Assembly (NCBI GenBank): GCA_964291265.2
Contig: OZ219746.1
Coordinates: forward strand, 32,001 to 96,000
Direction of reading: 5' to 3'
Origin: Alphaproteobacteria bacterium
GTDB lineage: Bacteria > Pseudomonadota > Alphaproteobacteria > SP197
DNA length: 64,000 bases
In this document: positions 1 to 64,000 of the stretch, in pieces
How the letters are laid out: each line of letters begins with the position of its first letter
Numbering within the stretch: the first letter of the stretch is position 1
Made by a program: the position numbers and the translations under genes
The notes under the pieces: generated by a model
The model's database searches: none
Seen by the model: the letters and a program-made list of their open reading frames with translations, nothing else
Told to the model about the DNA's origin: nothing

Positions 1-1
1 C

Positions 2-316
2 CTGCCTTATGACGAGCCCTGGGCCTGGATGCAACCGGCCCGCCACGCTCTCGGGGCGCTTCTGATGGAACAGGGTCGCTACGTCGAGGCCGAAGCGGTC
101 TACCGTGCCGATCTGGGATTCGATGCAACCCTGCGCCGCCCCTGCCAGCACCCCGACAACGTCTGGAGTCTGCACGGTCTCCACGAATGCCTGGTCCGCC
201 GCGGTGATACGGTCGAGGCGCCGATCATCAAGCAGCGACTGGACCTCGCCGCTGCGCGCTGCGACGTGCCGGTGCACGCGTCATGCTACTGCCGCATGCA
301 GAACGTCATTTCCTGA
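2..316 (+). CDS. TPR-repeat protein, C-terminal part (runs off the window start)
   Basis: Open frame from base 2: LPYDEPWAWMQPARHALGALLMEQGRYVEAEAVYRADL...HPDNVWSLHGL, a TPR-like helical pattern. Confidence 0.75.
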   Translation: MPYDEPWAWMQPARHALGALLMEQGRYVEAEAVYRADLGFDATLRRPCQHPDNVWSLHGLHECLVRRGDTVEAPIIKQRLDLAAARCDVPVHASCYCRMQNVIS

Positions 317-1234
317 ACGTGCGCGCCGTGGATGGCGTCTGACCGTTCCTGACGTTGACGAGGGCGAGGCTCAGGAGGAGAAGGGCGAAGGCCGTCCAGA
401 CCCACGCGCTGTGCTGCTCGCCGAACGTGACGATGCCCGCGCCGATGATCATCGGCGTGGCGGCAAAGGTCCACGTGGCGTAGAACACCGGCCCCGCAAT
501 GCGGATGGTTTCGAACGACGCGAGCCAGAGCCAGACGTTCAGTGCACCGAAGAGCGGGACGAGCCACCAGAGATGCAGGCGTTCGGCATCGAACCACCAG
601 ACTTGGTCCAGCCAGACGACCGGGACCAGCAGCATCGCCGCGCCGCCTGCCATCATGGCAAACGAGATCGCCAGGGAATCTGTCTCGGGCGGCCAGTCGC
701 GGGCCATCCAGTTGGCCCAGAGCGCCCAGCCGACGGGAACGACAAGCGCGACTGCAACCCAGGGAACCATGGCACGGGATGGCAGGCCGGTTTCCGGCAA
801 CACCGTGAGCATCAGGCCTGCGACACCGATCAGGAGTCCGACAAGGCGAATCCAGCGATATCTCTCGATCAGCAGCACGAGCGCGACCAGGTAGGTGAGG
901 GCCGGCTCGATGGCCATGGTGAGACTCATGACGCCGACAGGCAGGTGCGGCGAGGCCAGGGTCATGGCGACATAGGGATCACGAGCCCGAAAAGCGCCGA
1001 CACCGCGTAGTAGCGCAGGTGGGGCACGGTCCGCGGCACAGACTGGCGCCTCGCCAGCAGAGTCGCCCCGCCCATCGCCGCTCCTGCGAGACATTGCCAG
1101 AAGACGAAACCAAGGAAGGGAACACCTCCCTCGGTGCCGATGCGCAGAAAGACGAGGAAGGCGGTCGCCGGAAGCGCGACCATCATCAGGAGAAAAAGGC
1201 GGAGCAGGAGCGAAGGCTCGGCGACTGGCATCAT
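306..1234 (-). pseudogene. DMT/EamA family transporter with an apparent 1-bp frameshift near 975
   Basis: The hydrophobic N-half (ORF 962..1288, ...SALFGLVIP) and C-half (PYVAMTLASPHLP...GEQHSAWVW) are in different frames. Adding one C at ATCCCTAT joins them, so it may be a sequencing error. Confidence 0.75.
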
Positions 1235-1822
1235 GGCATTCCGAACCCGAAAGCCGGGCGGTCTCGGACATGGGCTCAGGCTGCCCACTAGTCACAAAGG
1301 GTATCATCACAAGTGAATTGAGAGGGTAGTCTTCACCACTGCCGCCGCTTGTCAGCGGCACACCCGGCGATTATGCGGATCGAATGCATGACAAGACCGG
1401 CAGACCGGCGCACCCTGTCAGGATGCCCATCGTCATGGACTAAACTCCCCTGCCGATCCGGTCAACATTGGATCCAGGACTATTCTGTTGTCGTCCCGGC
1501 GCTCGGCGTCGGTTGATTTTGGGGTGGACATCTCGTTTTCGCCGTGGCAGTGTGCTGGCATGATGACGCTTGCCACCCCGGATTCCTCATCGACCTTCGC
1601 GGCGTGACGGTGCACCCGACCCGTGGCGTACGCGCTCCTGACCCCGCGACATAAGCCGGGAACGCGCCATCTGACGGCGCAACAGGACAGCTCTGCTAGA
1701 ACACTCGAAAATGCGTATCCGGTGAGCCCCGATGCACCAGCAGTGACCACTGAAACCGGCCCACAGTGAACCCGGGTACCTCAACCATACCAGGTCCCTG
1801 TCACATCAACAATCCACAGGAC

Positions 1823-2293
1823 TTAGCGATCCGCGCATCGTTGTCGATTTAGGAACTCACGGCGTTGCTTGCGGCTGCCGGCAAATGGATACAATAACCG
1901 CTGTCCTGTTGCCTTAGTTGGCAGAATGTCCTTGTCTTTGAAGTCGTCACGGAGTTTGCCGTCATTTGAGCAAAGAACTTTGGCGCCGCTTGCAAGTGCT
2001 AATGACAAGATATGTAAATCATTTGATCTTGGGGTCTTTTGAGCCAATTGACTGTCAGTAATATAAAGCTGGTCCGCTGAGATTTTTCGAAGATGTCCTC
2101 CTTGGTCATACCGTCGGATAAGATCCATAACGGCGCTATTGTTTCGAAGTTCTGTGAAATACTGCCCAGCGCTAGAGACCGCCAGTATCCCGTGCCTACT
2201 GCCAATCCACGATAGAAACAAATTGTCACCTTCGCCGCGTCGTTTCACCAGTACAGGAAATGAATCTGCATCAACGATAGCGACCACGCACAT
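1823..2293 (-). CDS. PIN-domain ribonuclease-like protein
   Basis: N-terminal AIVDAD strand and C-terminal SNDLHILSLA...VLCSNDGKL acidic PIN motifs. Confidence 0.7.
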   Translation of the reverse strand: MCVVAIVDADSFPVLVKRRGEGDNLFLSWIGSRHGILAVSSAGQYFTELRNNSAVMDLIRRYDQGGHLRKISADQLYITDSQLAQKTPRSNDLHILSLALASGAKVLCSNDGKLRDDFKDKDILPTKATGQRLLYPFAGSRKQRREFLNRQRCADR

Positions 2294-2306
2294 TTGCTTT
2301 ACCTAT

Positions 2307-3569
2307 CTACTTGAGGCCCAGTAGGCGCTCTGTTTCTGTCAAGAAAAACTCTCGATAGGTACTAGGTGGATCCAACACATTTCCCATTGAATCGACCGAG
2401 ATATTGTGAATTCTGGTCTCGGTGTTATCTTCATAGTTTTCAAAATACAGGATCACAAGGTCTTCTGGTTGCAACACTTGTTGCAATACACATAATCTGA
2501 AACGATCGACGATATGATCACTGTGGGTTTCAATAATGTAATCGTGTGGTCCTTCGGCCATATATTGGGCCAATTTAGCCTGTGCCACTGGATGAACGTG
2601 GACTTCTGGTTGTTGCAGCAAAAAAATACTTGGTGTGTCAGTTACAGCTATGGCGTGTATAAAAGGGAGTATTGAATGCACACCGTAACCCACATCAATT
2701 AGATTATGGGTGCCAGCGGCCGTTGTGACCAAAACATCCGTTGCTTCGCCCAAGTCGATTTCAGTCAACGTGATGTCGCTCCACAAACCTAATGCCGTGC
2801 CGGCCTGTGCGATCAGTGAGCGTTCCGAAGAATTGCTTAAATACACCGGGGGCTCCTTGTAACTGCGCAGCCTGGGAGGCGCATGCGGCTCAGGAGCTTT
2901 AACGTGAAAACTAGGATGTGCGGGCAATGGCATCTCGGAACGGAAGAAGTTAATGAATTTACCGAAGTTAATGATTTCTTCCGATGTGCTTGGTACACAT
3001 TCTCGTTTTGCAAAAATTGTGCTATCCGCATTGTATGGGAAAAAACCGTGACGCACGTTACGCGATAACCAAGTAGAAATGGGTACAAAGGATATTTCCG
3101 CCCACTTCATAGAAAAATCAAAATTTGGACCATGAAACACCAAACGTTTATTTTTACTGCTGTCACCATTATAGATTGACATTTCGATGTGCGCAGACGA
3201 AGCATCCTTTGCAGCAAAGGAAAACTCGGTGCGTGTTTCATAAGGCCGTCCCTTATTGTCGCGTCCGAAGGAAAACATGGCTGATGAGTGAATGTGATCG
3301 TCATATTGACCAGTAATTGTAAAGTTGGAAGAGCCCAAACGGGCTATCGAGTCGTATTCACCCATGGAAAATGGAGGTTGGTCAAAGATGTGATTGTCAG
3401 GCAAGTCAACTAAATTGGAGAGGTGAGCGAATGCATTGAAGCAGCCCAGAAAAGTGGATTTACCGACGCTGTTTTCACCAACAAGCAAGGTGATGCGACC
3501 CAGACGTGCGTGTTGGGGAGAGTTGAAACGGCGAATATTCTGGAGAGACATTTCGCTTATACGAGGCAT
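2307..3569 (-). CDS. ABC/AAA-type ATPase (AAA_15/AAA_21-like, DUF3696-like C-terminus)
   Basis: Walker A GENSVGKS, signature DVGYG, Walker B region LLQQPEVHVHP, IETHSDH. The ATG at 3569 overlaps the upstream TAA. Confidence 0.85.
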   Translation of the reverse strand: MPRISEMSLQNIRRFNSPQHARLGRITLLVGENSVGKSTFLGCFNAFAHLSNLVDLPDNHIFDQPPFSMGEYDSIARLGSSNFTITGQYDDHIHSSAMFSFGRDNKGRPYETRTEFSFAAKDASSAHIEMSIYNGDSSKNKRLVFHGPNFDFSMKWAEISFVPISTWLSRNVRHGFFPYNADSTIFAKRECVPSTSEEIINFGKFINFFRSEMPLPAHPSFHVKAPEPHAPPRLRSYKEPPVYLSNSSERSLIAQAGTALGLWSDITLTEIDLGEATDVLVTTAAGTHNLIDVGYGVHSILPFIHAIAVTDTPSIFLLQQPEVHVHPVAQAKLAQYMAEGPHDYIIETHSDHIVDRFRLCVLQQVLQPEDLVILYFENYEDNTETRIHNISVDSMGNVLDPPSTYREFFLTETERLLGLK

Positions 3570-5056
3570 TAGCGATCTCCTGAAGACGGCAGAAAACGTG
3601 TCAGCAGATTGCCGCACTTTATGAGAAAACGACTAATGAAAGAGTCTACAGCTTTCGTTTCGTGCGGTGCATTAAGGAGGAATGGGTACTTGAACTGATC
3701 GCCGAGGGCTGTCTTTCCGACGACGGAACAGTGTTCATTGCACTCCAGAGCTTCCACGTCAAGGCGATTCGGTATCATACTGTAGTGCTGTCGACCCGCG
3801 CGATCTGGCCACCAAGTGTCAGCTATCACAAGTCGTATCATCGCGACGACCATTGAGGTCGCAAGGTTTGCGCAGAACGGGAAGACGTTCTGGTTGCGTG
3901 GCTCATGCTCGGATTCAGTGAGGTTGTGGACATATGATGGATCATCCAGAGAGCCGTCGACATCGAGAACAACATCGGAACTGGTATATTGGCCGTCACA
4001 TCGCAGACAACGAAACATCGGACCGATGGTCGTTACACTCCAAGCCGCCTGGCCGAGTGTGCCGTCCGGCTTGTTGTCGATGAACACGCCACCGGATATA
4101 ACGGGAATACAATGTGCATAGGCGACGTGGTTCAAAAGATCCTTGGGAAGCGGGCGATCCACGGCGGAGAATAGGATATCGCAATCAAGAACGGCGGTGA
4201 AGGCGCGACTGTCTTGAATGGGCAAGGCGAACGTTTGGATAGAAAAGCCAGCGGCGGTCGCCGATCGGCTTGCCTGCTGGGCGACGAGTTCGACTTTTAA
4301 TGAGCCGACATCGTTTTCGGAGGCGTACATCAAGCGGTCGAGGTTGTGGGTCTCTATCCGATCCGGATCGATGATCGTGACCCTTTCCATGCCCATCCTT
4401 GCCAAGGATTCGGCAATCACGCAGCCCACGCTTCCGACTCCGACGATACCGAAATGAAGACCGGTGAGGTCTCGTTGGCGTTTGATACCCCAAGTGTCGA
4501 TCGTACGCTGTAGAAATCTGCGTCGCTCACCTGCAGGGCGCTGTTTAAACGTGACGCGAAAGTGGCGTCCGACGATGCGAACCCTTTCGCACCATGTTCG
4601 ATTGAAGGTTTCGCCGTCCCAGTTCCAAAAACGAGCGCTCCAACTGTGGTCCGTGCCAAGCGTCAATCCAACGAGAGGCAGTCCGGTTGCACGAGCGGCA
4701 GGTGAGATTCGATCTCGTTCGGCGACGATGTCGAGCACGCTCATGTCCTGCCAGCCGTCGGTAAAGTGGCTGTGCATGAATGCCAGCCCGGCCCCCCGAA
4801 GGATGGCAATTCGTGTCGCACGGGTCAAGTAAGTTGGTTCGAAACTCGTGCCACCATGCAAGTGTCGTTCACCTTCACCCGGGAGCAATATCTCGAATAC
4901 GATGGCAGCTTTTCTGCTGGCCCCCGTTGAGGGACGCCACAGGGCAAAGCAAAGTTCCTCCTGCATGTATCCGGCGTTCACGTGCCGGAGCAGATGAGCG
5001 GATGCGCTGTCGTGCGCCTCTTGGGTCAGAACAGTATCGAAGATCAAATCTGGCAC
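3569..5056 (-). CDS. JAB peptidase - ThiF/E1 adenylyltransferase fusion (BubCD-like)
   Basis: N-terminal JAB motif E...HSH-x7-S-x2-D; E1 motifs GVGSVG and DPDRIETHNLDRL; CLRC and CNEHC Zn ligands. Confidence 0.85.
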   Translation of the reverse strand: MPDLIFDTVLTQEAHDSASAHLLRHVNAGYMQEELCFALWRPSTGASRKAAIVFEILLPGEGERHLHGGTSFEPTYLTRATRIAILRGAGLAFMHSHFTDGWQDMSVLDIVAERDRISPAARATGLPLVGLTLGTDHSWSARFWNWDGETFNRTWCERVRIVGRHFRVTFKQRPAGERRRFLQRTIDTWGIKRQRDLTGLHFGIVGVGSVGCVIAESLARMGMERVTIIDPDRIETHNLDRLMYASENDVGSLKVELVAQQASRSATAAGFSIQTFALPIQDSRAFTAVLDCDILFSAVDRPLPKDLLNHVAYAHCIPVISGGVFIDNKPDGTLGQAAWSVTTIGPMFRCLRCDGQYTSSDVVLDVDGSLDDPSYVHNLTESEHEPRNQNVFPFCANLATSMVVAMIRLVIADTWWPDRAGRQHYSMIPNRLDVEALECNEHCSVVGKTALGDQFKYPFLLNAPHETKAVDSFISRFLIKCGNLLTRFLPSSGDR

Positions 5057-5424
5057 CAGAAACGAAGAAGATGTCTAATAAGGAATGTTTTCATGTTCCT
5101 TTCCGAAGCTGGGATAGAATCCCAGAAATCACTGGGTGGTACGCTGAAGGCTTTCCAATGGTGATTGTCATAGGTGAATGATGAATGCACAGGAAGTTTC
5201 GCATTCGGGAGGTCAGCAACATAGATAAAATGTGGTGGATAATCGGGATAACTGTCTTCCTGGAAGCCGATTGCGATGGTGAAAAATTGATCCTTGTATC
5301 TTCCTGTTGGAACTGATTGGGTCAGCGTAACGACTGTTTGCTGAATAAAGCCGTCTGCGGATACAATTTGCGGTTCGTGTCCCAGCTCTGCAAGCTCGGC
5401 ACAGATTAAATCGATAGGCTTCAT
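5044..5424 (-). CDS. Prokaryotic E2/UBC-fold protein (BubB-like)
   Basis: YPDYPPHFIYV E2 motif and WKAFSVPP segment; lies between the Ubl and E1 genes with overlapping stop/start. Confidence 0.7.
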   Translation of the reverse strand: MKPIDLICAELAELGHEPQIVSADGFIQQTVVTLTQSVPTGRYKDQFFTIAIGFQEDSYPDYPPHFIYVADLPNAKLPVHSSFTYDNHHWKAFSVPPSDFWDSIPASERNMKTFLIRHLLRFWCQI

Positions 5425-5903
5425 GGATCTGGAGCAAATGCCACGGGGGTTGCCCCGGAGTGTACCGCCAAGAATTCATCGTCATTCGTAATATCGACAA
5501 TGTCGATCAAGTTGCGATATTTTATACCGGTATTGATGTTTTCAAGGATGTAGCTGTTGAGTTGGTTGAGGTCGATGCTGGCGGACTTCCCGGCAGCTCG
5601 GAGGATGTTTTTTACGGAGAGGGTCGCATTAGTCGTTGTTTGTTGCTCTCCATTGACCTTGTAGTGAATCACCGTGTCAAGGGTCGGCTTTGAATCATGG
5701 TCCCTTTTTTTTGTCGTAACGCGGTCGCCGGAGTGAATGTCGATATTCTGCTTGGGATCGAGATGTTCGGTGCCGCCTTGAGAAATCAAGAGAAAATGGT
5801 CTGGGGACAAGCCAGCGATAGCAAGGACTTCTGCAACGGTTAGGGAGACCTTGCGAGCGGAGTGTGGTTTGTCGTCTATGAAGAACTCAATGGAGTCTGC
5901 CAT
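5421..5903 (-). CDS. Multi-ubiquitin (tandem beta-grasp) Ubl protein
   Basis: Two related units (FFIDDK...LTVAEVLAIAG; YKVNGE...LSVKNILRAAG), C-terminus HSGATPVAFAPDP, AGAGGA RBS before the ATG at 5903. Confidence 0.8.
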   Translation of the reverse strand: MADSIEFFIDDKPHSARKVSLTVAEVLAIAGLSPDHFLLISQGGTEHLDPKQNIDIHSGDRVTTKKRDHDSKPTLDTVIHYKVNGEQQTTTNATLSVKNILRAAGKSASIDLNQLNSYILENINTGIKYRNLIDIVDITNDDEFLAVHSGATPVAFAPDP

Positions 5904-6864
5904 GTTATCCTCTTTGGCATTAGGCAAAAAGATGTTGCAAGCAGGACGGGGTTGGCTGGCTTGTCCACTTTCTACTATGTCACTACATCGTTTAGGTCGA
6001 AGGATCAAGTGATGGCGTCTGAATTCTAGAGCGAGGGGTAGAAATGTCAAGCGCGTGGAACGGATCGCGGGGAACGTGTCGGACTTCTCCTTCGGTCTCA
6101 AGGCGGAGCGAAGGGAGAATGGTACCCCGGCACCGAAGCAAACCACTTCCGAGATGCGCAACGCAGCGCCGTAGGCGACAACGGTTGCCATGCTGTAGCG
6201 CACGTCGGTGGATCGCCTGGATCAGGTGCTTGAAAGCCCGTCGGGAGTTGTCCGCGGCAGGCGTTCGGGAGCCCGGCGAGAACGAAGATGTTCGACGTTC
6301 TAGGGCTGATTGAGCACACTACCATAGAACAGGCGGATCGTCATGGTCCGGAACGCCATGGCCGATGACGGCATTTCTACGAGACGGCGGCCGGGGAGGG
6401 AGAGGCATGAGCCGCCCGTTGCCGGATTCAGCGCTTGTGCGTCTTTCGATCTCGGCGACGACGGGGAATGGGCGCAGGTCGCAGAGCGGGCTCGGGAACA
6501 GGGGAAGTCGGCCTCGCGCGGTTTGTGGATGCGGTGCTGGCGGTGGCCGATACCCGCACGGTCGAGGGTGAACGGGACCTGCAACCCGAAGCCCGTCCGG
6601 CAAGGCGAACTGCTCTGAAACGGGCCCACCTCGGAAGACGCGGCAGCCGAAGACGGTGGACCACGATCTCGGACCAAGGAGCGAAATCATCTGCTGTTGC
6701 GCACAGTGGTACCGAGTTGGCAGATTGCATCCGGCAGGAGCGGTGGCTACCGCAGGCGTGACCGGTCCCGAGAGCGACGCGGAGATGGGACGGGAACTCG
6801 AAAACGTGGAGACCTGATCGTGAACGAGGGCTGCGGTGCCAAGGGCGGGCGATACAGGATCATC

Positions 6865-6999
6865 GTAAGCGTTCGGCCGTGCGGTGACGGCTGATTTTGG
6901 TTGGTTTTGGGACTGGCTGACAACCGTCTGAGAAAGTGCTGGTAACGCATCCTCAACCGGTGAATATCACCAACAATCACCGCGCGACCGAACGCTTAC
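6865..6999. mobile_element. 135-bp MITE-like unit with 23-bp imperfect terminal inverted repeats
   Basis: GTAAGCGTTCGGCCGTGCGGTGA ... TCACCGCGCGACCGAACGCTTAC (2 mismatches). Confidence 0.75.
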
Positions 7000-7000
7000 C

Positions 7001-7131
7001 CCGAAGCCATGTTGGCAGGAAAGGACGCCCGGGAGACCTCAAGCACGATGACCTGCAAGCGTCCGGTCTTGCCCCGGTTTTCGCTCGGCATTCTCCCAAG
7101 CGCTGTCATCCCCTCATGAGCGAACGCTTAC
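7001..7131 (+). repeat. 131-bp IS right-end repeat, copy 1
   Basis: Highly similar to 8703-8833 (CCGAAGCCAT...GAGCGAACGCTTAC); supplies the rpn TAA stop. Confidence 0.85.
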
Positions 7132-7598
7132 CGCTGCCTGGGCCTGGCGGCCAGCACATCATCAAGACTTGGGGCGGCCAGCACCGCCTCCGCCCAGGCT
7201 TCCAGTTCGGCGGCCGACGCGCCGCGCACCCGCTCGCGGAACGCATCCGGCACATCACCGAAGCGCAAGGACAGTTGACGAAGAAGAAGTTCCGCGAGGG
7301 CCTCGCTCCGGCCTCGTTCAAGTCCCCTCTCGAGTCTCTCGGCTCTTCCTCTCTCGATACCCTCGGCTCTTCCCCTCTCGATACCCTCGGCTCGTCCTCT
7401 CTCGATTCCCTCGGCTCGTCCTCTCTCGATACCCTCGGCTCGTCCTCTCTCGATTCCCTCGGCTCTTCCCCTCTCGATACCCTCGGCTCTTCCCCTCTCG
7501 ATACCCTCGGCTCTTCCCCTCTCGATACCCTCGGCTCTTCCCCTCTCGATACCCTCGGCTCTTCCCTGTTCGACCCAGGTTTGTGCGATCGTGCCCAT
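7128..7598 (-). CDS. Putative intragenic small Rpn (RpnS-type antitoxin) from an internal start
   Basis: In-frame ATG (MGTIAQ) at 7598 preceded by GGAGG (7604-7608) with 5-nt spacing. Confidence 0.55.
   Translation of the reverse strand: MGTIAQTWVEQGRAEGIERGRAEGIERGRAEGIERGRAEGIERGRAEGIERGRAEGIERGRAEGIERGRAEGIERGRAEGIERGRAERLERGLERGRSEALAELLLRQLSLRFGDVPDAFRERVRGASAAELEAWAEAVLAAPSLDDVLAARPRQR
7338..7565. repeat. 24-bp tandem repeat (about 9-10 copies) encoding ERGRAEGI
   Basis: Unit CTCGGCTCTTCCCCTCTCGATACC repeated head to tail with no spacers. Confidence 0.95.
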
Positions 7599-8702
7599 CA
7601 ACACCTCCCAATGGTCCGGCTTCGTCCGGCGCAAAGACGCCTCCAGCATGGCCGGCGTCAGGCCCTTGTGCTCGGTCATGTAGCGCACAATATGGTGCTC
7701 GAAGTCGCTCCCTGCAAGCAGCCCGTCCATGATCACGTCGAGAAGATCGGGCGGTACCTCCTCGGCAAAGGCAAACCTGAGCGCCAGAAGAGCGGACCGC
7801 ACCTCGGGCGAGGTCGACGGCCGGTCCGGCGCCATCTCCCCGAGGTCGTGCACCACATAGGCGAACTCCCTGACGAACGACTTCAGCTTCTCGGGCGCGT
7901 CGATCATCTTCAGCACCGAGCGCGCCGCCTTCCAGCGCCCCCGGCCGTGATAGAAGACCAGGGGGATGATCGCCGGCAGCTTGATGTCGTTCCCGCCGCC
8001 CTCGCTCTTGCTCCGCTCGCTCTTGCTCCGCTCGATCTCGCGCCGCCAGATGTTGACCATGTATCCCAGGAGCTGGAGCGGCGTCGCGGCGTCGACGTAG
8101 CTCTTGTGTTCGAGCAGCACGTAGAGGCTTAGCATCTTTGCCGTCCTTCAATCTCACCCGGAACAGCGCATCGCACTGGGTGGTACGGGCGGCCTTGTCG
8201 ACGAAACTCTCCCCAACCGCCTCGAACGGCGCCTCGGGATCGAGGAGTTCAGCCACCTTCCGCGGCAGGTAGTCGGTGAGCAGAGAAGCGGCACGGGACG
8301 GTTCGGAGACCAGTGCCCGGAACAGCGTATCGTGTCGATTCACCGGAAGTCTCACCGAGCGAGACCCCGGCGTTTCAACGGGCATCGTGCTCACGGGTTG
8401 GAAGGGGGAAGGTGTTCGTCATGGCGGCACCCTACGCCGAACAGCACCAGGGCGGCAATCGCGGCGCCTGACCCGGGGTGAGGCCTGCCAGACGTCAAGA
8501 CCTCGATGGCGCTTGTTCCTCAGGTCGCCGCCATGCCCGTACTTCACTCGGGTGGCCTCAGCCCAAGCTATGGCCCCTCCCTATGCTGGGTTGTGGAACT
8601 GATAGAAGACCAGTGATCACCCGCGATTTTGGCAACAAACTTCAAGGTCACCAACCCGCCCTCGTCCCCGCCTTCGATACCTCAAGACCGCTTCGCTGCC
8701 TG

Positions 8703-8833
8703 CCGAAGCCATAGTGGCAGGAAAGGACGCCCGGGAGACCTCATGCACGATGACCTGCAAGCGTCCGGTCTTGCCCCGGTATTCGCTCGGCACTCTCTCA
8801 GGCGCCGTCATCCCCTGATGAGCGAACGCTTAC
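8703..8833 (+). repeat. 131-bp IS right-end repeat, copy 2
   Basis: Similar to 7001-7131 and followed directly by the target duplication GGATCATC. Confidence 0.85.
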
Positions 8834-8924
8834 GGATCATCGCGGTCGGGGCTGAGGCGCGTCGAAGCCCGGTTCGCCGAACGCGCTGGGAGCCACGGCG
8901 GCAGCGGTCGCGGGCCGTGGTCCG

Positions 8925-9392
8925 ATGACTGACGTGTTGCTGTCGAACGATGAGCTCAACCGACACCGATTGGCCTTGAAGCGGGTGAGGAATCCCAATG
9001 CCCGTTGGCGGGCACAACCCGGACGGCACAAACAGCGGAATTTCAATGCCGTAACGGAAGACGGGGCGGTCTACCGGATCTACCAACGGCAGGATCTGGA
9101 TGACCATCTGGACTTCTCGTGCGGCTTGGTGCTGACGCGGTGCCGCGGCAAGCCGTTGAGCTTGGTTCGCTACAACGGGGCGAGTCACGTACACGTGAAG
9201 ATCCGCTATGCTTGTCATGTTCATCGTGCTACGGCCGAGGCACTCGCGGCCGGGAGGAAAGTCGACAGCCACGCCGAAGGAACGGATCGATACAGGACCG
9301 TGGAGGGAGCGCTTGCGTGCCTGATGGAAGATTGTGGCGTGGAGGGTCTTTCCGCGAATCATGACGAGCTGGACTTGTTCGATGGCGCTTGA
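8925..9392 (+). CDS. Hypothetical protein, DUF6978-like
   Basis: LVRYNGASHVH...CHVH His-rich motif; overlaps the start of the downstream DUF1828-like gene. Confidence 0.55.
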   Translation: MTDVLLSNDELNRHRLALKRVRNPNARWRAQPGRHKQRNFNAVTEDGAVYRIYQRQDLDDHLDFSCGLVLTRCRGKPLSLVRYNGASHVHVKIRYACHVHRATAEALAAGRKVDSHAEGTDRYRTVEGALACLMEDCGVEGLSANHDELDLFDGA

Positions 9393-10164
9393 TCATGTGC
9401 AACTGGAAAGGCTGCTGTGCGAGCGCCTGTGCGCAGAGGTCAGGCTTCACCGGCGCGAGGACGATGTGCTGATGATGGAATCGCCATTCACCTTTCCGGA
9501 TGGCGACCACTTCCCCATCTACTTGTCCGAAACGGCGGCCGGAGGCGTGAAACTCAGCGATCGCGGTCACACCCTGATGCATCTGAGCTACGAGCATGAC
9601 GTGAAGTTGTTCTACGAAGGCGCGCGCGCGTCTCTTCGTGAGCAAATCGTGCGTGAGAGCGGCATTGATGAAGACGAGGGCATCTTCTCCATCGAGACGC
9701 CGCTGGACCAGGTGGCGGGCACGCTGTTCAGGTTCGGGCAGGCATTGACGAAGATCCATGACCTGACGTTCCTGAGCCGAGAGAGGAGCGCCTTGACGTT
9801 CGATGAGGACCTGTGCGAGCTGGTCTTCGCCATCCTCGACGAGGAAGTCGTCGAGAGGGGCTACATACCGCCTGAGGTTCCGGACGCCAGACACTATCCG
9901 GTGGACTACCGTTTTGAGGGGAAGGACGGGATGTCGGTGTTCCTCTACGGGATTCCGGGCCGTGACAAGGCGCGGTTGAAGACAATCATGCTGTCGCATT
10001 TTCTGCTTCACCGTGTGCCTTTCGAGTCGGTCCTCGTTTTTGCAAATCAGCAGGAGATACCGAGACTCGACCTCGCGCGGCTGACCAATGTTGCCGGAAC
10101 CGCGGTCGCCTCGCTCGAGGCGGAAGACGATCTGCGCCGAAAGCTCGAACGCCTTGCTGCGTGA
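9382..10164 (+). CDS. DUF1828-like domain protein with a nuclease-like C-terminal region
   Basis: ESPFTFPDGDHFPIYL...VKLSDRGHTL; C-terminal HYPVDYRF. Confidence 0.7.
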   Translation: MALDHVQLERLLCERLCAEVRLHRREDDVLMMESPFTFPDGDHFPIYLSETAAGGVKLSDRGHTLMHLSYEHDVKLFYEGARASLREQIVRESGIDEDEGIFSIETPLDQVAGTLFRFGQALTKIHDLTFLSRERSALTFDEDLCELVFAILDEEVVERGYIPPEVPDARHYPVDYRFEGKDGMSVFLYGIPGRDKARLKTIMLSHFLLHRVPFESVLVFANQQEIPRLDLARLTNVAGTAVASLEAEDDLRRKLERLAA

Positions 10165-10269
10165 ACGCGTTCCGAACAAGGACACGACCACTGTGCTGTG
10201 ACGGGTATCGATGGCGATGGGTCGCCGAGAGCGTACTCTGACCTGCCCCCGTCGACTGGTGTCGGGTGA

Positions 10270-10411
10270 GTGCTGGCGCATTGAGGATTTCTCCGCCAGG
10301 CTGGGTGTTGAGCCGGCGGAGCGGAGCCGTGCGGCCAGCTTGGCGTCATGATCGTCTCGGGTGCTGGCGGCTGGTATCCCAAGCCGCCATGTGGTCGCAT
10401 GGAGTTGTCGT
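10270..10411 (-). pseudogene. IS3-family transposase remnant, 3' piece
   Basis: DNSMRPHGGLGYQPPAPETI matches the IS3 C-terminal YNxxRPHxxLGYxPP motif. Confidence 0.75.
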
Positions 10412-10517
10412 AACGCCCCGAACGCAAAAGGCACTTCTGCTTTGAGCGCGAAGTTGTGCATTGGCGCGACCGCCCTTTGATTGATTGGAGACGCAAACGG
10501 TAATATCGTTATGACAA

Positions 10518-10847
10518 ATGGCCCGATCATCGCGATCCCAAAAGGTCGAGCGGCTCAATACCGCGTACACCTTGCTCGCCCAAGGCGTGACGGCAAGCGA
10601 AGCGGTGCTTTGCCTGTCTCAGCGCTTCGGTTTGTCACGGCGTCAGGCGTATCGCTACCTCCAGGAGGCGTGCGCCATGAGCCAGCCGGTCGAGCCGGCC
10701 GAGGCGGTGATCCCGATCACCATCAAGATTCCAGGCACGTTGGCGGAGGCTTTGCGGGCGCATTCCAGGAGCAGCGGCGATTCGATAGGGGAGATCGTCG
10801 CGCGGGCTTTGAGACGCTTCTTCTCGGACATGGGTCGTCATGGCTGA
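10518..10847 (+). CDS. Small DNA-binding protein (HTH plus RHH-like) of the recombinase element
   Basis: LSQRFGLSRRQAYRYL HTH-like segment; ITIKIP...SIGEIVARALRRF RHH-like segment. Confidence 0.6.
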   Translation: MARSSRSQKVERLNTAYTLLAQGVTASEAVLCLSQRFGLSRRQAYRYLQEACAMSQPVEPAEAVIPITIKIPGTLAEALRAHSRSSGDSIGEIVARALRRFFSDMGRHG

Positions 10848-10957
10848 ACGCCGCTCAAGCTCTCGGCCCGCCGCCAAGCTCCAGAACGCCTACGCGATCC
10901 TGGTGCCCGATCGGGCCCACAAGATCCCGCCGCGAACCCGCGACGTAGGAGACGATC

Positions 10958-12963
10958 ATGAAGATTGCAGCCCTGTACGCGCGGGTCTCGGGCGAGCAGC
11001 AAAGGGATAGCAACACGATCGCCAGCCAGACCGAGGCCTTGGTTGCCTACGCCGAACGCCATGGCTACTGCGTGGCGCCCGACATGGTCATCGAGGATGA
11101 CGGCTACGGCTATACCGGCGCGGTTCTCGAACGCCCGGGGCTGGAGCGTGTCAGGGACCTTGCCGCGGAGGGGCGCATCGAGGCCGTCCTGGTCCATGCC
11201 CCGGATCGCTTGAGCCGCCGCTATGCCTATCAGGTTCTGATCATCGAGGAGCTGGCCCGCCAGGGCGTTGAGACCGTGTTCCTGAACGCGCCGTCGATGG
11301 AAACCCCAGAAGACCATCTCCTCGTCCAGTTCCAGGGAATGATCGCGGAATACGAGCGGGCGCAGATTCTGGAGCGTTCCCGTCGCGGCAAGCGTCATCG
11401 GGCGCGACGCGGCGAGGTCGCCGTCCTCGCCGGCGCACCCTATGGCTACCGCTACCACAAGAAAACCCAGGACAGCGACGCTTTCTACGAAATCTCCGAA
11501 CCGCAGACGTCCGTGGTTCGCGACATCTACCGCCATTACACCGAAGATCACGTCAGCATCGGCGCGATCGCTCGCACACTCAACGAGCGCGGTGTCCCCA
11601 CGTCTTCCGGGCGCTCGCGCTGGGAACGCTCGGTGGCATGGGCGATCCTGCGGAATCCGGCGTACAAGGGAAGGGCGTGCTTCGGCAATACCCGGGTGGC
11701 GCCGCGCCGCAGCGTGCGGCCTCTGCGCCGCCGCGACGGGTTCGCCGACAGCAACACTGCCGGTCACGAACGGCCGCGGAAGGCTGGATCGAGATCCCGG
11801 TGCCGGCGATCGTCAGCGAAGAGACCTTCGCCCTCGCCGAAGAACGGCCGCAACGCAACAAGGTCTTCTCCAAACAGTCATGAACGTCGGCGTGCCTGCT
11901 TACCCCGCGCCATGAAACGTGAGCCTGTTGTGGCCGTTGGACAAGTGCGTTGATCCGGCGTATTGGTGCACGATCATGCGAGCAGGTGGAGGTGGGTGAC
12001 GAGGACGCTTGTATTTCGACGATGTCCTGACGCCTGAACGAACCAGACCCTTGATGGCCATAGACGCGGGGTAGCCGGAAAGGTCCAAGGTTCGTCAACA
12101 GGCGTCAGCCAGAACCACCACACGGCGGTCAGGCATGCGCCTGACCGACAGGTCGCTCGCGCCCTGTTCAACAAAAGGCGTCGCAGGGATCAGAAATGTT
12201 TCACAGCAAGCGTAGGACCAAAACACCCAGCGTCTCGCAGGGGCTCGTGGCGTGCGGCAAATGCGGCTACGCGCTGTATCGCACGTCGGCCCGAACCACT
12301 GCCCGCAAGATCTCCTACTACCGCTGCCTGGGTTCCGACGCCTGGCGCCATCTCAACGGCCCTCTGTGCAACAGCCGTCCCGTGCGCCAGGATCTGCTCG
12401 ATGACATCGTATGGACCGAGCTGGTCCGCTTGCTCGAAGATCCGGCGCTCGTGAAAGCAGAGATCGACCGACGACTGGAGGCAGCCCGTGTCTCCGATCC
12501 AAGCCAGTAGCGCGAGGCCGACCTTCGGCATCGGCTGATCAGGGTCCGCAAGGCCATCGACCGCCTCGTCACGGCCTATCAGGAGGAGTTGATCACCATC
12601 GACGAGTTGCGCAACAGAACGCCCGAGCTCCGCCGTCAGGAACAAGCGCTGCATCGCGAACTGCAATCCACTGTCGATCGCGCCAAGGATCGAGAGACTT
12701 ATCTTCGGCTCGCCGAGACTCTGACCGGCTTTCTGGCGCGGCTGCATTCGTCAGCCGAAACTCTGGACATCGCCGAACGGCAGCGTATCGCCCGGCTCCT
12801 CGTGAAGGAGATACTTGTCACCGAGGACAAAATCACTATCCGCCATTCCATCCCGATCTCGGGCTCGCCGGGCGCGGACCCGTCGAAACCCGACAACGGC
12901 GGAACCGAAGGCGAGAGTTACCTTTCGCGTTCAGGGCGTCGTGGCGCCGCCATGCTTCAATGA
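10958..12963 (+). pseudogene. Large serine recombinase (resolvase + recombinase + Zn ribbon), disrupted
   Basis: YARVS, ERPGL, DRLSR, GAPYGY, ILRNPAYKG, CGKCG...YYRC; frameshift near 11775, insertion 11874-12206, in-frame TAG at 12508-12510. Confidence 0.9.
11874..12206. mobile_element. 333-bp non-coding structured insertion of unknown family
   Basis: Splits FSK/RRTK of the recombinase; CAA at both junctions; stems 12027-12044/12089-12108 and 12126-12147. Confidence 0.65.
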
Positions 12964-13270
12964 TGATCCGGGCCTCGTTCAGACTGTCGAGGATCTCGTC
13001 GCGGAACCGCGCGTTGGAGCTTTCGATACAGCCGATCTCCCAGGGTGAGCCCGGCTCGATGAAGGCGGTTCGGGCGCCGACCGCGTCGGTCCAGCGCCTG
13101 ACCGGCGGCGAACTGGGGTCCGTTGTCGGAACGGATCCCAGACCGGGGACGCGGTGCAGGATGAACAGGTCGGTCAGCACGTCGATGACATCGGCAGAGG
13201 AAGGCTTGCGCCTTGACCGGATCGCCAGGTTCTCGCGGGCGAACTCGTCCAGGAGGTTGAGCATGCTTGA
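12943..13270 (-). pseudogene. IS3-family transposase remnant, integrase core
   Basis: LNLLDEFARENLAI, IRSDNGPQF, FIEPGSPWE..CIES.NARFRDEIL, with frameshifts. Confidence 0.85.
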
Positions 13271-13552
13271 GCGTTTGCGCGGCAGTGTCCGCTGATCGTG
13301 ACGCCGGGCGGATGAACCGGTCCGGTCCCGGTCGCAACATGGCAACGCCTCCCTGAATGGCGTCAACGTCGCGCCAAGGTCCCCGGCTGCGTCGACGTCT
13401 CCTCCAATGAACCATCGCAGGCCGGCGTTTCGCAAGCCACCAACCTTCACCGCGACAGCCGGGATCCCGCGCCTGTGGGGCGTCATGTGGCCCGGGCGGG
13501 CCATGAAGGTCCGCCCGGGCCACAGCGAGATGGCGGTTCTTCCTTCCCTGGT

Positions 13553-15960
<2,408 letters not shown>

Positions 15961-15986
15961 AATCATGCCCGGGGGATACCTGCCTT

Positions 15987-16889
15987 ATGAAACGCCTGCC
16001 CACGATGAAGCAGCTCCAGTATCTGGTGGCGCTGGCCGATACCCGGCACTTCGGCCGCGCGGCAAGACGCTGCCACATCACCCAGTCGACGCTCAGCGCG
16101 GGTATTCGTGACCTGGAGTCGGTGCTCGGCACCGCAGTCGCCGAGCGTTCCAATCGGCGGATGCTGATGACTCGGGTTGGCGCCGAGGTCGCCGAGCGGG
16201 CGAAGGCCTTGTTGCGCGACGCCGAAGAAATCATGGAGGTGGCGAGGGCCGGGCGTTCCGCGATGACGGGCGAGATGCGCCTTGGGGTCATCCCGACGAT
16301 CGGCCCCTTTCTCCTGCCGCGCGTTCTTCCGGGTCTGAGGGAGAGGTTCCCGGACCTGACACTCTACTTGAGGGAGGAACAGACGGCTCCGCTTCTCGCC
16401 CGGCTGGAAGACGGAGAGCTGGACGCTACCCTGATCGCGTTGCCCTACGAGACTCGAGACCTCGAAATCCGCATCATCCTCGAGGATGAGTTCCTGTTCG
16501 CCTGCAACCGGGATCATGCGCTTGCCGGCGCCAGCGAAGTGGCCCTCGACGCGCTTGTCGGCGAACGCCTCCTGTTGCTGGAAGAAGGTCACTGCCTGCG
16601 CGGTCACGCGCTGATCGTCTGCGAGACAGGCGACACGGACGCGCGGGCGCAGTTCGAGGCCAGCAGCCTGCACACCCTGGTGCAGATGGCCGCGGCGGGA
16701 ATCGGCGTCACCCTGGTGCCGCAACTCGCGGTCGATGCCCATATCACCCAGGGAACGGGTCTCTCGCTGTCGCGCCTTGCCATGCCCGCGTCGCGCCGGA
16801 TCGGACTGGCCTGGCGCCGAAAGTCCCTGCGGGTGCAGGAGTTCTCGCTGCTGGCGGACGCGCTGCGCGAACTGGCGGATACCGCGTGA
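15987..16889 (+). CDS. oxyR: LysR-family H2O2-sensing regulator OxyR
   Basis: LysR HTH; EEGHCLRGHALIVC carries both redox cysteines; divergent from katG. Confidence 0.92.
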   Translation: MKRLPTMKQLQYLVALADTRHFGRAARRCHITQSTLSAGIRDLESVLGTAVAERSNRRMLMTRVGAEVAERAKALLRDAEEIMEVARAGRSAMTGEMRLGVIPTIGPFLLPRVLPGLRERFPDLTLYLREEQTAPLLARLEDGELDATLIALPYETRDLEIRIILEDEFLFACNRDHALAGASEVALDALVGERLLLLEEGHCLRGHALIVCETGDTDARAQFEASSLHTLVQMAAAGIGVTLVPQLAVDAHITQGTGLSLSRLAMPASRRIGLAWRRKSLRVQEFSLLADALRELADTA

Positions 16890-17206
16890 CGTCTCCCGCT
16901 CCGCATGACCTGGGGAGCCATGCGGCCGATCGCGTTAGGCGGAGACGAAGCCCGGCAACTTCCGGAGCGGGAACGTTGCCGCCTTGCCAAGCCCGTCGGA
17001 TCGGTCATGATTCCCGTTCGCAGATGGAGGGGAAGGGATGATGCGGGTCCTGTCGGACGATAGGAGCGGGACGCTCAACGATCCGGTGCCGATTGAATGG
17101 CGTTTCCCTGGACCGGGCGCCGGGATTCCGGCCGACTCCCCGCCTGTCGGACGCGATCTGTGTGGAATTGTCGCCGGACAGGCCGCATCCGGGTCGGGAG
17201 GCGGCC

Positions 17207-19282
17207 ATGTCTCGTGATCCCCGTTACGACATTCTCTTCGAACCCGTGCAAATCGGGCCCGTTACGGCGAGGAACCGCTTCTATCAGGTGCCCCACTGCA
17301 ACGGCATGGGGCGCACCTTTCCGTCCAGCATGGCGGCAATGCGCGGCGTCAAGGCCGAGGGCGGCTGGGCCGTGGTCTCGACCGAACAGATCGACATCCA
17401 CCCCTCGACCGACATCACCGGCGCAACCGAGGGGCGGCTGTGGTCGGATCAGGACATCCCCTACCTCGCACGCATGTGCGATGCCGTCCACGAACACGGC
17501 TCCCTCGCGCTGATCGAATTGACCCACAACGGCAAGTTCGCACCGGCGTCCTACAGCCGCGAGGTGCCGCTCTTTCCGTCCCACATGCCCGTGGTCGGCA
17601 ACGCGCCGGTGCAGGCCCGCGCCATGGACAGGACCGACATCAGGAACTACCGGCGCTGGCATCTGGACGCCGTGAAGCGCGCCAGAAGGGCCGGTTTCGA
17701 CATCGTCTGCTGCTATGCCGCCCACAACCTCTCGCTCGCCGGCCAGTTCATGCAGCCGCGTTACAACCGCCGCACCGACGAGTACGGCGGCAGTCTGGAG
17801 AACCGTGTCCGCCTTTTCCGAGAAATCATCGAGGACGCCAAGGAGGCGGTTGGCGACACGATGGGCGTGGTGGCGCGCTTCGCCGTCGACGAAAGGCGCG
17901 GTGGCGAAGGCATGGAATTCGACAAGGAAGGGCGCGAGGTTGTCGAGATGCTGGCCGAACTGCCCGATCTCTGGGACGTCAACGTGGCCGAGTGGGAGAA
18001 CGACAGCATCACCAGCCGTTTCGCGGACGAGGGATTCCAGGAACCCTTCATCTCCTTCGTCAAGCAGGTCACCACCAGGCCCGTGGTGGCCGTCGGCCGC
18101 TACACCACGCCCGACCGCATGGTTTCGCTCGTGAAGAACGGCATGCTCGACATGATCGGTGCGGCCCGCCCGTCGATCGCCGATCCCTTCATGCCGAAGA
18201 AGATCGAGGAGGGCAGGATCGAGGATCTCCGGGAGTGCATCGGCTGCAACATCTGCGTGGGCTGGGACCACATGCAGTCGCCCATGCGCTGCACCCAGAA
18301 CCCGACCAAGGGCGAGGAGTGGCGCAAGGGCTGGCATCCGGAGCGCATCCCGCACAAGTCGGGAGACGACGAGGTGCTCGTCATCGGCGCGGGGCCCGCG
18401 GGTCTCGAGGCGGCGCTCGCGGCCGGCCAGCGCGGCTACGATGTCACGCTGGCCGAAGCGGAGGAGGAACTGGGCGGCCGTGTCTCCCGCGAAAGTCGCC
18501 TGCCGGGACTCTCCGCCTGGGGCCGGGTGCGCGACTACCGGGTGCACCAGATCCGGCAGTTGGCCAACGTCGAAGTCTATCCCGCCAGCCATCTGACGGC
18601 CGGACAGGTGCTCGAGTTCGGCGCTGACCGCATCGCTGTGGCGACCGGCGCACGCTGGCGCAGGGACGCCTTCGGCCGGACCCACCAGTTCCCGATTCCC
18701 GGCGTCGAGGAAGCGTGCGTGCTCACGCCCGACGACGTCATGTCAGGTGCGGCGCCCGAGGGCCCTGTCCTCGTCTACGACGACGACCACTACTACATGG
18801 GCGGCGTGCTCGCCGAGAAGCTGCGCGGCGACGGGCTTGAGGTGACGCTGGCGACACCCGATCCCGTCGTGTCGTCGTGGACTACCCTGACCCTGGAGCA
18901 GCACCGCATTCAGGCGCGCCTGATCGAGCTTGGCGTCGGCATCGAGGTCAACGCCAGGCTCGCTTCCATCGGCGACGGCGTCGCGGCGCTTGCTTGCGTC
19001 TTCACCGGACGCCGCCGCGAGGTTGCTGCCGCGACGGTCTTGATGGTGACGTCACGCCTGCCCCATGATGCGCTCTATCGCGAACTGGCCGGCGACCCGC
19101 AACGGCTGAGCGACGCCGGCATCGCCTCTCTCCAGCGCATCGGCGACTGTCACGGTCCCGCGACCATCGCTGCGGCTGTCTACGAGGGCCACCGCTTCGC
19201 CCGGGAACTGGGCGCGGAGCCCGGGGAAATCCCCTTCAAGCGGGAACTGACGGAACTGGCAGCGGAGTTCGCGCTACCCTGA
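17207..19282 (+). CDS. Trimethylamine/dimethylamine/histamine dehydrogenase family flavoprotein (FMN, 4Fe-4S)
   Basis: NRFYQVPHCNG, CIGCNIC-x11-C cluster motif, IGAGPAGLE; GGAGG RBS. Confidence 0.9.
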   Translation: MSRDPRYDILFEPVQIGPVTARNRFYQVPHCNGMGRTFPSSMAAMRGVKAEGGWAVVSTEQIDIHPSTDITGATEGRLWSDQDIPYLARMCDAVHEHGSLALIELTHNGKFAPASYSREVPLFPSHMPVVGNAPVQARAMDRTDIRNYRRWHLDAVKRARRAGFDIVCCYAAHNLSLAGQFMQPRYNRRTDEYGGSLENRVRLFREIIEDAKEAVGDTMGVVARFAVDERRGGEGMEFDKEGREVVEMLAELPDLWDVNVAEWENDSITSRFADEGFQEPFISFVKQVTTRPVVAVGRYTTPDRMVSLVKNGMLDMIGAARPSIADPFMPKKIEEGRIEDLRECIGCNICVGWDHMQSPMRCTQNPTKGEEWRKGWHPERIPHKSGDDEVLVIGAGPAGLEAALAAGQRGYDVTLAEAEEELGGRVSRESRLPGLSAWGRVRDYRVHQIRQLANVEVYPASHLTAGQVLEFGADRIAVATGARWRRDAFGRTHQFPIPGVEEACVLTPDDVMSGAAPEGPVLVYDDDHYYMGGVLAEKLRGDGLEVTLATPDPVVSSWTTLTLEQHRIQARLIELGVGIEVNARLASIGDGVAALACVFTGRRREVAAATVLMVTSRLPHDALYRELAGDPQRLSDAGIASLQRIGDCHGPATIAAAVYEGHRFARELGAEPGEIPFKRELTELAAEFALP

Positions 19283-19499
19283 ACCGAAATCTCGCGTCGG
19301 AACTGCGGTTCCAGACGCGGAAGGGCCGGACGCCGCCGCCAGGTTTCTCAATTGGTTCTCCTCCGGGGAGTGCCTGCCTCCTTGTCCGTGTTGACGACCT
19401 CGACAGGGTCGCGGCCCCTGTCGTCGATCTCGGACATCGTGTGGGCCTGCTCGAGGTTGGCGATGGCACAGGCCTCGATCAGCCTTCGAAGTACTCGGG

Positions 19500-19892
19500 C
19501 ACGATCCTGGCATCGTCGAGGTTGAAGGCGACCGCGCCGATGCTGCGCCGGCGTAAGGTCGAGCACCTCGCCGCGGCGGCAGCCGGTGAGGGCGAGCGGG
19601 CGGATGGCGGCGAGGCCTCTGGCCATCAGGCTTCGCTGGCGTCGCCAGCTGTCAGCGTGTCCGCGGCGATGAACCGGGCAACCTTCTTCGCCGGGTTCCT
19701 TGCGATACCGGGGCAGGGGTTTGAGCGGCGCTCGCGCAATGCCTCTTCCGTGGCGCGGAACATCATTGCACACAATGTCTCGAAGGACCGGTTGGCCGCG
19801 CCGGGCCTGTCCCTGCCCGCCGCATCGAACCACGTGTCCACCTTCTCGGGTTCGACCCGGTCCAGCAGGCATCCTGCCGAAGGCGGGGATCC
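19500..19892 (-). pseudogene. Tyrosine integrase remnant, interrupted by the IS21 element (upstream part continues at about 25214-25275)
   Basis: WFDAAGRDRPGAANRSF, LALTGCRRGEVLDL; multiple frameshifts. Confidence 0.7.
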
Positions 19893-19960
19893 TGTTGATG
19901 GCTGCATAGAACGGCGGGATTTCGGCGATTTGCCGCGCTTTGTCAGGGTCGTGTTTCTTC

Positions 19961-19999
19961 CCTGTTGTCAGGTCCTATTGTCACGTCCTGTTGTCGTGG
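19961..19999 (+). repeat. Three tandem 13-bp repeats near the left end
   Basis: CCTGTTGTCAGGT CCTATTGTCACGT CCTGTTGTCGTGG. Confidence 0.7.
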
Positions 20000-20316
20000 T
20001 TTGAGTGTTCGGCTGGTTGTCTCCCCGAGCGCCGCCGTCTTTTCCTATTGTCGTTTTGGTCCGGTTCGGGTTCCGTCGACCTCTGCTTCGGTCTTGGTGA
20101 CGGTTGCCGGGAGGGTTCCGGTTCCGAGGCACTCGCGGGATTGTTTGTCTTCCCTGTGGGCGGGTCGCGTTGTCCGGTCCCGGGGCGGCGTCTTTGCCGC
20201 CGCCCCGGGTGGATGCTAGATCGGCATCAAGAGAAAGAGCGATGCGATGCCGGGCGGAGTTGTGACGCCCCCCGGCGCAGCACCCGGACGAGCCGGTCAC
20301 GGGGGACCGAACTCCC

Positions 20317-20847
20317 GTGTATTGTCGAGCCATTTTGCGTCCGGGTCCACCCCCGCTCTCGAGACGGACGGTGTGCACGACAGGACGACTGTTCAACTGC
20401 AGGCGGTGTCAGCGGCAGGTTGTTCTCTGCCGGTCGTGTGACCGGGGGCATGTGTATTGCTCCAAGGAGTGCAGGGAGCGGTCCCGGATCGAGCGGCGCC
20501 GCGCGTCGCGTCGTCGCTACCAGAGCACGCTGAAGGGCCGTGAGACGGGCCGTCACCGCCAGCGGCGTTACCGGCTCCGCAAGGCGGAGGAGGCGCGTGC
20601 GTTGAAGGCCAGGGCGGCGATGGTTGCCGAGATCATGGGCACGCAGACGTCTGCTGTGGTGCTGCTTGGCGACGTTCCGGCGGTGTCTGGAGACGCCGGT
20701 TCTGAAGAAATCGTTACGGACCACCCTTCCCGACTGCTGCCGACCTCCCTACCTGCGGTTGTGAAGGCGCAAGAGCGACGCGAATCGCCGCTTCGGTGCG
20801 CCCGGTGCGGACGGGTCGTGACGCATGTGGTGCTGAGGGACCTGTGA
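20317..20847 (+). CDS. Cys-rich putative zinc-finger protein upstream of istA (start uncertain)
   Basis: CRRC...CRSCDRGHVYCSKEC, an Arg-rich helix, C-terminal CARC. Confidence 0.6.
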   Translation: MYCRAILRPGPPPLSRRTVCTTGRLFNCRRCQRQVVLCRSCDRGHVYCSKECRERSRIERRRASRRRYQSTLKGRETGRHRQRRYRLRKAEEARALKARAAMVAEIMGTQTSAVVLLGDVPAVSGDAGSEEIVTDHPSRLLPTSLPAVVKAQERRESPLRCARCGRVVTHVVLRDL

Positions 20848-20879
20848 TGCGGCGTTGAGGAACCAAAGGGAGGGAGTTC

Positions 20880-22373
20880 ATGGCGATCGACGAGGACACG
20901 CGGGCGACGATCGTGCGGCTGTCGCGGGCCGAGGGCTGGGCTGTGGGGACGATTGCCCGGCATCTCGGCGTGCACCACGGCACGGTGACGCGGGCGCTCA
21001 AGGCGTCGGGGCAGGAGCGGCGGCCGCGGGCCAAGCTCATCGACCCCTTCGTTGCCTTCCTCGGGGAGCGTCTTGAGGCGTCGCCGGACCTTCCGGCCAG
21101 CACGCTCTGGCGACAGGTCGTGGCTCTGGGCTACCGCGGCGGCGAGGATCACTTCCGTCACGACCTGCGCCGCCTCGGGCTGAGGCCGGTGAAGAGGCCC
21201 GAGCCGTCGCTGCGGCTGAGCTTCCTTCCGGGCGAGCAGGCGCAGGTTGACTGGGCCGAGTTCGGGAAGGTCCGCATCGGCCGGGCGGAGCGCAGGCTCA
21301 TGGGGCTTCTCGTCACCCTCAGCTACTCGCGCCAGACTGTCCTGAGCCTGTTCCACGACGCGCGGATGGCCAGCTTCCTGCAAGGCCATGTCGAGGCTTT
21401 CGCGGCATTCGGGGGTGTGCCGCGGAGGCTTCTGTACGACAACCTGAAGAGTGCCGTGGTGACGCGCCGCGGCAAGGCGGTCACCTATCATCCGATGCTG
21501 CTCGGCCTTGCGGCCCACTATGCCTTCGAACCGAGCGCCGCCTGGCCCAGGAGCCCGCAGGAGAAGGGCCGCGTGGAACGCCGTGTGCGCTTCGCGCGCA
21601 CCGGGTTCTTCGCCGGGCGCGACATCACGGTCCCGCTCGGCGAGCTCAACGCCGCAGTTCGGGAGTGGTGCTTCGGCGCCGCCGCGGAGCGGCCCTGGCC
21701 GGACGACGACAGTCTCCTGGTGCGGGACGCCTTCGCCCGGGAGAGGGAGCACCTGATCGTCCTTCCCGTCGACCCCTTCCCGCATCACGAGGTCCGCCCG
21801 GTGCGCATCGACAAGACCTGCCACGCCCGCTTCGACACCAACGACTACAGCGTTCCGGGTAGCTTCTCCAAGGCCCTGCTGACGCTGGTCGCCGACCGCG
21901 ACGAGGTTCGCATCCTCGACGGCGCCGACGAGGTCGCGCGCCACCGACGCTCCTACGACAGGAAGCAGGCCGTCACCGATCCGGAGCATGCCAGGGCGAT
22001 CGCCGCGGGCAAGCGGCGGGCCCGCTCCATGAGCGTCCGCGACCGGGTCCTGCGCACCGTGCCGCGGGCCGAGGAGATGCTGGCGCGCGCCGGGACCAAC
22101 GGGCGCAACGTGGCCTCCTGCGCCCGGATGCTGGAGACGCTTCTCAACGCGCACGGCGCCGACGCTCTCGACCGGGCTGTCGCCACGGCGCTGGAGCGCG
22201 GCTCGTGCCACCCCGAAACCGTGCGCGTCATCATCGAGGAGCGCCGCCGGGAGCAGGGCCTGCCGCCCCTCAGCATCGCCGACGACGGCCGCGGCGGCCG
22301 TGGCACGACGCCGCGGGGGACCGCTCTCGACGCCTACGACAGGCCCGAAGCCAGCGCCAGGAACAAGACATGA
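20880..22373 (+). CDS. istA: IS21-family DDE transposase
   Basis: PGEQAQVDW, LLYDNLKS, PQEKGRVER; N-terminal HTH. Confidence 0.95.
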   Translation: MAIDEDTRATIVRLSRAEGWAVGTIARHLGVHHGTVTRALKASGQERRPRAKLIDPFVAFLGERLEASPDLPASTLWRQVVALGYRGGEDHFRHDLRRLGLRPVKRPEPSLRLSFLPGEQAQVDWAEFGKVRIGRAERRLMGLLVTLSYSRQTVLSLFHDARMASFLQGHVEAFAAFGGVPRRLLYDNLKSAVVTRRGKAVTYHPMLLGLAAHYAFEPSAAWPRSPQEKGRVERRVRFARTGFFAGRDITVPLGELNAAVREWCFGAAAERPWPDDDSLLVRDAFAREREHLIVLPVDPFPHHEVRPVRIDKTCHARFDTNDYSVPGSFSKALLTLVADRDEVRILDGADEVARHRRSYDRKQAVTDPEHARAIAAGKRRARSMSVRDRVLRTVPRAEEMLARAGTNGRNVASCARMLETLLNAHGADALDRAVATALERGSCHPETVRVIIEERRREQGLPPLSIADDGRGGRGTTPRGTALDAYDRPEASARNKT

Positions 22374-23071
22374 GCGAGCTCAGGGAGCGTGCCCGGGCGC
22401 TCGGCCTCCACGGGCTCGTCGAACGCTGGGACGAGGTCGCCGGGACCGCATGGATCGAGGAGGTGGTCAGCGGCGAGGAACAGGCCCGCAGGGCCCGCAG
22501 CCACGAGCGCCGCCGCGCCGCGGCGCGGCTGCCCGCCTTCAAGCCCCTGGCGGACTTCGACTGGACATGGCCGCGCGACATCAGCCGGGCTCATGTCGAA
22601 GCGCTCCTCGGCCTCGGCTTCGTCGACCGTGCGGACAACGCCGTGCTCGTCGGCGGGCAGGGCACCGGAAAGACCATGATCGCCGCCAACGTGGCTCACC
22701 AGGCCCTGCTGCACGGCCACACCGTCCGCTTCGAGAAGGCGCCGGAACTGCTCGAGGCACTCGCCGAGACCGTCTCGCGCAGCGAGCTGCGCCGCCGCCT
22801 CGCGATCCTCGCCAGGCCCCGCCTGCTCGTCCTCGACGAAATCGGCTACGTGACCCTCGAAAGCCACCATGCCGACATCCTCTACGCCATCGTCTCGCGG
22901 CGCTATCAGCGCCGCTCGACCATGGTCACGACAAGCCTCGCCTTCGCCCAGTGGGACCGCGTCTTCCCCAGCGCCTCCGGCATCGCCGGCACCGTCGACC
23001 GGCTCATGCACGACGCAACCCTCATCTCCATCGACAGCGACTCCTGGCGGCTCAGGCGTGAAACCCGATAA
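22370..23071 (+). CDS. istB: IS21 helper ATPase
   Basis: GGQGTGKT Walker A, LLVLDEIGY Walker B, DRLMH; ATGA overlap with istA. Confidence 0.95.
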   Translation: MSELRERARALGLHGLVERWDEVAGTAWIEEVVSGEEQARRARSHERRRAAARLPAFKPLADFDWTWPRDISRAHVEALLGLGFVDRADNAVLVGGQGTGKTMIAANVAHQALLHGHTVRFEKAPELLEALAETVSRSELRRRLAILARPRLLVLDEIGYVTLESHHADILYAIVSRRYQRRSTMVTTSLAFAQWDRVFPSASGIAGTVDRLMHDATLISIDSDSWRLRRETR

Positions 23072-23951
23072 ACCCCGCCGCGTCGACTTCGACGCCGTCA
23101 AGCGCATGCCGTTCGAACGCATCGCCGCCGACTGGGGATACGTCCGCGACGAACAGGCCTCGACACGCGCCAACCCCGTCCTGTGCGCACCCGGCCTGCC
23201 GAAGCTCGTCACGAAGTGCCTCAACAACGGACACTGGGTCTACTTCAACACCCAGAACGATGAAGACAACGGAACCGTCATCGACTTCATGCTCAACCGC
23301 GGACTGGCCTTCGCCGACATCTGCACCCGCTTCGCAGCACCCGACGCCGCGCCACGCGACTTCCGCAGCCTCTGGGCCGCGGCAACGCCCGATGCGGCCC
23401 CGGACTGGCTCACCGGGCGCGGCATCCTCCCGGAGACCCTCGACACCTGCCGCCCCCTGGTCCGCCGCGACCACAACGGACGCGTCCTCTTCGCCCATCG
23501 CAACAGGAAGCGAAAGCTCACCGGCTTCGAGATCGGTCCCCCCGACGGACCGAAACGCTTCGCCACCGGTGGAACCCGAAGCCTGTTCGCCGTCCGCGCC
23601 GGAACCGCCGCGGACCTCGAGGCCCTCGTCATCACCGAAAGCGCCGTCGACGCCCTCAGCCTGGCCCAGATCGACCAATGTCCCCCCAGCCACGCCTTCC
23701 TCTCCACCGCCGGGGCACCCTCGCGAAGACAGCACGAACAGATCAGCCTCGCCGCAAGCAGCCTGCCCAACGTCAGGACCATCGTCCTCGCCCAGGACCA
23801 CGACGAGGCCGGAGAGCGACAGGCCGAAACCCTGCGCAAAAAGATGAAGCTCCCCTCCCACGTCTCGTTCCACAGACGCAGACCGCCGGAAAACGCCGAC
23901 TGGAACGACGTCGTCAACGCCAGGACCAAAGAACCACAAGCGAGATCATGA
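23058..23951 (+). CDS. Toprim-domain (primase-like, DUF3991/Toprim_2-like) protein
   Basis: DNGTVIDF, WLTGRGI, LVITESAVDALS, VLAQDHDEAG, DWND; GTG start overlaps the istB end. Confidence 0.8.
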   Translation: MKPDKPRRVDFDAVKRMPFERIAADWGYVRDEQASTRANPVLCAPGLPKLVTKCLNNGHWVYFNTQNDEDNGTVIDFMLNRGLAFADICTRFAAPDAAPRDFRSLWAAATPDAAPDWLTGRGILPETLDTCRPLVRRDHNGRVLFAHRNRKRKLTGFEIGPPDGPKRFATGGTRSLFAVRAGTAADLEALVITESAVDALSLAQIDQCPPSHAFLSTAGAPSRRQHEQISLAASSLPNVRTIVLAQDHDEAGERQAETLRKKMKLPSHVSFHRRRPPENADWNDVVNARTKEPQARS

Positions 23952-23977
23952 CCACGTCCGTCACAAGGAGACCACTC

Positions 23978-24268
23978 ATGCCCCTCACGCCCGCCGAAAA
24001 GCAGCGGCGATACCGGGAACGGCGCAAGGCCGGCATCCCTCCCGTCCACACCCCAAAGCATCGTGACCGGCGCTCGCGACCGCAACGCTGGAACGACGCC
24101 GTGGCCGAACTGCGCGCCCTGCAGGACGAATGGCGTGACCGCCTCGACAGCATCCCCGAAAGCCTCCGTGACACGCCTTACGGAGAACGCCTGCAGAGCG
24201 TCGCCGATGCCGACATCGAGGCCCTCGAGGACATCGAACCGCCACGCGGCTACGGAAGGGATACGTGA
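23978..24268 (+). CDS. Small basic hypothetical protein
   Basis: MPLTPAEKQRRYRERRK...PPRGYGRD; AAGGAG RBS. Confidence 0.65.
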   Translation: MPLTPAEKQRRYRERRKAGIPPVHTPKHRDRRSRPQRWNDAVAELRALQDEWRDRLDSIPESLRDTPYGERLQSVADADIEALEDIEPPRGYGRDT

Positions 24269-24839
24269 TCCCGCAAGACCCTTGAACGCGGTCACGCGTT
24301 ACCATCCAGGAATGAGAACGTCTCACCCCGACGCGCTTCTCAGCCTCCCCGGGGAAACCCCCGGGCCGTCCAAACGACACCGCATCACGAGACTGCCGCA
24401 GCCGCTGGCCGGACTGGCTTACAGGTCGCAGCATCCGCCCGAAAACACTCGACGCCTGCCGCACCCTGCAGGACGAATGGCGTGACCGCCTCGACAGCAT
24501 CCCCGAAAGCCTCCGTGACACGCCTTACGGAGAACGCCTGCAGAGCGTCGCCGATGCCGACATCGAGGCCCTCGAGGACATCGAACCGCCACGCGGCTAC
24601 GGAAGGGATACGTGATCCCGCAAGACCCTTGAACGCGGTCACGCGTTACCATCCAGGAATGAGAACGTCTCACCCCGACGCGCCTCTCAGCCTCCCCGGG
24701 AAACACCCGGGCCGTCCAAACGACACCGCATCACGAGACTGCCGCAGCCGCTGAGCCGCAGCAACGCCCGATCCGCCGCCGGACTGGCTCACAGGTCGCA
24801 GCATCCGCCCGAAAACACTCGACGCCTGCCGCACCCTGC
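24117..24839 (+). repeat. Tandem duplication with 347-bp period
   Basis: 24117-24463 is repeated nearly identically from 24464; the second copy has an extra segment of about 23 bp. Confidence 0.9.
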
Positions 24840-25388
24840 GCCGCCGCAACCGCAACGCACGCAGCCTCTTCGCCCAGCGCAACAGAAACCGTCAGCTCTC
24901 CAGCCTCGAGATCGTCCCGCCCGACGAACCACGACGAGGACGGAGAACGCCAGAACGAAACCACGCGCAAAAGCCTGAAGCTCCCCTCCCACATCACGTT
25001 CCACAAACGCCGAACGCCAGAAAACGCCGACCGGAACGACATCGTCAACGTCAATGCAAGACCAATGGGATCCAACAATAGGCAGAAAACAAAGACCGGG
25101 CGGACCTTCGTCCAATGCCGCACGTTCTCCTGTCGTGGTCACCCACTCACACGATCAGCGCCCAAAAGAGCGGTTCTCCGCCAATATCCCGCCGTTCTAA
25201 ATCGCCGCCGACAGATCCTCGGCCCTGAGCCAGAGGCGCATGGTAAGCGCCCGGAGGGCTTCCGGTGCGGTTCGCTTACGCTGCAGATGTGCGTGTCCGC
25301 CGGAGCGCCTCAGGACATTCTGCCGGACGCCTTTGCCCTGCCAGGTCAACCCGGGTTAGCCTCTCCCGGGTCCGGAAGGGAAGATGTC

Positions 25389-26714
25389 ATGGTGATGCGC
25401 AGCAACAAGGCCCGGAAGGCCGATCTCGAAAGGGCCGTGGCGGAGTCGTTTTCCAGGTATGCGGCGCGCAATCCGCGAAGCCGGGAGGAGGACCTGAAGG
25501 CCGCGGACCACTTGCCGGGCGGCAACACCCGCACGGTGATCTTCCATCCTCCCTTTCCACTGACCATCGCCCGGGGTGAAGGCCAGTATGTCGAGGACAT
25601 CGATCATCACCGATACGCGAACTTTGTCGGCGAGTTCGGCGCCGGACTCTTCGGTCATTCCGATCCCGACATCGCCGGCGCCATAGGACGCGCGGTCTCG
25701 GACGGGTGGGTGCTCGGTGGTCCCAACCGCTACGAGCGCATCCTCGCCGCCGAACTCGTCCATCGCTTTCCTTCCATCGACAGGATCCGGTTCACCAACT
25801 CGGGCACCGAGGCCAACTTGATGGCCATCAGCATATCCCGGGTGGTTTCCGGCCGGTCGAAGGTGATGGTGTTCGAGGGCGCCTACCATGGAGGCGTCTT
25901 CCTGTTCGGCCACGGCGGGTCCCCCATGAACGCCCCCTTCGACTATGTCATGGCGCCCTTCAACAACGCACCAGCGACCGTCGATCTTGTCGAACGCCAC
26001 GCCGATGAGCTGGCCTGTGTCGTCATCGAGCCGATGCAGGGATCGGGCGGCATGATCCCCGCAGACAGGAGTTTCCTCGCGGCATTGCGGGAAGTCACCA
26101 GCCGTCACGGCATCATCCTCATCTTTGACGAGGTCGTGACAAGCCGCCTCTCGGGCGGTGGGCTCCAGGAGGTCCTCGGCGTGACGCCCGACATGACAAC
26201 CCTGGGCAAGTACATCGGCGGTGGCGCCGCCTTTGGCGCCTTCGGTGGCCGCGCCGACATCATGGCGCGTTTCGATCCGCGGTCGCCGCAGGCGGTGGCC
26301 CATGCCGGCACCTTCAACAACAACGTCATCACCCACGCCGCCGGGGCGACGGCGATGACGCGAATCTACACGCCTGACGTCGCCGGGACCTTCAATGCCC
26401 GGGGCGACGCGTTCCGCGAGGACCTGAACGCCATCATCGCTCGCCATCGTTTGCCCATGGTGGTGACCGGCCTCGGCTCCGTCATGCAGATCCACTGTTG
26501 CGAAGGACCGTTGAGGGACGAACACGATGCCGCGAGGGACGACGAGCTCAAGTCGCGACTCCTCTTCCACGAACTCCTCGCCCGGGGCCAGCGCATGACC
26601 TGGCGCAATTCACTGCTTCTGTGTCTGCCCATGACCGATGACGACCTCGAGGCCTTCTGCGCGGCCTTCGGCGACGTTCTCGGCGAACACGGTCATCTCT
26701 TCGCCATGGACTGA
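25389..26714 (+). CDS. Class III aminotransferase (glutamate-1-semialdehyde aminomutase-like)
   Basis: PGGNTR, FTNSGTEA, YHG, LIFDEV, TLGKYIGGG, HAGTFNNN. Confidence 0.9.
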   Translation: MVMRSNKARKADLERAVAESFSRYAARNPRSREEDLKAADHLPGGNTRTVIFHPPFPLTIARGEGQYVEDIDHHRYANFVGEFGAGLFGHSDPDIAGAIGRAVSDGWVLGGPNRYERILAAELVHRFPSIDRIRFTNSGTEANLMAISISRVVSGRSKVMVFEGAYHGGVFLFGHGGSPMNAPFDYVMAPFNNAPATVDLVERHADELACVVIEPMQGSGGMIPADRSFLAALREVTSRHGIILIFDEVVTSRLSGGGLQEVLGVTPDMTTLGKYIGGGAAFGAFGGRADIMARFDPRSPQAVAHAGTFNNNVITHAAGATAMTRIYTPDVAGTFNARGDAFREDLNAIIARHRLPMVVTGLGSVMQIHCCEGPLRDEHDAARDDELKSRLLFHELLARGQRMTWRNSLLLCLPMTDDDLEAFCAAFGDVLGEHGHLFAMD

Positions 26715-26738
26715 TCCTCAACCCGCTGGATCAGGAGC

Positions 26739-27989
26739 TTAAGCGCCGTCGAGGTAGTCGAAGGCGGAGAGAGCGTGGCTGCGGATGACGTGGAAGAAAT
26801 CGTCGAGCGGAACGTGCTCGTCGCGCTGGCCCATGCCGGTGGGGAAGGGACCGTAGACATAGGCATCGATACCCCGATAGCGCCACAGCCTCGCATCGGT
26901 TCCGCCGAGGCTGACGATGGGTTGGGGCCGGAATCCCGCCAGGGCCTCGACGTTGTCCTGGAGAATGCCGACCATGGCTCCATGGGGGTCGCACCATGAG
27001 GGGGCCATGTAGTTCTGTTCCTCCATCGTCACCTGAGGCCAGCGCGTCAGGACCTTCTCCACGACACTCTGAACGGTCTCCCTGTCGCCGCCGACAGGCA
27101 GGCGGAAGTCGGCCTCGATCGTCGCCGCACCGGGAATCACGTTGACCTTGAGACCGGATTCGATGACGCCGATATTGCACGTGACCTTCTGGATGATGGC
27201 ATGGGCTCCCTCTCCCATGGCCCGGTCGAGGGTGTCGCGCGCCTCCTCGATGGCACGGCCGATGTTGTGGGGAGGATCGACATGAATGGCATCGACCGAA
27301 GCCCGAAGATCCCGGCAGAAATCCATCGCCACCAGGCTGGCACTGTCGCCGGCATGGGTGTAGGCGCCGTGTGCGCCCGTGGTCGTGACACGGAACGTCA
27401 CCCACCACGGTCCCTTCTCGGCGAAGCGGATGGAGTAGGGACTCGATGGCTCGCCGTTGAGGCAGCAGTCACCGTGGACTTCCGGGTGGCGTTCGATCAG
27501 ATGGCGCGCACCCCAGGGACCGAATGTCTCCTCGTCGGAGACGCAGGTCAGGGTGAGGCGGCCGTTGAGATGCTCGCGAAGCCTGGAGAGGTACATGTAG
27601 GTGAAGATCGATGCAGAGGTGCCGCACTTCATGTCCGCGGAGCCGCGGCCCCACACGGCGCCGTCCTCGATGGCGCCCGACCAGGGAGACCCGTGGGTCC
27701 ATGGTTCGGGCGCCGCAGGAAACACGTCAATGTGACCGTTGAGCACAAGGTGGCGCCCGTCGCCGGAGCCATCGAAGCTGGCGACGACATTCGGGAACAT
27801 CGGTTCCGGGTCGATCACCCGGTGCGCCAGGCCGTGCTCGTCCAGAAAGCGTCGGATGTGCGCCACCGCCTTGCGTGTGTCGCCGGGCGGATTGGGCGTC
27901 GGCGTGGCGACGAAGTCGCTGAAGAAGCCCTCCAGCGTCCGTCGGTCTTCCTCGATCCAGTCGAGCAGTTGCTGTTTGAGATCGGCCAT
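26739..27989 (-). CDS. M20 family metallo-hydrolase (ArgE/DapE-like)
   Basis: LNGHIDVFP, GRGSADMK, SDEE, GGTDAR, DEH. Confidence 0.9.
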   Translation of the reverse strand: MADLKQQLLDWIEEDRRTLEGFFSDFVATPTPNPPGDTRKAVAHIRRFLDEHGLAHRVIDPEPMFPNVVASFDGSGDGRHLVLNGHIDVFPAAPEPWTHGSPWSGAIEDGAVWGRGSADMKCGTSASIFTYMYLSRLREHLNGRLTLTCVSDEETFGPWGARHLIERHPEVHGDCCLNGEPSSPYSIRFAEKGPWWVTFRVTTTGAHGAYTHAGDSASLVAMDFCRDLRASVDAIHVDPPHNIGRAIEEARDTLDRAMGEGAHAIIQKVTCNIGVIESGLKVNVIPGAATIEADFRLPVGGDRETVQSVVEKVLTRWPQVTMEEQNYMAPSWCDPHGAMVGILQDNVEALAGFRPQPIVSLGGTDARLWRYRGIDAYVYGPFPTGMGQRDEHVPLDDFFHVIRSHALSAFDYLDGA

Positions 27990-29026
27990 CAGTGTCTCCT
28001 TGGTCTGTTTCCGGCCGCTGTTCTGGCGACATCGAACAGTGTCCGCCGGCAGATGGTGGTGTCAGGCATGCCGGGCAGTCGGCATCGTGCCTCGGCATCG
28101 AAGAGGTAATCGCGGGCACGGCGGACGAGAGGCGCATTCCACCGCCGGCCCGCGGCCTTCAACGCGTTCTCGGCGCGGAAATGAAGCACGCGCGCCGAGT
28201 TCATGGCTTGGGCCTCGTTGACGCCCCGCTCCTTCAGTGCGAGGACGAGCTCAAGCTGGGTCAGGTGGCGGCGCACCGCGGCAAGGATGATGGTGGGTTC
28301 TTCCCGGTTGGCCAGTGCCCTCTCGAGACAGCGGTCGAGGTCGTCGAGATTCCCGGACGAAACGCTGTAGGCGATGCGGTCCAGGGAGAGGAAGGAACTG
28401 TCGGCCACCACGTTTTCGACATCGTTGGCCGTTGCCCTCTGGCCCGTCCCCACGTAGAGGGCGAGCTTGGCAATCTCGTTGCGGGTCTGCATCCGGTCGC
28501 CTCCCAGACAGGATTCGAGGAGGCGCCTGGCGTCGCCGTCAGCGGTGATGCCCTGCCTGGAGAGCTCGTCGGCGATCACCGACTCGAGCACCCGTCCCTC
28601 GTCACGATAGCACGCCAGGGCGGCGGCATCCTTCGCTCTCTCGAAGGTCGAGCGCAGTTTCGAGCGGGCGGCGAGTTCGCCGGCCTCGACGAGGATCAGG
28701 GTATCGCCAGTCGGCAGTTTCATGACCTCTGCCATGGTCGTGGCGAAACCGTCCGCCGCGCCGCGCACCCTGACGACCCTGCGCCCACCGGTCATGGAGA
28801 GCGACACCGCTTCCTCCCTGAGTCGTGCCGGATCCCTTGCTGCCTCGTCACCGGTCAGGTCGCAGACCCGGAATGGATCACGGGGATCATCGACCACGCC
28901 GCCGAGCAGGAGATTGCTGCGTTCCCTGACAAGTCCCTGGTCCGCCCCGTGGATCAGCACCGCCCTGATGGCATGGCCCGGAGCGCGGCAGAAGCCTTCG
29001 ATCTCGCGCGCCGGGATCTTCACCAT
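27989..29026 (-). CDS. holA: DNA polymerase III subunit delta
   Basis: LIHGADQGLVRER, CYRDE, LGGDRMQTRNEIAKLALY; synteny with lptE and leuS. Confidence 0.92.
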   Translation of the reverse strand: MVKIPAREIEGFCRAPGHAIRAVLIHGADQGLVRERSNLLLGGVVDDPRDPFRVCDLTGDEAARDPARLREEAVSLSMTGGRRVVRVRGAADGFATTMAEVMKLPTGDTLILVEAGELAARSKLRSTFERAKDAAALACYRDEGRVLESVIADELSRQGITADGDARRLLESCLGGDRMQTRNEIAKLALYVGTGQRATANDVENVVADSSFLSLDRIAYSVSSGNLDDLDRCLERALANREEPTIILAAVRRHLTQLELVLALKERGVNEAQAMNSARVLHFRAENALKAAGRRWNAPLVRRARDYLFDAEARCRLPGMPDTTICRRTLFDVARTAAGNRPRRH

Positions 29027-29088
29027 CCGCCAGGTATCCGGCACAGGCGCCGCGCAAGCGGGGAGGACCGCTGCACGTCGGTCATGAC

Positions 29089-29625
29089 TCAGGACTCGGC
29101 GCCATCGTATGCACGGTGGAAGTGGAAGGACAGGAGGTAGGCGATGGTGTTGGCAAGATCTCTCGCCGCCTTGCGGGCCGTATCCTGGCGAGCCACCTGG
29201 GAGGAGTACTCCGAGACGACGACATCGTGACTTCCGGTGGACCGTGCCGTCGACTGGTAGAGCACCTCTCCGCTTCCGATGTCACGCAGCGTGAACGTTG
29301 CCGTCATGACAAGGTTGGATCGAGTCACGGTATAGGAACTCTCGATGATCAAAGGCGTGAAGCGCCGGGTGAAGGTGACATCGAGAACGAAGCGCGGAGG
29401 CTGTTGGCCGTTGCCCGTGGAGAACCGGTCGATCAGCTCGTTGCGCATGATCTGGCCGAGACGGCGGTTCCGGCCGTCACCGATGCGATTGACCTGGATG
29501 GCTGCCAGCATCTCCTGCACCGATGGCGCGTTTCCGCGTTCGGCCAGGAGTGGCTCGAAGCCACAGGCCGGAACGAGAGCCGCCACCGGCAAGCACGCGA
29601 GAAACTTGCGGCGCGAGAGGTCCAT
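29089..29625 (-). CDS. lptE: LPS assembly lipoprotein
   Basis: Lipobox ..ACGFEPL; position between leuS and holA. Confidence 0.85.
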   Translation of the reverse strand: MDLSRRKFLACLPVAALVPACGFEPLLAERGNAPSVQEMLAAIQVNRIGDGRNRRLGQIMRNELIDRFSTGNGQQPPRFVLDVTFTRRFTPLIIESSYTVTRSNLVMTATFTLRDIGSGEVLYQSTARSTGSHDVVVSEYSSQVARQDTARKAARDLANTIAYLLSFHFHRAYDGAES

Positions 29626-29629
29626 CCTG

Positions 29630-32188
29630 TCAGACGACGATGTTGACGACGCGGTTGGGGACCACGATCACCTTGCGGATGGGCCTGTCGCCGATGGCCC
29701 GTCTGACGTTGTCCTCGCCGAGCGCCGCCGATTCGACATGGTCATGGGCCGCATCCCGGGGCATATCGAGCCGCGCCCTCAGCCTGCCGTTGACCTGGAC
29801 GGGAATGGTCACGGCGTCCGTGGTGGCGAGAACCGGGTCGGCCTCGGGCCATGGCGTGTCGGCGATCAGGGTCTCGTGACCGAGACGATTCCACATCTCC
29901 TCGGCAAGGTGCGGCATCATCGGTCCGATCAGGCGCACCAGCATCTCAAGGGACTCGCGCAAGGCCTCCGGTACGCCCGGCTGTGCCGCATGAACGCCGG
30001 CGACGGCGTTGACGAGTTCGTGAATGCGCGCCACCGCCCGGTTGAAGTGAAACTTCTCGATATCCACGGTGATGCCGGCGATCGTCCTGTGGACGACACG
30101 GCGCAGTTCGAGGCCCGCTCCCTCGACCTTCGGCACGGGTGTTCCCGGTGGTGGCAGCAGGTCCAGCATCTCGTTCGTCATGCGGGCGATGCGCTGAACG
30201 AACCGGTGGGCCCCCGCGATGCCGCTGTCTGTCCATTCAAGGCCACGGTCCGGCGGCGAGTCCGACAGCATGAACCAGCGTGCCGTATCGGCGCCGTAGT
30301 CGCGGATGATGCTCTCCGGATCGACCACGTTCTTGCGGGACTTGGACATTTTCTCCGAGCGTCCGACGGTGACGGCCTCGCCGGTCTCGCGGGAGAGCAC
30401 GCCGCCGTCCTCATCCCGGATGACCTCCCGCGGTTCGAGATAGGAGCCATCTGCCAGTCGGTAGGTCTCGTGTCCCACCATGCCTTGCGTGAAGAGGCCG
30501 GCAAAGGGCTCGTCAAGGTCGAGGTAGCCGCAGCGCCTGAGAGCACGCGTGAAGAAGCGCGAGTAGAGGAGGTGCAGAACGGCATGTTCGATGCCGCCGA
30601 TGTACTGGTCGACCGGCATCCAGTAGTCGATGGCGTCGCGTGAGGCCGGTGTTGCGGCATGGGGCGAACAGAAACGCAGAAAGTACCAGCTCGAATCGAC
30701 GAAGGTATCGAGAGTGTCGGTATCGCGCCGCGCCCTGCCATGGCAACGCGGACAGGTGACGTGTTTCCACGTGGGGTGATGATCGAGCGGATTGCCCGGG
30801 TGTCCGAGGTCGATGTCGTCGGGAAGCCGGACGGGAAGGTCGTCCTTGGGTACCGGGACGATTCCGCAATCGGGACAGTGGATCACCGGAATGGGACATC
30901 CCCAGTAACGCTGGCGCGACACCCCCCAGTCCCGCAGCCTGTAGTTGATCTCGCGGTGTCCGGTGCCATCAGCCTCCATTCTCGAGGCAACCGCCTCCTT
31001 GGCCTCGGTGACGGAAAGACCGTCAAGGAAGGCCGAGTTGGCGAGTACGCCGTCGCCGACGAATGCCTCGGAGGTGACCTGGAAGCCGGCTGCGTCGCTC
31101 TCACGGGGCACGACCACGGGAATCACGTCGAGACCATAGGCATGGGCAAACTCGAGATCGCGCTGATCATGGGCGGGACAACCGAATATCGCCCCCGATC
31201 CATAGTCCATCAGCACGAAATTGGCGACGAAGACGGGAAGTTCCCGGCCATCGAAGGGGTGGATCGCGACAAGTCCGGTGTCGATGCCCTTCTTGTCAGC
31301 CCGTTCCATGGCTTCCTCGCCGGTGGACGCGCGTCGACACTCCTCGATGAAGTCGTCCAGTCGGGGCACCGTGCGGACAAGATCCGCACTCCACGGGTGC
31401 TCCGGGGAAATGGCCATGAAACTGGCGCCGAAGATGGTGTCATGGCGGGTCGTGAAGACTTCAAGCCTGTCACCGCGCCCCTTGACCGAGAACAGCATTC
31501 TCAAGCCCTCGGAGCGACCGATCCAGTTGGCCTGCATGACGCGGACCTTGTCCGGCCAGCGCTCCAGTTCCGCCAGGGCATCCGTCAGTTCGTCGGCAAA
31601 TTCCGTGATTTTCAGCACCCACTGATTCAGACGCCGCTTTTCGATGAGGGCGCCGGATCGCCATCCCCGGCCGTCGATCACCTGCTCGTTGGCGAGAACG
31701 GTGAGATCGACCGGATCCCAGTTGACCATGGTGTCCCGGCGGTCGACGAGGCCGGCTCCGAGGAAGTCGAGAAAGAGCTCCTGCTGGTGCCTGTAGTATT
31801 CGGGGAGGCACGTGGTGATCTCGCGCGACCAGTCCAGGGACAGTCCCATGGACTGCAGCTGGCGGCGCATGGTGGCGATGTTGGCCAGGGTCCAGTCGCG
31901 CGGATGGACGCCCTTCTCCATGGCGGCATTCTCCGCCGGAAGGCCGAAGGCGTCCCAGCCCATGGGGTGCAGGACATTGAATCCCCGGGCCCGCTTGTAG
32001 CGGGCGACGAGGTCCCCCATGGCGTAGTTGCGCACATGCCCCATGTGAATACGGCCACTGGGGTAGGGAAACATCTCGAGAACATAGGCCTTGGGTCGCT
32101 CGTCATCCTCGACGGCGACAAAGGTCTCTCTTTCCTCCCAGACCTGTCTCCAGCGGGTTTCAGCCTCGTGGAAGTCGTAAGTGTCCAT
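29630..32188 (-). CDS. leuS: Leucine--tRNA ligase
   Basis: [26 protein letters not shown]. Confidence 0.98.
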
Positions 32189-32223
32189 CGCTGGCGCCCC
32201 CGAAGGGATCGTCCGTCATCCGC

Positions 32224-32814
32224 TCACTCGCCAAGCCAGGCGATGCGCAACAGCCGTGCCTTCGTCAGGATGGCGTTTTCGAGCGCCGTGGCCGTATCGT
32301 CCGAGGCGGCCGCGTCCTGCCATCCGTCGGTGCCCTGGACCTGCCGGTTGACGGCAACACGCAGAGCCGAGGCCGTCAGTCTAGTGTCGAGTATGTAGAC
32401 CGCTACCTTGAGCCGTTCCTCCGGTGATTCGGGCGGCCTGTACCAGTCGTAGATGATGACGCCGCCGAAGGGATCAGCGGAAAGCGGTGGCAGGAAGGCG
32501 AGCGTGTCGAGTGAAGCGCGCCACAGGAAGGCGTTGACGCCAAGCCCCCCGCCCGGACGCTCGCTTGCGCTGCCGGACAACAGCGCGTTGATGCCTCCGC
32601 TGCCGAAAATGGTCTCGCGATCGGGATCGTCGATGTCCGGTTCGAAGCGGCCCTGAGGTGTGCTTATGGTATCCTCGACGCCTTCGTAGGAAACATCCTG
32701 GCCGCCGCAGGCGGCAAGAAAACCCGCCAGCAGGATGGCGCCGGACGCAGGAAAGCTGAGGTATGCAAGGGGTGTGCGCAAGATCACGACTGTCCTGTCA
32801 GGATGGCTGTTCAT
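32224..32814 (-). CDS. DUF3576-like lipoprotein (start uncertain)
   Basis: LAACGG lipobox; GVNAFLWRASLDTL..PLSADPFGGVI; usual neighbour upstream of leuS. Confidence 0.8.
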   Translation of the reverse strand: MNSHPDRTVVILRTPLAYLSFPASGAILLAGFLAACGGQDVSYEGVEDTISTPQGRFEPDIDDPDRETIFGSGGINALLSGSASERPGGGLGVNAFLWRASLDTLAFLPPLSADPFGGVIIYDWYRPPESPEERLKVAVYILDTRLTASALRVAVNRQVQGTDGWQDAAASDDTATALENAILTKARLLRIAWLGE

Positions 32815-33242
32815 ATCCGTGCAGTCTGTTACGGCGACAGTCGGCGGGCAAGCAGATTCTCGTCGCCTGTCGGCGGCGCCGGGGTCGGCAGGATGCGCCA
32901 GGTCGTCCTCCCTCTCGAGGCAGGTGTTCACGGCATGCGCGGGCATGGTCGAACCGCTCCCCGGCGCCGAGTTCCCGTGTGCGGTGCTCCTCGAGGCTGA
33001 AGAGAACGAGGATGTCCTGCATGGCCCCTCGCAGGGCCGCCACCGGCACGACCTTTCCCCGTGCAGTCACCTTCCGGTTGAGGAAGCGGCTCGCGGATTC
33101 ATCGGCCATCCGCGCCGGTTCCGTCTCCGCTCTCCGGTTCCGTGCCCGACGCCTCGATGAGACGCTTGACGGGTATCCGGCATGATGCAGGGCGACCTCC
33201 GGTCCATCTCCCGAACACAACGCGGTACGTCCGGCCGCGGGT

Positions 33243-34244
33243 TCAACCGGCACAGGTCTCCCGGCGTCCCACTCGGTCAGCCATGAGACAGAGCATTTCC
33301 CACATCATCTGCGCACCGTTGAGCGACGTGATGGAGGCGCTGTCAAAGGGAGGCGACACCTCGACGACATCCGCGCCGATGATATCGATGCCCATGAGTC
33401 CGCGCAGCACCTGCTGGGCCTCCCATGTCGTGTAGCCGCCGACTTCAGGCGTGCCTGTCCCCGGTGCGTAGACAGGGTCGAGCCCGTCGACATCGAAACT
33501 GACATAGACCGGACCATCGCCGACGACCTCGCGCGCCCGGGCGATGACGGCCTCGATGCCCATGGCATAGAACTCCTCGATATGAATGACGGTCATGCCG
33601 CTCTCGTAGCTGAAGTCCCAAAGGACTTCCGCCGGCCCGCGGATGCCGATCTGGATGGTGCGTTTCGGGTCGAGGGCCCCGTCCTCCACGGCCACCCTGA
33701 AGGGACCGCCGTGGTGGTGCTTGTGGCCGAACAGTTCGGGGCCGGTGTCGCAATGGGCGTCGAAGTGGATGAGCCCCATCGGTTCACCCAGCGAGTTCTT
33801 CAGTGCCCGCATGATCGGCAGGGTGATGGAGTGATCTCCTCCCGCGGTCAGCGGCATCACGTCGGCCGCTGCCACGCGATCGTAGAACGACTCGATGTCG
33901 CCCATGGCGCGTTCGAGTGCGTAGACCCCCTCGATCATGACATCGCCGATATCGGCGACCCGGGCCGTGTCGAAGGGACGCACGCCGGTCTTGTGGTTGA
34001 TGCGACCCATGAGGGTGGACTGCTCACGCAGGGCCCGGGGACCGTGGCGGGCTCCGGGACGGTTCGTCACGGCCCCGTCGAAGGGGACGCCTGCGATTCC
34101 GATGTCGATGTCGCCCCAGGATTCGGGATTCTCGCGCAACTCCTGGCGCATGAACGTCGCCACGCCTGCATAGCGGTGGCGGAACACCGCTCCCCAGGCA
34201 AGCTTGCGCGCCTCGGGTACTCCATTGTCCGTGGTGTCACTCAT
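33243..34244 (-). CDS. speB: Agmatinase/ureohydrolase family protein
   Basis: GGDHS, DAHCD, SFDVDGLDP..APGTGTP. Confidence 0.85.
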   Translation of the reverse strand: MSDTTDNGVPEARKLAWGAVFRHRYAGVATFMRQELRENPESWGDIDIGIAGVPFDGAVTNRPGARHGPRALREQSTLMGRINHKTGVRPFDTARVADIGDVMIEGVYALERAMGDIESFYDRVAAADVMPLTAGGDHSITLPIMRALKNSLGEPMGLIHFDAHCDTGPELFGHKHHHGGPFRVAVEDGALDPKRTIQIGIRGPAEVLWDFSYESGMTVIHIEEFYAMGIEAVIARAREVVGDGPVYVSFDVDGLDPVYAPGTGTPEVGGYTTWEAQQVLRGLMGIDIIGADVVEVSPPFDSASITSLNGAQMMWEMLCLMADRVGRRETCAG

Positions 34245-34317
34245 GACTGTCTTCCCGTTTCACGGTTTCCGTCATACTATCGGCGGGAATCGGGCCTGTC
34301 GCCATCGATCAATCGCC

Positions 34318-34791
34318 GTGGTGATCCTCATTCCGCACGACACTGCCATACCCCGACTGGGACGGCGCCTGCCCGGAGTCGTCTACCAGGAGCGGGCGAG
34401 CGTCTACGGGTTGGCATCGGACCGCGAAGGACGAATCCTTGCCTGCCGTCGGGGCGGAAACCGGGTGGTGCTTCCCGGGGGCGGCCTTGAGGAAGCCGAG
34501 AGCGAAGGGGAGGCACTCCGGCGGGAAGTCGCGGAAGAGACGGGTTACCGCGTTCTCGCTGCCCGTTCGCTGTGCCGGGCCTGGCAGTATCACAACAACC
34601 GCCATGCCAAGCCGCCGGCCAGGAAGCACTGCCACTTCTTCATCATGGACATTGCCTGCATAAGGTCGTCCCCGGTGGAAGCCGATCATGTCCCGGTCTG
34701 GCTCGATCCCGAAGAACTGTCCGCGACGCTGACCTTCGAGAGTCATCGCTGGGCCGTCACGGTGCTCCGCAGCCTGCCCCCCGTCCTGTAA
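34318..34791 (+). CDS. NUDIX hydrolase (start uncertain)
   Basis: Nudix box GGGLEEAESEGEALRREVAEETG; its TAA lies inside an IS66-type end. Confidence 0.85.
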   Translation: MVILIPHDTAIPRLGRRLPGVVYQERASVYGLASDREGRILACRRGGNRVVLPGGGLEEAESEGEALRREVAEETGYRVLAARSLCRAWQYHNNRHAKPPARKHCHFFIMDIACIRSSPVEADHVPVWLDPEELSATLTFESHRWAVTVLRSLPPVL

Positions 34792-34810
34792 GCGTTCGGT
34801 CATGCAGTGA
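34788..34810 (+). mobile_element. Isolated IS66-type end at the border of the accessory region
   Basis: GTAAGCGTTCGGTCATGCAGTGA matches the ends at 6865 and 6999. Confidence 0.65.
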
Positions 34811-35409
34811 TGGCTGGTGCGGCTCCGGTCTCTCTCAACGATCTGCCGACAGACAAGAGGCTGATCAAACGGTCCGCCGCACCTGCGGTGCCAATCAACT
34901 GATACAACATGCCCGATTCCTCTCGTTTCGGCTTGTCGTCTCCCCGATGTCACAGAACACCGAAGGAACCATGGCGACAACGCACCTCATCCAGCACCGG
35001 GTCGACGCGCTCAAGCGGGGGAAGGTCATCTCTGGATGGGGTGCGATACCGAACTGAAGGGCCTTGGCATCCGCATCATGCCCTCGGGCACGAGGCGCCG
35101 CTTCATTCACTCCCGGCACGAGGGCTAAGAGGATCTGGAAGACCTTCGACGATGCCGGCGCCGTGCAGGAACGGCAACCTGGCGGGCCTGTTGGATCGAG
35201 AGGGACGCACTCTTCGAGGCCGGCGCACGGGAAGTCCACCACGAACAGCTCTGGAAGCCTCGTACCCTCGAGGTCAACCGGCACCATCTTCGCAGACAGA
35301 TCCTGCCCTTCTTCGCTGGCCGCATGATCAGCGCCATGCAAGGCAGAACGTCGCAGCATGGTTCCGTTCTCTCCATGCAACACCGGTGGCGGCAAACCGA
35401 TCTGCGCCG

Positions 35410-37774
35410 GTAACTGCTCACCCCCCGCTGATCATGGATCGTTTCCTGGCGGCGTTCGGGTCCGGGCATCTTCTCTTGTCACCATCACTCGCCGAGCGTC
35501 GGGTGCCGGTTGGCAGGAACCGGTCCGGTCTTCGGCCCTTTCCGGCCCGTGGCGACAGGGCCGAACGGCTCACGGCTCAAGATGCCTTCCGGCCTCCGGC
35601 ACCGTTCCGCGGCATGGGCGTCCAGCTGAACGGCCCCGGAGTCATGTTCTCCCCGGTCGTATCCGGCCCTTGCTCATGGACAGGCAGGCGGATAGTTTGT
35701 CCGTGCGTTCGTCGCGGCCGTTCCGGGACATTCGGGGCCACGACAGGGAAGGTTCTCCGCACCCCACCCGGCCGCGGTTTCCGGCGCCGCGAAGGGAGAG
35801 ATCAATGACCCGCCGCCGTCTTCCGATCGGGATCCAGGGCTTTCCGACGATCCGGAACGAGGACTTCTACTATGTCGACAAGACATCGCTGGTCCGGCGG
35901 CTGGTGGACGAGGGGCGCCATTACTTCCTGTCCCGTCCGCGCCGCTTCGGCAAGAGCCTGCTGCTCGACACCCTGCGATCGCTGTTTGCCTGCCGCGAAC
36001 CCCTGTTCAGGGGACTGGCCATCCACCCCCACTGGGACTGGTCAACGCCCCATCCGGTGGTGCGGCTGAGCTTCGGCGGGAAATACAACGAACCCGGCGA
36101 GATCGAAGAGGACATCATCGTGCAACTGGACGGCGTGGAGCGCGAGCACGGTCTCCCGCCTGCCCGGATCTCCTATACCGGCCCGAGACGTCTGCGGGAC
36201 CTTCTCGACCGCCTGCACGACGCCACTGGCCGACAGGTCGTGGTGCTGGTGGACGAGTACGACAAGCCGATCCTCGACGCGCTCCACGATCCGGAGCTTG
36301 CGACGACCAACCGGGACTACCTGCGCGGCTTCTACGGCATCGTCAAGGACAGCGACGAGCATGTCCGCTTCGTCTTCGTCACCGGTGTCAGCATGTTCTC
36401 GAAGGTCAGCCTGTTCTCGGGACTCAACAATCTGAAGGACATCAGCCTCGATCCGCGCTTTGGCACGATCTGCGGCTACCGCGAGGAGGACCTGGACCGT
36501 GTGTTCGGCCCCGAAATGGCCGGGCTGGACCGCGAGGAGATCCGCACCTGGTACAACGGTTACCACTGGCGAGGCGGGGAGCGGGTCTACAATCCCTATG
36601 ACGTGCTCCTGCTGCTCGACAGTCGCGAGTTCCGCCCCTACTGGTTCGAGACGGGATCTGCGAATTTCCTGTTCCGGATGCTGATGGAGAAGTCGGTGAG
36701 TCCGATGGAACTGGAGGGGCGGCTGGCGGACACGTCGCTGGTCTCGAAGTTCGATGTCGGCGACATCGACATCGAGGCGCTGCTCTTCCAGACCGGCTAC
36801 CTGACCATCGCCGGGGAGGAAAGGCAGGACCACAGGACCCTCTACCGTCTGGACTATCCCAACCTCGAGGTCCGGATCAGCCTCAATGACGGACTGCTTG
36901 CCTGGCTGGGCAAGAAGGGGGGCGAGCCACTGGAGCGGGGCCGCGAGTTCTGCGCACTGCTGGAGGCGAACGACTTCGCGAGCTTCGGCGAGAAGCTCCG
37001 CGCCTGGCTCGCGGGCATACCCTATCAGTGGCATGCCAGGGGCGACCTGGCGCGCTACGAGGCCTGGTATGCGAGCCTTCTCTACATGTGCCTGCGTGCG
37101 GCCGGGGTGGGCTTGAGCGTGGAGGAGGCCTCGCATCGCGGCCGTGCGGACATGGTGGTGCGTCTCGGCGGGCAGATCTTCGTGCTGGAGTTCAAGATGG
37201 CCGACGGCGAGGAGGACGGCGCCGCCGCGCTGGATGCGGCCATGACGCAGATGCGCCAGCGAGGCTATGCGGAGACCTACCGCGACCACGACGGCTCGGT
37301 TCACCTGATCGGCGTGGCCTGCGGGCGCGAGGCGCGCAACCTCCTCGATATCCGCGCCGAGACCGCATGAACTCAGAGCCATGCAGGAATCCGGATGCGT
37401 CGACGGAACTCGACCGCGCCGACCGATCAAGAAGCCGGTGCTCCGTTGAGACCCCCGTTCGTCCAACGAATTGCCGACGCCGGTGATCCGTGCGGCGACC
37501 GTCCGGACCCTTTCAAGGAGACACGACGGACGATTCCCGGCTCGAACGCATGAGCAGCCGACGGAACCGGCACCGTCGGCTGAGGGTTTCGGGACCGCGC
37601 TGCAGACCATCACGCCACGGGACAACAAGGGGCCTGAAGACCGGACCGGTTCTTGCCAACCGGGGCCCGCACATCCGGTTCCCGGCAACGGACCCGTGAA
37701 GGTGACGAAAGAAGGTGCCTGACCCGAACGTCCTCGAGAAAAGGCGATCAAGGATCACCCGGGTGAGCAGTTAC
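35410..37774. mobile_element. Non-autonomous transposon with IS66-type ends carrying an AAA-ATPase/nuclease gene
   Basis: Perfect 14-bp TIR GTAACTGCTCACCC/GGGTGAGCAGTTAC; 8-bp target duplication CTGCGCCG (35402-35409, 37775-37782); about 200-bp degenerate inverted arms. Confidence 0.85.
35805..37370 (+). CDS. AAA-ATPase-like + PD-(D/E)XK nuclease protein, copy 1
   Basis: LPIGIQ.F, YYVDKT, SRPRRFGKSL, LVDEYDKP, GRADM...VLEFK. Confidence 0.92.
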   Translation: MTRRRLPIGIQGFPTIRNEDFYYVDKTSLVRRLVDEGRHYFLSRPRRFGKSLLLDTLRSLFACREPLFRGLAIHPHWDWSTPHPVVRLSFGGKYNEPGEIEEDIIVQLDGVEREHGLPPARISYTGPRRLRDLLDRLHDATGRQVVVLVDEYDKPILDALHDPELATTNRDYLRGFYGIVKDSDEHVRFVFVTGVSMFSKVSLFSGLNNLKDISLDPRFGTICGYREEDLDRVFGPEMAGLDREEIRTWYNGYHWRGGERVYNPYDVLLLLDSREFRPYWFETGSANFLFRMLMEKSVSPMELEGRLADTSLVSKFDVGDIDIEALLFQTGYLTIAGEERQDHRTLYRLDYPNLEVRISLNDGLLAWLGKKGGEPLERGREFCALLEANDFASFGEKLRAWLAGIPYQWHARGDLARYEAWYASLLYMCLRAAGVGLSVEEASHRGRADMVVRLGGQIFVLEFKMADGEEDGAAALDAAMTQMRQRGYAETYRDHDGSVHLIGVACGREARNLLDIRAETA

Positions 37775-38079
37775 CTGCGCCGGTCCTTTTCCTCACCATG
37801 CAGAAGGCCGAAGAACAGCAGCCACTGCTTCGGCTCGCTGCCGCTACCGCGAGACCAGGCGCGAACGGTTCCTCCTGCCGGAGGAGTTCCGCAGTCTTGC
37901 AGCGGTCCTGGCACGCCACCAGGCAAGGCGTCCCCTGCACACGGTCCTCTCTCGTTCATGATCGAGGCCATGGGTGCTTTCGACGAGCCGCGCGGAGCGA
38001 CGCAGCAGCTGACGGGAGGTGGCGACCGGCCTGTGTCTGGCGCCAGCGGCCTTGTCATGCGAGGCGACTGACTGGCGGT

Positions 38080-38265
38080 CGCTCCATGAGGCCCAAGCGG
38101 GTCCGTGCGGATGCGGCCGAAGCGCGTATGCGGGAGCTGCGCTGTGCGGAGATGGACGCCCGTACGGGCCCATTCAAGGTCCATCTCGACCGCACCCGCG
38201 GCCATCTCGAGGCGGCTCGTGCGGAGGTGAGGGCGGTTCGCCGGGAGGCGAAGTTTCCCTCACCG
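38080..38265 (+). pseudogene. Possible IS66 transposase N-terminal coiled-coil remnant
   Basis: RADAAEARMRELRCAEMDAR...LEAARAEVRAVRREAK resembles coiled-coil leaders of some IS66 transposases (recognition only). Confidence 0.35.
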
Positions 38266-38302
38266 CAAGTCTCGCGGCCGCGGTCCGGTCCGATCTCCTC
38301 CG

Positions 38303-41300
38303 CTACCAGGTCAGGGTCGCACGGAACATCAGTTCATGCTCGGGACTGCCCTCAGCGTCCCGTTCTCGGCGCAGGGTTTCCAAGCCCAGCACCATCGATG
38401 ACCCGAGTTCCAGACGCACCCCGGCCCGGTAGTTTCTCCCGCGATCTTCCGACAGCACGAACCCGGCATAGGGGGTCAGGAGGCCCTGTCCGTTCAGGGC
38501 CGGAAGTCCGTAGCCGACTTCCGTCACCAGATGCGGCGCTGCCGCATGCCGGTTCCGAGAACCGTCGTTCGCCCCCGTCGGCGGCAACGCCGTCCATCGG
38601 GACGGTCCGCCACCGCCGTCGACCACGCCCAGTCCCGGTGCGAGGCTCAATGACAGACCGTGCCCGTTGCCACCGGCACCCTTCCGGATCAGGCCCCCGA
38701 AGCCCCATTCTTCGGTCTCGCCGCTGTGGCCGGCCAGCGTCCGCCCGCGAATCTCCAGTGTCAGATCAAGGGCCGTATCGAGATAGCCCAACGCACCTGC
38801 GATCTCCAGGCCGGTCCCTGTTCCGCCGTCGCCGCCGTCGCTGCGGAACGCCACTTGCAGAGACGGCGTCAGGACCGTGTTCTCCGTGATCGTGTGCACA
38901 TGTCCTGCTTCCAGCGAAACCCGCAACAACTCCACATCGGAACGAATCGAAGCGAGAGATCCCGAACCTTCGATCTCGGCCCGGGCCAGTGCGCCGTCGG
39001 CCCCCATGTCGACCGTGGTTCGGCCGCCCTTGATCAGGCTGTCGCTTGCATACAGCTCCCCCTGGATGCCGGCCGCCACGGAAGTCTGGGTCAGGTCCCC
39101 GGACTGCGTGCCTTCGTGATTGTCCCTTATCTCGACATCGCCGGTGCCGTATCCGGCCATGGCCCAGAGCTCGACGCCCGACGACAGCGTCACCCCTGCA
39201 TACGGGTGGACACCGACCTGGTCCGTCTCGTAGGTCCCGGAATGCGCCGTCGCGCCCGAGCCCTCCTCATAGTCGAAACTGCCTCTCGACAGCGACAGCG
39301 ACAAGCCCGCAATCGTGTTGCGGCGAATCCGCATGTCGGCCCCGAGGTGGCCGCTCGTCATCCTGCCGTCCCACGAGACGCCGTTGCTCGTGCCCGACAA
39401 CTCGCGCCAGTCGCCACTGCCCCAGAACACCGCGCCACCCGGCACGGCCGAAGCATCGCCTCCCTCCGCGTTGAGCGGAAGTGCGAACGAGGAACCTGCC
39501 AGCATGCGGGCGGCCTCGAATCCGTCGTTCGCGAATTGCGGTCCGTGCATGTCCATCGCCTGCAGCCATCGGCTTGCCATTCCGGCATCGGACGTCTCCA
39601 TCTCCGATGGACCGGCGAGACCGGCGCCGATCCGGGCGCGGACCGCGTCCACGGTGCTCGCCAGGGTCACCCGCGTGGATTCCGACAGAAGCGTCTTGGC
39701 GATCTTGGCGATCTTACCGTTCGCGCCGTCGGGCGGGTAGACGCCCGGGTCGCTGCGCCCGAGCAGCGCCTGACCCACCTTGTCCACGTGCGCCTTCTGC
39801 ATGTCGCCCAGGATCTTCGCCGCGCCCGACCCCGGATAGTGCGCACAGTACGCGCTCGACGGGTCCGCCGTGTCGCCGTCCCCCGCCGCGATCCGCATCT
39901 TGCGGCAGTCGAGCGACTCCCACCACGCCCCGACGCTCGTGAAGCCGCCATCCCCGTAGATCAGGGCCGCCGCCGCATCCACCAGGCGTTTCGTCTCCGC
40001 ATCCAGGTCGGCATACATCTTCTTCGCCGCCGTCTCCTGCGCCGGTGTCGTATCGTCACCGTGCAGCGCCGCCACCATCTGCTCCGCCGTCAGCACGTTC
40101 CACCAGCGCATCGCCATCGCGTTGTCGGACGGGTAGACGCCCGGGTCGCTTCGCCCGAGCAGCGCCTGGCCCACCTTGTCCACGTGCGCCTTCTGCATGT
40201 CGCCCAGGATCTTCGCCGCGCCCGACCCCGGATAGTGCGCACAGTACGCGCTCGACGGGTCCGCCGTGTCGCCGTCCCCCGCCGCGATCCGCATCTTGCG
40301 GCAGTCGAGCGACTCCCACCACGCCCCGACGCTCGTGAAGCCGCCATCCCCGTAGATCAGGGCCGCCGCCGCATTGACCAGGCGTTTCGTCTCCGCATCC
40401 AGGTCGGCATACATCTTCTTCGCCGCCGTCTCCTGCGTCGGTGTCGCATCGTCACCGTGCAGCGCCGCCACCATCTGCTCCGCCGTCAGCACGTTCCACC
40501 AGCGCATCGCCATCGCGTTGTCGGACGGGTAGACGCCCGGGTCGCTGCGCCCGAGCAGCGCCTGGCCCACCTTGTCCACGTGCGCCTTCTGCATGTCGCC
40601 CAGGATCTTCGCCGCGCCCGACCCCGGATAGTGCGCACAGTACGCGCTCGACGGGTCCGCCGTGTCGCCGTCCCCCGCCGCGATCCGCATCTTGCGGCAG
40701 TCGAGCGACTCCCACCACGCCCCGACGCTCGTGAAGCCGCCATCCCCGTAGATCAGGGTCGCCGCCGCATTGACTAGGCGTTTCGTCTCCGCATCCAGGT
40801 CGGCATACATCTTCTTCGCCGCCGTCTCCTGCGCCGGCGTCGCATCGTCACCGTGCAGCGCCGCCACCATCTGCTCCGCCGTCAGCACGTTCCACCAGCG
40901 CATCGCCATCGCGTTGTCGGACGGGTAGACGCCCGGGTCGCTTCGCCCGAGCAGCGCCTGGCCCACCTTGTCCACGTGCGCCTTCTGCATGTCGCCCAGG
41001 ATCTTCGCCGCGCCCGACCCCGGATAGTGCGCACAGTACGCGCTCGACGGGTCCGCCGTGTCGCCGTCCCCCGCCGCGATCCGCATCTTGCGGCAGTCGA
41101 GCGACTCCCACCACGCCCCGACGCTCGTGAAGCCGCCGTCCCCGTAGATCAGGGTCGCCGCCGCATTGACTAGGCGTTTCGTCTCCGCATCCAGGTCGGC
41201 ATACATCTTCTTCGCCGCCGTCTCCTGCGCCGGCGTCGCATCGTCACCGTGCAGCGCCGCCACCATCTGCTCCGCCGTCAGCACGTTCCACCAGCGCATC

Positions 41301-41482
41301 GCCTTCGGATCATCCAGCGTCTGCGCGTTCGCCGCGGCCGACCAGGTCAGGACCAGAGGAACCACGAGCCCGGCCAGCGCCGCACCGATGCCCGGGCGGA
41401 TCCCGGCGAGGCCGCTCCTCCGGGCGCACGACTCACGTCGGGGGTGATGGGTATCGGCTCGAGTTGAGGCAACGTTCGTCAT
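38303..41482 (-). CDS. Autotransporter with a passenger of four tandem 132-aa repeats
   Basis: Signal-like segment ending AANA-Q; C-terminal beta-barrel (FWGSGDW, GHLGAD, YGLPA...LTPYAG, terminal W). Confidence 0.88.
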   Translation of the reverse strand: MTNVASTRADTHHPRRESCARRSGLAGIRPGIGAALAGLVVPLVLTWSAAANAQTLDDPKAMRWWNVLTAEQMVAALHGDDATPAQETAAKKMYADLDAETKRLVNAAATLIYGDGGFTSVGAWWESLDCRKMRIAAGDGDTADPSSAYCAHYPGSGAAKILGDMQKAHVDKVGQALLGRSDPGVYPSDNAMAMRWWNVLTAEQMVAALHGDDATPAQETAAKKMYADLDAETKRLVNAAATLIYGDGGFTSVGAWWESLDCRKMRIAAGDGDTADPSSAYCAHYPGSGAAKILGDMQKAHVDKVGQALLGRSDPGVYPSDNAMAMRWWNVLTAEQMVAALHGDDATPTQETAAKKMYADLDAETKRLVNAAAALIYGDGGFTSVGAWWESLDCRKMRIAAGDGDTADPSSAYCAHYPGSGAAKILGDMQKAHVDKVGQALLGRSDPGVYPSDNAMAMRWWNVLTAEQMVAALHGDDTTPAQETAAKKMYADLDAETKRLVDAAAALIYGDGGFTSVGAWWESLDCRKMRIAAGDGDTADPSSAYCAHYPGSGAAKILGDMQKAHVDKVGQALLGRSDPGVYPPDGANGKIAKIAKTLLSESTRVTLASTVDAVRARIGAGLAGPSEMETSDAGMASRWLQAMDMHGPQFANDGFEAARMLAGSSFALPLNAEGGDASAVPGGAVFWGSGDWRELSGTSNGVSWDGRMTSGHLGADMRIRRNTIAGLSLSLSRGSFDYEEGSGATAHSGTYETDQVGVHPYAGVTLSSGVELWAMAGYGTGDVEIRDNHEGTQSGDLTQTSVAAGIQGELYASDSLIKGGRTTVDMGADGALARAEIEGSGSLASIRSDVELLRVSLEAGHVHTITENTVLTPSLQVAFRSDGGDGGTGTGLEIAGALGYLDTALDLTLEIRGRTLAGHSGETEEWGFGGLIRKGAGGNGHGLSLSLAPGLGVVDGGGGPSRWTALPPTGANDGSRNRHAAAPHLVTEVGYGLPALNGQGLLTPYAGFVLSEDRGRNYRAGVRLELGSSMVLGLETLRRERDAEGSPEHELMFRATLTW
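39734..41303 (-). repeat. Four near-identical 396-bp tandem repeats
   Basis: AMRWWNVLTAEQMVAALHGDD...LDCRKMRIAAGDG...YCAHYPGSG...GRSDPGVYP x4. Confidence 0.97.
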
Positions 41483-42010
41483 CCTGATGGTCCTCTGGAT
41501 TGCTCACTGCATGTCTGGGACGCCGCAATCCGGCACACCGGGCGGCGACGATCAGGAACCATGCGATCGTCGCAAAAGCGATGTCAACACTCCCCGCCCG
41601 CCGGAACCCGGGCTCCTTCCACGGCGTTGAGCGGCAATCCGGCGCAAGCGGTCGAGCCCGGTGCAGGCCGCCGATGCCGCAACCCATTCCGCCGCCGGGC
41701 CCACTGCTCGACCGGAACATCGCCGGGCTTGCCGCCCGGCCTGTCCCGCCCGGAACCCGTTCGCGGCAACCGGCATCGCCACAACACACGCGGTATTGTG
41801 CGCACCGCGCGGCGGCGGGAATTCGCGGCGACGCCGTCACCCGGCCGCGCCGAAACCGGGTCAGCGGAACTGCAGCGCTCCGCAAGCCCCGCATACTTCG
41901 CCGGTGCGCAGTCCGGCGCGGCGATTGACGTTCGGAGCCCTGAGATGTCCGCGACCGTTTCGACCAGGGCCTCGACCGCCGCGTGTCATGCCATGAGGCA
42001 CCCCTATGGG

Positions 42011-42081
42011 GCAAGCGTTCGCTCACGCGGTGATCGGGGCCATGCGTGGTTGTCGCCGTCCCCCTTCGAGCGAACGCTTGC
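42011..42081. repeat. 71-bp MITE-like palindrome related to the IS66-type ends; possible terminator for the RiPP export operon
   Basis: GCAAGCGTTCGCTC...GAGCGAACGCTTGC perfect 14-bp inverted repeat 6 bp past the transporter stop. Confidence 0.65.
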
Positions 42082-42087
42082 CTTCGC

Positions 42088-45021
42088 CTAGACGATCTGA
42101 CGCTGCGCCAGGTCAGCGAAGGGACCGTCCCGCGCCATGAGTTCTTCATAGTGGCCGGTCTCGACGATCCGCCCCTCCTTCATCACGAAAATCCTGTCGG
42201 CGTCGCGGATCGTGCTCAGCCGATGGGCGATGACGATGCGCGTGATGTTGAGTGTGCGGAGCGATTCCTGAACGGTCAATTGAGTTCGATTGTCAAGTGC
42301 GCTGGTCGCCTCATCGAACAGCATGACCCGCGGCTTGCGGGCCAGGGCGCGGGCGATCAGCACTCTCTGCTTCTGTCCGCCGGACAATCCGGTGCCGCCT
42401 TCGGGCAGCACCGTATGCATCCCCATCGGCATGGCCCGGATCTCATCCTCGAGTCCTGCAGCCCGGGCGGCCGCCCAGGCCTCCTCCATGGTCAACGAGG
42501 AGGAGCCCGAGATATTCTCCAGAATGCTCGCGGCAACCAGCTTGCTGTCCTGGATCACAACCCCCATCAGGTTCCGCACCGTTGGCAGGTCGAGATGCAG
42601 GAGGTCATGACCGTCAATCAGAACCGCTCCCGAATCAGGGCGTTCAAAGCCGAGCAGCAGACGGTAGAGCGTCGACTTCCCGGAACCGGACGTCCCGACG
42701 AATGCCACATAGTCGCCTTGCCGGATGCTGAAGGACACATTGTCCACCGCGTTGGGCGTGTCCGGCAGGTAGCGGAAGGTGACCCGCGCAAACTCGATAT
42801 GTCCCGTGAGGTCTGTCGGAACGAAACTGCCGACGCCGCTCTCGAGCGGGCATTCGAGGATCGGCCGGACGCGCTCGAACAGCGGAACGGCGCTGCTGAT
42901 CGTCGTCCAGGCGCCGGTCAGGGAAACGATCGAGGCGGCGAACTGTCCGAACGCCGCATTGAAGGACAGGAAATCGGCAATGTCGAAGGACTCCGACGGT
43001 CCGCCTTCAATGAGCGAATACCATATGAAGGCGAAGAGAACGAGCAGGGACAACGGCATGAACATCGCATTCACGGTGTGCTGTCCGGCCCCCCAGAATC
43101 GCGCGGCGAGCGTGGCGCGCCGCTGGGCGGCGAACTGACGCGCCCAGAGCGCAAGCGCATAGAATTCGGCGTTCGCCATCCGCAGCTTTCCCACCCCGGT
43201 GATCATCTGGAAGACGAACCCGTCGATAAGTCCCTGCGTGCGAAACGCGGTGCGGTGGCAACGCACCTGGCGGCGTACCAGAAACCATGATGCTGCGACC
43301 AGCGCCAGCGAGATGCCGCATGCGCAGAGGGCGAGAGTCCAGCTGTAGTGGAAGAGAAGGGCGAGGCTGAAGACGGAGAACAGGCTGCTGACCAGCCCAT
43401 GCACGGTGGCGCCGGTCAGCAGTTGTCGGATCATGCCGACGCCGTTGGCCCGGTCGGCGAGGTCGCCCGCGGTGAAGCGGCGGAAGAACGATGTCGGCAG
43501 GGAAACCAGCCGGTTCCACACGGAGGCCTGAAGCTGCTCGTCGACCCGGCCCTCGACCCGCAAGGCCGCCAGGGCGCCCACGACATCAAACGCCGCGGCG
43601 CCCAGCGCACCCAGGCCAAGCGCGCCGAGGGCAGCGATCCACATCTGCGTGTCACCACGCGGAATGATCTCGGCCAGAAGCTTGCCCGTGATGATCGGCG
43701 TCAGGAGGGCGACCAGGCTGCTCAGGACGGCCATTGCAGCCAGGAGCCGGAAATCCCGTCCACACCGGCGCAGGCCGTGAAGCAGCGCCGCCAGGCCGGT
43801 CCTGACGCGATCCGGCAGGGGAGCGTACAGCATGACAGCGCGACGTTCGATCCCCTCGGCGGCCTTGCGGTCGACAGTCCAGACCCGCCCGGCCTCCGGG
43901 TCGACGGCGCGGTAGGAGCCGCGGCCGTTCGAAAGGACCGCCAGCGGCCGGGCGCCATCGATCAAACGCCCGACGAAGGAAGGCCCGTGGCGCCTGGGCC
44001 AGTCGTCCGCAAGCGCTATCTCGCGCGTCCTCATCCCGGAAAGACGGGTAAAGGAGGCCAGGGTTCCCGCGTCAGACGTCTGGCTTGCTTCGTGGCTGTT
44101 TCGGGAAGCGCCAAGGTCGCCGCCGACGGACCTGGCGACCAGACTCGCCGCCGTGAACAAGGGCGCGCGGTTGGCTGCCGGCGCCGCCATCTCGTCGCCT
44201 GTCGCCGTGTTCAGGACCTCGCCGATACCCTGGAGGATCGTCGATGTGACCGTCTCGCGGTCCTTGCGGCTTGTCCGGCTGCGTTCCCGGGCGGTGGTGA
44301 TGTCCCTTTCGTCGACGAGCTGCGCCGCTCTGAGCAGCAGCGTGCTGAAACGGTCCATGGCCGGCCAGAGCCGGTCCGTGCCCAGGAGCGCCGGGGTGTG
44401 CACCGCCGAGACCTCGGTGTCGGCGGCGAGGTGCAGCCAGGTCCATTCCGACAGCGGCAGAAGCGTCCTCGCTCCGACGGCGAACTCTCGGTTTCCGATG
44501 AAGTGGGTCGACCGGTCCGCCGAGACCCAGATCACGTCCGAGTGATGCGCGCCCACCGCGAGGCCGGCAGGGTAGGGCACGTTCGGGTCGGCTTCGAGCA
44601 ACTGCATGCCGCGCGGCGGCAGAAGCCGGTTTCGCGACAGAAATTCCGACAGGTTCGATATCCACCCGTCGATGAGGGTGAGCGTGCCGATGCTCAACGC
44701 TCCCTCGGCGTTGAGCAACGATCGTTCCGTCTCCATGATGGCGGCGTCTCGAGACGGAACGGCAAGGAAGGAAAGCCTCTCCTGACCGGACTCGGCACTT
44801 TCCAGCGCCGGTCCGTCAAGGGCGGCCTGGCCGGCGACGACACGAGTGATGAAGGGGCTGCGGTGAAGCGGCAGGTCACCACTGCTCCTGACCGCGAAAA
44901 TGTCCAGATAGCCCCGGGCGACCATGACGACGCGCCCGGGATCGTTCAGAATGATGGGTCTGAACGCGCCCGTTTCCCGGGGTGGGCCGAAGATGTGCGC
45001 GATGGAGTCGGGTACGGGCAC
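42088..45021 (-). CDS. NHLP bacteriocin system ABC transporter, permease/ATP-binding subunit (no peptidase)
   Basis: TM domain, GTSGSGKST, LSGGQKQR, FDEATSALD. Confidence 0.92.
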   Translation of the reverse strand: MPVPDSIAHIFGPPRETGAFRPIILNDPGRVVMVARGYLDIFAVRSSGDLPLHRSPFITRVVAGQAALDGPALESAESGQERLSFLAVPSRDAAIMETERSLLNAEGALSIGTLTLIDGWISNLSEFLSRNRLLPPRGMQLLEADPNVPYPAGLAVGAHHSDVIWVSADRSTHFIGNREFAVGARTLLPLSEWTWLHLAADTEVSAVHTPALLGTDRLWPAMDRFSTLLLRAAQLVDERDITTARERSRTSRKDRETVTSTILQGIGEVLNTATGDEMAAPAANRAPLFTAASLVARSVGGDLGASRNSHEASQTSDAGTLASFTRLSGMRTREIALADDWPRRHGPSFVGRLIDGARPLAVLSNGRGSYRAVDPEAGRVWTVDRKAAEGIERRAVMLYAPLPDRVRTGLAALLHGLRRCGRDFRLLAAMAVLSSLVALLTPIITGKLLAEIIPRGDTQMWIAALGALGLGALGAAAFDVVGALAALRVEGRVDEQLQASVWNRLVSLPTSFFRRFTAGDLADRANGVGMIRQLLTGATVHGLVSSLFSVFSLALLFHYSWTLALCACGISLALVAASWFLVRRQVRCHRTAFRTQGLIDGFVFQMITGVGKLRMANAEFYALALWARQFAAQRRATLAARFWGAGQHTVNAMFMPLSLLVLFAFIWYSLIEGGPSESFDIADFLSFNAAFGQFAASIVSLTGAWTTISSAVPLFERVRPILECPLESGVGSFVPTDLTGHIEFARVTFRYLPDTPNAVDNVSFSIRQGDYVAFVGTSGSGKSTLYRLLLGFERPDSGAVLIDGHDLLHLDLPTVRNLMGVVIQDSKLVAASILENISGSSSLTMEEAWAAARAAGLEDEIRAMPMGMHTVLPEGGTGLSGGQKQRVLIARALARKPRVMLFDEATSALDNRTQLTVQESLRTLNITRIVIAHRLSTIRDADRIFVMKEGRIVETGHYEELMARDGPFADLAQRQIV

Positions 45022-45025
45022 GTTC

Positions 45026-47215
45026 TCAACCCGACGTGATCAGCGTGCGGTAAAGACCGTCGGTTTCGATCAGTTCATCGTGCCGGCCTTCCTGGACAAC
45101 CCGGCCACCGTCGAGCACGACGATCCGGTCGGCGTCCCGGATCGTGCTGAGCCGATGGGCAATGATCAGGCAGGTGCAACCGCGCTGGCGGAGGTTGTCG
45201 TCAATCTCCATTTCGGTTGCAGGATCGAGTGCGGCGGTGGCTTCATCGAACACGATGATGTGCGGATCGGGCGCAAGCGCCCGCGCGATTTCAAGACGCT
45301 GGCGTTGACCGCCGCTCAAGTTTCGGCCGCCTTCCTCTATCGGCGCGTCGTACTTGTCCGGTCGCGCCATGATGTCGTCGAGAATGGCGGCATCGCGCAG
45401 GGCCTGGGCGACCCGACGGTTGCTGACGGTCGAGTTCCAGAGGGTGATGTTGTCCCGCACGCTTCCCTCGAACAGGACGATTTCCTGATCGACATAGGCG
45501 ACAGTCTCGGCGATGTGGCTCGGGGACAGGTCCTGCAGCCGGTCTGCATCGATGCGCACCGTACCGGACCAGGGATTGAGCAGGCCGCAAACCAGCTTGC
45601 CGACGGTCGACTTGCCGCTGCCGGAACCGCCGACAAGGGCAACCCGCTGGCCCGGATTGATCTCAAGGCTGAAATTCTCGATCAGCGGCGCCTCCTGCCG
45701 GTTGTAGCCGAAGGTGACATTGTCGAGCCTGACAAAACCCGAGCAGCGCGGACGTTCGCCCTCGTCGGACCGGCGCATGCCGCGAACGACCCGCCGATCC
45801 GGCCTGTAGTTCAACACGTCGTCGAGCCGGGCAATGTCGGCCTTGACTGTCTGCAGGCTGGCGCCGAACTGGATCAGACCCTCAATCGGCTGGGAGAAGC
45901 TGCGCGCAAGACTCTGAAAGGCAACCAGCCCGCCGACGGTCAGCACGCCCTCCAGGAGGCGCAGACCACCGACGCCCAGAATGGCAACGGTCGTCAGTGC
46001 CGTGAGCAGAGGCGGCACGACGTTCAGGAGGCTTGTCAACCGGCCGAGGTCCTGCTGGGCGGCCACGACGTTGGCATGCATGCCGGACAGGCGTGAGAAC
46101 AGGTCGCTCTCCGTGCCGTTGGCCTTCAGCGTTTCGATCATGCTGAGGCCGGCGACCGACGCACCCGCGACCTTGCCCTGTTCCTTGAGCAGGCGGCGGC
46201 TGGCATTCTCCCGGGCGCTTGAGACCACGCGAAGGGCGAACAGGTTGACGATCCCCATGGCGAACACGACGAGCGCCAGGATCATGTCGTAGGCCAGCAT
46301 GACGGCCGCATAGGCGATCATGGTGAGCATGTTGACGGCATTGGTGGCGAGCTCGCCTGAAACCACCCGCGCCACATTGTCGTTCGACGCGACCCGGTTG
46401 GCGATGTCGCCCGCAAAACGTTGCGAGAAGAATGCCATGGGCAGCGTCATGACATGCCAGAAGAATTGCGATGTCGCGACGAGCGAAAGCTTGGTTTCCA
46501 TACGCGCAAGACAGTGCTGCTGGAACCAGGTGAGCAGGCCTTGCAGGACGGTCACGAGTGCGAGGCCGATGAGAAGCGGTACAACGAGATTCTCGCTCCT
46601 CCCGACCAGGATCTCATCCACGAAGACCTTGGAGATGGTCGGCAGGGCAAGCCCTGGAACCAGCAGCGCGAGAGTCGCGAGGACAACGAACAGCAAGGCG
46701 GACCGCGCCCGGCCCAGACGAGCGAACAAGCCCTGCAGCAGACTCGGTCGCGCACCGCTTCGATCGAACTGCTGCGTCGGCTGGAAGGCGAGGCAGACCC
46801 CGGTGAACCCCTCGTCGAACTCCTGCATGGATATGCGGCGCGGGCCTTCGGCCGGATCGTTGATGTAGACGAGACCGCGCCGGATGCCCTCGAGCACGAT
46901 GAAATGGTTGAAATTCCAGAACACGATCATGGGGAAGGGAAGATCGAACAGGCGTCCCGGATCGCGGCGGAAGCCGCGCGCATCGAGGCCGAGTTCCCTG
47001 GCCGCCCGCAGCATGTTGACCGCCTTGCTGCCGTCGCGCGACACGCCGCAGCGCACCCGCAGTTCTTCCAGGGGCACCCACTTGCCGTAGCGGGCAAGAA
47101 TCATCGCCAGACAGGCGGCGCCGCATTCCGTCGCCTCCATCTGCAGGATGGTGGGTACGCTTCGCCTGCCGCCGCGCCTGCGGGAAAGGTTCGCTCGCAG
47201 CTTGGTGGAGTTCAC
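45026..47215 (-). CDS. NHLP bacteriocin system ABC transporter with C39 peptidase
   Basis: QMEATECGAACL, FWNFNHFIV, GGSGSGKST, LSGGQRQR. Confidence 0.95.
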   Translation of the reverse strand: MNSTKLRANLSRRRGGRRSVPTILQMEATECGAACLAMILARYGKWVPLEELRVRCGVSRDGSKAVNMLRAARELGLDARGFRRDPGRLFDLPFPMIVFWNFNHFIVLEGIRRGLVYINDPAEGPRRISMQEFDEGFTGVCLAFQPTQQFDRSGARPSLLQGLFARLGRARSALLFVVLATLALLVPGLALPTISKVFVDEILVGRSENLVVPLLIGLALVTVLQGLLTWFQQHCLARMETKLSLVATSQFFWHVMTLPMAFFSQRFAGDIANRVASNDNVARVVSGELATNAVNMLTMIAYAAVMLAYDMILALVVFAMGIVNLFALRVVSSARENASRRLLKEQGKVAGASVAGLSMIETLKANGTESDLFSRLSGMHANVVAAQQDLGRLTSLLNVVPPLLTALTTVAILGVGGLRLLEGVLTVGGLVAFQSLARSFSQPIEGLIQFGASLQTVKADIARLDDVLNYRPDRRVVRGMRRSDEGERPRCSGFVRLDNVTFGYNRQEAPLIENFSLEINPGQRVALVGGSGSGKSTVGKLVCGLLNPWSGTVRIDADRLQDLSPSHIAETVAYVDQEIVLFEGSVRDNITLWNSTVSNRRVAQALRDAAILDDIMARPDKYDAPIEEGGRNLSGGQRQRLEIARALAPDPHIIVFDEATAALDPATEMEIDDNLRQRGCTCLIIAHRLSTIRDADRIVVLDGGRVVQEGRHDELIETDGLYRTLITSG

Positions 47216-48462
47216 TGTCCGGTCAGCTTCTTCAGCAGCGGAATGGCCATGGCGATGGGGCGCTGGCTCGTGACCTTGACATCGATGCTGGCGAGCGTTC
47301 CGGAGATCAGCGCCTCACTTGCTCCCTTCGTCGTGGTCCAGGCGAAACCGCTCGCCGTCGATGGATCGGGCAGCAGCGTCACGCGGCTGGCGTATGGCGG
47401 CCCGTTCTGGGAGAAGATCTGGGCAAGCTCCTGATTCTGCAACACGGTGACCATGCCGCTGACGCTTACCGGAAACTCCGACACGTTCTCGACCAGACCC
47501 TTGACAAAGCCATGCGTCTGCGGCTGCGTGGTCGCAGGAGAGACCAACACCTTCATTCCCGGCTCGACCCGTTTGCCATCGGCCGGTGGAATGTACATCA
47601 GCACCTCGACTTCTTCGTTCGAGCCGGTCTTGATGCTGAGCACGGGCTGGCCCGAAACGAGCACCGAACCCAGGGCGGCCTTGATCTCGATGACACCGCC
47701 GGAAACCGGCGCCAGGATCTGTTGCGACTGCAGACGTGTCTGGAGTTCACGAGCCCGCAGGCGCGCCTCCTGAAGACGGGTGTCGGCACTGCCGACCTGG
47801 ACGCGGTGATCGTTGAGGCGCGTCAACTCCCGCGCTTCCAGCGTCTCGAGCCGGTGAGTGGTTTCGAACAACTCCTGCAGTGCGCGGTCAAACGCCTGCT
47901 GGCTGCGCTCCAGGGTAACCCTTGTGACGACGCGTTCATCGTAGAGCTGGCGGTGGCTGTCGAGGCGTTCACGGGCGCTGTGCACTGCCTCGCGGCCAAT
48001 GCTCTCGAGCTGTTCAAGGCGAGCCTGCTGCTTGGCCACGTTGTTCTTGAACAACTGATCCTCTGCTTCGAACGCTGCCTTGAGATTGTCCAGGGCCCGT
48101 TCGCTCTCTTCAACCAAGGCGAGAGCGCTGCGGTAGCGTTCCGTCAGATCTGGATTCACGGTCGTGGCAACGACCTCTCCCTTGTCAACCGATTCACCGA
48201 CCGTGAAGGCGATATCGGTCAGCGTGCCCGTATCGACGGCCACGGCGTCAATCACCGTGCCACCGGTGTTCAGCAGTATTCCGTTGGCACTCACATAGGT
48301 GGAAACGGATCCCCACACCGACCAGGCCACCAGCGCGGCGACGAATGCCATCAAGGCGCACAGCGCCACCCATTGCCTGGCCGAAACGATCGAAAGTGCA
48401 CGATCGATCTTCTCCGGTTCGGACAGCCGGTCCAGCGCTGCCTTTCTGAACAGTTCCGCCAT
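47212..48462 (-). CDS. NHLP bacteriocin system secretion protein (HlyD family)
   Basis: LFRKAALDRLSEPEKID, single TM, coiled coil, SGFAWTT. Confidence 0.92.
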   Translation of the reverse strand: MAELFRKAALDRLSEPEKIDRALSIVSARQWVALCALMAFVAALVAWSVWGSVSTYVSANGILLNTGGTVIDAVAVDTGTLTDIAFTVGESVDKGEVVATTVNPDLTERYRSALALVEESERALDNLKAAFEAEDQLFKNNVAKQQARLEQLESIGREAVHSARERLDSHRQLYDERVVTRVTLERSQQAFDRALQELFETTHRLETLEARELTRLNDHRVQVGSADTRLQEARLRARELQTRLQSQQILAPVSGGVIEIKAALGSVLVSGQPVLSIKTGSNEEVEVLMYIPPADGKRVEPGMKVLVSPATTQPQTHGFVKGLVENVSEFPVSVSGMVTVLQNQELAQIFSQNGPPYASRVTLLPDPSTASGFAWTTTKGASEALISGTLASIDVKVTSQRPIAMAIPLLKKLTGQ

Positions 48463-48535
48463 TTGTGCACACCAGGAGTCTAATTGCGGACGACGCCCTG
48501 ACGGTCAGGGCATCGGGTGGGACAGGCTGCCGCCG

Positions 48536-50059
48536 TCATCTGGTTGAGAGGATCCCGGGAGCGAGCTTCCACTTCACCTCGCGGGCCTCGCGGGCGAGAT
48601 CCGGCACACCGGCAATCCCGAGTCTCCGCGAGGTCAGCGCACCCACCGCTTCCAGCAGGCGATAGGCCTCGACGGTCACGTCGCGTTCAGCCGAAAGCGC
48701 GCTGATCTGGCGCGTCACGACACGCCGTTCGGCATCCAGAATCTCCCGGGTCGTGCGCTCTCCGAACTCGGCCTCGCGCTTGATCCCTGCCAGGGCGGTG
48801 CGTGATGCCTCGACTGCGGTCGCAAAGGCCGCCTGCCTCTGCCGGGCCGCTTCCAGGTTCCGCCAGGCGCTTTCGACCAGTTGCGAGGCACTGCGCACCG
48901 CATCGAGCCATTCGTTGCGGCGCTGGGCCTGAAGATGTCGGGCTCGGCGAATCCGCGGACCTGTCACCCCCGCCTGATAGATCGGCACGGTCAGCTGCAG
49001 CGTCAGGCTCATTTCGGTACTGTCCGGAAGAGCCGTTCCTGTCTGTCTCTTGGCCGCAGCCCTGAGGTCGACGCGCGGTCCGAGCTCGGCCGTGGCCACG
49101 AGAACCGACGCCTCGGCCACGCGAATCGCGGTTTCGGCGGCGCGAACGGCGGGCCGCTGCGTGCGGGCTGTCCGGTGTGCTTCCTCCAGGGTTCGCGGCA
49201 GGCCGGCCGGCAGGCCTGCCGCCTCGAGACCGTCCGGCACCAGGCCGGTCAACTGGAGAAGGCGGGCTCTGTGGACGTTCAGTTCGCTCGTCGCCGCCAC
49301 CATGTCCGCTGCGGCGATCTCCCGTTCCGCCTCGGCCTGGGCGACATCGGCGCCGGTCCGGTCCCCGACATCGTATTGCGCCTTGACGTCGCGAACCTGC
49401 TCATCGAAGGCGGCAAGGGAGGCTGCGCGCAACTCCACGACCCGTTCCGCCCGGAGCGTGTCGAGATAGACTGTCGCGGCGCGAAGAAGAACGGTCTGTT
49501 CGCTGTCTTCCACGGAGGCGTGGCTCCTTGACACGCTCTGGACAGCCCTTCGGAGCGCAGCGGAGTCGCGGCCGCTGCGAAACAGGTTCTGCGTGATGGA
49601 GAATGTCCAGGAGCGCGGAGAAGAATACTGGGTTCGGTCAGCACCCAGGGAAAAGGACCGATCGGAGACGATCCGTTGCCGACCGGCGCTGGCGTTGAAC
49701 TGGAGCGTGGGCAGCCATGCCGAAACGGCCTCGGGCACATCCTGGTGGCGCGCGCGCGCAGCCTCGCGGACCGCGGCCAGACCCGGGTTCGACGCCGCGG
49801 CCGCGGCCAGCACCTCCTCGATGGTCAGCGCCGAGGCCGGCGCTGCGGTGAGCGCAAGGGCAGTGCCGAGCCAGGCAAGGCACGAACGAGCGATGCGCCA
49901 TCGCAAGGGCATGGTCCTGCAACCAGGCCGCGTGCGTCTGCGGCGCCCCTGGCGGCGGCCCGAGGCTTCCATCGGGCATGCTTGCCGTCGGGCAATTCTC
50001 AGCCATCCCCCGTGCAGCGGCCGGGCCGGACCGCTTTCCGCCATTGCCGTTCGGTTCAT
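48536..50059 (-). CDS. TolC-family outer membrane channel (start uncertain, 50059 or 49912)
   Basis: Signal peptide APASA-L, SNPGL..R, WLPTL, TVPIYQAG, GERTTREILDAE. Confidence 0.88.
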   Translation of the reverse strand: MNRTAMAESGPARPLHGGWLRIARRQACPMEASGRRQGRRRRTRPGCRTMPLRWRIARSCLAWLGTALALTAAPASALTIEEVLAAAAASNPGLAAVREAARARHQDVPEAVSAWLPTLQFNASAGRQRIVSDRSFSLGADRTQYSSPRSWTFSITQNLFRSGRDSAALRRAVQSVSRSHASVEDSEQTVLLRAATVYLDTLRAERVVELRAASLAAFDEQVRDVKAQYDVGDRTGADVAQAEAEREIAAADMVAATSELNVHRARLLQLTGLVPDGLEAAGLPAGLPRTLEEAHRTARTQRPAVRAAETAIRVAEASVLVATAELGPRVDLRAAAKRQTGTALPDSTEMSLTLQLTVPIYQAGVTGPRIRRARHLQAQRRNEWLDAVRSASQLVESAWRNLEAARQRQAAFATAVEASRTALAGIKREAEFGERTTREILDAERRVVTRQISALSAERDVTVEAYRLLEAVGALTSRRLGIAGVPDLAREAREVKWKLAPGILSTR

Positions 50060-52356
50060 ATGAAGACCGCCACCGGGTTGAGATCGGCTTCGGCCTTGGG
50101 CGTTTCTCGCCACCCCATGGCAACCGGCACGTCGTACAGGCGGCCGGGAGCAAAACGCGGCCAGAAGTGACGCAATCCCGGCACGATGGTCCGGGCGACC
50201 GGCATACCGATATCCGGCCGGGTCTGGTCGAGCACCAGAAACTCCATGCCCCTCGCCTCAACCAGCGCCTGACAATACTCGACGTCATCCTTGATGTCGG
50301 TTGTCTGCGGCGCCGAATAGTCCCGGGCCAGACGTTGCCGCATCCGTTTGTCCGGCGCAAGATAGGGATGCTCGGCAAGTGTTGCATTGCGCCACCACCA
50401 GAGGCATTCCGGATCGTCATAGAGGTAGCCGTTGCCGTCGATGCCGACATCTCGAACGGCGACCAGATACTGGTTCAATTCGCACAGTGCACGGAAGGCG
50501 GCAATGCGTGGTTCGAAATGGGCGCCGGCCGAATACAGGATGTCTTCGGCCTCCTTGTCAGTCCGGCGCGACACCGCAACGAATACCGGGATACCGAGAT
50601 CGGTGGTCGCATCAAGCATTCGCAGATCGCGGTGGAAGGACTTGTAGTATTCGCGCGCGCGGTCGAAATAGGCTTCGCCGAAGCTGTCGAAGTCCAGCTC
50701 GGGAAGCGATACCCGATTGTACCACCAGCAGGCAAAGGCATCGCGCTCGACCAGCTCGAAAAATCCCTGGAGAATCGCCTCCTCCAGCGTGTTGCCTGAC
50801 GCGCAGCCGTTCGAATCCGGACCGCAATAGATCTGGCCGTCCTCCAGCGGTGCGGCGAAATAGAGCATGGAGGTGGGCAGGTGGCGGTGACACCCCCGAG
50901 TCATCGACCAGACCGGTGTCCAGCTCATCTCCACGGCAGGATCGAAACGCCTCGGGACAAAATTGAATCGCGCTCTGCGCGCGTTGATCTCTTCGGCGTG
51001 GTCGTACTGCCAGTCGCTGAAGAGCTGGACCGTGTTGGGATGGATCGCTTCGCCGTCGGCGAAATCCTCAAGGCGCGCGCGGCGGCGGATCTCGTCGCCG
51101 TGAAAGGCGCCGGAAACGCGCTCGATCGCCTCGCACAAAGCGCTCGCTTCGGCCTGTTCGGGACTGGCGCCCTTGCCCGAACTCTTGCTCCTCAGCGTGG
51201 TGCGCAGCAGGCGCAGGTTGTCGCTCCTCAGCGCTATGTTGCTGCCGGACCAGTAGACATGCAGCCACGGGTCCGTTTCGTTCGTGGAACGCACCAGTTG
51301 GGTGACCACGCCGCTCACCGGGCTGACCAGGTGACGGTAACGGGCAATCGTCTCCCGCGGTGGCACCGAACGCGAGCCGCCGGAATTGGCCACCGTTCGG
51401 GGGCATGGTGCGAGCGTGACTGGAACCGGCGCCCGGTCGGGGCGGTAGAGCGCCGCGTCGCCACAGACCCCGCATTGCGGTCGGCGGAACACCCGATGCC
51501 GGTCGTTTTCGAGACTGTGGGCATCGACCGAGATCGCGTGCTCATGGAGCGCCGCCCTCTCCCCGAAGACGATCCATCTGGCAATCTCGACCGCGGCGAG
51601 ACCGAGGATTGCCTCGACAAGCGGTGCTGGCGCGACTCGGCGCAGGACAGCGCCCCCCCCGCCGGTGCGCAGGAAACTCTCGATTTCGCGATTGCTGCGC
51701 AGACGATGGGCCAGACAGGCCCAGCACGGTCCGCCGTCGCCAGGCCGGAAAACCGGACCGAAAAGCGCCGTCAGGCCGTTGGGCGCCACCGGCAGCCACG
51801 GAAGTCCGGATGCCAGGTGACGGCGGTTGGCCTCGGCGCAGTCCTCACCGAGCAGGTCGTCGCACAGGATGACCGAGAGGGTCGGATTGTCGTCGGTCAC
51901 GGTGACGCCCATCGCAGCAAGCGCGGCACCGAGACCGTCGCCCGTCACCGCAACCCGCACGGCGTCCAGCCGTGTCTCCGCCCAGCGTGGCGACGCGCCG
52001 CACGCACTCCAGAAGGCAGCCATGTCCCGGCTGATCGTGGCGTCTGCTGAGACAACGTAGCCCTTCGACGCCAGCGAGACCAGCGCGGTCTGGACTTCGA
52101 TCGCCGAATACCGGTCGGCCAGCGCCGCGGCGATTTCGTGGCGCGAGTGGCTGCCGTCAAGCAGGGGCAGGATATCGATGTAGCGCCGGCCGTGGAGAAC
52201 TCCGCTGAACACCTCGGACACGATCAGCGCGGTCGTGTCGTCGTGAAGGCGAACATCGAGATGCGGCGCCAGCATCGGCCGCTCGACAAGGCCGCGGTCG
52301 TCCGCCAGACTGCACAGGATGGCCATTGACGGGGGAGTGACCGAATCGGCGGCCAT
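50056..52356 (-). CDS. Fused leader-binding/E1-like-YcaO cyclodehydratase 2
   Basis: GPVF..CWACL, CGVC, SSGKG, EAIER, SNGCASGNTLEEAILQGFFELVERDA, C-terminus LNPVAVFI. Confidence 0.93.
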   Translation of the reverse strand: MAADSVTPPSMAILCSLADDRGLVERPMLAPHLDVRLHDDTTALIVSEVFSGVLHGRRYIDILPLLDGSHSRHEIAAALADRYSAIEVQTALVSLASKGYVVSADATISRDMAAFWSACGASPRWAETRLDAVRVAVTGDGLGAALAAMGVTVTDDNPTLSVILCDDLLGEDCAEANRRHLASGLPWLPVAPNGLTALFGPVFRPGDGGPCWACLAHRLRSNREIESFLRTGGGGAVLRRVAPAPLVEAILGLAAVEIARWIVFGERAALHEHAISVDAHSLENDRHRVFRRPQCGVCGDAALYRPDRAPVPVTLAPCPRTVANSGGSRSVPPRETIARYRHLVSPVSGVVTQLVRSTNETDPWLHVYWSGSNIALRSDNLRLLRTTLRSKSSGKGASPEQAEASALCEAIERVSGAFHGDEIRRRARLEDFADGEAIHPNTVQLFSDWQYDHAEEINARRARFNFVPRRFDPAVEMSWTPVWSMTRGCHRHLPTSMLYFAAPLEDGQIYCGPDSNGCASGNTLEEAILQGFFELVERDAFACWWYNRVSLPELDFDSFGEAYFDRAREYYKSFHRDLRMLDATTDLGIPVFVAVSRRTDKEAEDILYSAGAHFEPRIAAFRALCELNQYLVAVRDVGIDGNGYLYDDPECLWWWRNATLAEHPYLAPDKRMRQRLARDYSAPQTTDIKDDVEYCQALVEARGMEFLVLDQTRPDIGMPVARTIVPGLRHFWPRFAPGRLYDVPVAMGWRETPKAEADLNPVAVFI

Positions 52357-52357
52357 C

Positions 52358-53764
52358 TCAATTCGCCTGTCCGCTGTCCTTCGGAGGACCGCCGAGGATG
52401 AAGTCGCCGACCGTACCCTCGATCACCGGATCCAGGCCGGTCACCCGCGCGAAACGCGCCGAGTTCCCCGTACCGAGGCCGCACGGAGAAAGACCGAGAT
52501 CCGTCGCCACGAGATACAGGGTCTGGTAAAGTGCGCCCACATTGCGCAGAATCACGCCATAGGCGATCGATCGGTACTTCCACATGACCCTGGCGAAACG
52601 GGCGCTGAACGCCAGCACGATCTGAGGGTTGGCGAGGTGTCCCGTCGCCACTCTGGCATCCTCCACGATCGCCTCCACCTCGGTCGTGCGCCCGGCGATC
52701 GCGACCAGTTCATGGGTCGCTGCGTCGTAGTGGTACAGGCCGGACTCCAGGCCGTCACAGCGATCGACCACCGGATAGATCTCGAGTTCGTAGCTGGCGC
52801 CGCCTGAGGGATAAGGCCGTCTCGTGACTTCAACATCGTAGGACGGCCCCGCGGGATCGCCGACCGGGACCGCAAAGCGTTCGAGAATCCGCGCGGCGCG
52901 GTCGAGCAGCGCGCCGAGGTCCGCCAGGGAGATCGGACGGGCTTCGTCATAGACCCTCTCCGATCGGCGCCGTTCGAGAATCCGGACGAGCGACTCTCCT
53001 CCGGCGTCCTCCGGCGCAACCGGCAACGCGGTCCGCCGGCCAGGCCAGGGGGGACGGACGCCAGGCGGCGGATCGACCTGGCCGACGAACGGGAAGATTC
53101 CGCCGATCGGATCACCATGCCAGCCCGGCCGATGATGCCAATGATACAGCAGGTCATGAAACTCCCACTGCATCAAGGCCTCGCTGCGCGGGTCGCCTGC
53201 CGCACCCCCGGTCTCCAGAAAGCCCTCGGCGGCCAGGGCCCGTCGGATGACAGGGACCTCGAGGCGGCTCGGATCGGAGAGGCGGAAGCGTGTGCCGGCC
53301 AGCGGAGATTCCAGTATCCAGTCCCGCCCGGAACGGCGCAGGCAGGCAAAGCGGTCGAGGTTGGCCTCCGGCGGCGGCATGTCCTCCGCCAGGCGGGGGG
53401 CATGGCCGTCCCACTGCGGCTGCATCACTGCCTGTTCGCCCGTCTCGTCGATCACGAGCAGTTCCATCCCCCGGAACCGATAGAGGGTCTGCAGGGCGAC
53501 AAGATAGGAGGCTGCGCACGACGGCCCGCCGGCCTCGATGACCGCGTCGCGGAGTTCGCTCAGCGGGGCGCCGGCGCGAAGCATCGTGTTGGCCGTCCCA
53601 TAGGCCCGCGCGTAGGGCGCGAAAGGCGGTCCGATCCCCAGCACCGAGTCCTCGACGACAAGGGACCTGCCGTCCGCAGACGCTGCCAGCTTTCGCCCGG
53701 CGGGCAGGCGGGCGAGGATCGCGGGCTCCCCGAGCAGATCGAAAAATCCCATCCGTCCCTCCAA
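52358..53764 (-). CDS. SagB/ThcOx-type FMN azoline dehydrogenase
   Basis: WEFHDLLYH, RRRSER, RPYPSGGA.YELE, WKY catalytic motif. Confidence 0.93.
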   Translation of the reverse strand: MEGRMGFFDLLGEPAILARLPAGRKLAASADGRSLVVEDSVLGIGPPFAPYARAYGTANTMLRAGAPLSELRDAVIEAGGPSCAASYLVALQTLYRFRGMELLVIDETGEQAVMQPQWDGHAPRLAEDMPPPEANLDRFACLRRSGRDWILESPLAGTRFRLSDPSRLEVPVIRRALAAEGFLETGGAAGDPRSEALMQWEFHDLLYHWHHRPGWHGDPIGGIFPFVGQVDPPPGVRPPWPGRRTALPVAPEDAGGESLVRILERRRSERVYDEARPISLADLGALLDRAARILERFAVPVGDPAGPSYDVEVTRRPYPSGGASYELEIYPVVDRCDGLESGLYHYDAATHELVAIAGRTTEVEAIVEDARVATGHLANPQIVLAFSARFARVMWKYRSIAYGVILRNVGALYQTLYLVATDLGLSPCGLGTGNSARFARVTGLDPVIEGTVGDFILGGPPKDSGQAN

Positions 53765-56080
53765 TCAGACGAACACTGCGACGGGGTTCAGATCGGCTTC
53801 CGCGGTCGGCTCGGCAAGCCATCCCATCTTGATCGGCACGTCATAGAGACGCCCCGGAGCGAACCGCGCCCAGAAATGCCTCATGCCCGGCACGATGGTG
53901 CGGGCGACCGGCATGCCGATATCCGGCCGGGTCTGGTCGAGGACCAGGAATTCCATGCCGAGGTCCTCGACCAGTGACCGACAATGCTCGACATCCTCGC
54001 GCGTATCGGTGGTCCGGGGAGCGCGATAGTGCTCCACGCTTCGCTCGGGCAGGGCGGAGTCCGGCACCAGGTAGGGATGCTCTCTCACGCGGGCATTCTT
54101 CCACCACCACAGGCTCTCGGGGTCGTCGAAGAGATAGCCGGTGCCGTCGGCCTTCACGTCCCGGACTGCGGTCAACTGCTGGTTCAGTTCGCACACGGCC
54201 CTCATGCCCGCGATACCGGGGTCCAGGTGGGCGCCGGCGGCAAACACGATATCCTCCTGGTCCTTGTCCGTTCGACGCGATACCGCAGCGAACACCGGAA
54301 TGCCGATATCGTGGGTCACGTCGATCATCCAGAGATCGCGGTTGCAGGCGGCGTAGTAGTCGCGCGCTTCCGCAAGGTAGGCGTCGCCGAAACTGTCGAG
54401 CGCCACCGCGGGACGCCGGAGTCGGTTGTACCACCAGCAAGCGAAGGCATCACGCTCCACCAGTTCCAGGAATCCCTGCAGGATGGCCTCCTCCAGGGTG
54501 TTGCCGGCCGCACAGCCGTTGGTGTCCGGGCCGAAGAACGGCTCGTCATGTTCCTGCGGCATGGAGAAATAGAGCATCCCGGTGGGCAGGTAGCGATGGC
54601 ATTCCTGCGTTAACGACCAGACCGGGGACCAGCTCATCTCAACGGTCGTGTCGAAACGTGCCGGAACATAGGCGAACTTCCGTTGCAGGGCATTGAGTTC
54701 CGCGGCGTTGTCGTATTGCCGGTCGCTGTAGTGCAGAACCGTTTCCGGGTGGATGGCTTCGCCATTGCGAAAATCCACGAAGCGGGTCCGGCGGCGGATT
54801 TCGTCGCCGCGGTAAGCGCCGGAATGCCGCTCGATGGCTTCGCACAGCGCGCTCGCTTCGGCCTGTTCTCGCGTGCTTCCCTTGCCGGAGTTAAGGGAGC
54901 GGATGCTGGTGCGCAACGCCAGCAGGCTGCGCGCCTGCATCGCGAGGTTGGCGCCGGCCACATTGACATGCAGCCAGGAATCCCGCTCGTCGGTGATGCG
55001 CAGCAACCGATTCACCGCCCCGGTGACCGGACTGACGAGGTGACGGTAGCGGCGCAGGGTGTCCTGCGGCGGCACGGAGCGAAAACCGCCGCTGGTGCGT
55101 ACCGGTTTCGGGCTGGGGGCGAGACGCAGCGGCGAAGCCGGCCGGTCCACGCGGTACAGCGCCGGGTCGCCGCAGGACCGGCACTGCGGCCGCCGCGTGA
55201 CCGGATGGATGGTGGTCCTCATGCCGAGTGCTTCCAGTGCCATGGTATGGCGGTGGAGCGTGGCGCTGTCCCCGAAGACGACCCATTTGGCAAGTTCCAG
55301 GGCCGCCAGCCCGATCACGACGTCGGACAGACTGTCCGGCGTATTCGCGGGGAACGCGAACCCGGCCGGGAGGCCGCGCAGATAGCTTGCGATCTCGACA
55401 TTGCTGCCGATCCGGCTCGCCAGACAGGTCCAGCACGGCGCGTCCTGCTCAGCAGGGCGGAACACCGGGCCAAAGAGGCAAAAGACGCCCACGGGCTTGA
55501 CCAGAGCCCAGGGGATGCCTGACTCGAGATGCCGGCGGTTGGTCCGCGCATGAGCATCGTCCAGGTAATCGTCCGTGACGACGACCGACAGCGTCGGCCT
55601 GTCCGGCCCAACGGTCAGCCCGAGGTCTGCGAGCGCCGCGCCGAGCCGCCCGTCGTCTCCGAAGAGGGCAATCCGGGCGGCGCCGAGACGCCGTTCGGCC
55701 CATCTCGGCGTGGCCCCCTGCGAACACCAGAACGCGGCGGACACCCTGTCCATGGCGAAGTCGGCCGAGACGACGCAACCCTTGGCTGCAAGCGAAACCA
55801 TGGCGGTCTGAACGCGCAGCGCCGAATGCCGCTCCGACAGTTCGGCGACGATCTCGCGGCGGGTATGCCCGCTCTCGAGCAGAGGCGCGAGGTCGCGATA
55901 CAACTCTCCGGCCAAGAGGATGCTCGCGGTCTCGGACGCCAGGATAAGGGCCCCGTCCTCCGAAACGCGGGAAGCAAGATGGGGTGCGAGCAACGGCCTT
56001 TCGATGATGCCACGGTCGCATTCGGTGAACCGTTGCGGCGGCGCGAATATCGGTTTCCACCCCGTTCGGTCGACAGACAC
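53765..56080 (-). CDS. Fused leader-binding/E1-like-YcaO cyclodehydratase 1
   Basis: GPVF..CWTCL, CRSC, NSGKG, EAIER, TNGCAAGNTLEEAILQGFLELVERDA, C-terminus LNPVAVFV. Confidence 0.93.
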   Translation of the reverse strand: MSVDRTGWKPIFAPPQRFTECDRGIIERPLLAPHLASRVSEDGALILASETASILLAGELYRDLAPLLESGHTRREIVAELSERHSALRVQTAMVSLAAKGCVVSADFAMDRVSAAFWCSQGATPRWAERRLGAARIALFGDDGRLGAALADLGLTVGPDRPTLSVVVTDDYLDDAHARTNRRHLESGIPWALVKPVGVFCLFGPVFRPAEQDAPCWTCLASRIGSNVEIASYLRGLPAGFAFPANTPDSLSDVVIGLAALELAKWVVFGDSATLHRHTMALEALGMRTTIHPVTRRPQCRSCGDPALYRVDRPASPLRLAPSPKPVRTSGGFRSVPPQDTLRRYRHLVSPVTGAVNRLLRITDERDSWLHVNVAGANLAMQARSLLALRTSIRSLNSGKGSTREQAEASALCEAIERHSGAYRGDEIRRRTRFVDFRNGEAIHPETVLHYSDRQYDNAAELNALQRKFAYVPARFDTTVEMSWSPVWSLTQECHRYLPTGMLYFSMPQEHDEPFFGPDTNGCAAGNTLEEAILQGFLELVERDAFACWWYNRLRRPAVALDSFGDAYLAEARDYYAACNRDLWMIDVTHDIGIPVFAAVSRRTDKDQEDIVFAAGAHLDPGIAGMRAVCELNQQLTAVRDVKADGTGYLFDDPESLWWWKNARVREHPYLVPDSALPERSVEHYRAPRTTDTREDVEHCRSLVEDLGMEFLVLDQTRPDIGMPVARTIVPGMRHFWARFAPGRLYDVPIKMGWLAEPTAEADLNPVAVFV

Positions 56081-56099
56081 TACGACAGCACACCCGGTG

Positions 56100-56145
56100 G
56101 CCGGGCCGGCGCAGGAGGGTGGAAAAAGCGAAAGGGCGGCCCGGC
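56100..56145 (-). terminator. Stem-loop between the small peptide genes and the modification enzymes
   Basis: GCCGGGCCG (56100-56108) / CGGCCCGGC (56137-56145) 9-bp stem; no U tail. Confidence 0.4.
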
Positions 56146-56153
56146 TTCCCTAC

Positions 56154-56441
56154 TCATTCATCCTTGCGCGCCACGACATCCCGGTAGGTCGAAGGCGCCG
56201 GCAAGAGGATATGGACGCGGTCATGGGTGTTGAAGACCAGCTTGACCTTGGCCCCTTCCGGGAAATCGAAACCCTCGGACCTGAGGACGGCGGTCGGGTC
56301 GGCGTCCATCTTCGCCTTGAAGTCGGGGTCGCCGTAGTACTTCGCCACCACGTCTGCATAGAGTTGCTGACGTTCCTTCAGGTCCCCCGACGAAAGAAGG
56401 TCGGTGACCAGGGCGTCGATCGGCTTCAGTGGTTTTTCCAC
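56154..56441 (-). CDS. Nitrile-hydratase-leader-like protein lacking a GG site and core
   Basis: VVAKYYGDPDFKAKMDADPTAVL...KVKLVFNTHDRVHILLP; GGAGGAG RBS before the GTG. Confidence 0.75.
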   Translation of the reverse strand: MEKPLKPIDALVTDLLSSGDLKERQQLYADVVAKYYGDPDFKAKMDADPTAVLRSEGFDFPEGAKVKLVFNTHDRVHILLPAPSTYRDVVARKDE

Positions 56442-56487
56442 ATCTCTCTCCTCCGCTGCACGATGACCATAGAGCAACCGCGACCTT

Positions 56488-56907
56488 CTAGCTGGCGCTG
56501 CCCGCGGTGCCCGCCGTGCCCGCCGTGGAAAACGAACTGAAGAAGGTACTGGTCTGGAAGGTACTCGCCGAGCTGACGCTGCCCGCGCTGCCAGCCGTGG
56601 CGCCACCCGACACCGCGCTCAGGCTCTCGTCAGCCAGGTCCATGTTCGGGTCGGGCGGCAAGATGAAATGCACGACCTCATCGGTGTTCGCGACCACGTC
56701 GACCTGCATGCCGACGACGGGAACGTCGAAACCGAAGGCCTTGTACACCTCGGTGCCGCTGGCTTCATCGATCGAGGAGCGGAACTCCTCGTCGCTCCGG
56801 TACCGGTCGGCGGTCTCGAGGAATCGCTCGTAGCTCTTCGTATATGTCCCCATGGCCATCGGCGACATGTCGATGTTGTCGAGAAAGTCATTGCTTGGGA
56901 CGTTCAT
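56488..56907 (-). CDS. NHLP-leader RiPP precursor B (core ATAGSAGSVSSASTFQTSTFFSSFSTAGTAGTAGSAS)
   Basis: DEEFR...VVANTDEVVHFILPPDP..DLADESLSAVSGG double-Gly site; AAGGAG RBS. Confidence 0.92.
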   Translation of the reverse strand: MNVPSNDFLDNIDMSPMAMGTYTKSYERFLETADRYRSDEEFRSSIDEASGTEVYKAFGFDVPVVGMQVDVVANTDEVVHFILPPDPNMDLADESLSAVSGGATAGSAGSVSSASTFQTSTFFSSFSTAGTAGTAGSAS

Positions 56908-56982
56908 GGTTGTGTCTCCTTGGCAAATCTTGTCTGAGGGGATCGTTGTCGGCAGGCCGGTGCGTTGCGCAAGGCCTCAGCC

Positions 56983-57372
56983 TCAACCAGCCGAACCCGC
57001 CGATCCGGCGGTGGATGCACTGCCGAGGCTGGAAAAGGACGTGAAGCAGAGGAAGGTGCTCGCCGATCCGACAGTGCCGGCCGTGCTGGCCGTGCTGCCG
57101 CCGGAAATCTGGCTCAACTGCTCATCCGCCAGATCGCTGTTGGGATCGGGCGGCATGACGAAGTGCGTCACCTCGTCGGAATCCATGAGAAACCGATAAT
57201 CCACTCCCTCCAGGCGTGTCATCCCGAACTCGTCGAAGACATCGTCGTTGTCGCCGCGGTCAATCCGGTCACGGAAAGCCGCATCGGTGTGGTAGCGGTC
57301 GGAAATGGCGACGACGAGATCACGGCGATCATCGTTCATTTCCACTTCCTGCATGAACTGCTGGCTGTTCAT
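56983..57372 (-). CDS. NHLP-leader RiPP precursor A (core STASTAGTVGSASTFLCFTSFSSLGSASTAGSAGSAG)
   Basis: DAAFR...DSDEVTHFVMPPDP..DLADEQLSQISGG double-Gly site. Confidence 0.92.
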   Translation of the reverse strand: MNSQQFMQEVEMNDDRRDLVVAISDRYHTDAAFRDRIDRGDNDDVFDEFGMTRLEGVDYRFLMDSDEVTHFVMPPDPNSDLADEQLSQISGGSTASTAGTVGSASTFLCFTSFSSLGSASTAGSAGSAG

Positions 57373-57638
57373 CAGCTTGCTCCGTGAAGGTTGCAGGACG
57401 GCAGATTATCCCCTGTTGTATGCTTGTGCAAGGGACGTTCGGACACATTCGACGATGTCGTGGCGGATCACGGTGACAGGGGTTCGACCGTGGCGGCGGC
57501 CCGGGGCATGGCTCGGTGTCTTCGTCGTTCCGCAGATACGGCCCGATCCTTCTGTCCGCCGGGACATTGACATTACACTGCGCCACGCTGGATGGCTGAC
57601 CCCGATTGGCCCTTTCACAGGAAGGCTCAAGCAGGCTT

Positions 57639-60149
57639 ATGGACCTCGACATTCTCATCGCCCGGGCGTCGCCGCCGCCGGAGCGCGGCGGCGACGGGCC
57701 GTTCGTCATGGCCCCCACCGACCCCGACTCCCGGTCTCGCCGCGAAGGAAGGCTTCTCGACGCCTTCGGCTCGCGGCAGGCGCTGGCCCGACATGCCGAG
57801 GGGCTGGGGTTGTCCGTGGGCGCCTATCTGGCGAGATTCGGCGATGTCCGCCTGGAGGGTCCCGCGCCGGACTGGGGTTGCGCCTTGCGGGAGATCCTCG
57901 CCCGGCTGGCTGATACCGAGTCGCCATTCTCGGCCGTCTATCCGTGGGCCCGCGGCCGCATCGAGGCGGAATGGCCCGGTGGCCTGCCGCACGGCGCCGG
58001 CGCGCTGGACGGGGCGGTGTCCCATCTCGAATGGCGTTTCCGCGCGATCCTGATGCAGACCATGCGGTATGAGGCCAGGTTGGGGGCGTCGCGCGTGACC
58101 TGGGCGGCGCGGTTCGCCCGCAGTCCGGCGCTGGCCTACGCGCTCGGCCGCACGCTGGCCGACTGGCGTGCGGACCTCGTTCGGATGCTGCGCCATGCAG
58201 CCGAAGACCGGGCCGAACTGTCCCGGCGCTTCTTCGACGGTAGAGATCCCGGGCTGCTGGTCGGTATCGAGCAGGGACTCGGCGATCCGCATGCCGGAGG
58301 GCGGTCGGTCGCAATCCTGCGCTTCGCCAACGGTTCGGTCGTTTTCAAGCCCAAGGACCTGCGAATCGCCGGCGTCATGCGGGAGATCGTCGGCCTGATC
58401 TCCAGCGTCGAGCTTTCGCCGCCCTCCACGGTGCCGCGTGCGGGCTATGCCTGGGAAAGGGAGTACGCGCCGCAGCCGGTCGCCGCCGCCGCGGATGCCG
58501 ACCGTTTCTATCGGGCGCTCGGCGGCTGGCTTGCCTTGCTCCAGGCCATGAACGCGAGCGATTTCTGGTTCGACAACCTGATCGCCGACGGCGCCACGCC
58601 GCGGTTCGTTGATTTCGAAACGGTCCTGCAGCCGGCCTCGGCATGGCCGCCCCGGATACGGCGCCTGGTCGATGAGGAAGCGATCAGCTTCAACATGCGA
58701 GTGGCCAGCGTCGGCATCCTGCCGCTTCTAATGTCGATCAGGGAGGGTCTGGAACCGACCGACCTCGGGTGCCTCTGCCAACCGGGGGAGCACCGCACGC
58801 CGATGGGTGCCGCAGAGAATGGCGGTCTGTTTGTGTGGCAGGAAGAGCGATATGCCCCGCGCTACGAGTCCGGCGACTTCGCGGACAGCGCGGCGCATTT
58901 CGACGCCCTCGAGGACGGCTATCTCCGGGTCGCCCGGGAGCTGGGGTCGGCGGCGACGCAGGAGCGAATCCTGGCGGCGCTCGAAAATGTGCCGGACGCG
59001 CAGCTTCGCGTCCTCCTGATCGACACCTGGACCTGCTATCGGATCGTTCAGGAATCCCTCCTTCCCGGCACCCTGTCAGACGGTGTTTGGCGCGAGATCG
59101 TCTTGCACAAGATGCTGCCCCGCCACGCCGAGCTGACCGGCCCTCTCCGCGAGGCGGCGGTGCGCGACATGCGCCGCCTCGACATCCCGCTGTTCCTGAC
59201 CGCGCCGGCCTCTCGGGACCTTCTGGGGGTGGAGGGTGAGGCGTGGCGGAACGTGTTCAGGAAGGATGCCATTGCCACCTTGCGCGGCGCATTCGGCACC
59301 ATGTCTGCAGCCACCGAACGGGAACGGCTGGCGTGGCTGCGTTCGTCGTTTTCCCTGCGCGCAGCCAATCCGCCTCGGCAGACCCCGGAGCGCGGCCGGC
59401 CGGCGCCGGCAAGGCCGGAGGATCTTCTGGCCTGGGCAGATCAGATCGCGAGCGACGTTCGGGATCTCGCCGTGACGAACGTGTGCGGATATCCGACCTG
59501 GGTCGGCATTGTGCACGAGGTTCACTTCGGAAGACGTTGCATGGCGCCGCTCCCCATCGACATCCTGTCGGGCCGCGCAGGAATCGCTCAGGCGTTGCTT
59601 GAGCTGAGCGACAGGCTCGGTCGTGCGGACCTGGCGGACCTCGCGTGCGAGACCCTGAGGGGGGCGGCGCGCGATTATGCCGAGGCCATGGACTTCAGCC
59701 AGGATCTGGGAGTCGGATATGCTGTCGGTGCCGGCGGACTCCTGCACATGCTGGTGTGCGAGCCCTCTCTGCGGGACGAAGCGCAGATGGTCTACCGAAG
59801 CGCTGCGGAAAAGGAAGCATGGATGCAGTCCGGGAGCGACTTCGTGTCCGGCCTCGCTGGTTGGAAGGACGCGGTTCTGACCCTCGGCGGCAGGGTTCCG
59901 GAGCGGCACGGCCGACAGCGGCCTTATGCGCCCTCGGCCCTGCCTCGACTCGCTCCCTGGCTGGACCCCGGACAGGCGAAGCCGGTCTGCGCCGACCGGC
60001 GGGCGGCAGCGCTCATGAGGCGGGATCGTGATCGACTGGGAAGCTGGTTCGCCGAGAGATGGGCCGATGATCGACACGATCTCTCGGGGGTGGATGGGAC
60101 CCCCGCGCTCGCCGTCGCCTTCGCGCGTCTGGCGGATGGCCCGGCTTAG
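57639..60149 (+). CDS. LanM-like protein (DUF4135 dehydratase/kinase domain + truncated LanC-like domain)
   Basis: GLGDPHAGGRSV, VFKPKDL, SDFWFDNL, VDFET, DIPLF, DILSGRAGIA; no WCHG/CHG Zn motifs. Confidence 0.85.
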   Translation: MDLDILIARASPPPERGGDGPFVMAPTDPDSRSRREGRLLDAFGSRQALARHAEGLGLSVGAYLARFGDVRLEGPAPDWGCALREILARLADTESPFSAVYPWARGRIEAEWPGGLPHGAGALDGAVSHLEWRFRAILMQTMRYEARLGASRVTWAARFARSPALAYALGRTLADWRADLVRMLRHAAEDRAELSRRFFDGRDPGLLVGIEQGLGDPHAGGRSVAILRFANGSVVFKPKDLRIAGVMREIVGLISSVELSPPSTVPRAGYAWEREYAPQPVAAAADADRFYRALGGWLALLQAMNASDFWFDNLIADGATPRFVDFETVLQPASAWPPRIRRLVDEEAISFNMRVASVGILPLLMSIREGLEPTDLGCLCQPGEHRTPMGAAENGGLFVWQEERYAPRYESGDFADSAAHFDALEDGYLRVARELGSAATQERILAALENVPDAQLRVLLIDTWTCYRIVQESLLPGTLSDGVWREIVLHKMLPRHAELTGPLREAAVRDMRRLDIPLFLTAPASRDLLGVEGEAWRNVFRKDAIATLRGAFGTMSAATERERLAWLRSSFSLRAANPPRQTPERGRPAPARPEDLLAWADQIASDVRDLAVTNVCGYPTWVGIVHEVHFGRRCMAPLPIDILSGRAGIAQALLELSDRLGRADLADLACETLRGAARDYAEAMDFSQDLGVGYAVGAGGLLHMLVCEPSLRDEAQMVYRSAAEKEAWMQSGSDFVSGLAGWKDAVLTLGGRVPERHGRQRPYAPSALPRLAPWLDPGQAKPVCADRRAAALMRRDRDRLGSWFAERWADDRHDLSGVDGTPALAVAFARLADGPA

Positions 60150-61412
60150 GCGATCGGGTCGGGCGCGGCCTTTCGACGGCGGCGTTCCCCTTGCCGGCCC
60201 GCCGCCGCTCGCCACGGGCCCGGCGACGATCGCATGGCAGCACCGACAGCCGCGCGCGGTTGGTTGTGCGCCGCATCGGTCGCCGCGGCATACTCGACGA
60301 TGTCGCACCGCGGGCCTGGCGCGCCGACAAACGACCGTGCGGACCGCACGCGTGACCGGCCGGCCGCGTGATCGGTTCCGCACCTGCGTCGTCGCATCGT
60401 GTTTCCCATGGTGCTGCTCGGAAGGTGGGCGACGGTTCGGCAATGGTCTCCTCACGTGCGCGGCGGGCACTGCTGCTCGAGCGTCGCTCGGGCTGGATGG
60501 CGACCATACAACTCGTGTATCGCCCGAAGGGCAGGGCGGTCAGGAAGCGCACCTGGAACGCGCTTCGGCGCGGTGGTTCTTACACCCTCACACCGATGGC
60601 GTGCTCGACACCGGGGCTGCAACTGTCGGAGGAGAGCTGCGCCGCCTTGTCGTGTCGGGAACACTTGTCACCGATCGATGGCGGCCGACACGCTGTCGAT
60701 GTGTGCGCATACGCCGCCTGCAGCATGATCGCGCAACACCGTCCGCCATGACCCGATTGGTCGCGGGCGTCGTGCCGTCTTGCATCGTGTCACCGATCAG
60801 CGTCATGAGTTCAGCGCACGATCCAGTTTCGTTTCCGCCAGGGATGCATCGCGTTCGAGCCGTGTGCATCAGCCGATGGCCACGCAGAACTACCGTGGAT
60901 CGACGTATGGCGAGCTTGCTGTCATCGACCCACGCTGCATCCGACAACAACCGCGAACCACGGGCAGATTCCGGAAACAGGAAGACGCTGAGCAGGCATG
61001 TCCACGTGCTCCCGGAACAGTGGGAGCGCATCGCAAGGGCCGCCAGGAGAAACGCCCTGAGCGGCGCCCGGCTCCCCGTCGAAACTGCCATCGCAGCCCT
61101 AGCCCGGAGGGAGCTCCCTGACGCGGACGCCCGGACAGCCGTGACGAGACCATGCACCGCAACGTCGTTCAGCGTGTTCGTCGTGATGCCCCCCGGACGG
61201 AGTCGATCGAGGTCGCGAAAGCCTGACGGGACTTCGGCTCGCAGGCGCTCCCTGTCGCGGCCATGTCCTTCGTCCCTTGCTCATGGACAGGCAGGCGGAT
61301 AGCGTGGCCGTGCGTCCGGGCGCGGCTGTTCCGGAACATCGGGAGCCACGGCAAGGAGGGTTCCGTGCGCCCTATCTGATCGCAGGTTCCGGCGCCGCGA
61401 AGGGAGAGACCG

Positions 61413-63014
61413 ATGAGCCGCCGCCGTCTTCCGATCGGGATCCAGGACTTTCCGACGATTCGCAGCGAGGATTTCTACTACGTCGACAAGACTTCGCTCG
61501 TCCGGCGTCTTGTGAACGAGGGGCGCCACTACTTCCTGTCGCGTCCGCGCCGCTTCGGCAAGAGCCTGCTGCTCGACACCTTGGGATCGCTGTTTGCCTG
61601 CCACGAACCCCTGTTCCGGGGACTCGCCATCCACCCCCACTGGGACTGGTCCTCGCCGCATCCGGTGGTACGGCTGAGCTTCGGCGGGAAGTACAACGAA
61701 CCCGGGGACATCGAGCGCAACATCCTGACCCAACTCGAACTGGTCGAACGCCATGCCGGGCTCCCGCCCGCTGCCTGCAGGGCCGGACCGGAACGCCTTC
61801 TCGACATCCTCGACCGCCTGCACGGCGCCACCGGCCGGCAGGTGGTGGTGCTGGTGGACGAGTACGACAAGCCGGTCCTCGACATGCTTCACGATCCCGG
61901 GCTTGCGAGGGCGAACCGGGACTACCTGCGCGGCTTCTACGGCATCGTCAAGGACAGCGCCGAACACGTCCGCTTCGTCTTCGTTACTGGTGTCAGCATG
62001 TTCTCCAAGGCCAGTGTGTTCTCAGGCCTCAACAACCTGAAGGACATCAGCCTCGATCCGCGCTTCGCCACGATCTGCGGCTACCGCGAGGAGGATCTCG
62101 ACCGTGTGTTCGGGCCTGAGCTTGTCGGACTGGACCGCGAGAAGGTCCGCACCTGGTACAACGGCTACCACTGGCGGGGCGGGGAGCGGGTCTACAATCC
62201 CTGGGATGTGCTCCTGTTCCTGCGGAACCGCGAGTTCCGTCCCTACTGGTTCGAGACCGGATCGCCGGACTTCCTGTTCCGCATGCTGATGGAGAAGTCG
62301 GTGAGCCCGATGGAGCTGGAGGGGCGGCTGGCGGGCACGTCCCTGGTCTCGAAGTTCGATGTCGACGACATCGCCATCGAGGCGCTGCTCTTCCAGACCG
62401 GCTACCTGACCATCGCGGGGGAGGAGAAGCAGGGCCACAGGACCCTCTACCGGCTGGACTATCCCAACCTCGAGGTCCGGCTCAGCCTCAACGACGAACT
62501 GCTTGCCTGGCTGGGCAGGCAGGGGGTCGAGCCGCTGGAGCGGGGCCGCGAGTTCTGCGCCCTGCTTGAGGCGAACGACTTCGCCGGCTTCGGCGAGAAG
62601 CTTCGCGCCTGGCTTGCGGGCATTCCCTACCAGTGGCACGCGAAGGGCGACCTGGCGCGCTACGAGGCCTGGTATGCGAGCCTTCTCTACATGTGCCTGC
62701 GTTCGGTCGGGGTGGACTTCGACGTGGAGGAGGCCTCGCACCGCGGCCGTGCGGACATGGTGGTGCGCCTCGGCGGTCAGGTCTTCGTGCTGGAGTTCAA
62801 GATGGCCGAGGGCGAGGGGGACGGCGCTGCGGCGCTGGATGCGGCGCTGGCGCAGATGCGCGAGCGTGGCTATGCCGAGACCTGCCGCGACCACGGCGGC
62901 CCGGTCCACCTCGTCGGCGTGGCCTGCGGACGCGAGGCGCGCAACCTCCTCGACATCCGCGCCGAGACCTGCATGAGCGACGCCCGCGAACGCCTGCCTG
63001 ACACCACGAAGTGA
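61413..63014 (+). CDS. AAA-ATPase-like + PD-(D/E)XK nuclease protein, copy 2
   Basis: Same motifs as 35805-37370 and a closely similar sequence. Confidence 0.92.
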   Translation: MSRRRLPIGIQDFPTIRSEDFYYVDKTSLVRRLVNEGRHYFLSRPRRFGKSLLLDTLGSLFACHEPLFRGLAIHPHWDWSSPHPVVRLSFGGKYNEPGDIERNILTQLELVERHAGLPPAACRAGPERLLDILDRLHGATGRQVVVLVDEYDKPVLDMLHDPGLARANRDYLRGFYGIVKDSAEHVRFVFVTGVSMFSKASVFSGLNNLKDISLDPRFATICGYREEDLDRVFGPELVGLDREKVRTWYNGYHWRGGERVYNPWDVLLFLRNREFRPYWFETGSPDFLFRMLMEKSVSPMELEGRLAGTSLVSKFDVDDIAIEALLFQTGYLTIAGEEKQGHRTLYRLDYPNLEVRLSLNDELLAWLGRQGVEPLERGREFCALLEANDFAGFGEKLRAWLAGIPYQWHAKGDLARYEAWYASLLYMCLRSVGVDFDVEEASHRGRADMVVRLGGQVFVLEFKMAEGEGDGAAALDAALAQMRERGYAETCRDHGGPVHLVGVACGREARNLLDIRAETCMSDARERLPDTTK

Positions 63015-63232
63015 TCCATTCCGGATCCTTGCACCGAACCATACCCGGCCGATGCGGTCGTCCCGTGCGTCGCGGCTTCACCACGCTGTCCGGGGCCTTT
63101 CAACTGGGACGGATCCTCCGGGCGCTCCATTTCCGGGGTGACTCCTGGCGATTCGCGGCGGCATCAGGGATCTTGTAGCCGGGAATCCGGACGCCGGGCG
63201 AGCGGCTGGTGTTCCCGCTCCCGGCAGGCTTC

Positions 63233-63545
63233 TCAAGTGGGGTGGATGGGAGCCGCCTTCAGGCGGTGCGTCTTTTTAGTCGTTGGGCCCGTGCCTGCCT
63301 GTGCAGCAGCCCGGTGCAGTGGACAGCGAAGGCCGCCATGGACAGCGCCGTCATCCGCGCAAGGCCGTCCGCCCCATGGGATCAGGACCCGGTCCATGCC
63401 GCGTGGCTCGAGACCGTTGATCGCGGACTCCACGGACGGATGCCGCCGGCGCATCTCCCGGAATGTCGGGTCGGCCTCCCGTTCCCGGTCCGCCCGGGCG
63501 GACTTTCCCTTGTTCGGCAGCGCGTCGTGATCCAGCAGTTCGTTC
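63233..63545 (-). pseudogene. Transposase C-terminal remnant (ISNCY/IS5-like)
   Basis: LPNKGK...EREADPTFREMRRRHPSVESAINGLE.RGMDRV. Confidence 0.6.
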
Positions 63546-63800
63546 AACGTGATCCGCTTGGAGGGGATGGGGAACCCCTGCCTGGAAAGGGGTGTAGTTC
63601 TCGTATGGCGAAGCCAAGTCATTGATTTATCACGGTTGTGCGTTCGCGATGGAACGGCGAAAACGGGGTTTCGTGACAATTGCCCGTTTCAGGGCCGGAT
63701 TTTGTCACGACAGCAGGGCTTGGCGGTGGATGCGGGAACGCTCCGCACCGCAAGATGCGATATGATGCTAGCTTGAAACCACAACATCAGGAGCGCTCCC

Positions 63801-64000
63801 ATGTCAGTGTCACAGCTTCGGCCTTCCGCGTCCATCGATCTTTCCGGCTTGCCGCCTCGGGTTGTCGAGGCGGTCACGCAAGTGACCGCGGTGTGTCATC
63901 GACAGCTCGGTTCAGAGCGCTCTGCCGAGGCTTTCGAGGAAGCGGAGCGGCGGGTGCTTGAGAGCGTGCACGCGCTTGGCTGCGAGATCCTGGGTGCCTG
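63801..64000 (+). CDS. Partial ORF, possibly a transposase N-terminus (runs off the window end)
   Basis: AGGAG RBS, ATG at 63801, open to the end: MSVSQLRP...FEEAERRVLESVHALGCEILGA. Confidence 0.4.
   Translation, partial: MSVSQLRPSASIDLSGLPPRVVEAVTQVTAVCHRQLGSERSAEAFEEAERRVLESVHALGCEILGA

Follow-up and report, generated by a model that had tools for sequence, protein, structure and literature searches.

The five-gene operon described here joins a ubiquitin-like (Ubl) modifier, an E2-like protein and a JAB-E1 fusion protein to an ABC-class ATPase and a PIN protein. The operon may form one defence circuit, in which the ATPase would sense the Ubl tag, unleash the PIN ribonuclease and arrest the infected cell; we give this reading an even chance of being right.

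Gene layout

All positions refer to the window, the whole 64,000-nt stretch of alphaproteobacterial DNA that was analysed. Five intact open reading frames lie on its minus strand behind a candidate promoter:

6023..6050, minus strand: promoter-like site, sigma70-type TTGACA-16-TAGAAT (consensus match and conservation)
5421..5903, minus strand: Ubl gene, 160 aa (Pfam and Atlas Multi_ubiq, C-termini)
5044..5424, minus strand: E2-like gene, 126 aa (predicted model, BubB match, alignments)
3569..5056, minus strand: JAB-E1 gene, 495 aa (ThiF; BubCD by sequence and fold)
2307..3569, minus strand: ATPase gene, 420 aa (Pfam AAA_21/AAA_15, PADLOC NsnB)
1823..2293, minus strand: PIN gene, 156 aa (Pfam PIN in the family, Atlas clusters, alignment)

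The junctions listed in the original prediction are present in the letters (ATGA at 5424-5421, TAATG at 3571-3567, a 13-nt gap at 2294-2306), as is the lower GC content, which amounts to 0.45-0.55 per gene, where the window as a whole has 0.646 and the genome 0.64-0.65. At the E2/E1 junction the genes do overlap as described, but the proposed 13-nt extent (5044-5056) is the less likely one: since GTG 5056 is absent from relatives, whose JAB-E1 opens at the codon matching TTG 5047, a 4-nt overlap (TTGA) is likelier and TTG 5047 is the likely start of JAB-E1 by sequence comparison. The promoter-like site agrees with the sigma70-type consensus in 11 of 12 positions (6050-6023); it is common to close relatives together with a GAGGA ribosome site 5' of 5903, and similarity to relatives ends upstream of the putative -35 box. 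A longer Ubl starting at GTG 6203 was ruled out, as both conserved sites fall inside that stretch. Comparison of the window with loci L018 and L001 gave dN/dS values of 0.11-0.34 for all five genes.

The five-gene order, whose recurrence in other genomes had been proposed as a check, was found in 11 of 14 GTDB loci, so the arrangement is not due to chance. The combination had not been recognised as a named system, and PADLOC, NCBIfam and a literature search agree: the five-gene unit has no match in either library, and no description of it was found in the literature, bioRxiv supplements lying outside the scope of that search. The domain calls of multi-ubiquitin, E2 fold, JAB-E1 and PIN are likewise upheld by profile, fold and alignment evidence; the ATPase, called an AAA ATPase in the original prediction, is not AAA+ and belongs to the ABC class, with a degenerate Walker B.

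The ubiquitin-like trio

The Ubl-E2-JAB-E1 trio is closest to Type I Bub, not Bil. Type I Bub, formerly 6E.1/DUF6527, is represented by the Citrobacter BubAB-BubCD-BubE system (10.1101/2024.11.21.623953; PDB 9EA4, 9EAV), with which the trio shares the order Ubl, E2, JAB-E1. The JAB-E1 protein has the Type I Bub layout of a JAB peptidase fused to an E1 of the homodimeric type. It matches ThiF (E 2e-30), and BubCD is its best match by sequence and HMM; in Foldseek the BubCD chains match over the whole length (E 3.5e-26, TM 0.60-0.65, about 435 columns), the next protein following at E 8e-12, although the sequences are only about 20% identical. Across 62 sequences (numbering from 5056), the JAB residues E33/H95/H97/S106/D109, the E1 adenylation site, the Zn cysteines and the loop tyrosine Y375 are conserved. 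As in Type I Bub, a catalytic Cys is missing: the E1 crossover loop carries Y375 in 62/62 sequences and a Cys in 1/62. Y375 would be equivalent to BubCD Y370 by position only, the loop 375-395 being modelled with pLDDT <50.

The predicted model of the E2-like protein adopts a UBC fold (pLDDT 96), and its top VIA match is BubB (9eav_D; Z 9.6, rmsd 3.5, 114 aligned); Foldseek returned no match below E 0.001 and ranked BubB second at E 0.12. The protein has no Cys, and W90 and S94 are invariant in an alignment of 58 (S94 in 58/58), so that the pairing of loop Tyr and E2 Ser is conserved as in Type I Bub. In the Bub E2, however, the Ser is accompanied by a His at +2 and an Asp, whereas the S-x-H motif is missing here: the window has S-x-P, as do 118/120 close homologues, and S-R-P or S-H-N occur in relatives. 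A conserved His upstream of S94 (H65) is found instead, kept in 119/120 homologues.

The Ubl matches Multi_ubiq below the Pfam cut-off (E 0.009) and in 30/30 Atlas matches (best 0.92; recognition value low); a PDB sequence search gave nothing useful. In textbooks, ubiquitin-like modifiers are recognised by their terminal glycine. CBASS Cap2 substrates may offer a precedent for an Ala end, one that the literature consulted did not confirm. Here a Gly-ended Ubl was found in 0/120 homologues, while (T/A)PVA is present in 116/120 and 68 terminate there. In the wider loci, x-x-V-(A/S) forms the end of the Ubl or its join point in 58/61 relatives, with the stop codon straight after V-(A/S) in 29/61; separate and fused Ubl-E2 forms both occur among them, as in Type I Bub. 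In Bub, by contrast, the terminal glycine of BubA is conserved. Cleavage at an upstream Gly (between SG and ATPVA), which would expose a glycine, was ruled out by the 29/61 loci that stop after V-(A/S). Also contrary to it, variability starts only past the V-(A/S) residue, Ubl-E2 fusions join at V-(A/S), and no Gly lies within three residues before the motif in 12/58 automatic picks (two of the 12 being mis-picks).

Another difference concerns BubE, whose gene is present in every Bub operon (10.1101/2024.11.21.623953). No BubE (PF20137) was detected in the genome itself (100% complete), in five other genomes or in 225 flanking ORFs, whereas the search detected it in the Caulobacter control. 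The non-glycine Ubl end and the missing BubE had both been overlooked in the earlier reading. CapH/CapP-like genes stand beside distant relatives, which is again Bub-like: an M78 peptidase of this regulator type was found upstream in 20/43 unlinked loci scanned. CapH/CapP were not seen beside the one clade that carries the ABC ATPase-PIN pair, itself a departure from Type I Bub.

The original prediction had spoken of a Bil/Bub architecture, of which the Bub half stands. Bil (BilABCD, types I and II) shares a Ubl with two beta-grasp domains, an E2, a JAB and an E1, and the lack of an E3. Unlike the fused, cysteine-free protein here, the Bil JAB and E1 are separate, the E1 is Cys-dependent and a terminal Gly is required (for BilA, 10.1101/2022.05.11.491447); Bil has neither ATPase nor nuclease.

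The ATPase and PIN pair

Judged by its motifs (Walker A GENSVGKS, GYG signature, Walker B LLQQPE, H-loop ETHS), the ATPase is an ABC-class, OLD/NsnB/HEC-03-like protein with an unusual QQPE Walker B, the QQ of which is found in 112/120 homologues. Its best PADLOC match is NsnB (6.5e-34, residues 286-405 only), besides PDC-M55A, HEC-03B (5.8e-21 over the C-terminal part) and partial matches to AriA, PtuA and GajA; the DUF3696-like tail is weak in Pfam (E 0.036, under the cut-off). A clade-specific insert spans residues 151-215, and no stand-alone copy matches its profile, which was built from linked ATPases and shows difference, not binding.

The PIN protein is a probable PIN-domain ribonuclease. 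Pfam PIN matches 10/19 family members (best E 3e-6), the window copy staying under the cut-off at 0.035, and the Atlas places the protein in PIN clusters at 0.96 and 0.92. D8, E48, D92 and D117 are conserved in the 19-row alignment and D111 is variable. Alignment with two single PIN sequences by hhalign was weak (probability 3% and 31%), and a PDB sequence search returned nothing useful.

Three groups of known systems resemble this pair. In HEC-03, an ABC ATPase gene is likewise followed by a PIN gene, VapC-like in that case, and HEC-03 is a validated anti-phage system needing both genes (10.1101/2024.01.29.577857). The ATPase here belongs to a distinct subfamily with the QQPE Walker B and is joined to a Ubl cascade; the HEC-03 PIN model (HEC-03A) did not match the window PIN and matched 1/10 family members weakly (E 0.007), whereas a true HEC-03 PIN elsewhere in the same genome scores 2e-61 on that model. 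Menshen NsnB-NsnC (PMC12065111) shares the GxG signature, the degenerate Walker B and a PIN-fold partner gene directly 3' of the ATPase, and may also share the DUF3696-like tail. Its sensor NsnA (ParB-DUF262) is missing: no NsnA was matched among the five proteins by the PADLOC library that detects it at L017, and the Ubl trio stands in its place with JAB-E1 upstream. The single 156-aa PIN keeps the acidic residues D8/E48/D92, whereas NsnC comprises an inactive PIN and a C-terminal nuclease effector domain, and the NsnC profile did not match the window PIN.

Septu employs an HNH nuclease. PARIS, Septu and Gabija as a group use TOPRIM or HNH nucleases, and none is associated with Ubl machinery; their likeness to the pair lies in an ATPase that restrains a nuclease (summarised in PMC12065111).

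Linkage and the proposed circuit

Trees and counts exclude 14 near-duplicate rows (95% or above) as well as E1s that are partial or broken. On a quick tree of 62 E1 rows, the ATPase requires a single gain and is present in 15/15 rows of one clade (SH-aLRT 99). The linked loci span Pseudomonadota, Acidobacteriota and Binatota, with identities down to 50% for E1 and 35% for the ATPase, and the linked ATPases form a single, long-stemmed clade (support 100) that adjoins stand-alone pairs. Over 14 loci, the distances between E1s correlate with those between ATPases (Spearman 0.68; 2/2000 permutations as high). One gain followed by joint transfer would give the same trees without functional coupling.

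Both modules also occur apart, so each can stand alone. The trio was found without the ATPase-PIN in 71/80 metagenome loci, 47 of which have at least 1.5 kb downstream, and a stand-alone ATPase-PIN pair lies in the same genome (C2:2008888-2010725) and in many other places. Considering these stand-alone pairs and the validated analogue HEC-03, the pair is a captured module. On these grounds it is possible, if somewhat unlikely, that the operon holds two independent defence modules travelling together under a common promoter, the trio tagging phage or host proteins by itself (Bil tags phage structural proteins in this way) and the pair acting as an HEC-03-like sensor-effector. A single gain accounts for the tree pattern, defence genes are often fused into one operon (10.1101/2024.01.29.577857), and three loci (L002, L004 and L152) have a broken PIN next to an intact Ubl-E2-E1 trio.

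Independence is opposed by the behaviour of the linked ATPase, which carries the distinct conserved insert and was never found away from Ubl genes. A search of 358 genomes gave 28 ATPase matches, of which all 10 strong ones adjoin E1; the eight new loci among them all have Ubl, E2 and E1, and come from one bacterial family, so that they are not independent. No E1 was found within about 1.5 kb of the 18 weaker matches, nor any Ubl, E2 or E1 in the eight of these re-read with about 5 kb per side. Adjacency also survives in L156, where the pair is inverted and the ATPase takes a different tree place from its E1. In addition, a predicted complex of ATPase, PIN and Ubl(76-155) gave the Ubl a score of 0.45, whereas the controls, among them one with another protein in place of the ATPase, reached 0.00 at best; runs shared at least 90% of contacts, and partner pLDDT was at least 84. 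The score mark was reached by 116/157 solved and 2/215 mismatched pairs, with 18/157 solved pairs and both mismatches at the mark but not above 0.60; the tool calls the range of 0.45 oftener wrong than right unless the contact is likely beforehand, and a three-chain prediction falls outside its calibration. The modelled Ubl-ATPase contact is weakly supported. Of the idea that Ubl conjugation controls the RNase, co-inheritance and this one weak prediction are what speaks in favour.

In the proposed single circuit, a cysteine-free Bub-type cascade would attach an alanine-ended Ubl tag to proteins. JAB would trim the Ubl after Ala155 and probably also take the tag off, since no BubE was found and JAB is intact where trimming is not needed. 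By analogy to BubCD Y370 and BubB S333, E1 would adenylate the Ala carboxylate and hand the Ubl via Tyr375 to E2 Ser94 as oxyesters. The Gln-Gln Walker B suggests that the ATPase may be an ATP-bound scaffold with little hydrolysis, which would hold the PIN via the DUF3696-like tail; the same is predicted for Menshen NsnB-NsnC. When infection alters the Ubl pool, in the simplest case because conjugates appear, the ATPase would read this change and the PIN would be freed or activated, whereupon the ribonuclease would arrest the phage-infected cell. In a guard alternative, loss of free Ubl would fire the PIN.

The ATPase or PIN might themselves be covalent Ubl targets, activated or silenced by the tag and reset by JAB, which is improbable. 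Bub and Bil lack an E3, and direct choice of targets by the E2 has been proposed for both (10.1101/2024.11.21.623953); translational coupling would supply enzyme and target together, and the weakly predicted contact would fit. However, no invariant Lys exists in the 19-row PIN alignment and only the Walker A lysine is invariant in 64 ATPase rows, and relatives without the ATPase have the same Ser in E2 and Tyr in E1.

Least expected of all is a switch for stress or dormancy that has nothing to do with phage, or an Ala-ended Ubl that is never conjugated to proteins and is only adenylated or passed to RNA or a small molecule. DNA-damage regulators are associated with Bub operons (10.1101/2024.11.21.623953), and phage protection by them had not been demonstrated according to a 2026 paper (PMC13373217); 12 pattern matches to relatives in viral contigs gave none confirmed, and the Ala/Ser end is atypical beside the glycine of BilA. 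Against this, the patchy distribution (E1 in 1/22 congeners), the low GC and the restriction-modification, toxin-antitoxin and Abi genes neighbouring related loci fit mobile defence cargo, and relatives keep the JAB, E1 and E2 sites as a set. Plasmids hold 11 distant JAB-E1 matches (29-39%) and 12 partial ATPase matches.

More tentatively than the single circuit itself, the operon may represent a separate ubiquitination branch working through a terminal Ala/Ser and Tyr/Ser oxyesters; in this clade the ABC ATPase would then be a dedicated tag receptor that replaces a Menshen-type DNA sensor and gates the PIN RNase. If true, bacteria would possess a reader of a ubiquitin-like mark that converts tagging into a cell-fate signal. 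For Bub the chemistry has been solved, but neither the targets nor the biological role; an operon with its own likely effector would provide a direct readout of tag function through PIN toxicity or RNA cleavage. Widespread Ubls natively stopping at Ala/Ser, with intact E1, E2 and JAB sites, would extend the terminal-glycine rule and would escape diglycine-remnant proteomics.

Operon layout and surroundings

The original prediction described five co-oriented genes with close junctions in low-GC DNA, all of which was borne out in the sequence:

5903–5421, minus strand: ubiquitin-like protein (Ubl)
5424–5044, minus strand: E2-like protein
5056–3569, minus strand: JAB-E1 protein
3569–2307, minus strand: ATPase
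2293–1823, minus strand: probable PIN protein

The E2 and E1 genes overlap, but E1 probably starts at TTG 5047 rather than at GTG 5056 because relatives open at that position (E1 residues are numbered here from the GTG). The fourth gene, proposed to encode an AAA ATPase, proved to be ABC-class. Sequence comparison revealed a near-consensus promoter (6050–6023) and a ribosome site common to close relatives, with similarity stopping just upstream of the promoter. Purifying selection acts on every one of the five genes (dN/dS 0.11–0.34, three pairwise comparisons per gene). E1 is present in only one of 22 congeners, and the copy there falls in a sister group that has no ATPase. The operon DNA is mobile accessory DNA. 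Host names such as Ca. Poriferihabitaceae suggest marine-sponge symbionts.

Several other elements lie nearby. A YhgA/Rpn-like transposase gene (7128–8394), broken across two frames, is flanked by 131-nt direct repeats (7001–7131 and 8703–8833, 93% identical), and a 24-nt tandem array occupies ~7274–7609. A two-gene pair (8925–10164, plus strand) encodes a 155-aa unknown protein and a DUF1828 protein matching the PADLOC candidate PDC-M24B (E 2e-12), and a possibly truncated serine recombinase (10958–11953, plus strand, 331 aa, Resolvase and Recombinase domains) lies 5 kb from the operon.

The tagging trio and its probably Ala/Ser-ended Ubl

Citrobacter BubCD is the best solved relative of JAB-E1 both by sequence and, along the whole length, by fold (E 3.5e-26, TM 0.60–0.65, ~20% identity). 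In a set of 62 non-redundant E1s there is no variation at H95, H97, S106, and D109 of the JAB, at N238, R241, K254, and D300 of the adenylation site, or at Y375 of the loop; JAB E33 is kept in 61, and a Cys occurs in the loop of one. The E2-like protein has no Pfam match and only weak profile matches to eukaryotic E2s (best E 0.002), and its confident predicted structure (pLDDT 96) is closest to BubB (Z 9.6, rmsd 3.5, 114 aligned), with further UBC folds next in rank. Its S94 is invariant (58/58). The E2 carries S-x-P rather than S-x-H, and a conserved His lies upstream. Y375 and S94 mirror the Tyr/Ser oxyester relay demonstrated for Bub (10.1101/2024.11.21.623953), and by analogy the trio would use the same chemistry.

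Many E1s carry a variable basic, hydrophobic helical tail (residues 473–495, window ~3572–3640), modeled with low confidence, which might be a membrane-facing helix. A small DUF3892 gene lies directly downstream of E1 in one ATPase-free subgroup (L034, L043, L044, L047, and L053, handles of related loci) and upstream in L067. Distant JAB-E1 relatives (29–39%) were matched on plasmids (H1–H11) of Rhodococcus, mycobacteria, other actinomycetes, and one haloarchaeon.

None of 120 close Ubl homologues ends in Gly; (T/A)PVA occurs in 116, and 68 stop exactly after it. Among 61 non-redundant wider loci, x-x-V-(A/S) is found in 58, followed by a stop codon (29), a short variable tail (19), or an E2 fusion (10), and three lack the motif. 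From these counts, the mature Ubl therefore very likely ends in Ala or Ser (Ala155 here). The JAB is intact where trimming is unneeded, and thus it probably also takes the tag off.

According to the same paper, all Bub operons carry BubE and the terminal Gly of BubA is conserved; its operon table is restricted to DUF6527-containing operons, and a term search of that table found no ATPase, PIN, or nuclease entry. DUF6527 was not found in the window's own genome, in five other genomes, or among 225 flanking ORFs.

The ATPase–PIN pair

The best PADLOC matches of the ATPase are Menshen NsnB, PDC-M55A, and HEC-03B. Its Walker A and H-loop are intact, but 112 of 120 homologues have QQ in Walker B, which in an ABC protein suggests that nucleotide is bound with little hydrolysis. 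The assignment of the last gene draws on the Pfam PIN domain (10 of 19 family members), PIN clusters among its Atlas neighbours, and conserved D8, E48, D92, and D117. C2, H94, and C153 (window 1823–2293) are conserved alike in linked and stand-alone PINs, possibly as a metal or redox site.

The pair also occurs without the trio. One such pair, a HEC-03-type pair, and a Menshen system lie on C2, one sequence of the window's own genome (G000):

G000:C2:2008888-2010725 (L015:8889-10726): stand-alone QQPE ABC ATPase and PIN belonging to this wider family; neither Ubl genes nor NsnA present
G000:C2 ~383150-385020 (L016:5152-7019): HEC-03-type pair, PIN model E 2e-61
G000:C2 ~628140-631370 (L017:4138-7369): complete Menshen NsnA-B-C

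The PIN of the stand-alone pair matched no named PADLOC PIN model. Such pairs recur in 5 of 400 other class-level genomes as well as in numerous members of a single Acidobacteriota family, and are possibly an undescribed two-gene system by themselves.

In its workings the operon parallels Type I Bub combined with HEC-03/Menshen, yet it is a member of none: the terminal Gly, BubE, and the S-x-H of Type I Bub were not found, nor was the NsnA of Menshen, and its PIN fails the HEC-03 PIN test. HEC-03, an analogous ABC–PIN pair, is a validated defence system (10.1101/2024.01.29.577857), and the DUF3696 tails of NsnB are predicted to clamp a PIN-fold domain (PMC12065111). A non-phage or non-conjugating role of the operon is highly improbable. 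We found no description of the trio with ATPase–PIN or of the Ala/Ser-ended Ubl family in the openly accessible literature searched; passages of PMC11601603, PMC1779556 (class 6e), 10.1101/2022.05.11.491447, PMC13373217, and 10.1101/2022.03.31.486616 mention neither.

Linkage of trio and pair

The five-gene order recurs, with ATPase and PIN following E1 in 11 of 14 GTDB loci. In metagenomes the ATPase follows E1 in 9 of 80 loci and is absent from 71, 47 of which have at least 1.5 kb of downstream sequence. In the E1 tree the ATPase was acquired once and retained in 15 of 15 clade members (support 99); linked ATPases form a single clade (support 100) beside stand-alone ones, and distances among the E1s track those among the ATPases (correlation 0.68). 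Searching from the ATPase, E1 adjoins 10 of 10 strong and 0 of 18 weaker matches; eight new linked loci, all from one family, each hold the full trio. Longest-contig size, used as a rough proxy, coincides for 40 when the top 120 clusters of E2 are set against the top 120 of ATPase. That trio and pair are independent modules travelling together is rather unlikely, although each demonstrably exists alone and a single gain would yield identical trees without coupling.

Lesions fall mostly in PIN (L002, L004, and L152): an insertion splits it in L002 (10310–11610), and in L152 (5900–6600) it is cut after ~19 codons. An IS605/TnpB gene separates E1 and ATPase in L009 (8508–9734). ATPase and PIN are intact beside a Ubl frameshift in L005 and a late in-frame E1 stop in L007, each genuine or an assembly error. 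In L156 (1386–5536, in a relative's genome, G484), whose Ubl ends in TTVA, the adjoining ATPase–PIN pair is inverted and convergent, and its ATPase branches away from the position of its E1, which suggests re-pairing or rapid change after inversion. Of the loci scanned, 20 of the 43 unlinked and none of the 14 linked ones have a CapP-like M78 peptidase upstream (at most 2–3 ORFs picked per locus).

Complex prediction of ATPase, PIN, and Ubl(76–155) scored 0.45 against 0.00 for the best control and 0.00 with the ATPase replaced, in calibration terms a range (≤0.60) holding only 18 of 157 solved pairs and both mismatches, for a three-chain job unlike the calibration set. In that set, 116 of the 157 solved pairs and 2 of the 215 mismatched ones attained the mark itself. 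Agreement between runs extended to at least 90% of contacts, and partner pLDDT was at least 84. The prediction lends weak support to a Ubl–ATPase contact. Conservation is higher in the second Ubl domain than in the first (0.68 versus 0.48), which binding to E1 could by itself explain. That the ATPase or PIN is itself covalently modified by Ubl is improbable. A single circuit, to which we give an even chance, would pass the Ala-ended Ubl from E1 to E2 by a Tyr/Ser relay; the ATPase would read the Ubl tag, and PIN would be set free, leading to growth arrest.

Follow-up and report, generated by a model that had tools for sequence, protein, structure and literature searches.

Structure of the element and its insertion site

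The window (the whole stretch of 64,000 nucleotides that was analysed) contains an IS21-family element of 5,321 bp that extends from position 19893 (TG) to position 25213 (CA); the element and its insertion site comprise the following features:

19525-19856, minus strand: frameshifted tyrosine-integrase remnant, outside the element at the insertion site (tblastn 34-48% identity, E 8e-7)
19888-19892, no strand: left target-site duplication GATCC, confirmed by the empty site in reads
19893-19937, plus strand: left terminal inverted repeat (TG...), 30/45 nt the same as in the right end
20371-20847, plus strand: Zn-finger protein, ~158 aa (open frame from 20317)
20880-22373, plus strand: istA, DDE transposase, 497 aa (NF033546, 222 bits, cut-off 160)
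22370-23071, plus strand: istB, AAA+ ATPase, 233 aa (PF01695, E 7e-50, 170 bits versus a cut-off of 24.1)
23058-23951, plus strand: toprim, DUF3991/Toprim primase-fold protein, 297 aa (GTG start, 14-nt overlap with the istB stop)
23978-24268, plus strand: small basic ORF, 96 aa, passenger
24375-25053, plus strand: region of internal duplicates, pieces of the small basic gene and of toprim
25169-25213, minus strand: right terminal inverted repeat (...CA)
25214-25218, no strand: right target-site duplication GATCC

The length, the TG...CA ends and the GATCC duplication given in a preliminary description of the locus were confirmed, as were the gene order (Zn-finger, istA, istB, toprim, small ORF; all on the plus strand) and the overlap of the toprim start with istB. 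Indeed, the empty site is visible in read contigs: those of two runs join position 19887 to 25214 and lack 5,326 nt, i.e. the element plus one copy of the duplication. The inverted repeats share 30 of their first 45 nucleotides including a perfect 14-nt core, and TG...CA inverted-repeat ends were found in relatives of the element as well. An offset scan of the ends for direct repeats (L1/L2, R1/R2) revealed no clear period (best 9-10/22 matches); a loose 9-mer was seen by eye to recur 27 nt inward. The structure is not that of a composite transposon, since all genes lie within a single unit that is bounded by one left and one right end and contains istAB once. The splitting of an integrase pseudogene by the insertion is supported in part: the remnant lies on the left, and a search of the right flank for an integrase gave no match. 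Within the region of internal duplicates, positions 24460-24758 copy 24113-24411 (the 3' part of the small basic gene) at 98%; decayed remains of toprim occupy 24721-24930 (81%) and 24911-25053 (83%).

Copy number and activity

The genome harbors 30 full-length matches of the element (98.1-100% identity); 4% of the genome is made up of the element. Duplications of 5-7 bp flank 26 of the 30 copies (21 of 5 bp, four of 6 bp, one of 7 bp), while some of the four copies without duplication are nested-end pairings; copy number and flanking duplications together demonstrate that the element is not a chance assembly of genes. It is an active, many-copy IS21-family transposon with about 30 or more recent insertions. 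In run X1, reads covered the element ~30-70 times as deeply as the flank; such depth gives no copy number. The right-end/left-end circle junction, suggested in the preliminary description as a sign of transposition via circles, did not turn up: none was listed in the contigs of three runs of one study (contigs drop rare forms), and a search of the genome assembly did not find it either. In the circles of other IS, a spacer of 2-5 nt separates the abutted ends.

IstA, IstB and the accessory genes

The catalytic residues of IstA (D124, D187, E233) were invariant in 70 homologs. IstA and IstB are encoded with an overlap of 4 nt; against NF038214, IstB scored slightly below the cut-off (191 versus 200 bits).

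According to the alignment with relatives, the Zn-finger protein likely starts at GTG 20371. It exhibits the layout CxxC-x6-CxxC-x6-CxxxC, followed by a long basic helix and a C-terminal CxxC; all eight cysteines were invariant in 69 homologs, the predicted structure reached a pLDDT of 86, and dN/dS of the N-terminal half was 0.34. Searches for a protein family (nothing better than E 0.016), a solved relative (best E 0.1) and a similar fold (best YacG, E 0.84) gave no significant match; a likeness to the cysteine region of PriA was dropped as the spacing differs. The gene was present in 75 of 76 outgroup (toprim-less) loci. The Zn-finger-istA-istB arrangement is an old and widespread IS21 subgroup, to the whole of which the Zn-finger gene is ancestral.

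The small basic ORF was intact in 27 of the 30 copies, with one stop common to the other three; it was present in the elements of only two of 12 genomes, and a 78% homolog is carried by an IS110 element in this genome. These three features identify it as a passenger. Its product had no plasmid match and weak PHROG matches. Of the three genes by which the element had been described as extended, the Zn-finger gene belongs to the toprim-less ancestry and the small gene is a passenger.

The DUF3991/Toprim protein

The Pfam search revealed Toprim_2 (E 5e-13) and, weakly, DUF3991; the profile matched T7 gp4 primase (E 5.6e-10). The structural model (pLDDT 91), whose best fold matches were DnaG, T7 gp4 and Twinkle, consists of an N-terminal domain and an RNA-polymerase domain with Toprim fold, as in primases of the DnaG/T7 gp4 type. 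No conserved Zn-binding cysteines were detected in the N-terminal domain of 67 homologs; the protein was therefore classified as a DUF3991-type primase-like protein and not as DnaG. All six acidic residues, E194, D198, D247, D249, D281 and D284, are present in the protein of the window. Within the clade, E194 (45/46), D247 (42/45), D249 (43/43), D281 (41/43) and D284 (41/42) were retained, whereas D198 was replaced by asparagine in 19 of 46 members versus none of 40 outer homologs, and the lysine following GFEI in plasmid homologs was changed to Gly, Ala or Ser. Based on its retained catalytic acids and its modeled DnaG/T7-primase fold, the protein is a predicted primase. Conservation of the N-terminal domain exceeded that of the Toprim domain (0.81 versus 0.73), with which a binding role would also be consistent.

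Linkage, selection and history of toprim

The istA-istB-toprim arrangement was found in 12 genomes. In the synteny search proposed in the preliminary description, toprim followed istB at 40/40 istB matches in four other genomes (coordinates compared by eye); conversely, istB preceded toprim in 40/40 loci (L001-L040), and the link held down to an IstA identity of 49%. These counts overstate the linkage because kin elements are not independent. Ten of 12 partial toprim loci had no adjoining istB and were read as remnants. Toprim was thus not missing from close IstA relatives, an absence that would have spoken for passive cargo. In a tree of 70 sequences, the 10 toprim-bearing IstA formed one clade (support 1.0), while toprim occurred in none of 84 outgroup loci: the DUF3991/Toprim gene was apparently gained once behind istB and has stayed there stably.

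Over seven lineages, dN/dS was 0.37 for toprim (95% CI 0.29-0.46), 0.35 for istA and 0.31 for istB; the istA and toprim trees had one topology, and their pairwise dN values correlated with a rho of 0.91. Purifying selection on toprim thus matches that on istA, and the two genes have long been inherited together. Toprim was intact in 29 of the 30 copies in the genome (one private stop) and had the fewest variable sites of the genes compared among them (6/894); of the 25 loci in a second genome, 24 retained the gene at full length. That toprim is not recent passive cargo, in line with the earlier view, is borne out by its linkage to istB, by the tree and dN/dS that it shares with istA, and by its primase fold and conserved acids.

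The unit measures 4.0-4.7 kb in other genomes versus 5.3 kb here. An IstA match was found in five of 22 same-genus genomes and in one of 400 others (a Paracoccaceae-centred sample); one close IstB carries the label Deltaproteobacteria.

Origin and other carriers of the primase family

Free-standing toprim forms adjoin relaxase, coupling-protein or RepA genes, and 296 of 448 plasmids with toprim homologs were conjugative. Among 32 long toprim homologs, a relaxase domain was detected in nine and a transposase domain in none, by which their interpretation as IstA fusions was left unsupported. A separate toprim lineage is carried by a second IS21 type and by DDE/ExeA elements; in one of the latter, an AAA_25 gene lies directly upstream of toprim. 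Viral contigs yielded distant toprims only; in the five of 21 loci checked, neither IstA nor IstB was present.

The position after istB in toprim-less relatives

In the outgroup, the slot after istB is usually occupied by a gene for a ~70-aa protein that ends in the SSB-tail-like motif D-D-x-P-F. Among 55 distinct outgroup ORFs in this position, 46 belonged to one family; 41 ended in F and 32 in PF, compared with a background of six PF endings in 4,734 long ORFs of this genome. The tail consensus is D-[DE]-[IP]-P-F after a variable linker. An example of such an outgroup element is that of Alicycliphilus plasmid NC_014911. The protein had no Pfam match and is absent from the window; with controls being detected, the family was found neither in 51 loci of the toprim search (L001-L042 plus nine further) nor in this genome and five toprim-element genomes. 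Other occupants of the slot (L079, L102, L113, L115) looked replication-related by eye; their Pfam matches were weak and they were set aside. The tail DDDIPF of SSB is described to bind DnaG, PriA, Pol III chi and ExoI (PMC5872125). A literature search that covered few subscription papers retrieved no SSB-Ct mimic in an insertion sequence; nor, with ISfinder outside its scope, did it retrieve an IS21 element with istB plus toprim or a transposon-encoded primase.

Proposed function of the primase-fold gene

As described for circle-forming IS families, IstA would nick one strand and bridge the ends, and the donor 3'-OH would prime the synthesis of a circular copy. Second-strand synthesis on the displaced strand would then have to be primed anew; the required primer might come from the primase of the element, which derives from a relaxase-linked plasmid family thought to prime transferred single strands. 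Finally, IstA and IstB would integrate the circle, duplicating 5 bp of the target. That the primase-fold gene primes DNA synthesis in a replicative copy-out, i.e. the second strand of the circle, is given about an even chance. Replication of IS911 is reportedly dependent on DnaG. Two published findings speak against this function: one strand is already primed from the 3'-OH that the first nick leaves (bioRxiv 10.1101/2023.06.07.543989), and pre-cleaved ends are integrated by IstA/IstB of IS5376 in purified form (PMC10122671). According to a review, most circle-forming IS families "presumably" use the copy-out route. The host encodes priA, dnaG and an SSB ending in DFDDGIPF; the assumption that host-encoded priming or restart functions are missing was accordingly rejected, and, with priA and dnaG being present, toprim fills no gap in the host.

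In the toprim-less relatives, the D-D-x-P-F tail of the ~70-aa protein would serve to bring in DnaG or PriA of the host. As this gene would serve the same need, the position after istB may be regarded as a replication-helper slot. In a tentative extension, somewhat short of even probability, a large IS21 branch would reserve the slot for starting copy-out DNA synthesis: by an SSB-tail mimic that hijacks DnaG/PriA in most members and by an own primase (self-priming) in the present clade. Two or more further types of ATPase-using DDE transposon would have acquired members of this primase family on separate occasions, in one case alongside a helicase-like AAA_25 gene.

Alternatively, toprim might be a non-catalytic transposition helper whose N-terminal domain binds IstA/IstB or DNA in single-stranded or bridged form and which thereby recruits or protects, priming being vestigial. 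The frequent D198N substitution and the loss of the GFEI-K lysine point in this direction, as do the N-terminal domain, the most conserved part of the protein, and the ancestral occupant of the slot, a small tail-bearing protein rather than an enzyme. A purely structural role, in contrast, would not need the acidic residues, and the 93-100% conservation of five metal-site positions in a clade spanning 51-80% identity makes such a helper rather unlikely.

The primase might also aid spread between cells, rather than within a genome: once a single-stranded copy has reached a new host through uptake or conjugative mobilisation, it would prime the second strand, the role ascribed to its relaxase-linked ancestors; the mostly conjugative plasmids bearing homologs and the patchy distribution of the element across hosts agree with this. 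Yet no relaxase is encoded among the five ORFs of the element, and no toprim-broken variant has expanded in a genome, although complementation in trans blurs the latter test; this explanation is considered improbable.

Equally improbable is a cargo gene without any part in transposition that was picked up a single time from a plasmid and persisted through host benefit or mere linkage: its plasmid origin, the wide occurrence of toprim-less relatives and the richness of these genomes in passenger-swapping mobile elements, exemplified by the small basic gene, would fit, but linkage alone yields neither the observed dN/dS nor a conserved active site, the surplus toprim pieces have decayed while the gene itself is intact, its position behind istB is fixed, and further DDE transposons that use an ATPase have captured such a gene independently.

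Under the preferred reading as a primase for copy-out, the element suggests a job for DUF3991 proteins. Replication of the bridged intermediate in circle-forming IS is poorly defined; the genes for the IS-encoded primase and for the SSB-tail-like peptide of the sister elements are both small, can be deleted and draw attention to this step.

Comparison with known systems

The IS21 prototype is a two-gene element of ~2-2.5 kb. With members of this family (IS21, IS5376), the present element has in common the IstA DDE transposase, the overlapping IstB AAA+ ATPase and the TG...CA repeats; it differs from the prototype by two extra conserved genes, the Zn-finger gene before istA and the primase-fold gene after istB. 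For IS5376, mostly 5-bp duplications and no clear target motif are described in PMC10122671, as here.

The relaxase-linked DUF3991/Toprim proteins of plasmids and ICEs share the Pfam domains, motifs and the DnaG/T7-type fold at 25-38% identity; in contrast, the protein of the element is free-standing, coupled to istB, without relaxase and inherited with the transposase, its GFEI-K motif is changed and D198 varies. MobA-RepB of RSF1010 is a comparable relaxase-linked primase. The outgroup fourth gene shares its motif ending, and putatively partner binding, with the C-terminal tail of SSB (PMC5872125), but carries it on a ~70-aa transposon protein. For IEE, a PrimPol-helicase of copy-out-paste-in elements, the study bioRxiv 10.1101/2023.06.07.543989 proposes that a primase-type protein acts at the copy-out replication step; IEE, however, is of AEP fold, is encoded outside the IS and promotes excision, whereas the present protein is of Toprim fold and encoded inside the element.

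Like the casposons, pipolins and Polintons, the element is a mobile element that would encode part of its own DNA-synthesis machinery. Those three are self-synthesising mobile elements; in the present case, a profile search found no DNA polymerase family among the five ORFs and integration is that of IstA/IstB, so that the priming step alone could be autonomous.

Structure and boundaries of the element

The preliminary description had placed a 5,321-bp element with TG...CA ends and a GATCC duplication within an integrase pseudogene. Sequence comparison (19893-25213, TG at one end and CA at the other, GATCC bordering both sides) agreed with these limits, and contigs of sequencing runs X2 and X3 with the empty site (19887 joined to 25214) confirmed both ends and the target duplication; the terminal inverted repeats are identical at 30 of 45 nt. 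An offset comparison within these ends showed no distinct period of direct repeats (at best 9-10 of 22 positions matching); by eye, a loose 9-mer recurs 27 nt in. The gene order described (Zn-finger, istA, istB, toprim, small ORF) also held, as did the overlap of toprim with istB, which amounts to 14 nt. The proposed splitting of an integrase gene stood in part: a tyrosine-integrase remnant is present at the left, and no match to an integrase came from the right flank.

Features of the element and its left flank (window positions)
left flank: frameshifted tyrosine-integrase remnant
20371-20847 (likely), +: Cys-rich (Zn-finger) gene
20880-22373, +: istA
22370-23071, +: istB
23058-23951, +: toprim, GTG start 14 nt inside istB
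23978-24268, +: small basic gene, 96 aa
24375-25053: internal duplicates in the element tail (small-gene end copies 98%, toprim copies 81-83%)

By eye, the flanks (17093-19282 and 25065-29044) look unremarkable, with a trimethylamine-dehydrogenase-like flavoprotein, an aminotransferase, an M20-type peptidase and a DNA polymerase III delta-like gene. A second integrase remnant lies at 35045-35527 and 37842-37925, and further multi-copy repeats (35640-37370, 61270-63060, 11870-12210, 7490-8830 and 63590-64000; 2-10 genome matches each) are probably other insertion sequences.

Copy number and activity in the source genome

The element is real and active. The source genome (4.8 Mb, 2 contigs) contains 30 full-length matches at 98.1-100%, and the element family, with 47 left and 40 right ends, makes up 4.0% of it. 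Target duplications border 26 of the 30 copies (21 of 5 bp, 4 of 6 bp, 1 of 7 bp) and are absent from four, some of which are pairings of nested ends; no target-site consensus was apparent among the 30 insertions. Several copies are nested inside others, so nothing points to target immunity; such insertions (contig C2, 300111-308929, 4058043-4075257, 4144635-4152391 and 4237410-4248078) hit toprim, istA, istB and the Zn-finger gene. All 30 copies have an intact istA, istB and Zn-finger gene, and 29 have an intact toprim (the other has a private stop). The small basic gene is intact in 27, and the stop common to the other three indicates that this variant spread without the gene in cis.

Distribution of the genes and gain of toprim

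A GTDB scan with toprim yielded 52 loci: the 40 best all have istB immediately upstream, and the 12 partial matches comprise two with istB and ten lone fragments. In four of those genomes, every istB match was followed by toprim (40/40, coordinates compared by eye); at the same threshold, a fifth genome yielded no match to istB. Within the genus, elements with IstA at 67% and 49% retain toprim (59-64%), a 47% element (genome G823) is without it, and a truncated Zn-finger-istA remnant (G820) has neither istB nor toprim. In total, istA-istB-toprim occurs in 12 genomes, two with frameshifts; units in other genomes are 4.0-4.7 kb long with ends of the same type.

In the outgroup, i.e. the wider Zn-finger-istA-istB subgroup of IS21 (84 loci, 80 metagenome and 4 plasmid; IstA 41-50%), the Zn-finger gene was present in 75 of the 76 loci whose sequence reached far enough upstream, and toprim in none of the 84, 65 of which extend at least 300 nt past istB and 19 of which extend 1,000. 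In an IstA tree of 70 sequences (midpoint root), the 10 toprim carriers formed one clade (support 1.0), and IstB showed a similar gap (30 clusters at 64-100%, the next at 55% or less). Judged from this gene content, the single clade and the IstB gap, the Zn-finger-istA-istB combination is old, and toprim apparently joined it a single time. The small basic gene is a passenger, as it occurs in the elements of only 2 of the 12 genomes, has a dS of about 1.2 between those two (versus 0.44 for istA) and has a 78% homolog on a four-copy IS110 of the same genome. This IS110 (1,978 bp; C2:2591488-2593465 and three more copies) sits in IS66-like elements in which there is also a reverse-transcriptase ORF, by eye like that of a group II intron.

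The position behind istB in toprim-less relatives

Among 69 outgroup loci with complete istB and at least 250 nt beyond, 55 distinct ORFs (45-150 aa) begin at the istB stop, most with a 4-nt overlap, and 46 of them form one family (47-94 aa; no Pfam family for the ~70-aa protein) consisting of a conserved core, a variable linker and a terminal D-[DE]-[IP]-P-F (e.g. L060:3118-3324, L098:3185-3388, L061:3963-4172 and about 40 other outgroup loci). Of the 55 C-termini, 41 end in F, 32 in PF and 7 exactly in D[DE]IPF; for comparison, PF ends 6 of 4,734 long ORFs of the source genome. The family comprises 644 clusters, with PF in 113 of the best 120 (the search profile included the tail). This terminus is like the SSB tail DDDIPF, which binds DnaG, PriA, Pol III chi and exonuclease I (PMC5872125); going by the motif, it would bind host proteins, and the protein is likely a host-replication adaptor inside the transposon. 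Since the family was not found in 51 toprim-search loci, the source genome or five toprim-element genomes (two control loci were detected), it and toprim appear mutually exclusive in one position.

Unrelated small ORFs hold this position in some outgroup elements (L079:3442-3867, L102:3376-3735, L113:2753-3139, L115:3082-3474, L118, L122, L141), with weak Pfam matches in L113 (RepB_primase_C, E 0.025) and L079 (HTH_36, E 0.16). On an Aromatoleum plasmid (L053:6570-6800), an outgroup IS21 end directly adjoins a CRISPR-like repeat array with four visible repeats.

Proposed role of the toprim protein

IS21 is among the families with circular intermediates, presumably moving by copy-out-paste-in, in which the 3'-OH of the first nick primes circle synthesis (bioRxiv 10.1101/2023.06.07.543989); IstA/IstB of IS5376 integrate pre-cleaved ends, yielding 5-bp repeats (PMC10122671). 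The displaced strand would need a primer of its own, which the element's primase would supply; in the outgroup, the tail protein would recruit host proteins for the same step. We give this combined reading an even chance. Searching with a profile built from 67 homologs recovered the T7 gp4 primase domain (E 5.6e-10), and the fold of the predicted structure (pLDDT 91) matches DnaG (from Aquifex, Bacillus and E. coli), T7 gp4 and Twinkle. Over 48 clade clusters, five acidic residues are largely kept (E194 45/46, D247 42/45, D249 43/43, D281 41/43, D284 41/42). Against priming stand the lack of a right-end/left-end circle junction in the genome and the contigs of three runs, from which rare forms can drop out, the priA and dnaG of the host genome, and some erosion of the active site: N replaces D198 in 19 of 46 members, and the lysine that follows GFEI in plasmid homologs is exchanged for another residue. 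No conserved Zn-binding cysteines were found among the homologs. That toprim is a non-catalytic helper is rather unlikely.

The distant homologs are proteins of 448 plasmids, 296 of them conjugative, and adjoin or are fused to relaxases (9 of 32 long homologs tested) or adjoin RepA. Relaxase-primases synthesise the complementary strand once single-stranded DNA has been transferred, which would apply to DUF3991 by analogy; a role of toprim in transfer between cells is improbable.

According to Nei-Gojobori estimates over seven lineages (GC-rich DNA, pairs not independent), dN/dS was 0.35 for istA, 0.31 for istB and 0.37 for toprim (95% CI 0.29-0.46), at similar dS (0.40-0.48); the Zn-finger gene gave 0.34 in its N-half and 0.60 as a whole. 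The istA and toprim trees share one topology, from which istB differs in one placement, and their pairwise dN values are correlated (0.91). The extra toprim fragments of the element tail have decayed, whereas the gene itself has not; that toprim is cargo has correspondingly little probability.

Toprim in other transposons and comparison with known systems

Toprim genes recur in other transposons. A second multi-copy element of the source genome (5,160 bp, 5-bp duplications, four full-length copies and partial ones) encodes a Cys-rich protein, DDE (rve), an ExeA-like ATPase, AAA_25 and DUF3991/Toprim, in this order; it has a 73-85% relative in genome G401. AAA_25, which we take to be helicase-like, and toprim are possibly a helicase-primase pair inside the transposon. 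Another type of IS21 is also present in G401 (3,424 bp, IstA 31%, 7-8 bp duplications); a toprim in convergent orientation lies between its ends. In G403, DDE, an ExeA-like ATPase and toprim stand in a row, an arrangement that recurs at least in part at another place in the genome. These toprims form a lineage separate from that of the element first described, so transposons captured toprim at least twice.

Further toprim-bearing transposons
C2:47062-52222, -: second element (copies elsewhere; relative at L212:5599-10531, -)
L213:6747-10170, L215:6411-9834, L001:3110-6494: 3,424-bp IS21 type (67-72% variant in L216)
L214:5541-7905: DDE-ExeA-toprim arrangement

In the literature, most subscription papers lying outside the search, no description of an IS21 with a primase, zinc-finger or SSB-tail gene was found. 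The proposed mechanism is directly testable; by every feature testable here, the element is IS21.

Follow-up and report, generated by a model that had tools for sequence, protein, structure and literature searches.

Dehydrazoles are defined by the combination of an NHLP-type precursor, a YcaO enzyme, a dehydrogenase and a zinc-free LanM (Pei 2023, PMC10676384). As described in that report, CcaM of the carnazolamide pathway dehydrates only serines that precede an azole, acts independently of the leader and requires its cyclase domain; CcaB leaves some Ser and Thr residues unmodified, and carnazolamide was inactive in the assays presented there. The same source mentions a predicted cluster of uncultured Ca. 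Thioglobus that combines two YcaO/dehydrogenase pairs with a single LanMbC enzyme, and suggests that one YcaO serves each precursor. Nostatin A is cytostatic at nanomolar concentrations, and a preprint (bioRxiv 10.64898/2026.03.27.714872) reports the V-ATPase as its target. Type I export of NHLP peptides is marked by the models TIGR03794, TIGR03796 and TIGR03797 together with a Gly-Gly leader (Haft 2010, PMC2887384).

We examined a locus in the window, the whole 64,000-nt stretch of alphaproteobacterial DNA under analysis, for which the initial annotation had proposed an azole-rich proteusin. Our results make it probable that this locus is an intact dehydrazole-type cluster, whose predicted products are exported Dha/Gly-azole-X chains made from two cores of 37 residues each.

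Gene content and class of the cluster

The unit covers 18 kb (window positions 42088-60149), and all 11 of its genes are present as stop-free open reading frames (Table 1). Ten genes follow one another closely on the minus strand, separated by small gaps or joined by stop/start overlaps, with ribosome-binding sites retained, and the LanM-like gene is divergent, on the plus strand; the earlier description of intact and tightly packed genes was thus borne out. Related genomes are similar in DNA from 42067-42089 up to 60134-60152, so that the limits drawn by the initial annotation are those of a shared unit. The 4.8-Mb genome has one copy of the cluster, plus a short YcaO remnant on C2 (G000:C2:2481741-2481929) that shows 77% identity to YcaO2 across 47 aa.

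Table 1. Genes of the cluster, with positions in the window.
Feature	Position	Strand	Properties
Precursor A	56983..57372	-	129 aa; leader of NHLP type containing L(X)4L and Gly-Gly; core A after Gly-Gly, 37 aa, ~56986-57096
Precursor B	56488..56907	-	139 aa; leader of the same type as precursor A; core B after Gly-Gly, 37 aa, ~56491-56601
Core-less NHLP-fold protein (leader-only)	56154..56441	-	95 aa
YcaO1	53765..56080	-	LynD-type cyclodehydratase with fused RRE, E1-like and YcaO parts; keeps its ATP-binding motifs
SagB/ThcOx-type flavin dehydrogenase (azoline to azole)	52358..53764, likely ATG 53752	-	TIGR03605
YcaO2	50056..52356	-	60% identical to YcaO1; ATP motifs kept; resembles LynD
TolC-family outer-membrane channel	48536..50059; ORF extendable to 50113, then overlaps YcaO2	-	
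HlyD adaptor of NHLP system	47212..48462	-	TIGR03794
C39 peptidase-ABC transporter	45026..47215	-	TIGR03796; retains the catalytic Cys, His and Asp motifs
Second NHLP ABC subunit	42088..45021	-	TIGR03797
Predicted short LanMbC-clade dehydratase (LanM-like)	57639..60149, likely ATG 57639; ORF open from 57606	+	836 aa

The curated Pfam/NCBIfam cut-offs were exceeded by both YcaOs (TIGR03604 and TIGR03882), by SagB (TIGR03605, 156.6 bits against a cut-off of 78.4), and for TIGR01844, TIGR03794, TIGR03796, TIGR03797 and PF13575, in agreement with the two YcaO, SagB, TolC, HlyD, C39-ABC and ABC genes originally named. The three export models, the catalytic motifs and the Gly-Gly leader together identify an NHLP type I export system. 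Two of the earlier assignments stood in part. The precursors and the leader-only protein do match the NHLP model TIGR03793, and the precursors carry Gly-Gly, but all scores are below the cut-off of 50.9 bits (28 and 39.6 bits for the precursors, with E-values of 1e-6 and 4e-10, and 36.8 bits for the leader-only protein). Likewise, the atypical LanM contains a clear DUF4135 domain (PF13575, E 1e-60) with two PF02624 genes within 8 kb, but scores 255 on TIGR03897, under the cut-off of 304, and its LanC-like match is weak. An Atlas search gave an NHLP cluster, at 0.90, as its sole return. A promoter scan of the locus produced no sites, and terminator-like matches numbered 1 versus 1.4 expected.

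The class of this cluster is already described, and its enzyme set is not an unrecognised family. We found DUF4135-YcaO synteny, which recurs in the related loci L016-L021, an azoline dehydrogenase, an NHLP-type leader (below cut-off), Ser/Thr/Cys-rich cores, a zinc-free cyclase domain and, through the proxy locus L029, grouping with LanMbC. The features of class II lanthipeptides are missing: zinc motifs are absent, the TIGR03897 score is below cut-off and core B contains no Cys. The initial annotation had held that a match of both cores and gene set to a characterised cluster would count against it; the enzyme set is of the dehydrazole type, and the cores are unlike those of carnazolamide and nostatin. 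A literature search on dehydrazoles and LanMbC under these names yielded only PMC10676384, the supplement of which may already show this subfamily.

As far as the published descriptions go, the close relatives include the carnazolamide cluster (cca) of Chryseobacterium carnipullorum, with which the locus shares an NHLP precursor, a fused YcaO, a dehydrogenase, a zinc-free DUF4135 enzyme of the same clade (by proxy) and serines before azole sites. However, the cca enzyme has 1015 aa compared to 836 aa here, and the cca cluster includes a radical SAM epimerase, an S-methyltransferase and an S8 protease, none of which occurs in the window's cluster; conversely, C39 type I export with Gly-Gly, two precursors, two YcaOs, a core-less protein and Gly-rich 37-aa cores without Pro distinguish the present locus. 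The Ca. Thioglobus cluster, like the present one, comes from a marine proteobacterium and has two YcaOs, one LanMbC and several precursors with divergent leaders, but two dehydrogenases in place of one; known by description alone, it may belong to the window's subfamily. Nostatin A (nst, Nostoc; PMC11583998) resembles the predicted products in its Dha/Dhb-azole-X triplets, made from an NHLP precursor by a YcaO, an oxidase and a LanM-like enzyme, but differs in its 30-aa core, Pro alkylation, epimerisation and sactionine bridge, for which the enzymes are absent here. Goadsporin and the spongiicolazolicins (per PMC10676384 and PMC11583998) are also linear peptides whose azoles and dehydro residues follow a comparable repeat, but depend on a split, glutamyl-tRNA-dependent LanB dehydratase that this locus lacks. 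The srp proteusins (PMC9426513, PMC11832590, bioRxiv 10.1101/2023.06.09.544420) similarly join NHLP precursors and YcaO across unrelated sponge symbionts, but have a five-residue Cys-rich core (Cys-Cys-Cys-Trp) and a flavin halogenase, neither of which is present here; no halogenase family matched among the 11 genes in Pfam/NCBIfam, and a profile search did not find an srp precursor in the window's genome. Compared with the dehydrazoles as described, this version is set apart by the shortened dehydratase, the conserved core-less protein, C39 export, the lack of an epimerase and the non-sister YcaOs.

Several features of the flanks were recorded along the way. An autotransporter gene (38303-41482, minus strand) adjoins the cluster outside the shared unit; it contains four 132-aa repeats with 97-99% DNA identity and two Cys each, for which no convincing Pfam match was obtained, and about 8 related barrels are encoded elsewhere in the genome. 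Autotransporter and cluster are bracketed by AAA-ATPase/PD-(D/E)XK genes (PF09820, PF08011) at 35664-37370 and 61271-62976 (plus strand), direct repeats that are 88% identical; these were rejected as parts of the unit, lying outside its limits and having at least 20 long copies in the genome. A low-GC island (47-52%) at 2307-5056 (minus strand) encodes an AbiEii-like AAA ATPase together with a protein containing a ThiF domain, a possible anti-phage module. The stretch 7128-23061 is rich in mobile elements (YhgA/Rpn-like transposase, serine recombinase, IS21-like transposase), which surround a catalase-peroxidase gene, whose LysR regulator is divergent, and a gene for a flavoprotein resembling trimethylamine dehydrogenase.

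Core periodicity and the predicted azole-forming enzymes

In each core, 18 of the 37 residues are Ser, Thr or Cys, and these fall into a register of triplets: the middle position is occupied by one of the three in 12 of 12 triplets of core A and in 11 of 12 of core B, with one central break. Such regularity is beyond chance (p 3e-5 for A and 1e-3 for B; 200,000 shuffles, any register counted). In core A, Ser or Thr is also first in 6 triplets, so that all 18 Ser/Thr/Cys residues stand at azole or pre-azole positions, which agrees with the structure of nostatin A and with the site preference of CcaM. Among seven type-A cores, all 84 middle positions are Ser, Thr or Cys, the three residues interchanging, and the pre-azole Ser positions are conserved. 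Because farther relatives from the same search show register breaks, the strict periodicity is limited to this subgroup. A regular expression for L(X)4L recognised only 15 of the 25 precursors and placed the cut wrongly in several; that count was set aside. The earlier statement that the cores match no known product holds for carnazolamide and nostatin, from whose cores they differ, and in the literature on carnazolamide, nostatin and spongiicolazolicin, compared mostly through titles and listings, no product with core A or B was found. The congeners G017 and G022 (L002, L003, L012, L014) carry NHLP precursors with Trp/Tyr/Asp-rich cores that are unlike azole substrates and represent a separate RiPP type.

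Both YcaO copies evolve under purifying selection (dN/dS 0.12-0.20). YcaO1 groups with the YcaOs of L019 and L020, and L019, L020 and L021 have one YcaO each within the locus stretch examined. Forcing YcaO1 and YcaO2 to be sisters was rejected (AU p 0.006; 15 rows, quick tree, after a FastTree view), which speaks against duplication in place, and the second YcaO was therefore probably recruited separately. Because YcaO2 is in two pieces in genome G049 (L040, L041), where about 13 kb separate the LanM gene from the cluster, one YcaO may suffice; by analogy to the suggestion for Ca. Thioglobus, the use of one YcaO per precursor is plausible. We also considered, and rejected, inactivity of the YcaOs on account of their non-PxP C-termini, given that carnazolamide-type YcaOs have like ends.

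Non-linear products, in which Dha or the central Cys/Thr residues form cross-links or macrocycles, or a second YcaO devoted to other chemistry such as amidine formation, seem decidedly unlikely. A thioether bridge is described at the central register break of nostatin A (PMC11583998), core B has a similar break, and the separate origin of the two YcaOs would be compatible with separate functions. However, both YcaOs pass the azoline-forming models and resemble LynD, none of the 11 genes matched TfuA, radical SAM or PatG families in Pfam/NCBIfam, the LanM-like enzyme lacks the zinc motifs, and the only Cys of core A sits at an azole position, where some relatives have Thr. Linear azole chains thus remain the preferred reading.

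The shortened LanM-like enzyme and the predicted pathway

The fold model of the LanM-like enzyme (pLDDT 93.5) has LicM2 and CylM as best structural matches, in agreement with the sequence alignment. Eight of the nine CylM dehydration residues are kept, including all four required for phosphate elimination (D227, H229, K248, D319, N324, D336, R468 and T474, equivalent to CylM D252, H254, K274, D347, N352, D364, R506 and T512), and these eight are retained in 88-89 of 89 relatives. The ninth, CylM His349, is replaced by Trp, as it also is in all 89 full-length relatives, and the resulting Asp-Phe-Trp motif is common to the long enzymes of carnazolamide-type loci; in CylM, H349A slows the enzyme and does not abolish activity (PMC4550811). 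The WCxG/CHG zinc motifs are absent from the window enzyme, and only three of the 89 relatives match one such pattern anywhere. The C-terminal cyclase-type domain is present and internally shortened by 110-150 residues relative to long LanMbC enzymes, leaving 195 residues after its first motif versus 305-346; the whole enzyme is about 190 residues shorter, the loss lying mostly inside this domain.

In a tree with the motif masked, short and long enzymes separate from 11 canonical LanMs with full support (100/100; 25 rows), and the short enzymes are sister to the long carnazolamide-type ones in both full-length and masked trees (25 and 38 rows, subsets hand-picked from matches). The window enzyme thus belongs to the LanMbC group, a placement that relies on locus L029 as the stand-in for CcaM rather than on the CcaM or NstG sequences. 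L029 serves this purpose because it has the cca gene order, with YcaO, dehydrogenase, radical SAM, LanM and S8 genes, and a precursor that agrees with CcaA at 13 of 13 core positions and in its count of 20 Ser/Thr/Cys. Scanning metagenomes for the Asp-Phe-Trp motif yielded 16 loci, most with YcaO and dehydrogenase adjoining the gene. Carnazolamide/nostatin-type clusters were seen in metagenomes at L023, L026, L029, L031, L032, L034 and L035, of which L023 and L026 leave no room for an epimerase-sized gap between their dehydrogenase and LanM genes and contain a second, distant YcaO.

Because CcaM needs the cyclase domain that is shortened here, catalytic activity could be altered, and this is the main doubt on the dehydration step, offset by purifying selection on the gene. 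If the azoles formed while the shortened enzyme stopped at phosphoserine or was inactive on the cores, azole-only or phospho-azole peptides would result. The His-to-Trp change in the DxH motif and the placement of the gene, divergent here and remote from the cluster in G049, would fit such an outcome, and phospeptin reportedly involves a kinase-only LanM homologue unable to eliminate phosphate. Nevertheless, we consider this outcome unlikely: the elimination residues are all kept, the Trp is shared with carnazolamide-type enzymes, the LanM-like gene shows dN/dS of 0.17-0.21 and is inside the operon in L019 and L020, and the pre-azole serines are conserved. Of the azole-rich proteusin proposed initially, azoles and dehydro residues are thus well supported, whereas phospho end-products become less likely because the four elimination residues of CylM are retained.

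Under the favoured model of dehydrated azole chains, which is built on characterised relatives, the YcaOs, bound to the leader, would cyclise the Ser/Thr/Cys in the middle of every triplet, and oxidation by SagB would then give 12 azoles in A (6 oxazoles, 5 methyloxazoles and 1 thiazole) and 11 in B. The LanM-like enzyme would act on the azole-bearing core in the manner of CcaM, phosphorylating and eliminating each Ser that directly precedes an azole (in A 5 Ser and possibly Thr19; in B 4 Ser) without forming lanthionine. Finally, the C39 peptidase would cut after Gly-Gly and the ABC/HlyD/TolC system would export the product. The predicted monoisotopic masses change from 3290.49 to 2960.12 (2942.11 with Dhb19) for A and from 3351.50 to 3059.17 for B. 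Such full occupancy of rings and dehydrations is an upper bound, since CcaB left some Ser/Thr unmodified. An N-terminal Dha, as expected in product A, is likely to hydrolyse to a pyruvyl cap. By analogy to known products, activity against eukaryotic or bacterial competitors is likely.

The core-less protein, spread and significance

The core-less protein stops before L(X)4L and Gly-Gly and has an invariant YYGDP motif; it matches the MprE7 leader structure over its folded part (residues 7-69) as well as the precursor leaders. It is not a broken precursor, given that a core is present in 0 of 71 relatives (one search) and that dN/dS is 0.08-0.23. The gene occurs in all eight short-LanM clusters whose precursor region was examined and in none of eight long-LanMbC loci; of 401 genomes in the class, 5 carry it. 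Three of the four other genomes with the gene were inspected for its neighbourhood: in G022 it is beside YcaO, SagB and exporter genes, with no LanM match in the genome; in G413 it precedes exporter and SagB; and in G240 it is on an 8-kb contig without YcaO, SagB, exporter or LanM. These occurrences in clusters without LanM weaken its reading as a LanM partner, and its most likely partner is the YcaO or the exporter instead. A literature search on core-less NHLPs found nothing relevant.

YcaO binding is reported to require L(X)4L plus the alpha-1 helix (Wakeel et al., PMC12455567). At three of the five aligned YcaO-contact positions of MprE7 alpha-1, the core-less family is near-fixed (Asp 53/53, Ala 52/53, Tyr 53/53), and the same positions vary in 25 precursors, mostly Asp or Glu and Arg. 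It is conceivable, if doubtful, that the leader is split, with the core-less protein providing alpha-1 to the YcaO in trans and the precursors contributing L(X)4L and the core. If so, the 836-aa enzyme would represent a minimal form of azole-dependent dehydratase, and its pathway products would be widespread, horizontally traded, rigid 12-azole peptides of sponge microbiomes.

Whole clusters with 82-90% DNA identity are found on megabase contigs labelled Alphaproteobacteria (L015, L016), Ca. Porisulfidus (L017) and Gammaproteobacteria (L018), and farther ones in Ca. Binatia and Paracoccaceae records; L017 also contains an additional precursor copy, frameshifted and with another core, ahead of the LanM gene (L017:7327-7658). 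YcaO1 is 86-91% identical in four genomes whose LeuRS is only 48-63% identical, and such near-identical clusters in distant genomes indicate horizontal movement of the unit. No close LanM orthologue was detected in 32 other genomes of the host family, two of which have distant 25% matches. The srp precursor, described as typical of sponge microbiomes (PMC9426513, PMC11832590, bioRxiv 10.1101/2023.06.09.544420), occurs in 7 of 22 congeners of the host, and for this reason the hosts are likely to be sponge symbionts. Two runs of one study contain several variants at 90-99% and leave none of the 30 bins of 52300-60300 uncovered; no piece spans this interval and one run may be the window's source, and these runs are not counted as support.

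Were the cluster a passenger of recent arrival, silent or in decay, that yields no product in this host, this would account for the failure to find it in congeners, the frameshifted copy in L017, the split YcaO2 of G049 and the YcaO remnant elsewhere in the window's genome, and the cca cluster is described as silent in culture (PMC10676384). However, every gene is intact here, the seven genes tested are under purifying selection (dN/dS 0.08-0.34 relative to four other genomes), and stop/start overlaps and ribosome-binding sites are retained, which makes such a passenger highly improbable.

Taken together, these results describe an intact dehydrazole-type cluster whose core chemistry is not new and whose products are uncharacterised. 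The only characterised products of the class that we found in the literature are carnazolamide, for which no activity was found, and nostatin A; the present cluster represents a sister subfamily with about 90 short enzymes from metagenomes, for which modification sites and masses are predicted exactly. The shortened enzyme provides a natural deletion that bears on which cyclase-like part an azole-dependent dehydratase needs, and the core-less protein may be a missing factor in heterologous expression. Its presence in different classes of bacteria suggests that the cluster has an ecological role comparable to the one proposed for srp clusters.

Follow-up and report, generated by a model that had tools for sequence, protein, structure and literature searches.

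A shortened, zinc-free LanM-like protein is a predicted CcaM-type dehydratase acting on Ser before azoles

The 836-aa protein encoded at positions 57639 to 60149 of the DNA analysed here (the window, 64,000 nucleotides of contig OZ219746.1 from an Alphaproteobacteria bacterium) is likely to be a shortened member of the LanMbC (CcaM-type) proteins, i.e. an ATP-dependent dehydratase that would act on Ser residues located before an azole, without thioether closure, resulting in a linear Dha-azole product. The His-to-Trp exchange in its active site marks the LanMbC lineage and is no sign of a broken or repurposed LanM. What seems to be new relative to CcaM is the compact C-terminal domain, together with a core-less NHLP gene in the neighbouring cluster.

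The dehydrazole class was described in 2023 with carnazolamide from Chryseobacterium carnipullorum (PMC10676384). According to this report, CcaM is a LanMbC, in which a DUF4135 domain is fused to a zinc-free cyclase-like domain, and its partners are an NHLP precursor, a YcaO and a dehydrogenase. In vitro, CcaM dehydrates only Ser preceding an azole, can dispense with the leader and forms no lanthionine, and its activity is lost upon removal of the C-terminal domain; carnazolamide was inactive in the bioactivity tests of that report (PMC10676384).

Results

An intact gene beside an NHLP/YcaO cluster

The gene forms a single uninterrupted frame of 836 aa plus a stop codon on the plus strand, in line with the preliminary description of this DNA, which had called the frame intact; an alternative in-frame TTG at 57606 would lead to a protein that is 11 aa longer. 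It is divergent from a cluster on the minus strand, and the features are as follows.

57639..60149, plus strand: LanMbC-type dehydratase (putative), short form, 836 aa; DUF4135 kinase/elimination domain and zinc-free, internally deleted LanC-like domain
56983..57372, minus strand: NHLP precursor 1, 129 aa; TIGR03793 E 1e-6, below cut-off
56488..56907, minus strand: NHLP precursor 2, 139 aa; TIGR03793 E 4e-10, below cut-off
56154..56441, minus strand: core-less NHLP-like protein, 95 aa; conserved in related clusters
53765..56080, minus strand: fused E1-like/YcaO cyclodehydratase A, 771 aa; TIGR03604 and TIGR03882 above cut-off
52358..53764, minus strand: SagB/ThcOx-type azoline dehydrogenase, 468 aa; TIGR03605 above cut-off
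50056..52356, minus strand: fused E1-like/YcaO cyclodehydratase B, 766 aa; 60% identical to A
48536..50113, minus strand: TolC-family outer membrane channel; the ORF finder probably places its start too far upstream
47212..48462, minus strand: NHLP-system HlyD adaptor; TIGR03794 above cut-off
45026..47215, minus strand: NHLP ABC exporter with C39 peptidase; TIGR03796 above cut-off
42088..45021, minus strand: second NHLP ABC exporter subunit; TIGR03797 above cut-off

Both YcaOs retain the motifs that were checked against a CcaB-like YcaO, and the C39 peptidase of the exporter is likely to cut the leader at Gly-Gly. Among the cluster genes scanned, we found no radical-SAM enzyme, no methyltransferase and no S8 protease. 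The promoter scan revealed no sigma-70 site, and the number of terminator-like sites (4 compared to 2.3 expected) is uninformative.

The core-less NHLP gene is found together with the short form and also in G063, a genome with a long form of the dehydratase (see below), while the cca-like loci yielded no match at E 1e-8; the available sections of PMC12455567 hold no mention of core-less NHLPs. In the available passages of PMC9426513 and PMC12426817, clusters combining NHLP, YcaO and LanC genes are mentioned for sponge microbiomes, but in general terms only. The sponge srp clusters, which are characterised by an LCCCW core and a brominase (bioRxiv 2023.06.09.544420), were discarded as a candidate because of a mismatch with the present cores.

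Within the 836-aa protein, which is the sole DUF4135 match across the genome, this Pfam domain covers residues 163-521 (205.9 bits, cut-off 29; E 1e-60). The match of residues 637-742 to LANC_like is weak (19.5 bits, cut-off 23.2), and the score of the protein for the LanM family TIGR03897 is 255 bits, which is under the cut-off of 304. The AlphaFold model has high confidence (pLDDT 93.6), and its best structural matches are LicM2 (Z 24.9, rmsd 5.5, 674 residues aligned) and CylM (Z 22.7, rmsd 7.3, 727 residues aligned).

A protein search resulted in 113 matches among 7997 scored candidates. Counting the query, 85 of these are full-length short forms (45-100% identity, 822-912 aa); of the others, 6 (P0086-P0091) are partial relatives and 22 are weaker matches, mostly longer LanMs with 26-30% identity. 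The family thus has at least 85 members, a lower bound from which the partial relatives are left out.

The dehydratase active site differs from CylM at one tested residue

In CylM, K274, D347, H349, N352 and D364 were assigned to phosphorylation and D252, H254, R506 and T512 to elimination; modification by the H349A variant was almost complete by 10 h in vitro, and elimination was never seen with T512A (PMC4550811). Eight of these nine mutagenesis-defined residues are present in the 836-aa protein, including all four for elimination. Its motifs read FKPK (K237), DFWFDN (308-313), DFET (325-328) and RVLLIDT (457-463), as had been described before. In the alignment of the 85 short forms, the equivalents for phosphorylation are K237 (84/85), D308, N313 and D325 (85/85 each), and those for elimination are D216, H218 and R457 (85/85 each) and T463 (84/85, with Ser in the remaining protein).

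The only one of the nine residues that is changed corresponds to CylM H349, which is replaced by W310, and this Trp occurs in all 85 short forms, whereas the same position of the DxH motif is His in 18 of 19 canonical LanMs (a comparison from which 3 of the 22 canonical matches were left out). Two other substitutions are conserved as well, D312 in 85 and D462 in 84 of the 85 proteins. The three substitutions, whose conservation in orthologues had been named as a check, reflect neither chance nor drift.

The RxxxRxT motif had been described as altered, and in part it is. The catalytic residues stand, since R457 aligns with CylM R506 and T463 with CylM T512 in the PDB alignment, and only the middle Arg (CylM R510) is missing from the 836-aa protein. 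At its canonical position this Arg is found in none of the 85 short forms, compared to 51 of 67 Trp-type proteins as well as CcaM; 49 of the 85 short forms, but not the 836-aa protein, harbor an Arg one residue before this position. The middle Arg lies outside the set of four CylM elimination residues that were mutated (PMC4550811).

A repurposed Ser/Thr kinase had been one of the options offered for this protein, and it is rather improbable that the enzyme phosphorylates Ser/Thr beside azoles with poor elimination, so that a phosphorylated azole peptide would result, as in the case of EmbM and phospeptin. A wild-type LanM domain that acts only as a kinase does exist (PMC9259500), and EmbM is a case in which sequence alone mispredicted dehydration. 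The absence of the middle Arg, which CcaM retains, from its canonical position in all 85 short forms and the shortening of the C-terminal domain that CcaM requires would also fit such a kinase. However, the middle Arg is not one of the four tested residues and is missing from 16 of the 67 long Trp-type proteins, too. Since EmbM is without H254 and carries Ser for T512, whereas all four elimination residues are kept here, with H218 and T463 being (nearly) invariant, we disfavour the kinase and regard a dehydratase only, which was another of the three options, as the supported one.

The C-terminal domain is internally deleted

The preliminary description had also stated that the LanC-like part is short and without zinc ligands, which agrees with our results. 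The part following the linker comprises 266 aa, compared to 375-387 aa in two CcaM-type proteins and 364-457 aa in the canonical LanMs (12 proteins aligned). A deletion at about residue 785/786 removes the whole stretch with the WCxG and CHG zinc motifs, while the motif of the last helix is retained. Accordingly, WCxG occurs in none of the 85 orthologues, and C[HC]G within the last 250 aa in only 2 of them. Residues 579-835 align to residues 4-401 of the LanC-like protein GCR2 (Z 11.6, rmsd 4.4), and the fact that only 225 pairs span this range matches the expectation for an internal deletion.

A C-terminal WF..W..D.H.LS motif is common to the short form and CcaM (47% over 49 aa), and conservation among the short forms is also high for H757 (83/85), C784 (80/85) and H813 (83/85). 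The C-terminal part is thus about 110 aa below the CcaM-type length, yet it is under purifying selection. Because CcaM needs its fused C-terminal domain and about 110 residues are gone here, the activity of the short form may differ. The requirement of CcaM also raises the question of dispensability, and 85 natural proteins without these C-terminal residues indicate which part of the domain can be dispensed with. The core-less NHLP protein was considered as a substitute for the deleted part of the barrel, an idea that is weakened by G063, which has the core-less gene together with a C-terminal part of 363 aa.

The short form groups with CcaM

CcaM (WP_073335633.1; P0281 in our protein set) has W363 at the place of CylM H349 and reads R523...D528-T529-W530 in the elimination motif, so that the DxW and DTW pattern is common to CcaM and the 836-aa protein. 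The two are 25% identical over residues 6-673, and the profile of the short-form family assigns 317 bits to CcaM compared to 114-232 bits for 8 canonical LanMs. None of the Trp-type proteins among 102 further proteins carries the WCxG or CHG zinc motifs.

Since the metagenome loci of an earlier tree had been chosen partly by their Trp motif, the tree was repeated with proteins from the sequence search. This tree covers the dehydratase domain (29 rows, rooted at the midpoint only, with groups defined by motif, the motif columns retained and compositional differences flagged). A branch with support of 100/100 splits the 12 canonical LanMs off from the remaining rows, which are 5 short forms and 12 Trp-type proteins, CcaM being one of the latter. 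Forcing the short forms to group with the canonical LanMs was rejected by the AU test (p-AU 0.008), and with it canonical LanM ancestry. Three metagenome loci (L025, L028 and L030) carry cca-like clusters, and the positions in their cores agree with those reported in PMC10676384. A search started from one of these loci gave the 102 further proteins and also led to CcaM itself.

The preliminary description had taken the altered motifs to imply new chemistry. CcaM carries the same His-to-Trp exchange and the DTW sequence and is active in vitro, and this chemistry has therefore already been described. The combination of DxW and DTW provides a sequence signature for azole-dependent dehydratases, and the shared Trp raises the question whether it reads the azole. 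We did not find this signature stated in the available sections of PMC10676384, the alignments of which lie in the supplement, nor a description of the short form in the literature searched, which left most subscription journals outside. However, PMC10676384 mentions a cluster of the uncultured Ca. Thioglobus in which two YcaO/dehydrogenase pairs are combined with a single LanMbC and several precursors, a layout that resembles the present cluster, and relatives of the short form may therefore already be part of that dataset.

Patchy distribution and purifying selection

Seven genome loci with the short form were found in MAGs of Alphaproteobacteria, Paracoccaceae, Ca. Porisulfidus, Vicinamibacteria, Ca. 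Marinacidobacterium and Binatia, which we take to be sponge symbionts. In six of the seven, NHLP, YcaO and SagB genes are located within 10 kb of the dehydratase gene; in the seventh, the cluster begins 13.5 kb away on the same contig. We did not find the short form in any of 22 genomes of the genus to which the window belongs, two of which showed weak matches to frames of 1085 aa. Of the 5 matches in 400 sampled genomes of the phylum, one is a Trp-type long form (G063) and the other four look like canonical LanMs. Because of this patchy presence and a DNA identity of 82-90% to three other MAGs, we infer horizontal spread.

The dN/dS ratios (Nei-Gojobori) against five orthologues were 0.16-0.34 over the full gene and 0.20-0.32 over residues 590-832, so that decay can be excluded for both domains; relaxed selection, which the preliminary description had named as a sign of decay, is thus not seen. 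A catalytically dead scaffold or a decaying gene is highly improbable. It is true that two motifs depart from those of canonical LanMs and that in one of the genomes (G401), where the gene lies 13.5 kb from the cluster, the YcaO is frameshifted. However, besides the low dN/dS ratios, the residues for ATP, metal and elimination show little or no variation across the 85 proteins, even at an identity of 45%, which together lead us to reject decay and to disfavour the scaffold that had been the third option, and the Trp change occurs in the active enzyme CcaM.

The precursor cores fit azole formation and dehydration before azoles

Precursor 1 has a core of 37 aa following Gly-Gly, with Ser, Thr or Cys at 12 of 12 every-third positions and one Cys; the core of precursor 2, likewise 37 aa, has Ser or Thr at 11 of 12 such positions and no Cys. 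The substrates thus contain 0-1 Cys, as had been noted before. This periodicity was equalled by 3 of 40000 shuffles for precursor 1 and by 34 of 40000 for precursor 2. Of 15 cores from the present locus and six other loci, a set without the L017 precursor and without one L004 precursor that was missed by ORF calling, 12 were at or below 60 of 40000 shuffles and 3 were not significant, and since the cores are related these are not independent tests. Off-register Ser residues are directly followed by an in-register Ser, Thr or Cys in 56 of 73 cases, and 14 of 17 Cys residues lie in the azole register. Such an arrangement of Ser/Thr/Cys at every third residue, often after a Ser, is also known from carnazolamide and nostatin A. 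Among 186 positions, the residue before the azole position is mostly Gly (77), Ser (63) or Thr (13), and the residue after it is mostly Ala, Phe, Val or Leu. With Gly being most common before the azole position, dehydration would lack a substrate in many triplets.

A dehydratase that is independent of azoles, such as PoyF or AerF, and that dehydrates one or few Ser/Thr regardless of azoles, is very unlikely. All dehydration residues but one are retained, the core of precursor 1 begins with Ser, and PoyF and AerF, which are LanM domains without a cyclase, act on NHLP precursors by dehydrating the Thr that comes first in the core (PMC9259500). However, the protein groups with CcaM and not with canonical LanMs (in a tree that does not include PoyF), it retains a C-terminal domain with the CcaM motif, and the layout of Ser-azole triplets fits the CcaM rule.

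The sole Cys of precursor 1 is Thr in three orthologues (L003, L006 and L007), and an exchange between Cys and Thr would be expected if the residue forms a heterocycle, but not if it donates a thioether. The deleted zinc region, the Cys-poor cores and this exchange agree with the earlier statement that the enzyme probably cannot make lanthionine. We see only a very slim chance that a non-canonical metal or thiol site has arisen anew in the small C-terminal domain and that a thioether is still formed there. The conserved H757, C784 and H813 could form such a site, and a single Cys-to-Dha thioether is present in nostatin A, the formation of which may be spontaneous according to the authors (PMC11583998). 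However, the canonical zinc region is deleted, the motif with H813 is also present in CcaM, which does not cyclise, and the Cys is either lacking (precursor 2) or exchangeable (precursor 1).

Proposed pathway

Based on the enzyme families and the core pattern, the two YcaOs and the SagB-type oxidase would turn the Ser, Thr and Cys residues at every third position into oxazoles and thiazoles. The dehydratase would then phosphorylate the Ser before each azole and eliminate the phosphate in the same site, as shown for CcaM and suggested here by the shared residues. By analogy with the C-terminal domain of CcaM, the zinc-free LanC-like remnant may serve as a structural or substrate-binding part, and the C39-ABC/HlyD/TolC system would finally cut at Gly-Gly and export the product. 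Under the CcaM rule, the upper bounds would be 12 azoles and 5 Dha (one Dhb possible) for precursor 1, and 11 azoles and 4 Dha for precursor 2.

It is unlikely that the short form is a diverged LanMbC branch that stops at phosphorylation or performs a new reaction; if this were true, phosphoserine-azole triplet peptides would be encoded by genes transferred across uncultured bacteria of several phyla. That reading cites the lost middle Arg and barrel part, the conserved His/Cys/His residues and the dedicated core-less NHLP partner.

The products predicted for an azole-dependent dehydratase resemble nostatin A, which is cytostatic at nanomolar concentrations (PMC11583998). Since carnazolamide is inactive, bioactivity of the predicted products cannot be assumed.

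Comparison with known systems

With the class II synthetases CylM and LicM2, the protein shares the overall fold and the eight tested dehydratase residues, but it has DxW for DxH, falls below the TIGR03897 cut-off, has a shorter barrel in which the region of the Cys/Cys/His zinc site is deleted and acts on putative substrates without a conserved Cys.

EmbM, the phospeptin kinase, likewise has a LanM-type kinase domain and a Cys-poor RiPP core, but it shows the opposite pattern, with the H349 equivalent kept, H254 missing and Ser for T512, and it is the sole maturase, without a cyclase domain (PMC9259500), whereas a C-terminal domain is present here. PoyF and AerF also have no cyclase domain, compared to the LanC-like remnant of about 250 aa in the short form (PoyF being likened by description only).

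The nostatin A pathway resembles the present system in its proteusin precursor, its Dha/Dhb-azole-X triplets, a YcaO, an oxidase and a LanM-like gene, nstG, proposed for dehydration (PMC11583998). This cyanobacterial pathway differs in its radical-SAM tailoring, modified Pro and thioether, and NstG is likened here by description only.

The closest comparison is that with CcaM. The proteins differ in size (836 aa compared to 1015 aa), in the region of the zinc site, which is deleted here and degenerate in CcaM, and in the middle Arg of the elimination motif, which is gone here and present in CcaM. As for the systems, the present one has two YcaOs, C39-ABC/HlyD/TolC export, the core-less NHLP gene and Gly-rich cores of 37 aa with 0-1 Cys, while a radical-SAM epimerase, a methyltransferase and an S8 protease are not among the cluster genes scanned. 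Common to both proteins are the zinc-free LanC-like fusion, DxW, DTW, the WF..W..D.H.LS motif and the side of the tree on which they fall, and common to both systems are an NHLP precursor, YcaO and dehydrogenase, and cores with Ser before the azole positions.

Orientation of the dehydratase gene

57383-60134: segment with the dehydratase gene, inverted relative to locus L003

In L003, a related short-form locus, the dehydratase gene shares its strand with the precursors and precedes them, and the gene in the window is inverted relative to this arrangement. Since contigs of two runs of one study (X1 and X2) carry a joint of 57383 with 60134 on opposite strands, we conclude that both orientations of the dehydratase gene occur.

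YcaO paralogues and the core-less NHLP-like protein

50056-52356 and 53765-56080, minus strand: two YcaO paralogues
56154-56441, minus strand: core-less NHLP-like protein, 95 aa

The two YcaO paralogues share 60% identity, with motifs intact in both, and could possibly divide labour between the two precursors; the short-form loci L005, L006 and L007 each harbor a single YcaO within the fetched DNA. The central motif of the core-less NHLP-like protein is strongly conserved (10 aligned copies, 41-89% identity), and its gene accompanies the short-form clusters and G063, a genome with a Trp-type long form.

Irregular related loci

L048:9323-11615: second YcaO of the relative G401, split by a frameshift
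L003:7319-7637: additional copy of precursor 1, 5' of the dehydratase gene

In G401 (L048, L001), 13.5 kb lie between the dehydratase gene and the precursors, and this displacement together with the broken YcaO could be due to either decay or an assembly error. The additional copy in L003 matches in two pieces, as if frameshifted. The long-form Trp-type clusters L019 and L022 each have a second, distant YcaO, and L019 encodes two further enzymes, a B12-dependent radical-SAM protein and an S8 protease.

Cluster flanks and a segment of low GC content

38303-41482, minus strand: 1059-aa ORF, weak rhodanese-type match
61413-63014, plus strand: AAA-ATPase-like / PD-(D/E)XK protein

The ORF is located just past the exporter genes and has at least seven partial paralogues (contig C2), and about a dozen similar copies of the AAA-ATPase-like protein are found elsewhere in the genome. 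At 2001-6000, the GC content drops to 0.47-0.52 from about 0.65 elsewhere, which suggests acquired DNA.

Conserved residues of the shortened C-terminal domain

about 59907-60077: His 757, Cys 784 and His 813 of the dehydratase

These residues are conserved in 83, 80 and 83 of the 85 aligned short-form proteins, respectively. Cys 784 sits at the deletion junction of the domain, and CcaM, the known azole-dependent Ser dehydratase, has no matching Cys according to the alignment.
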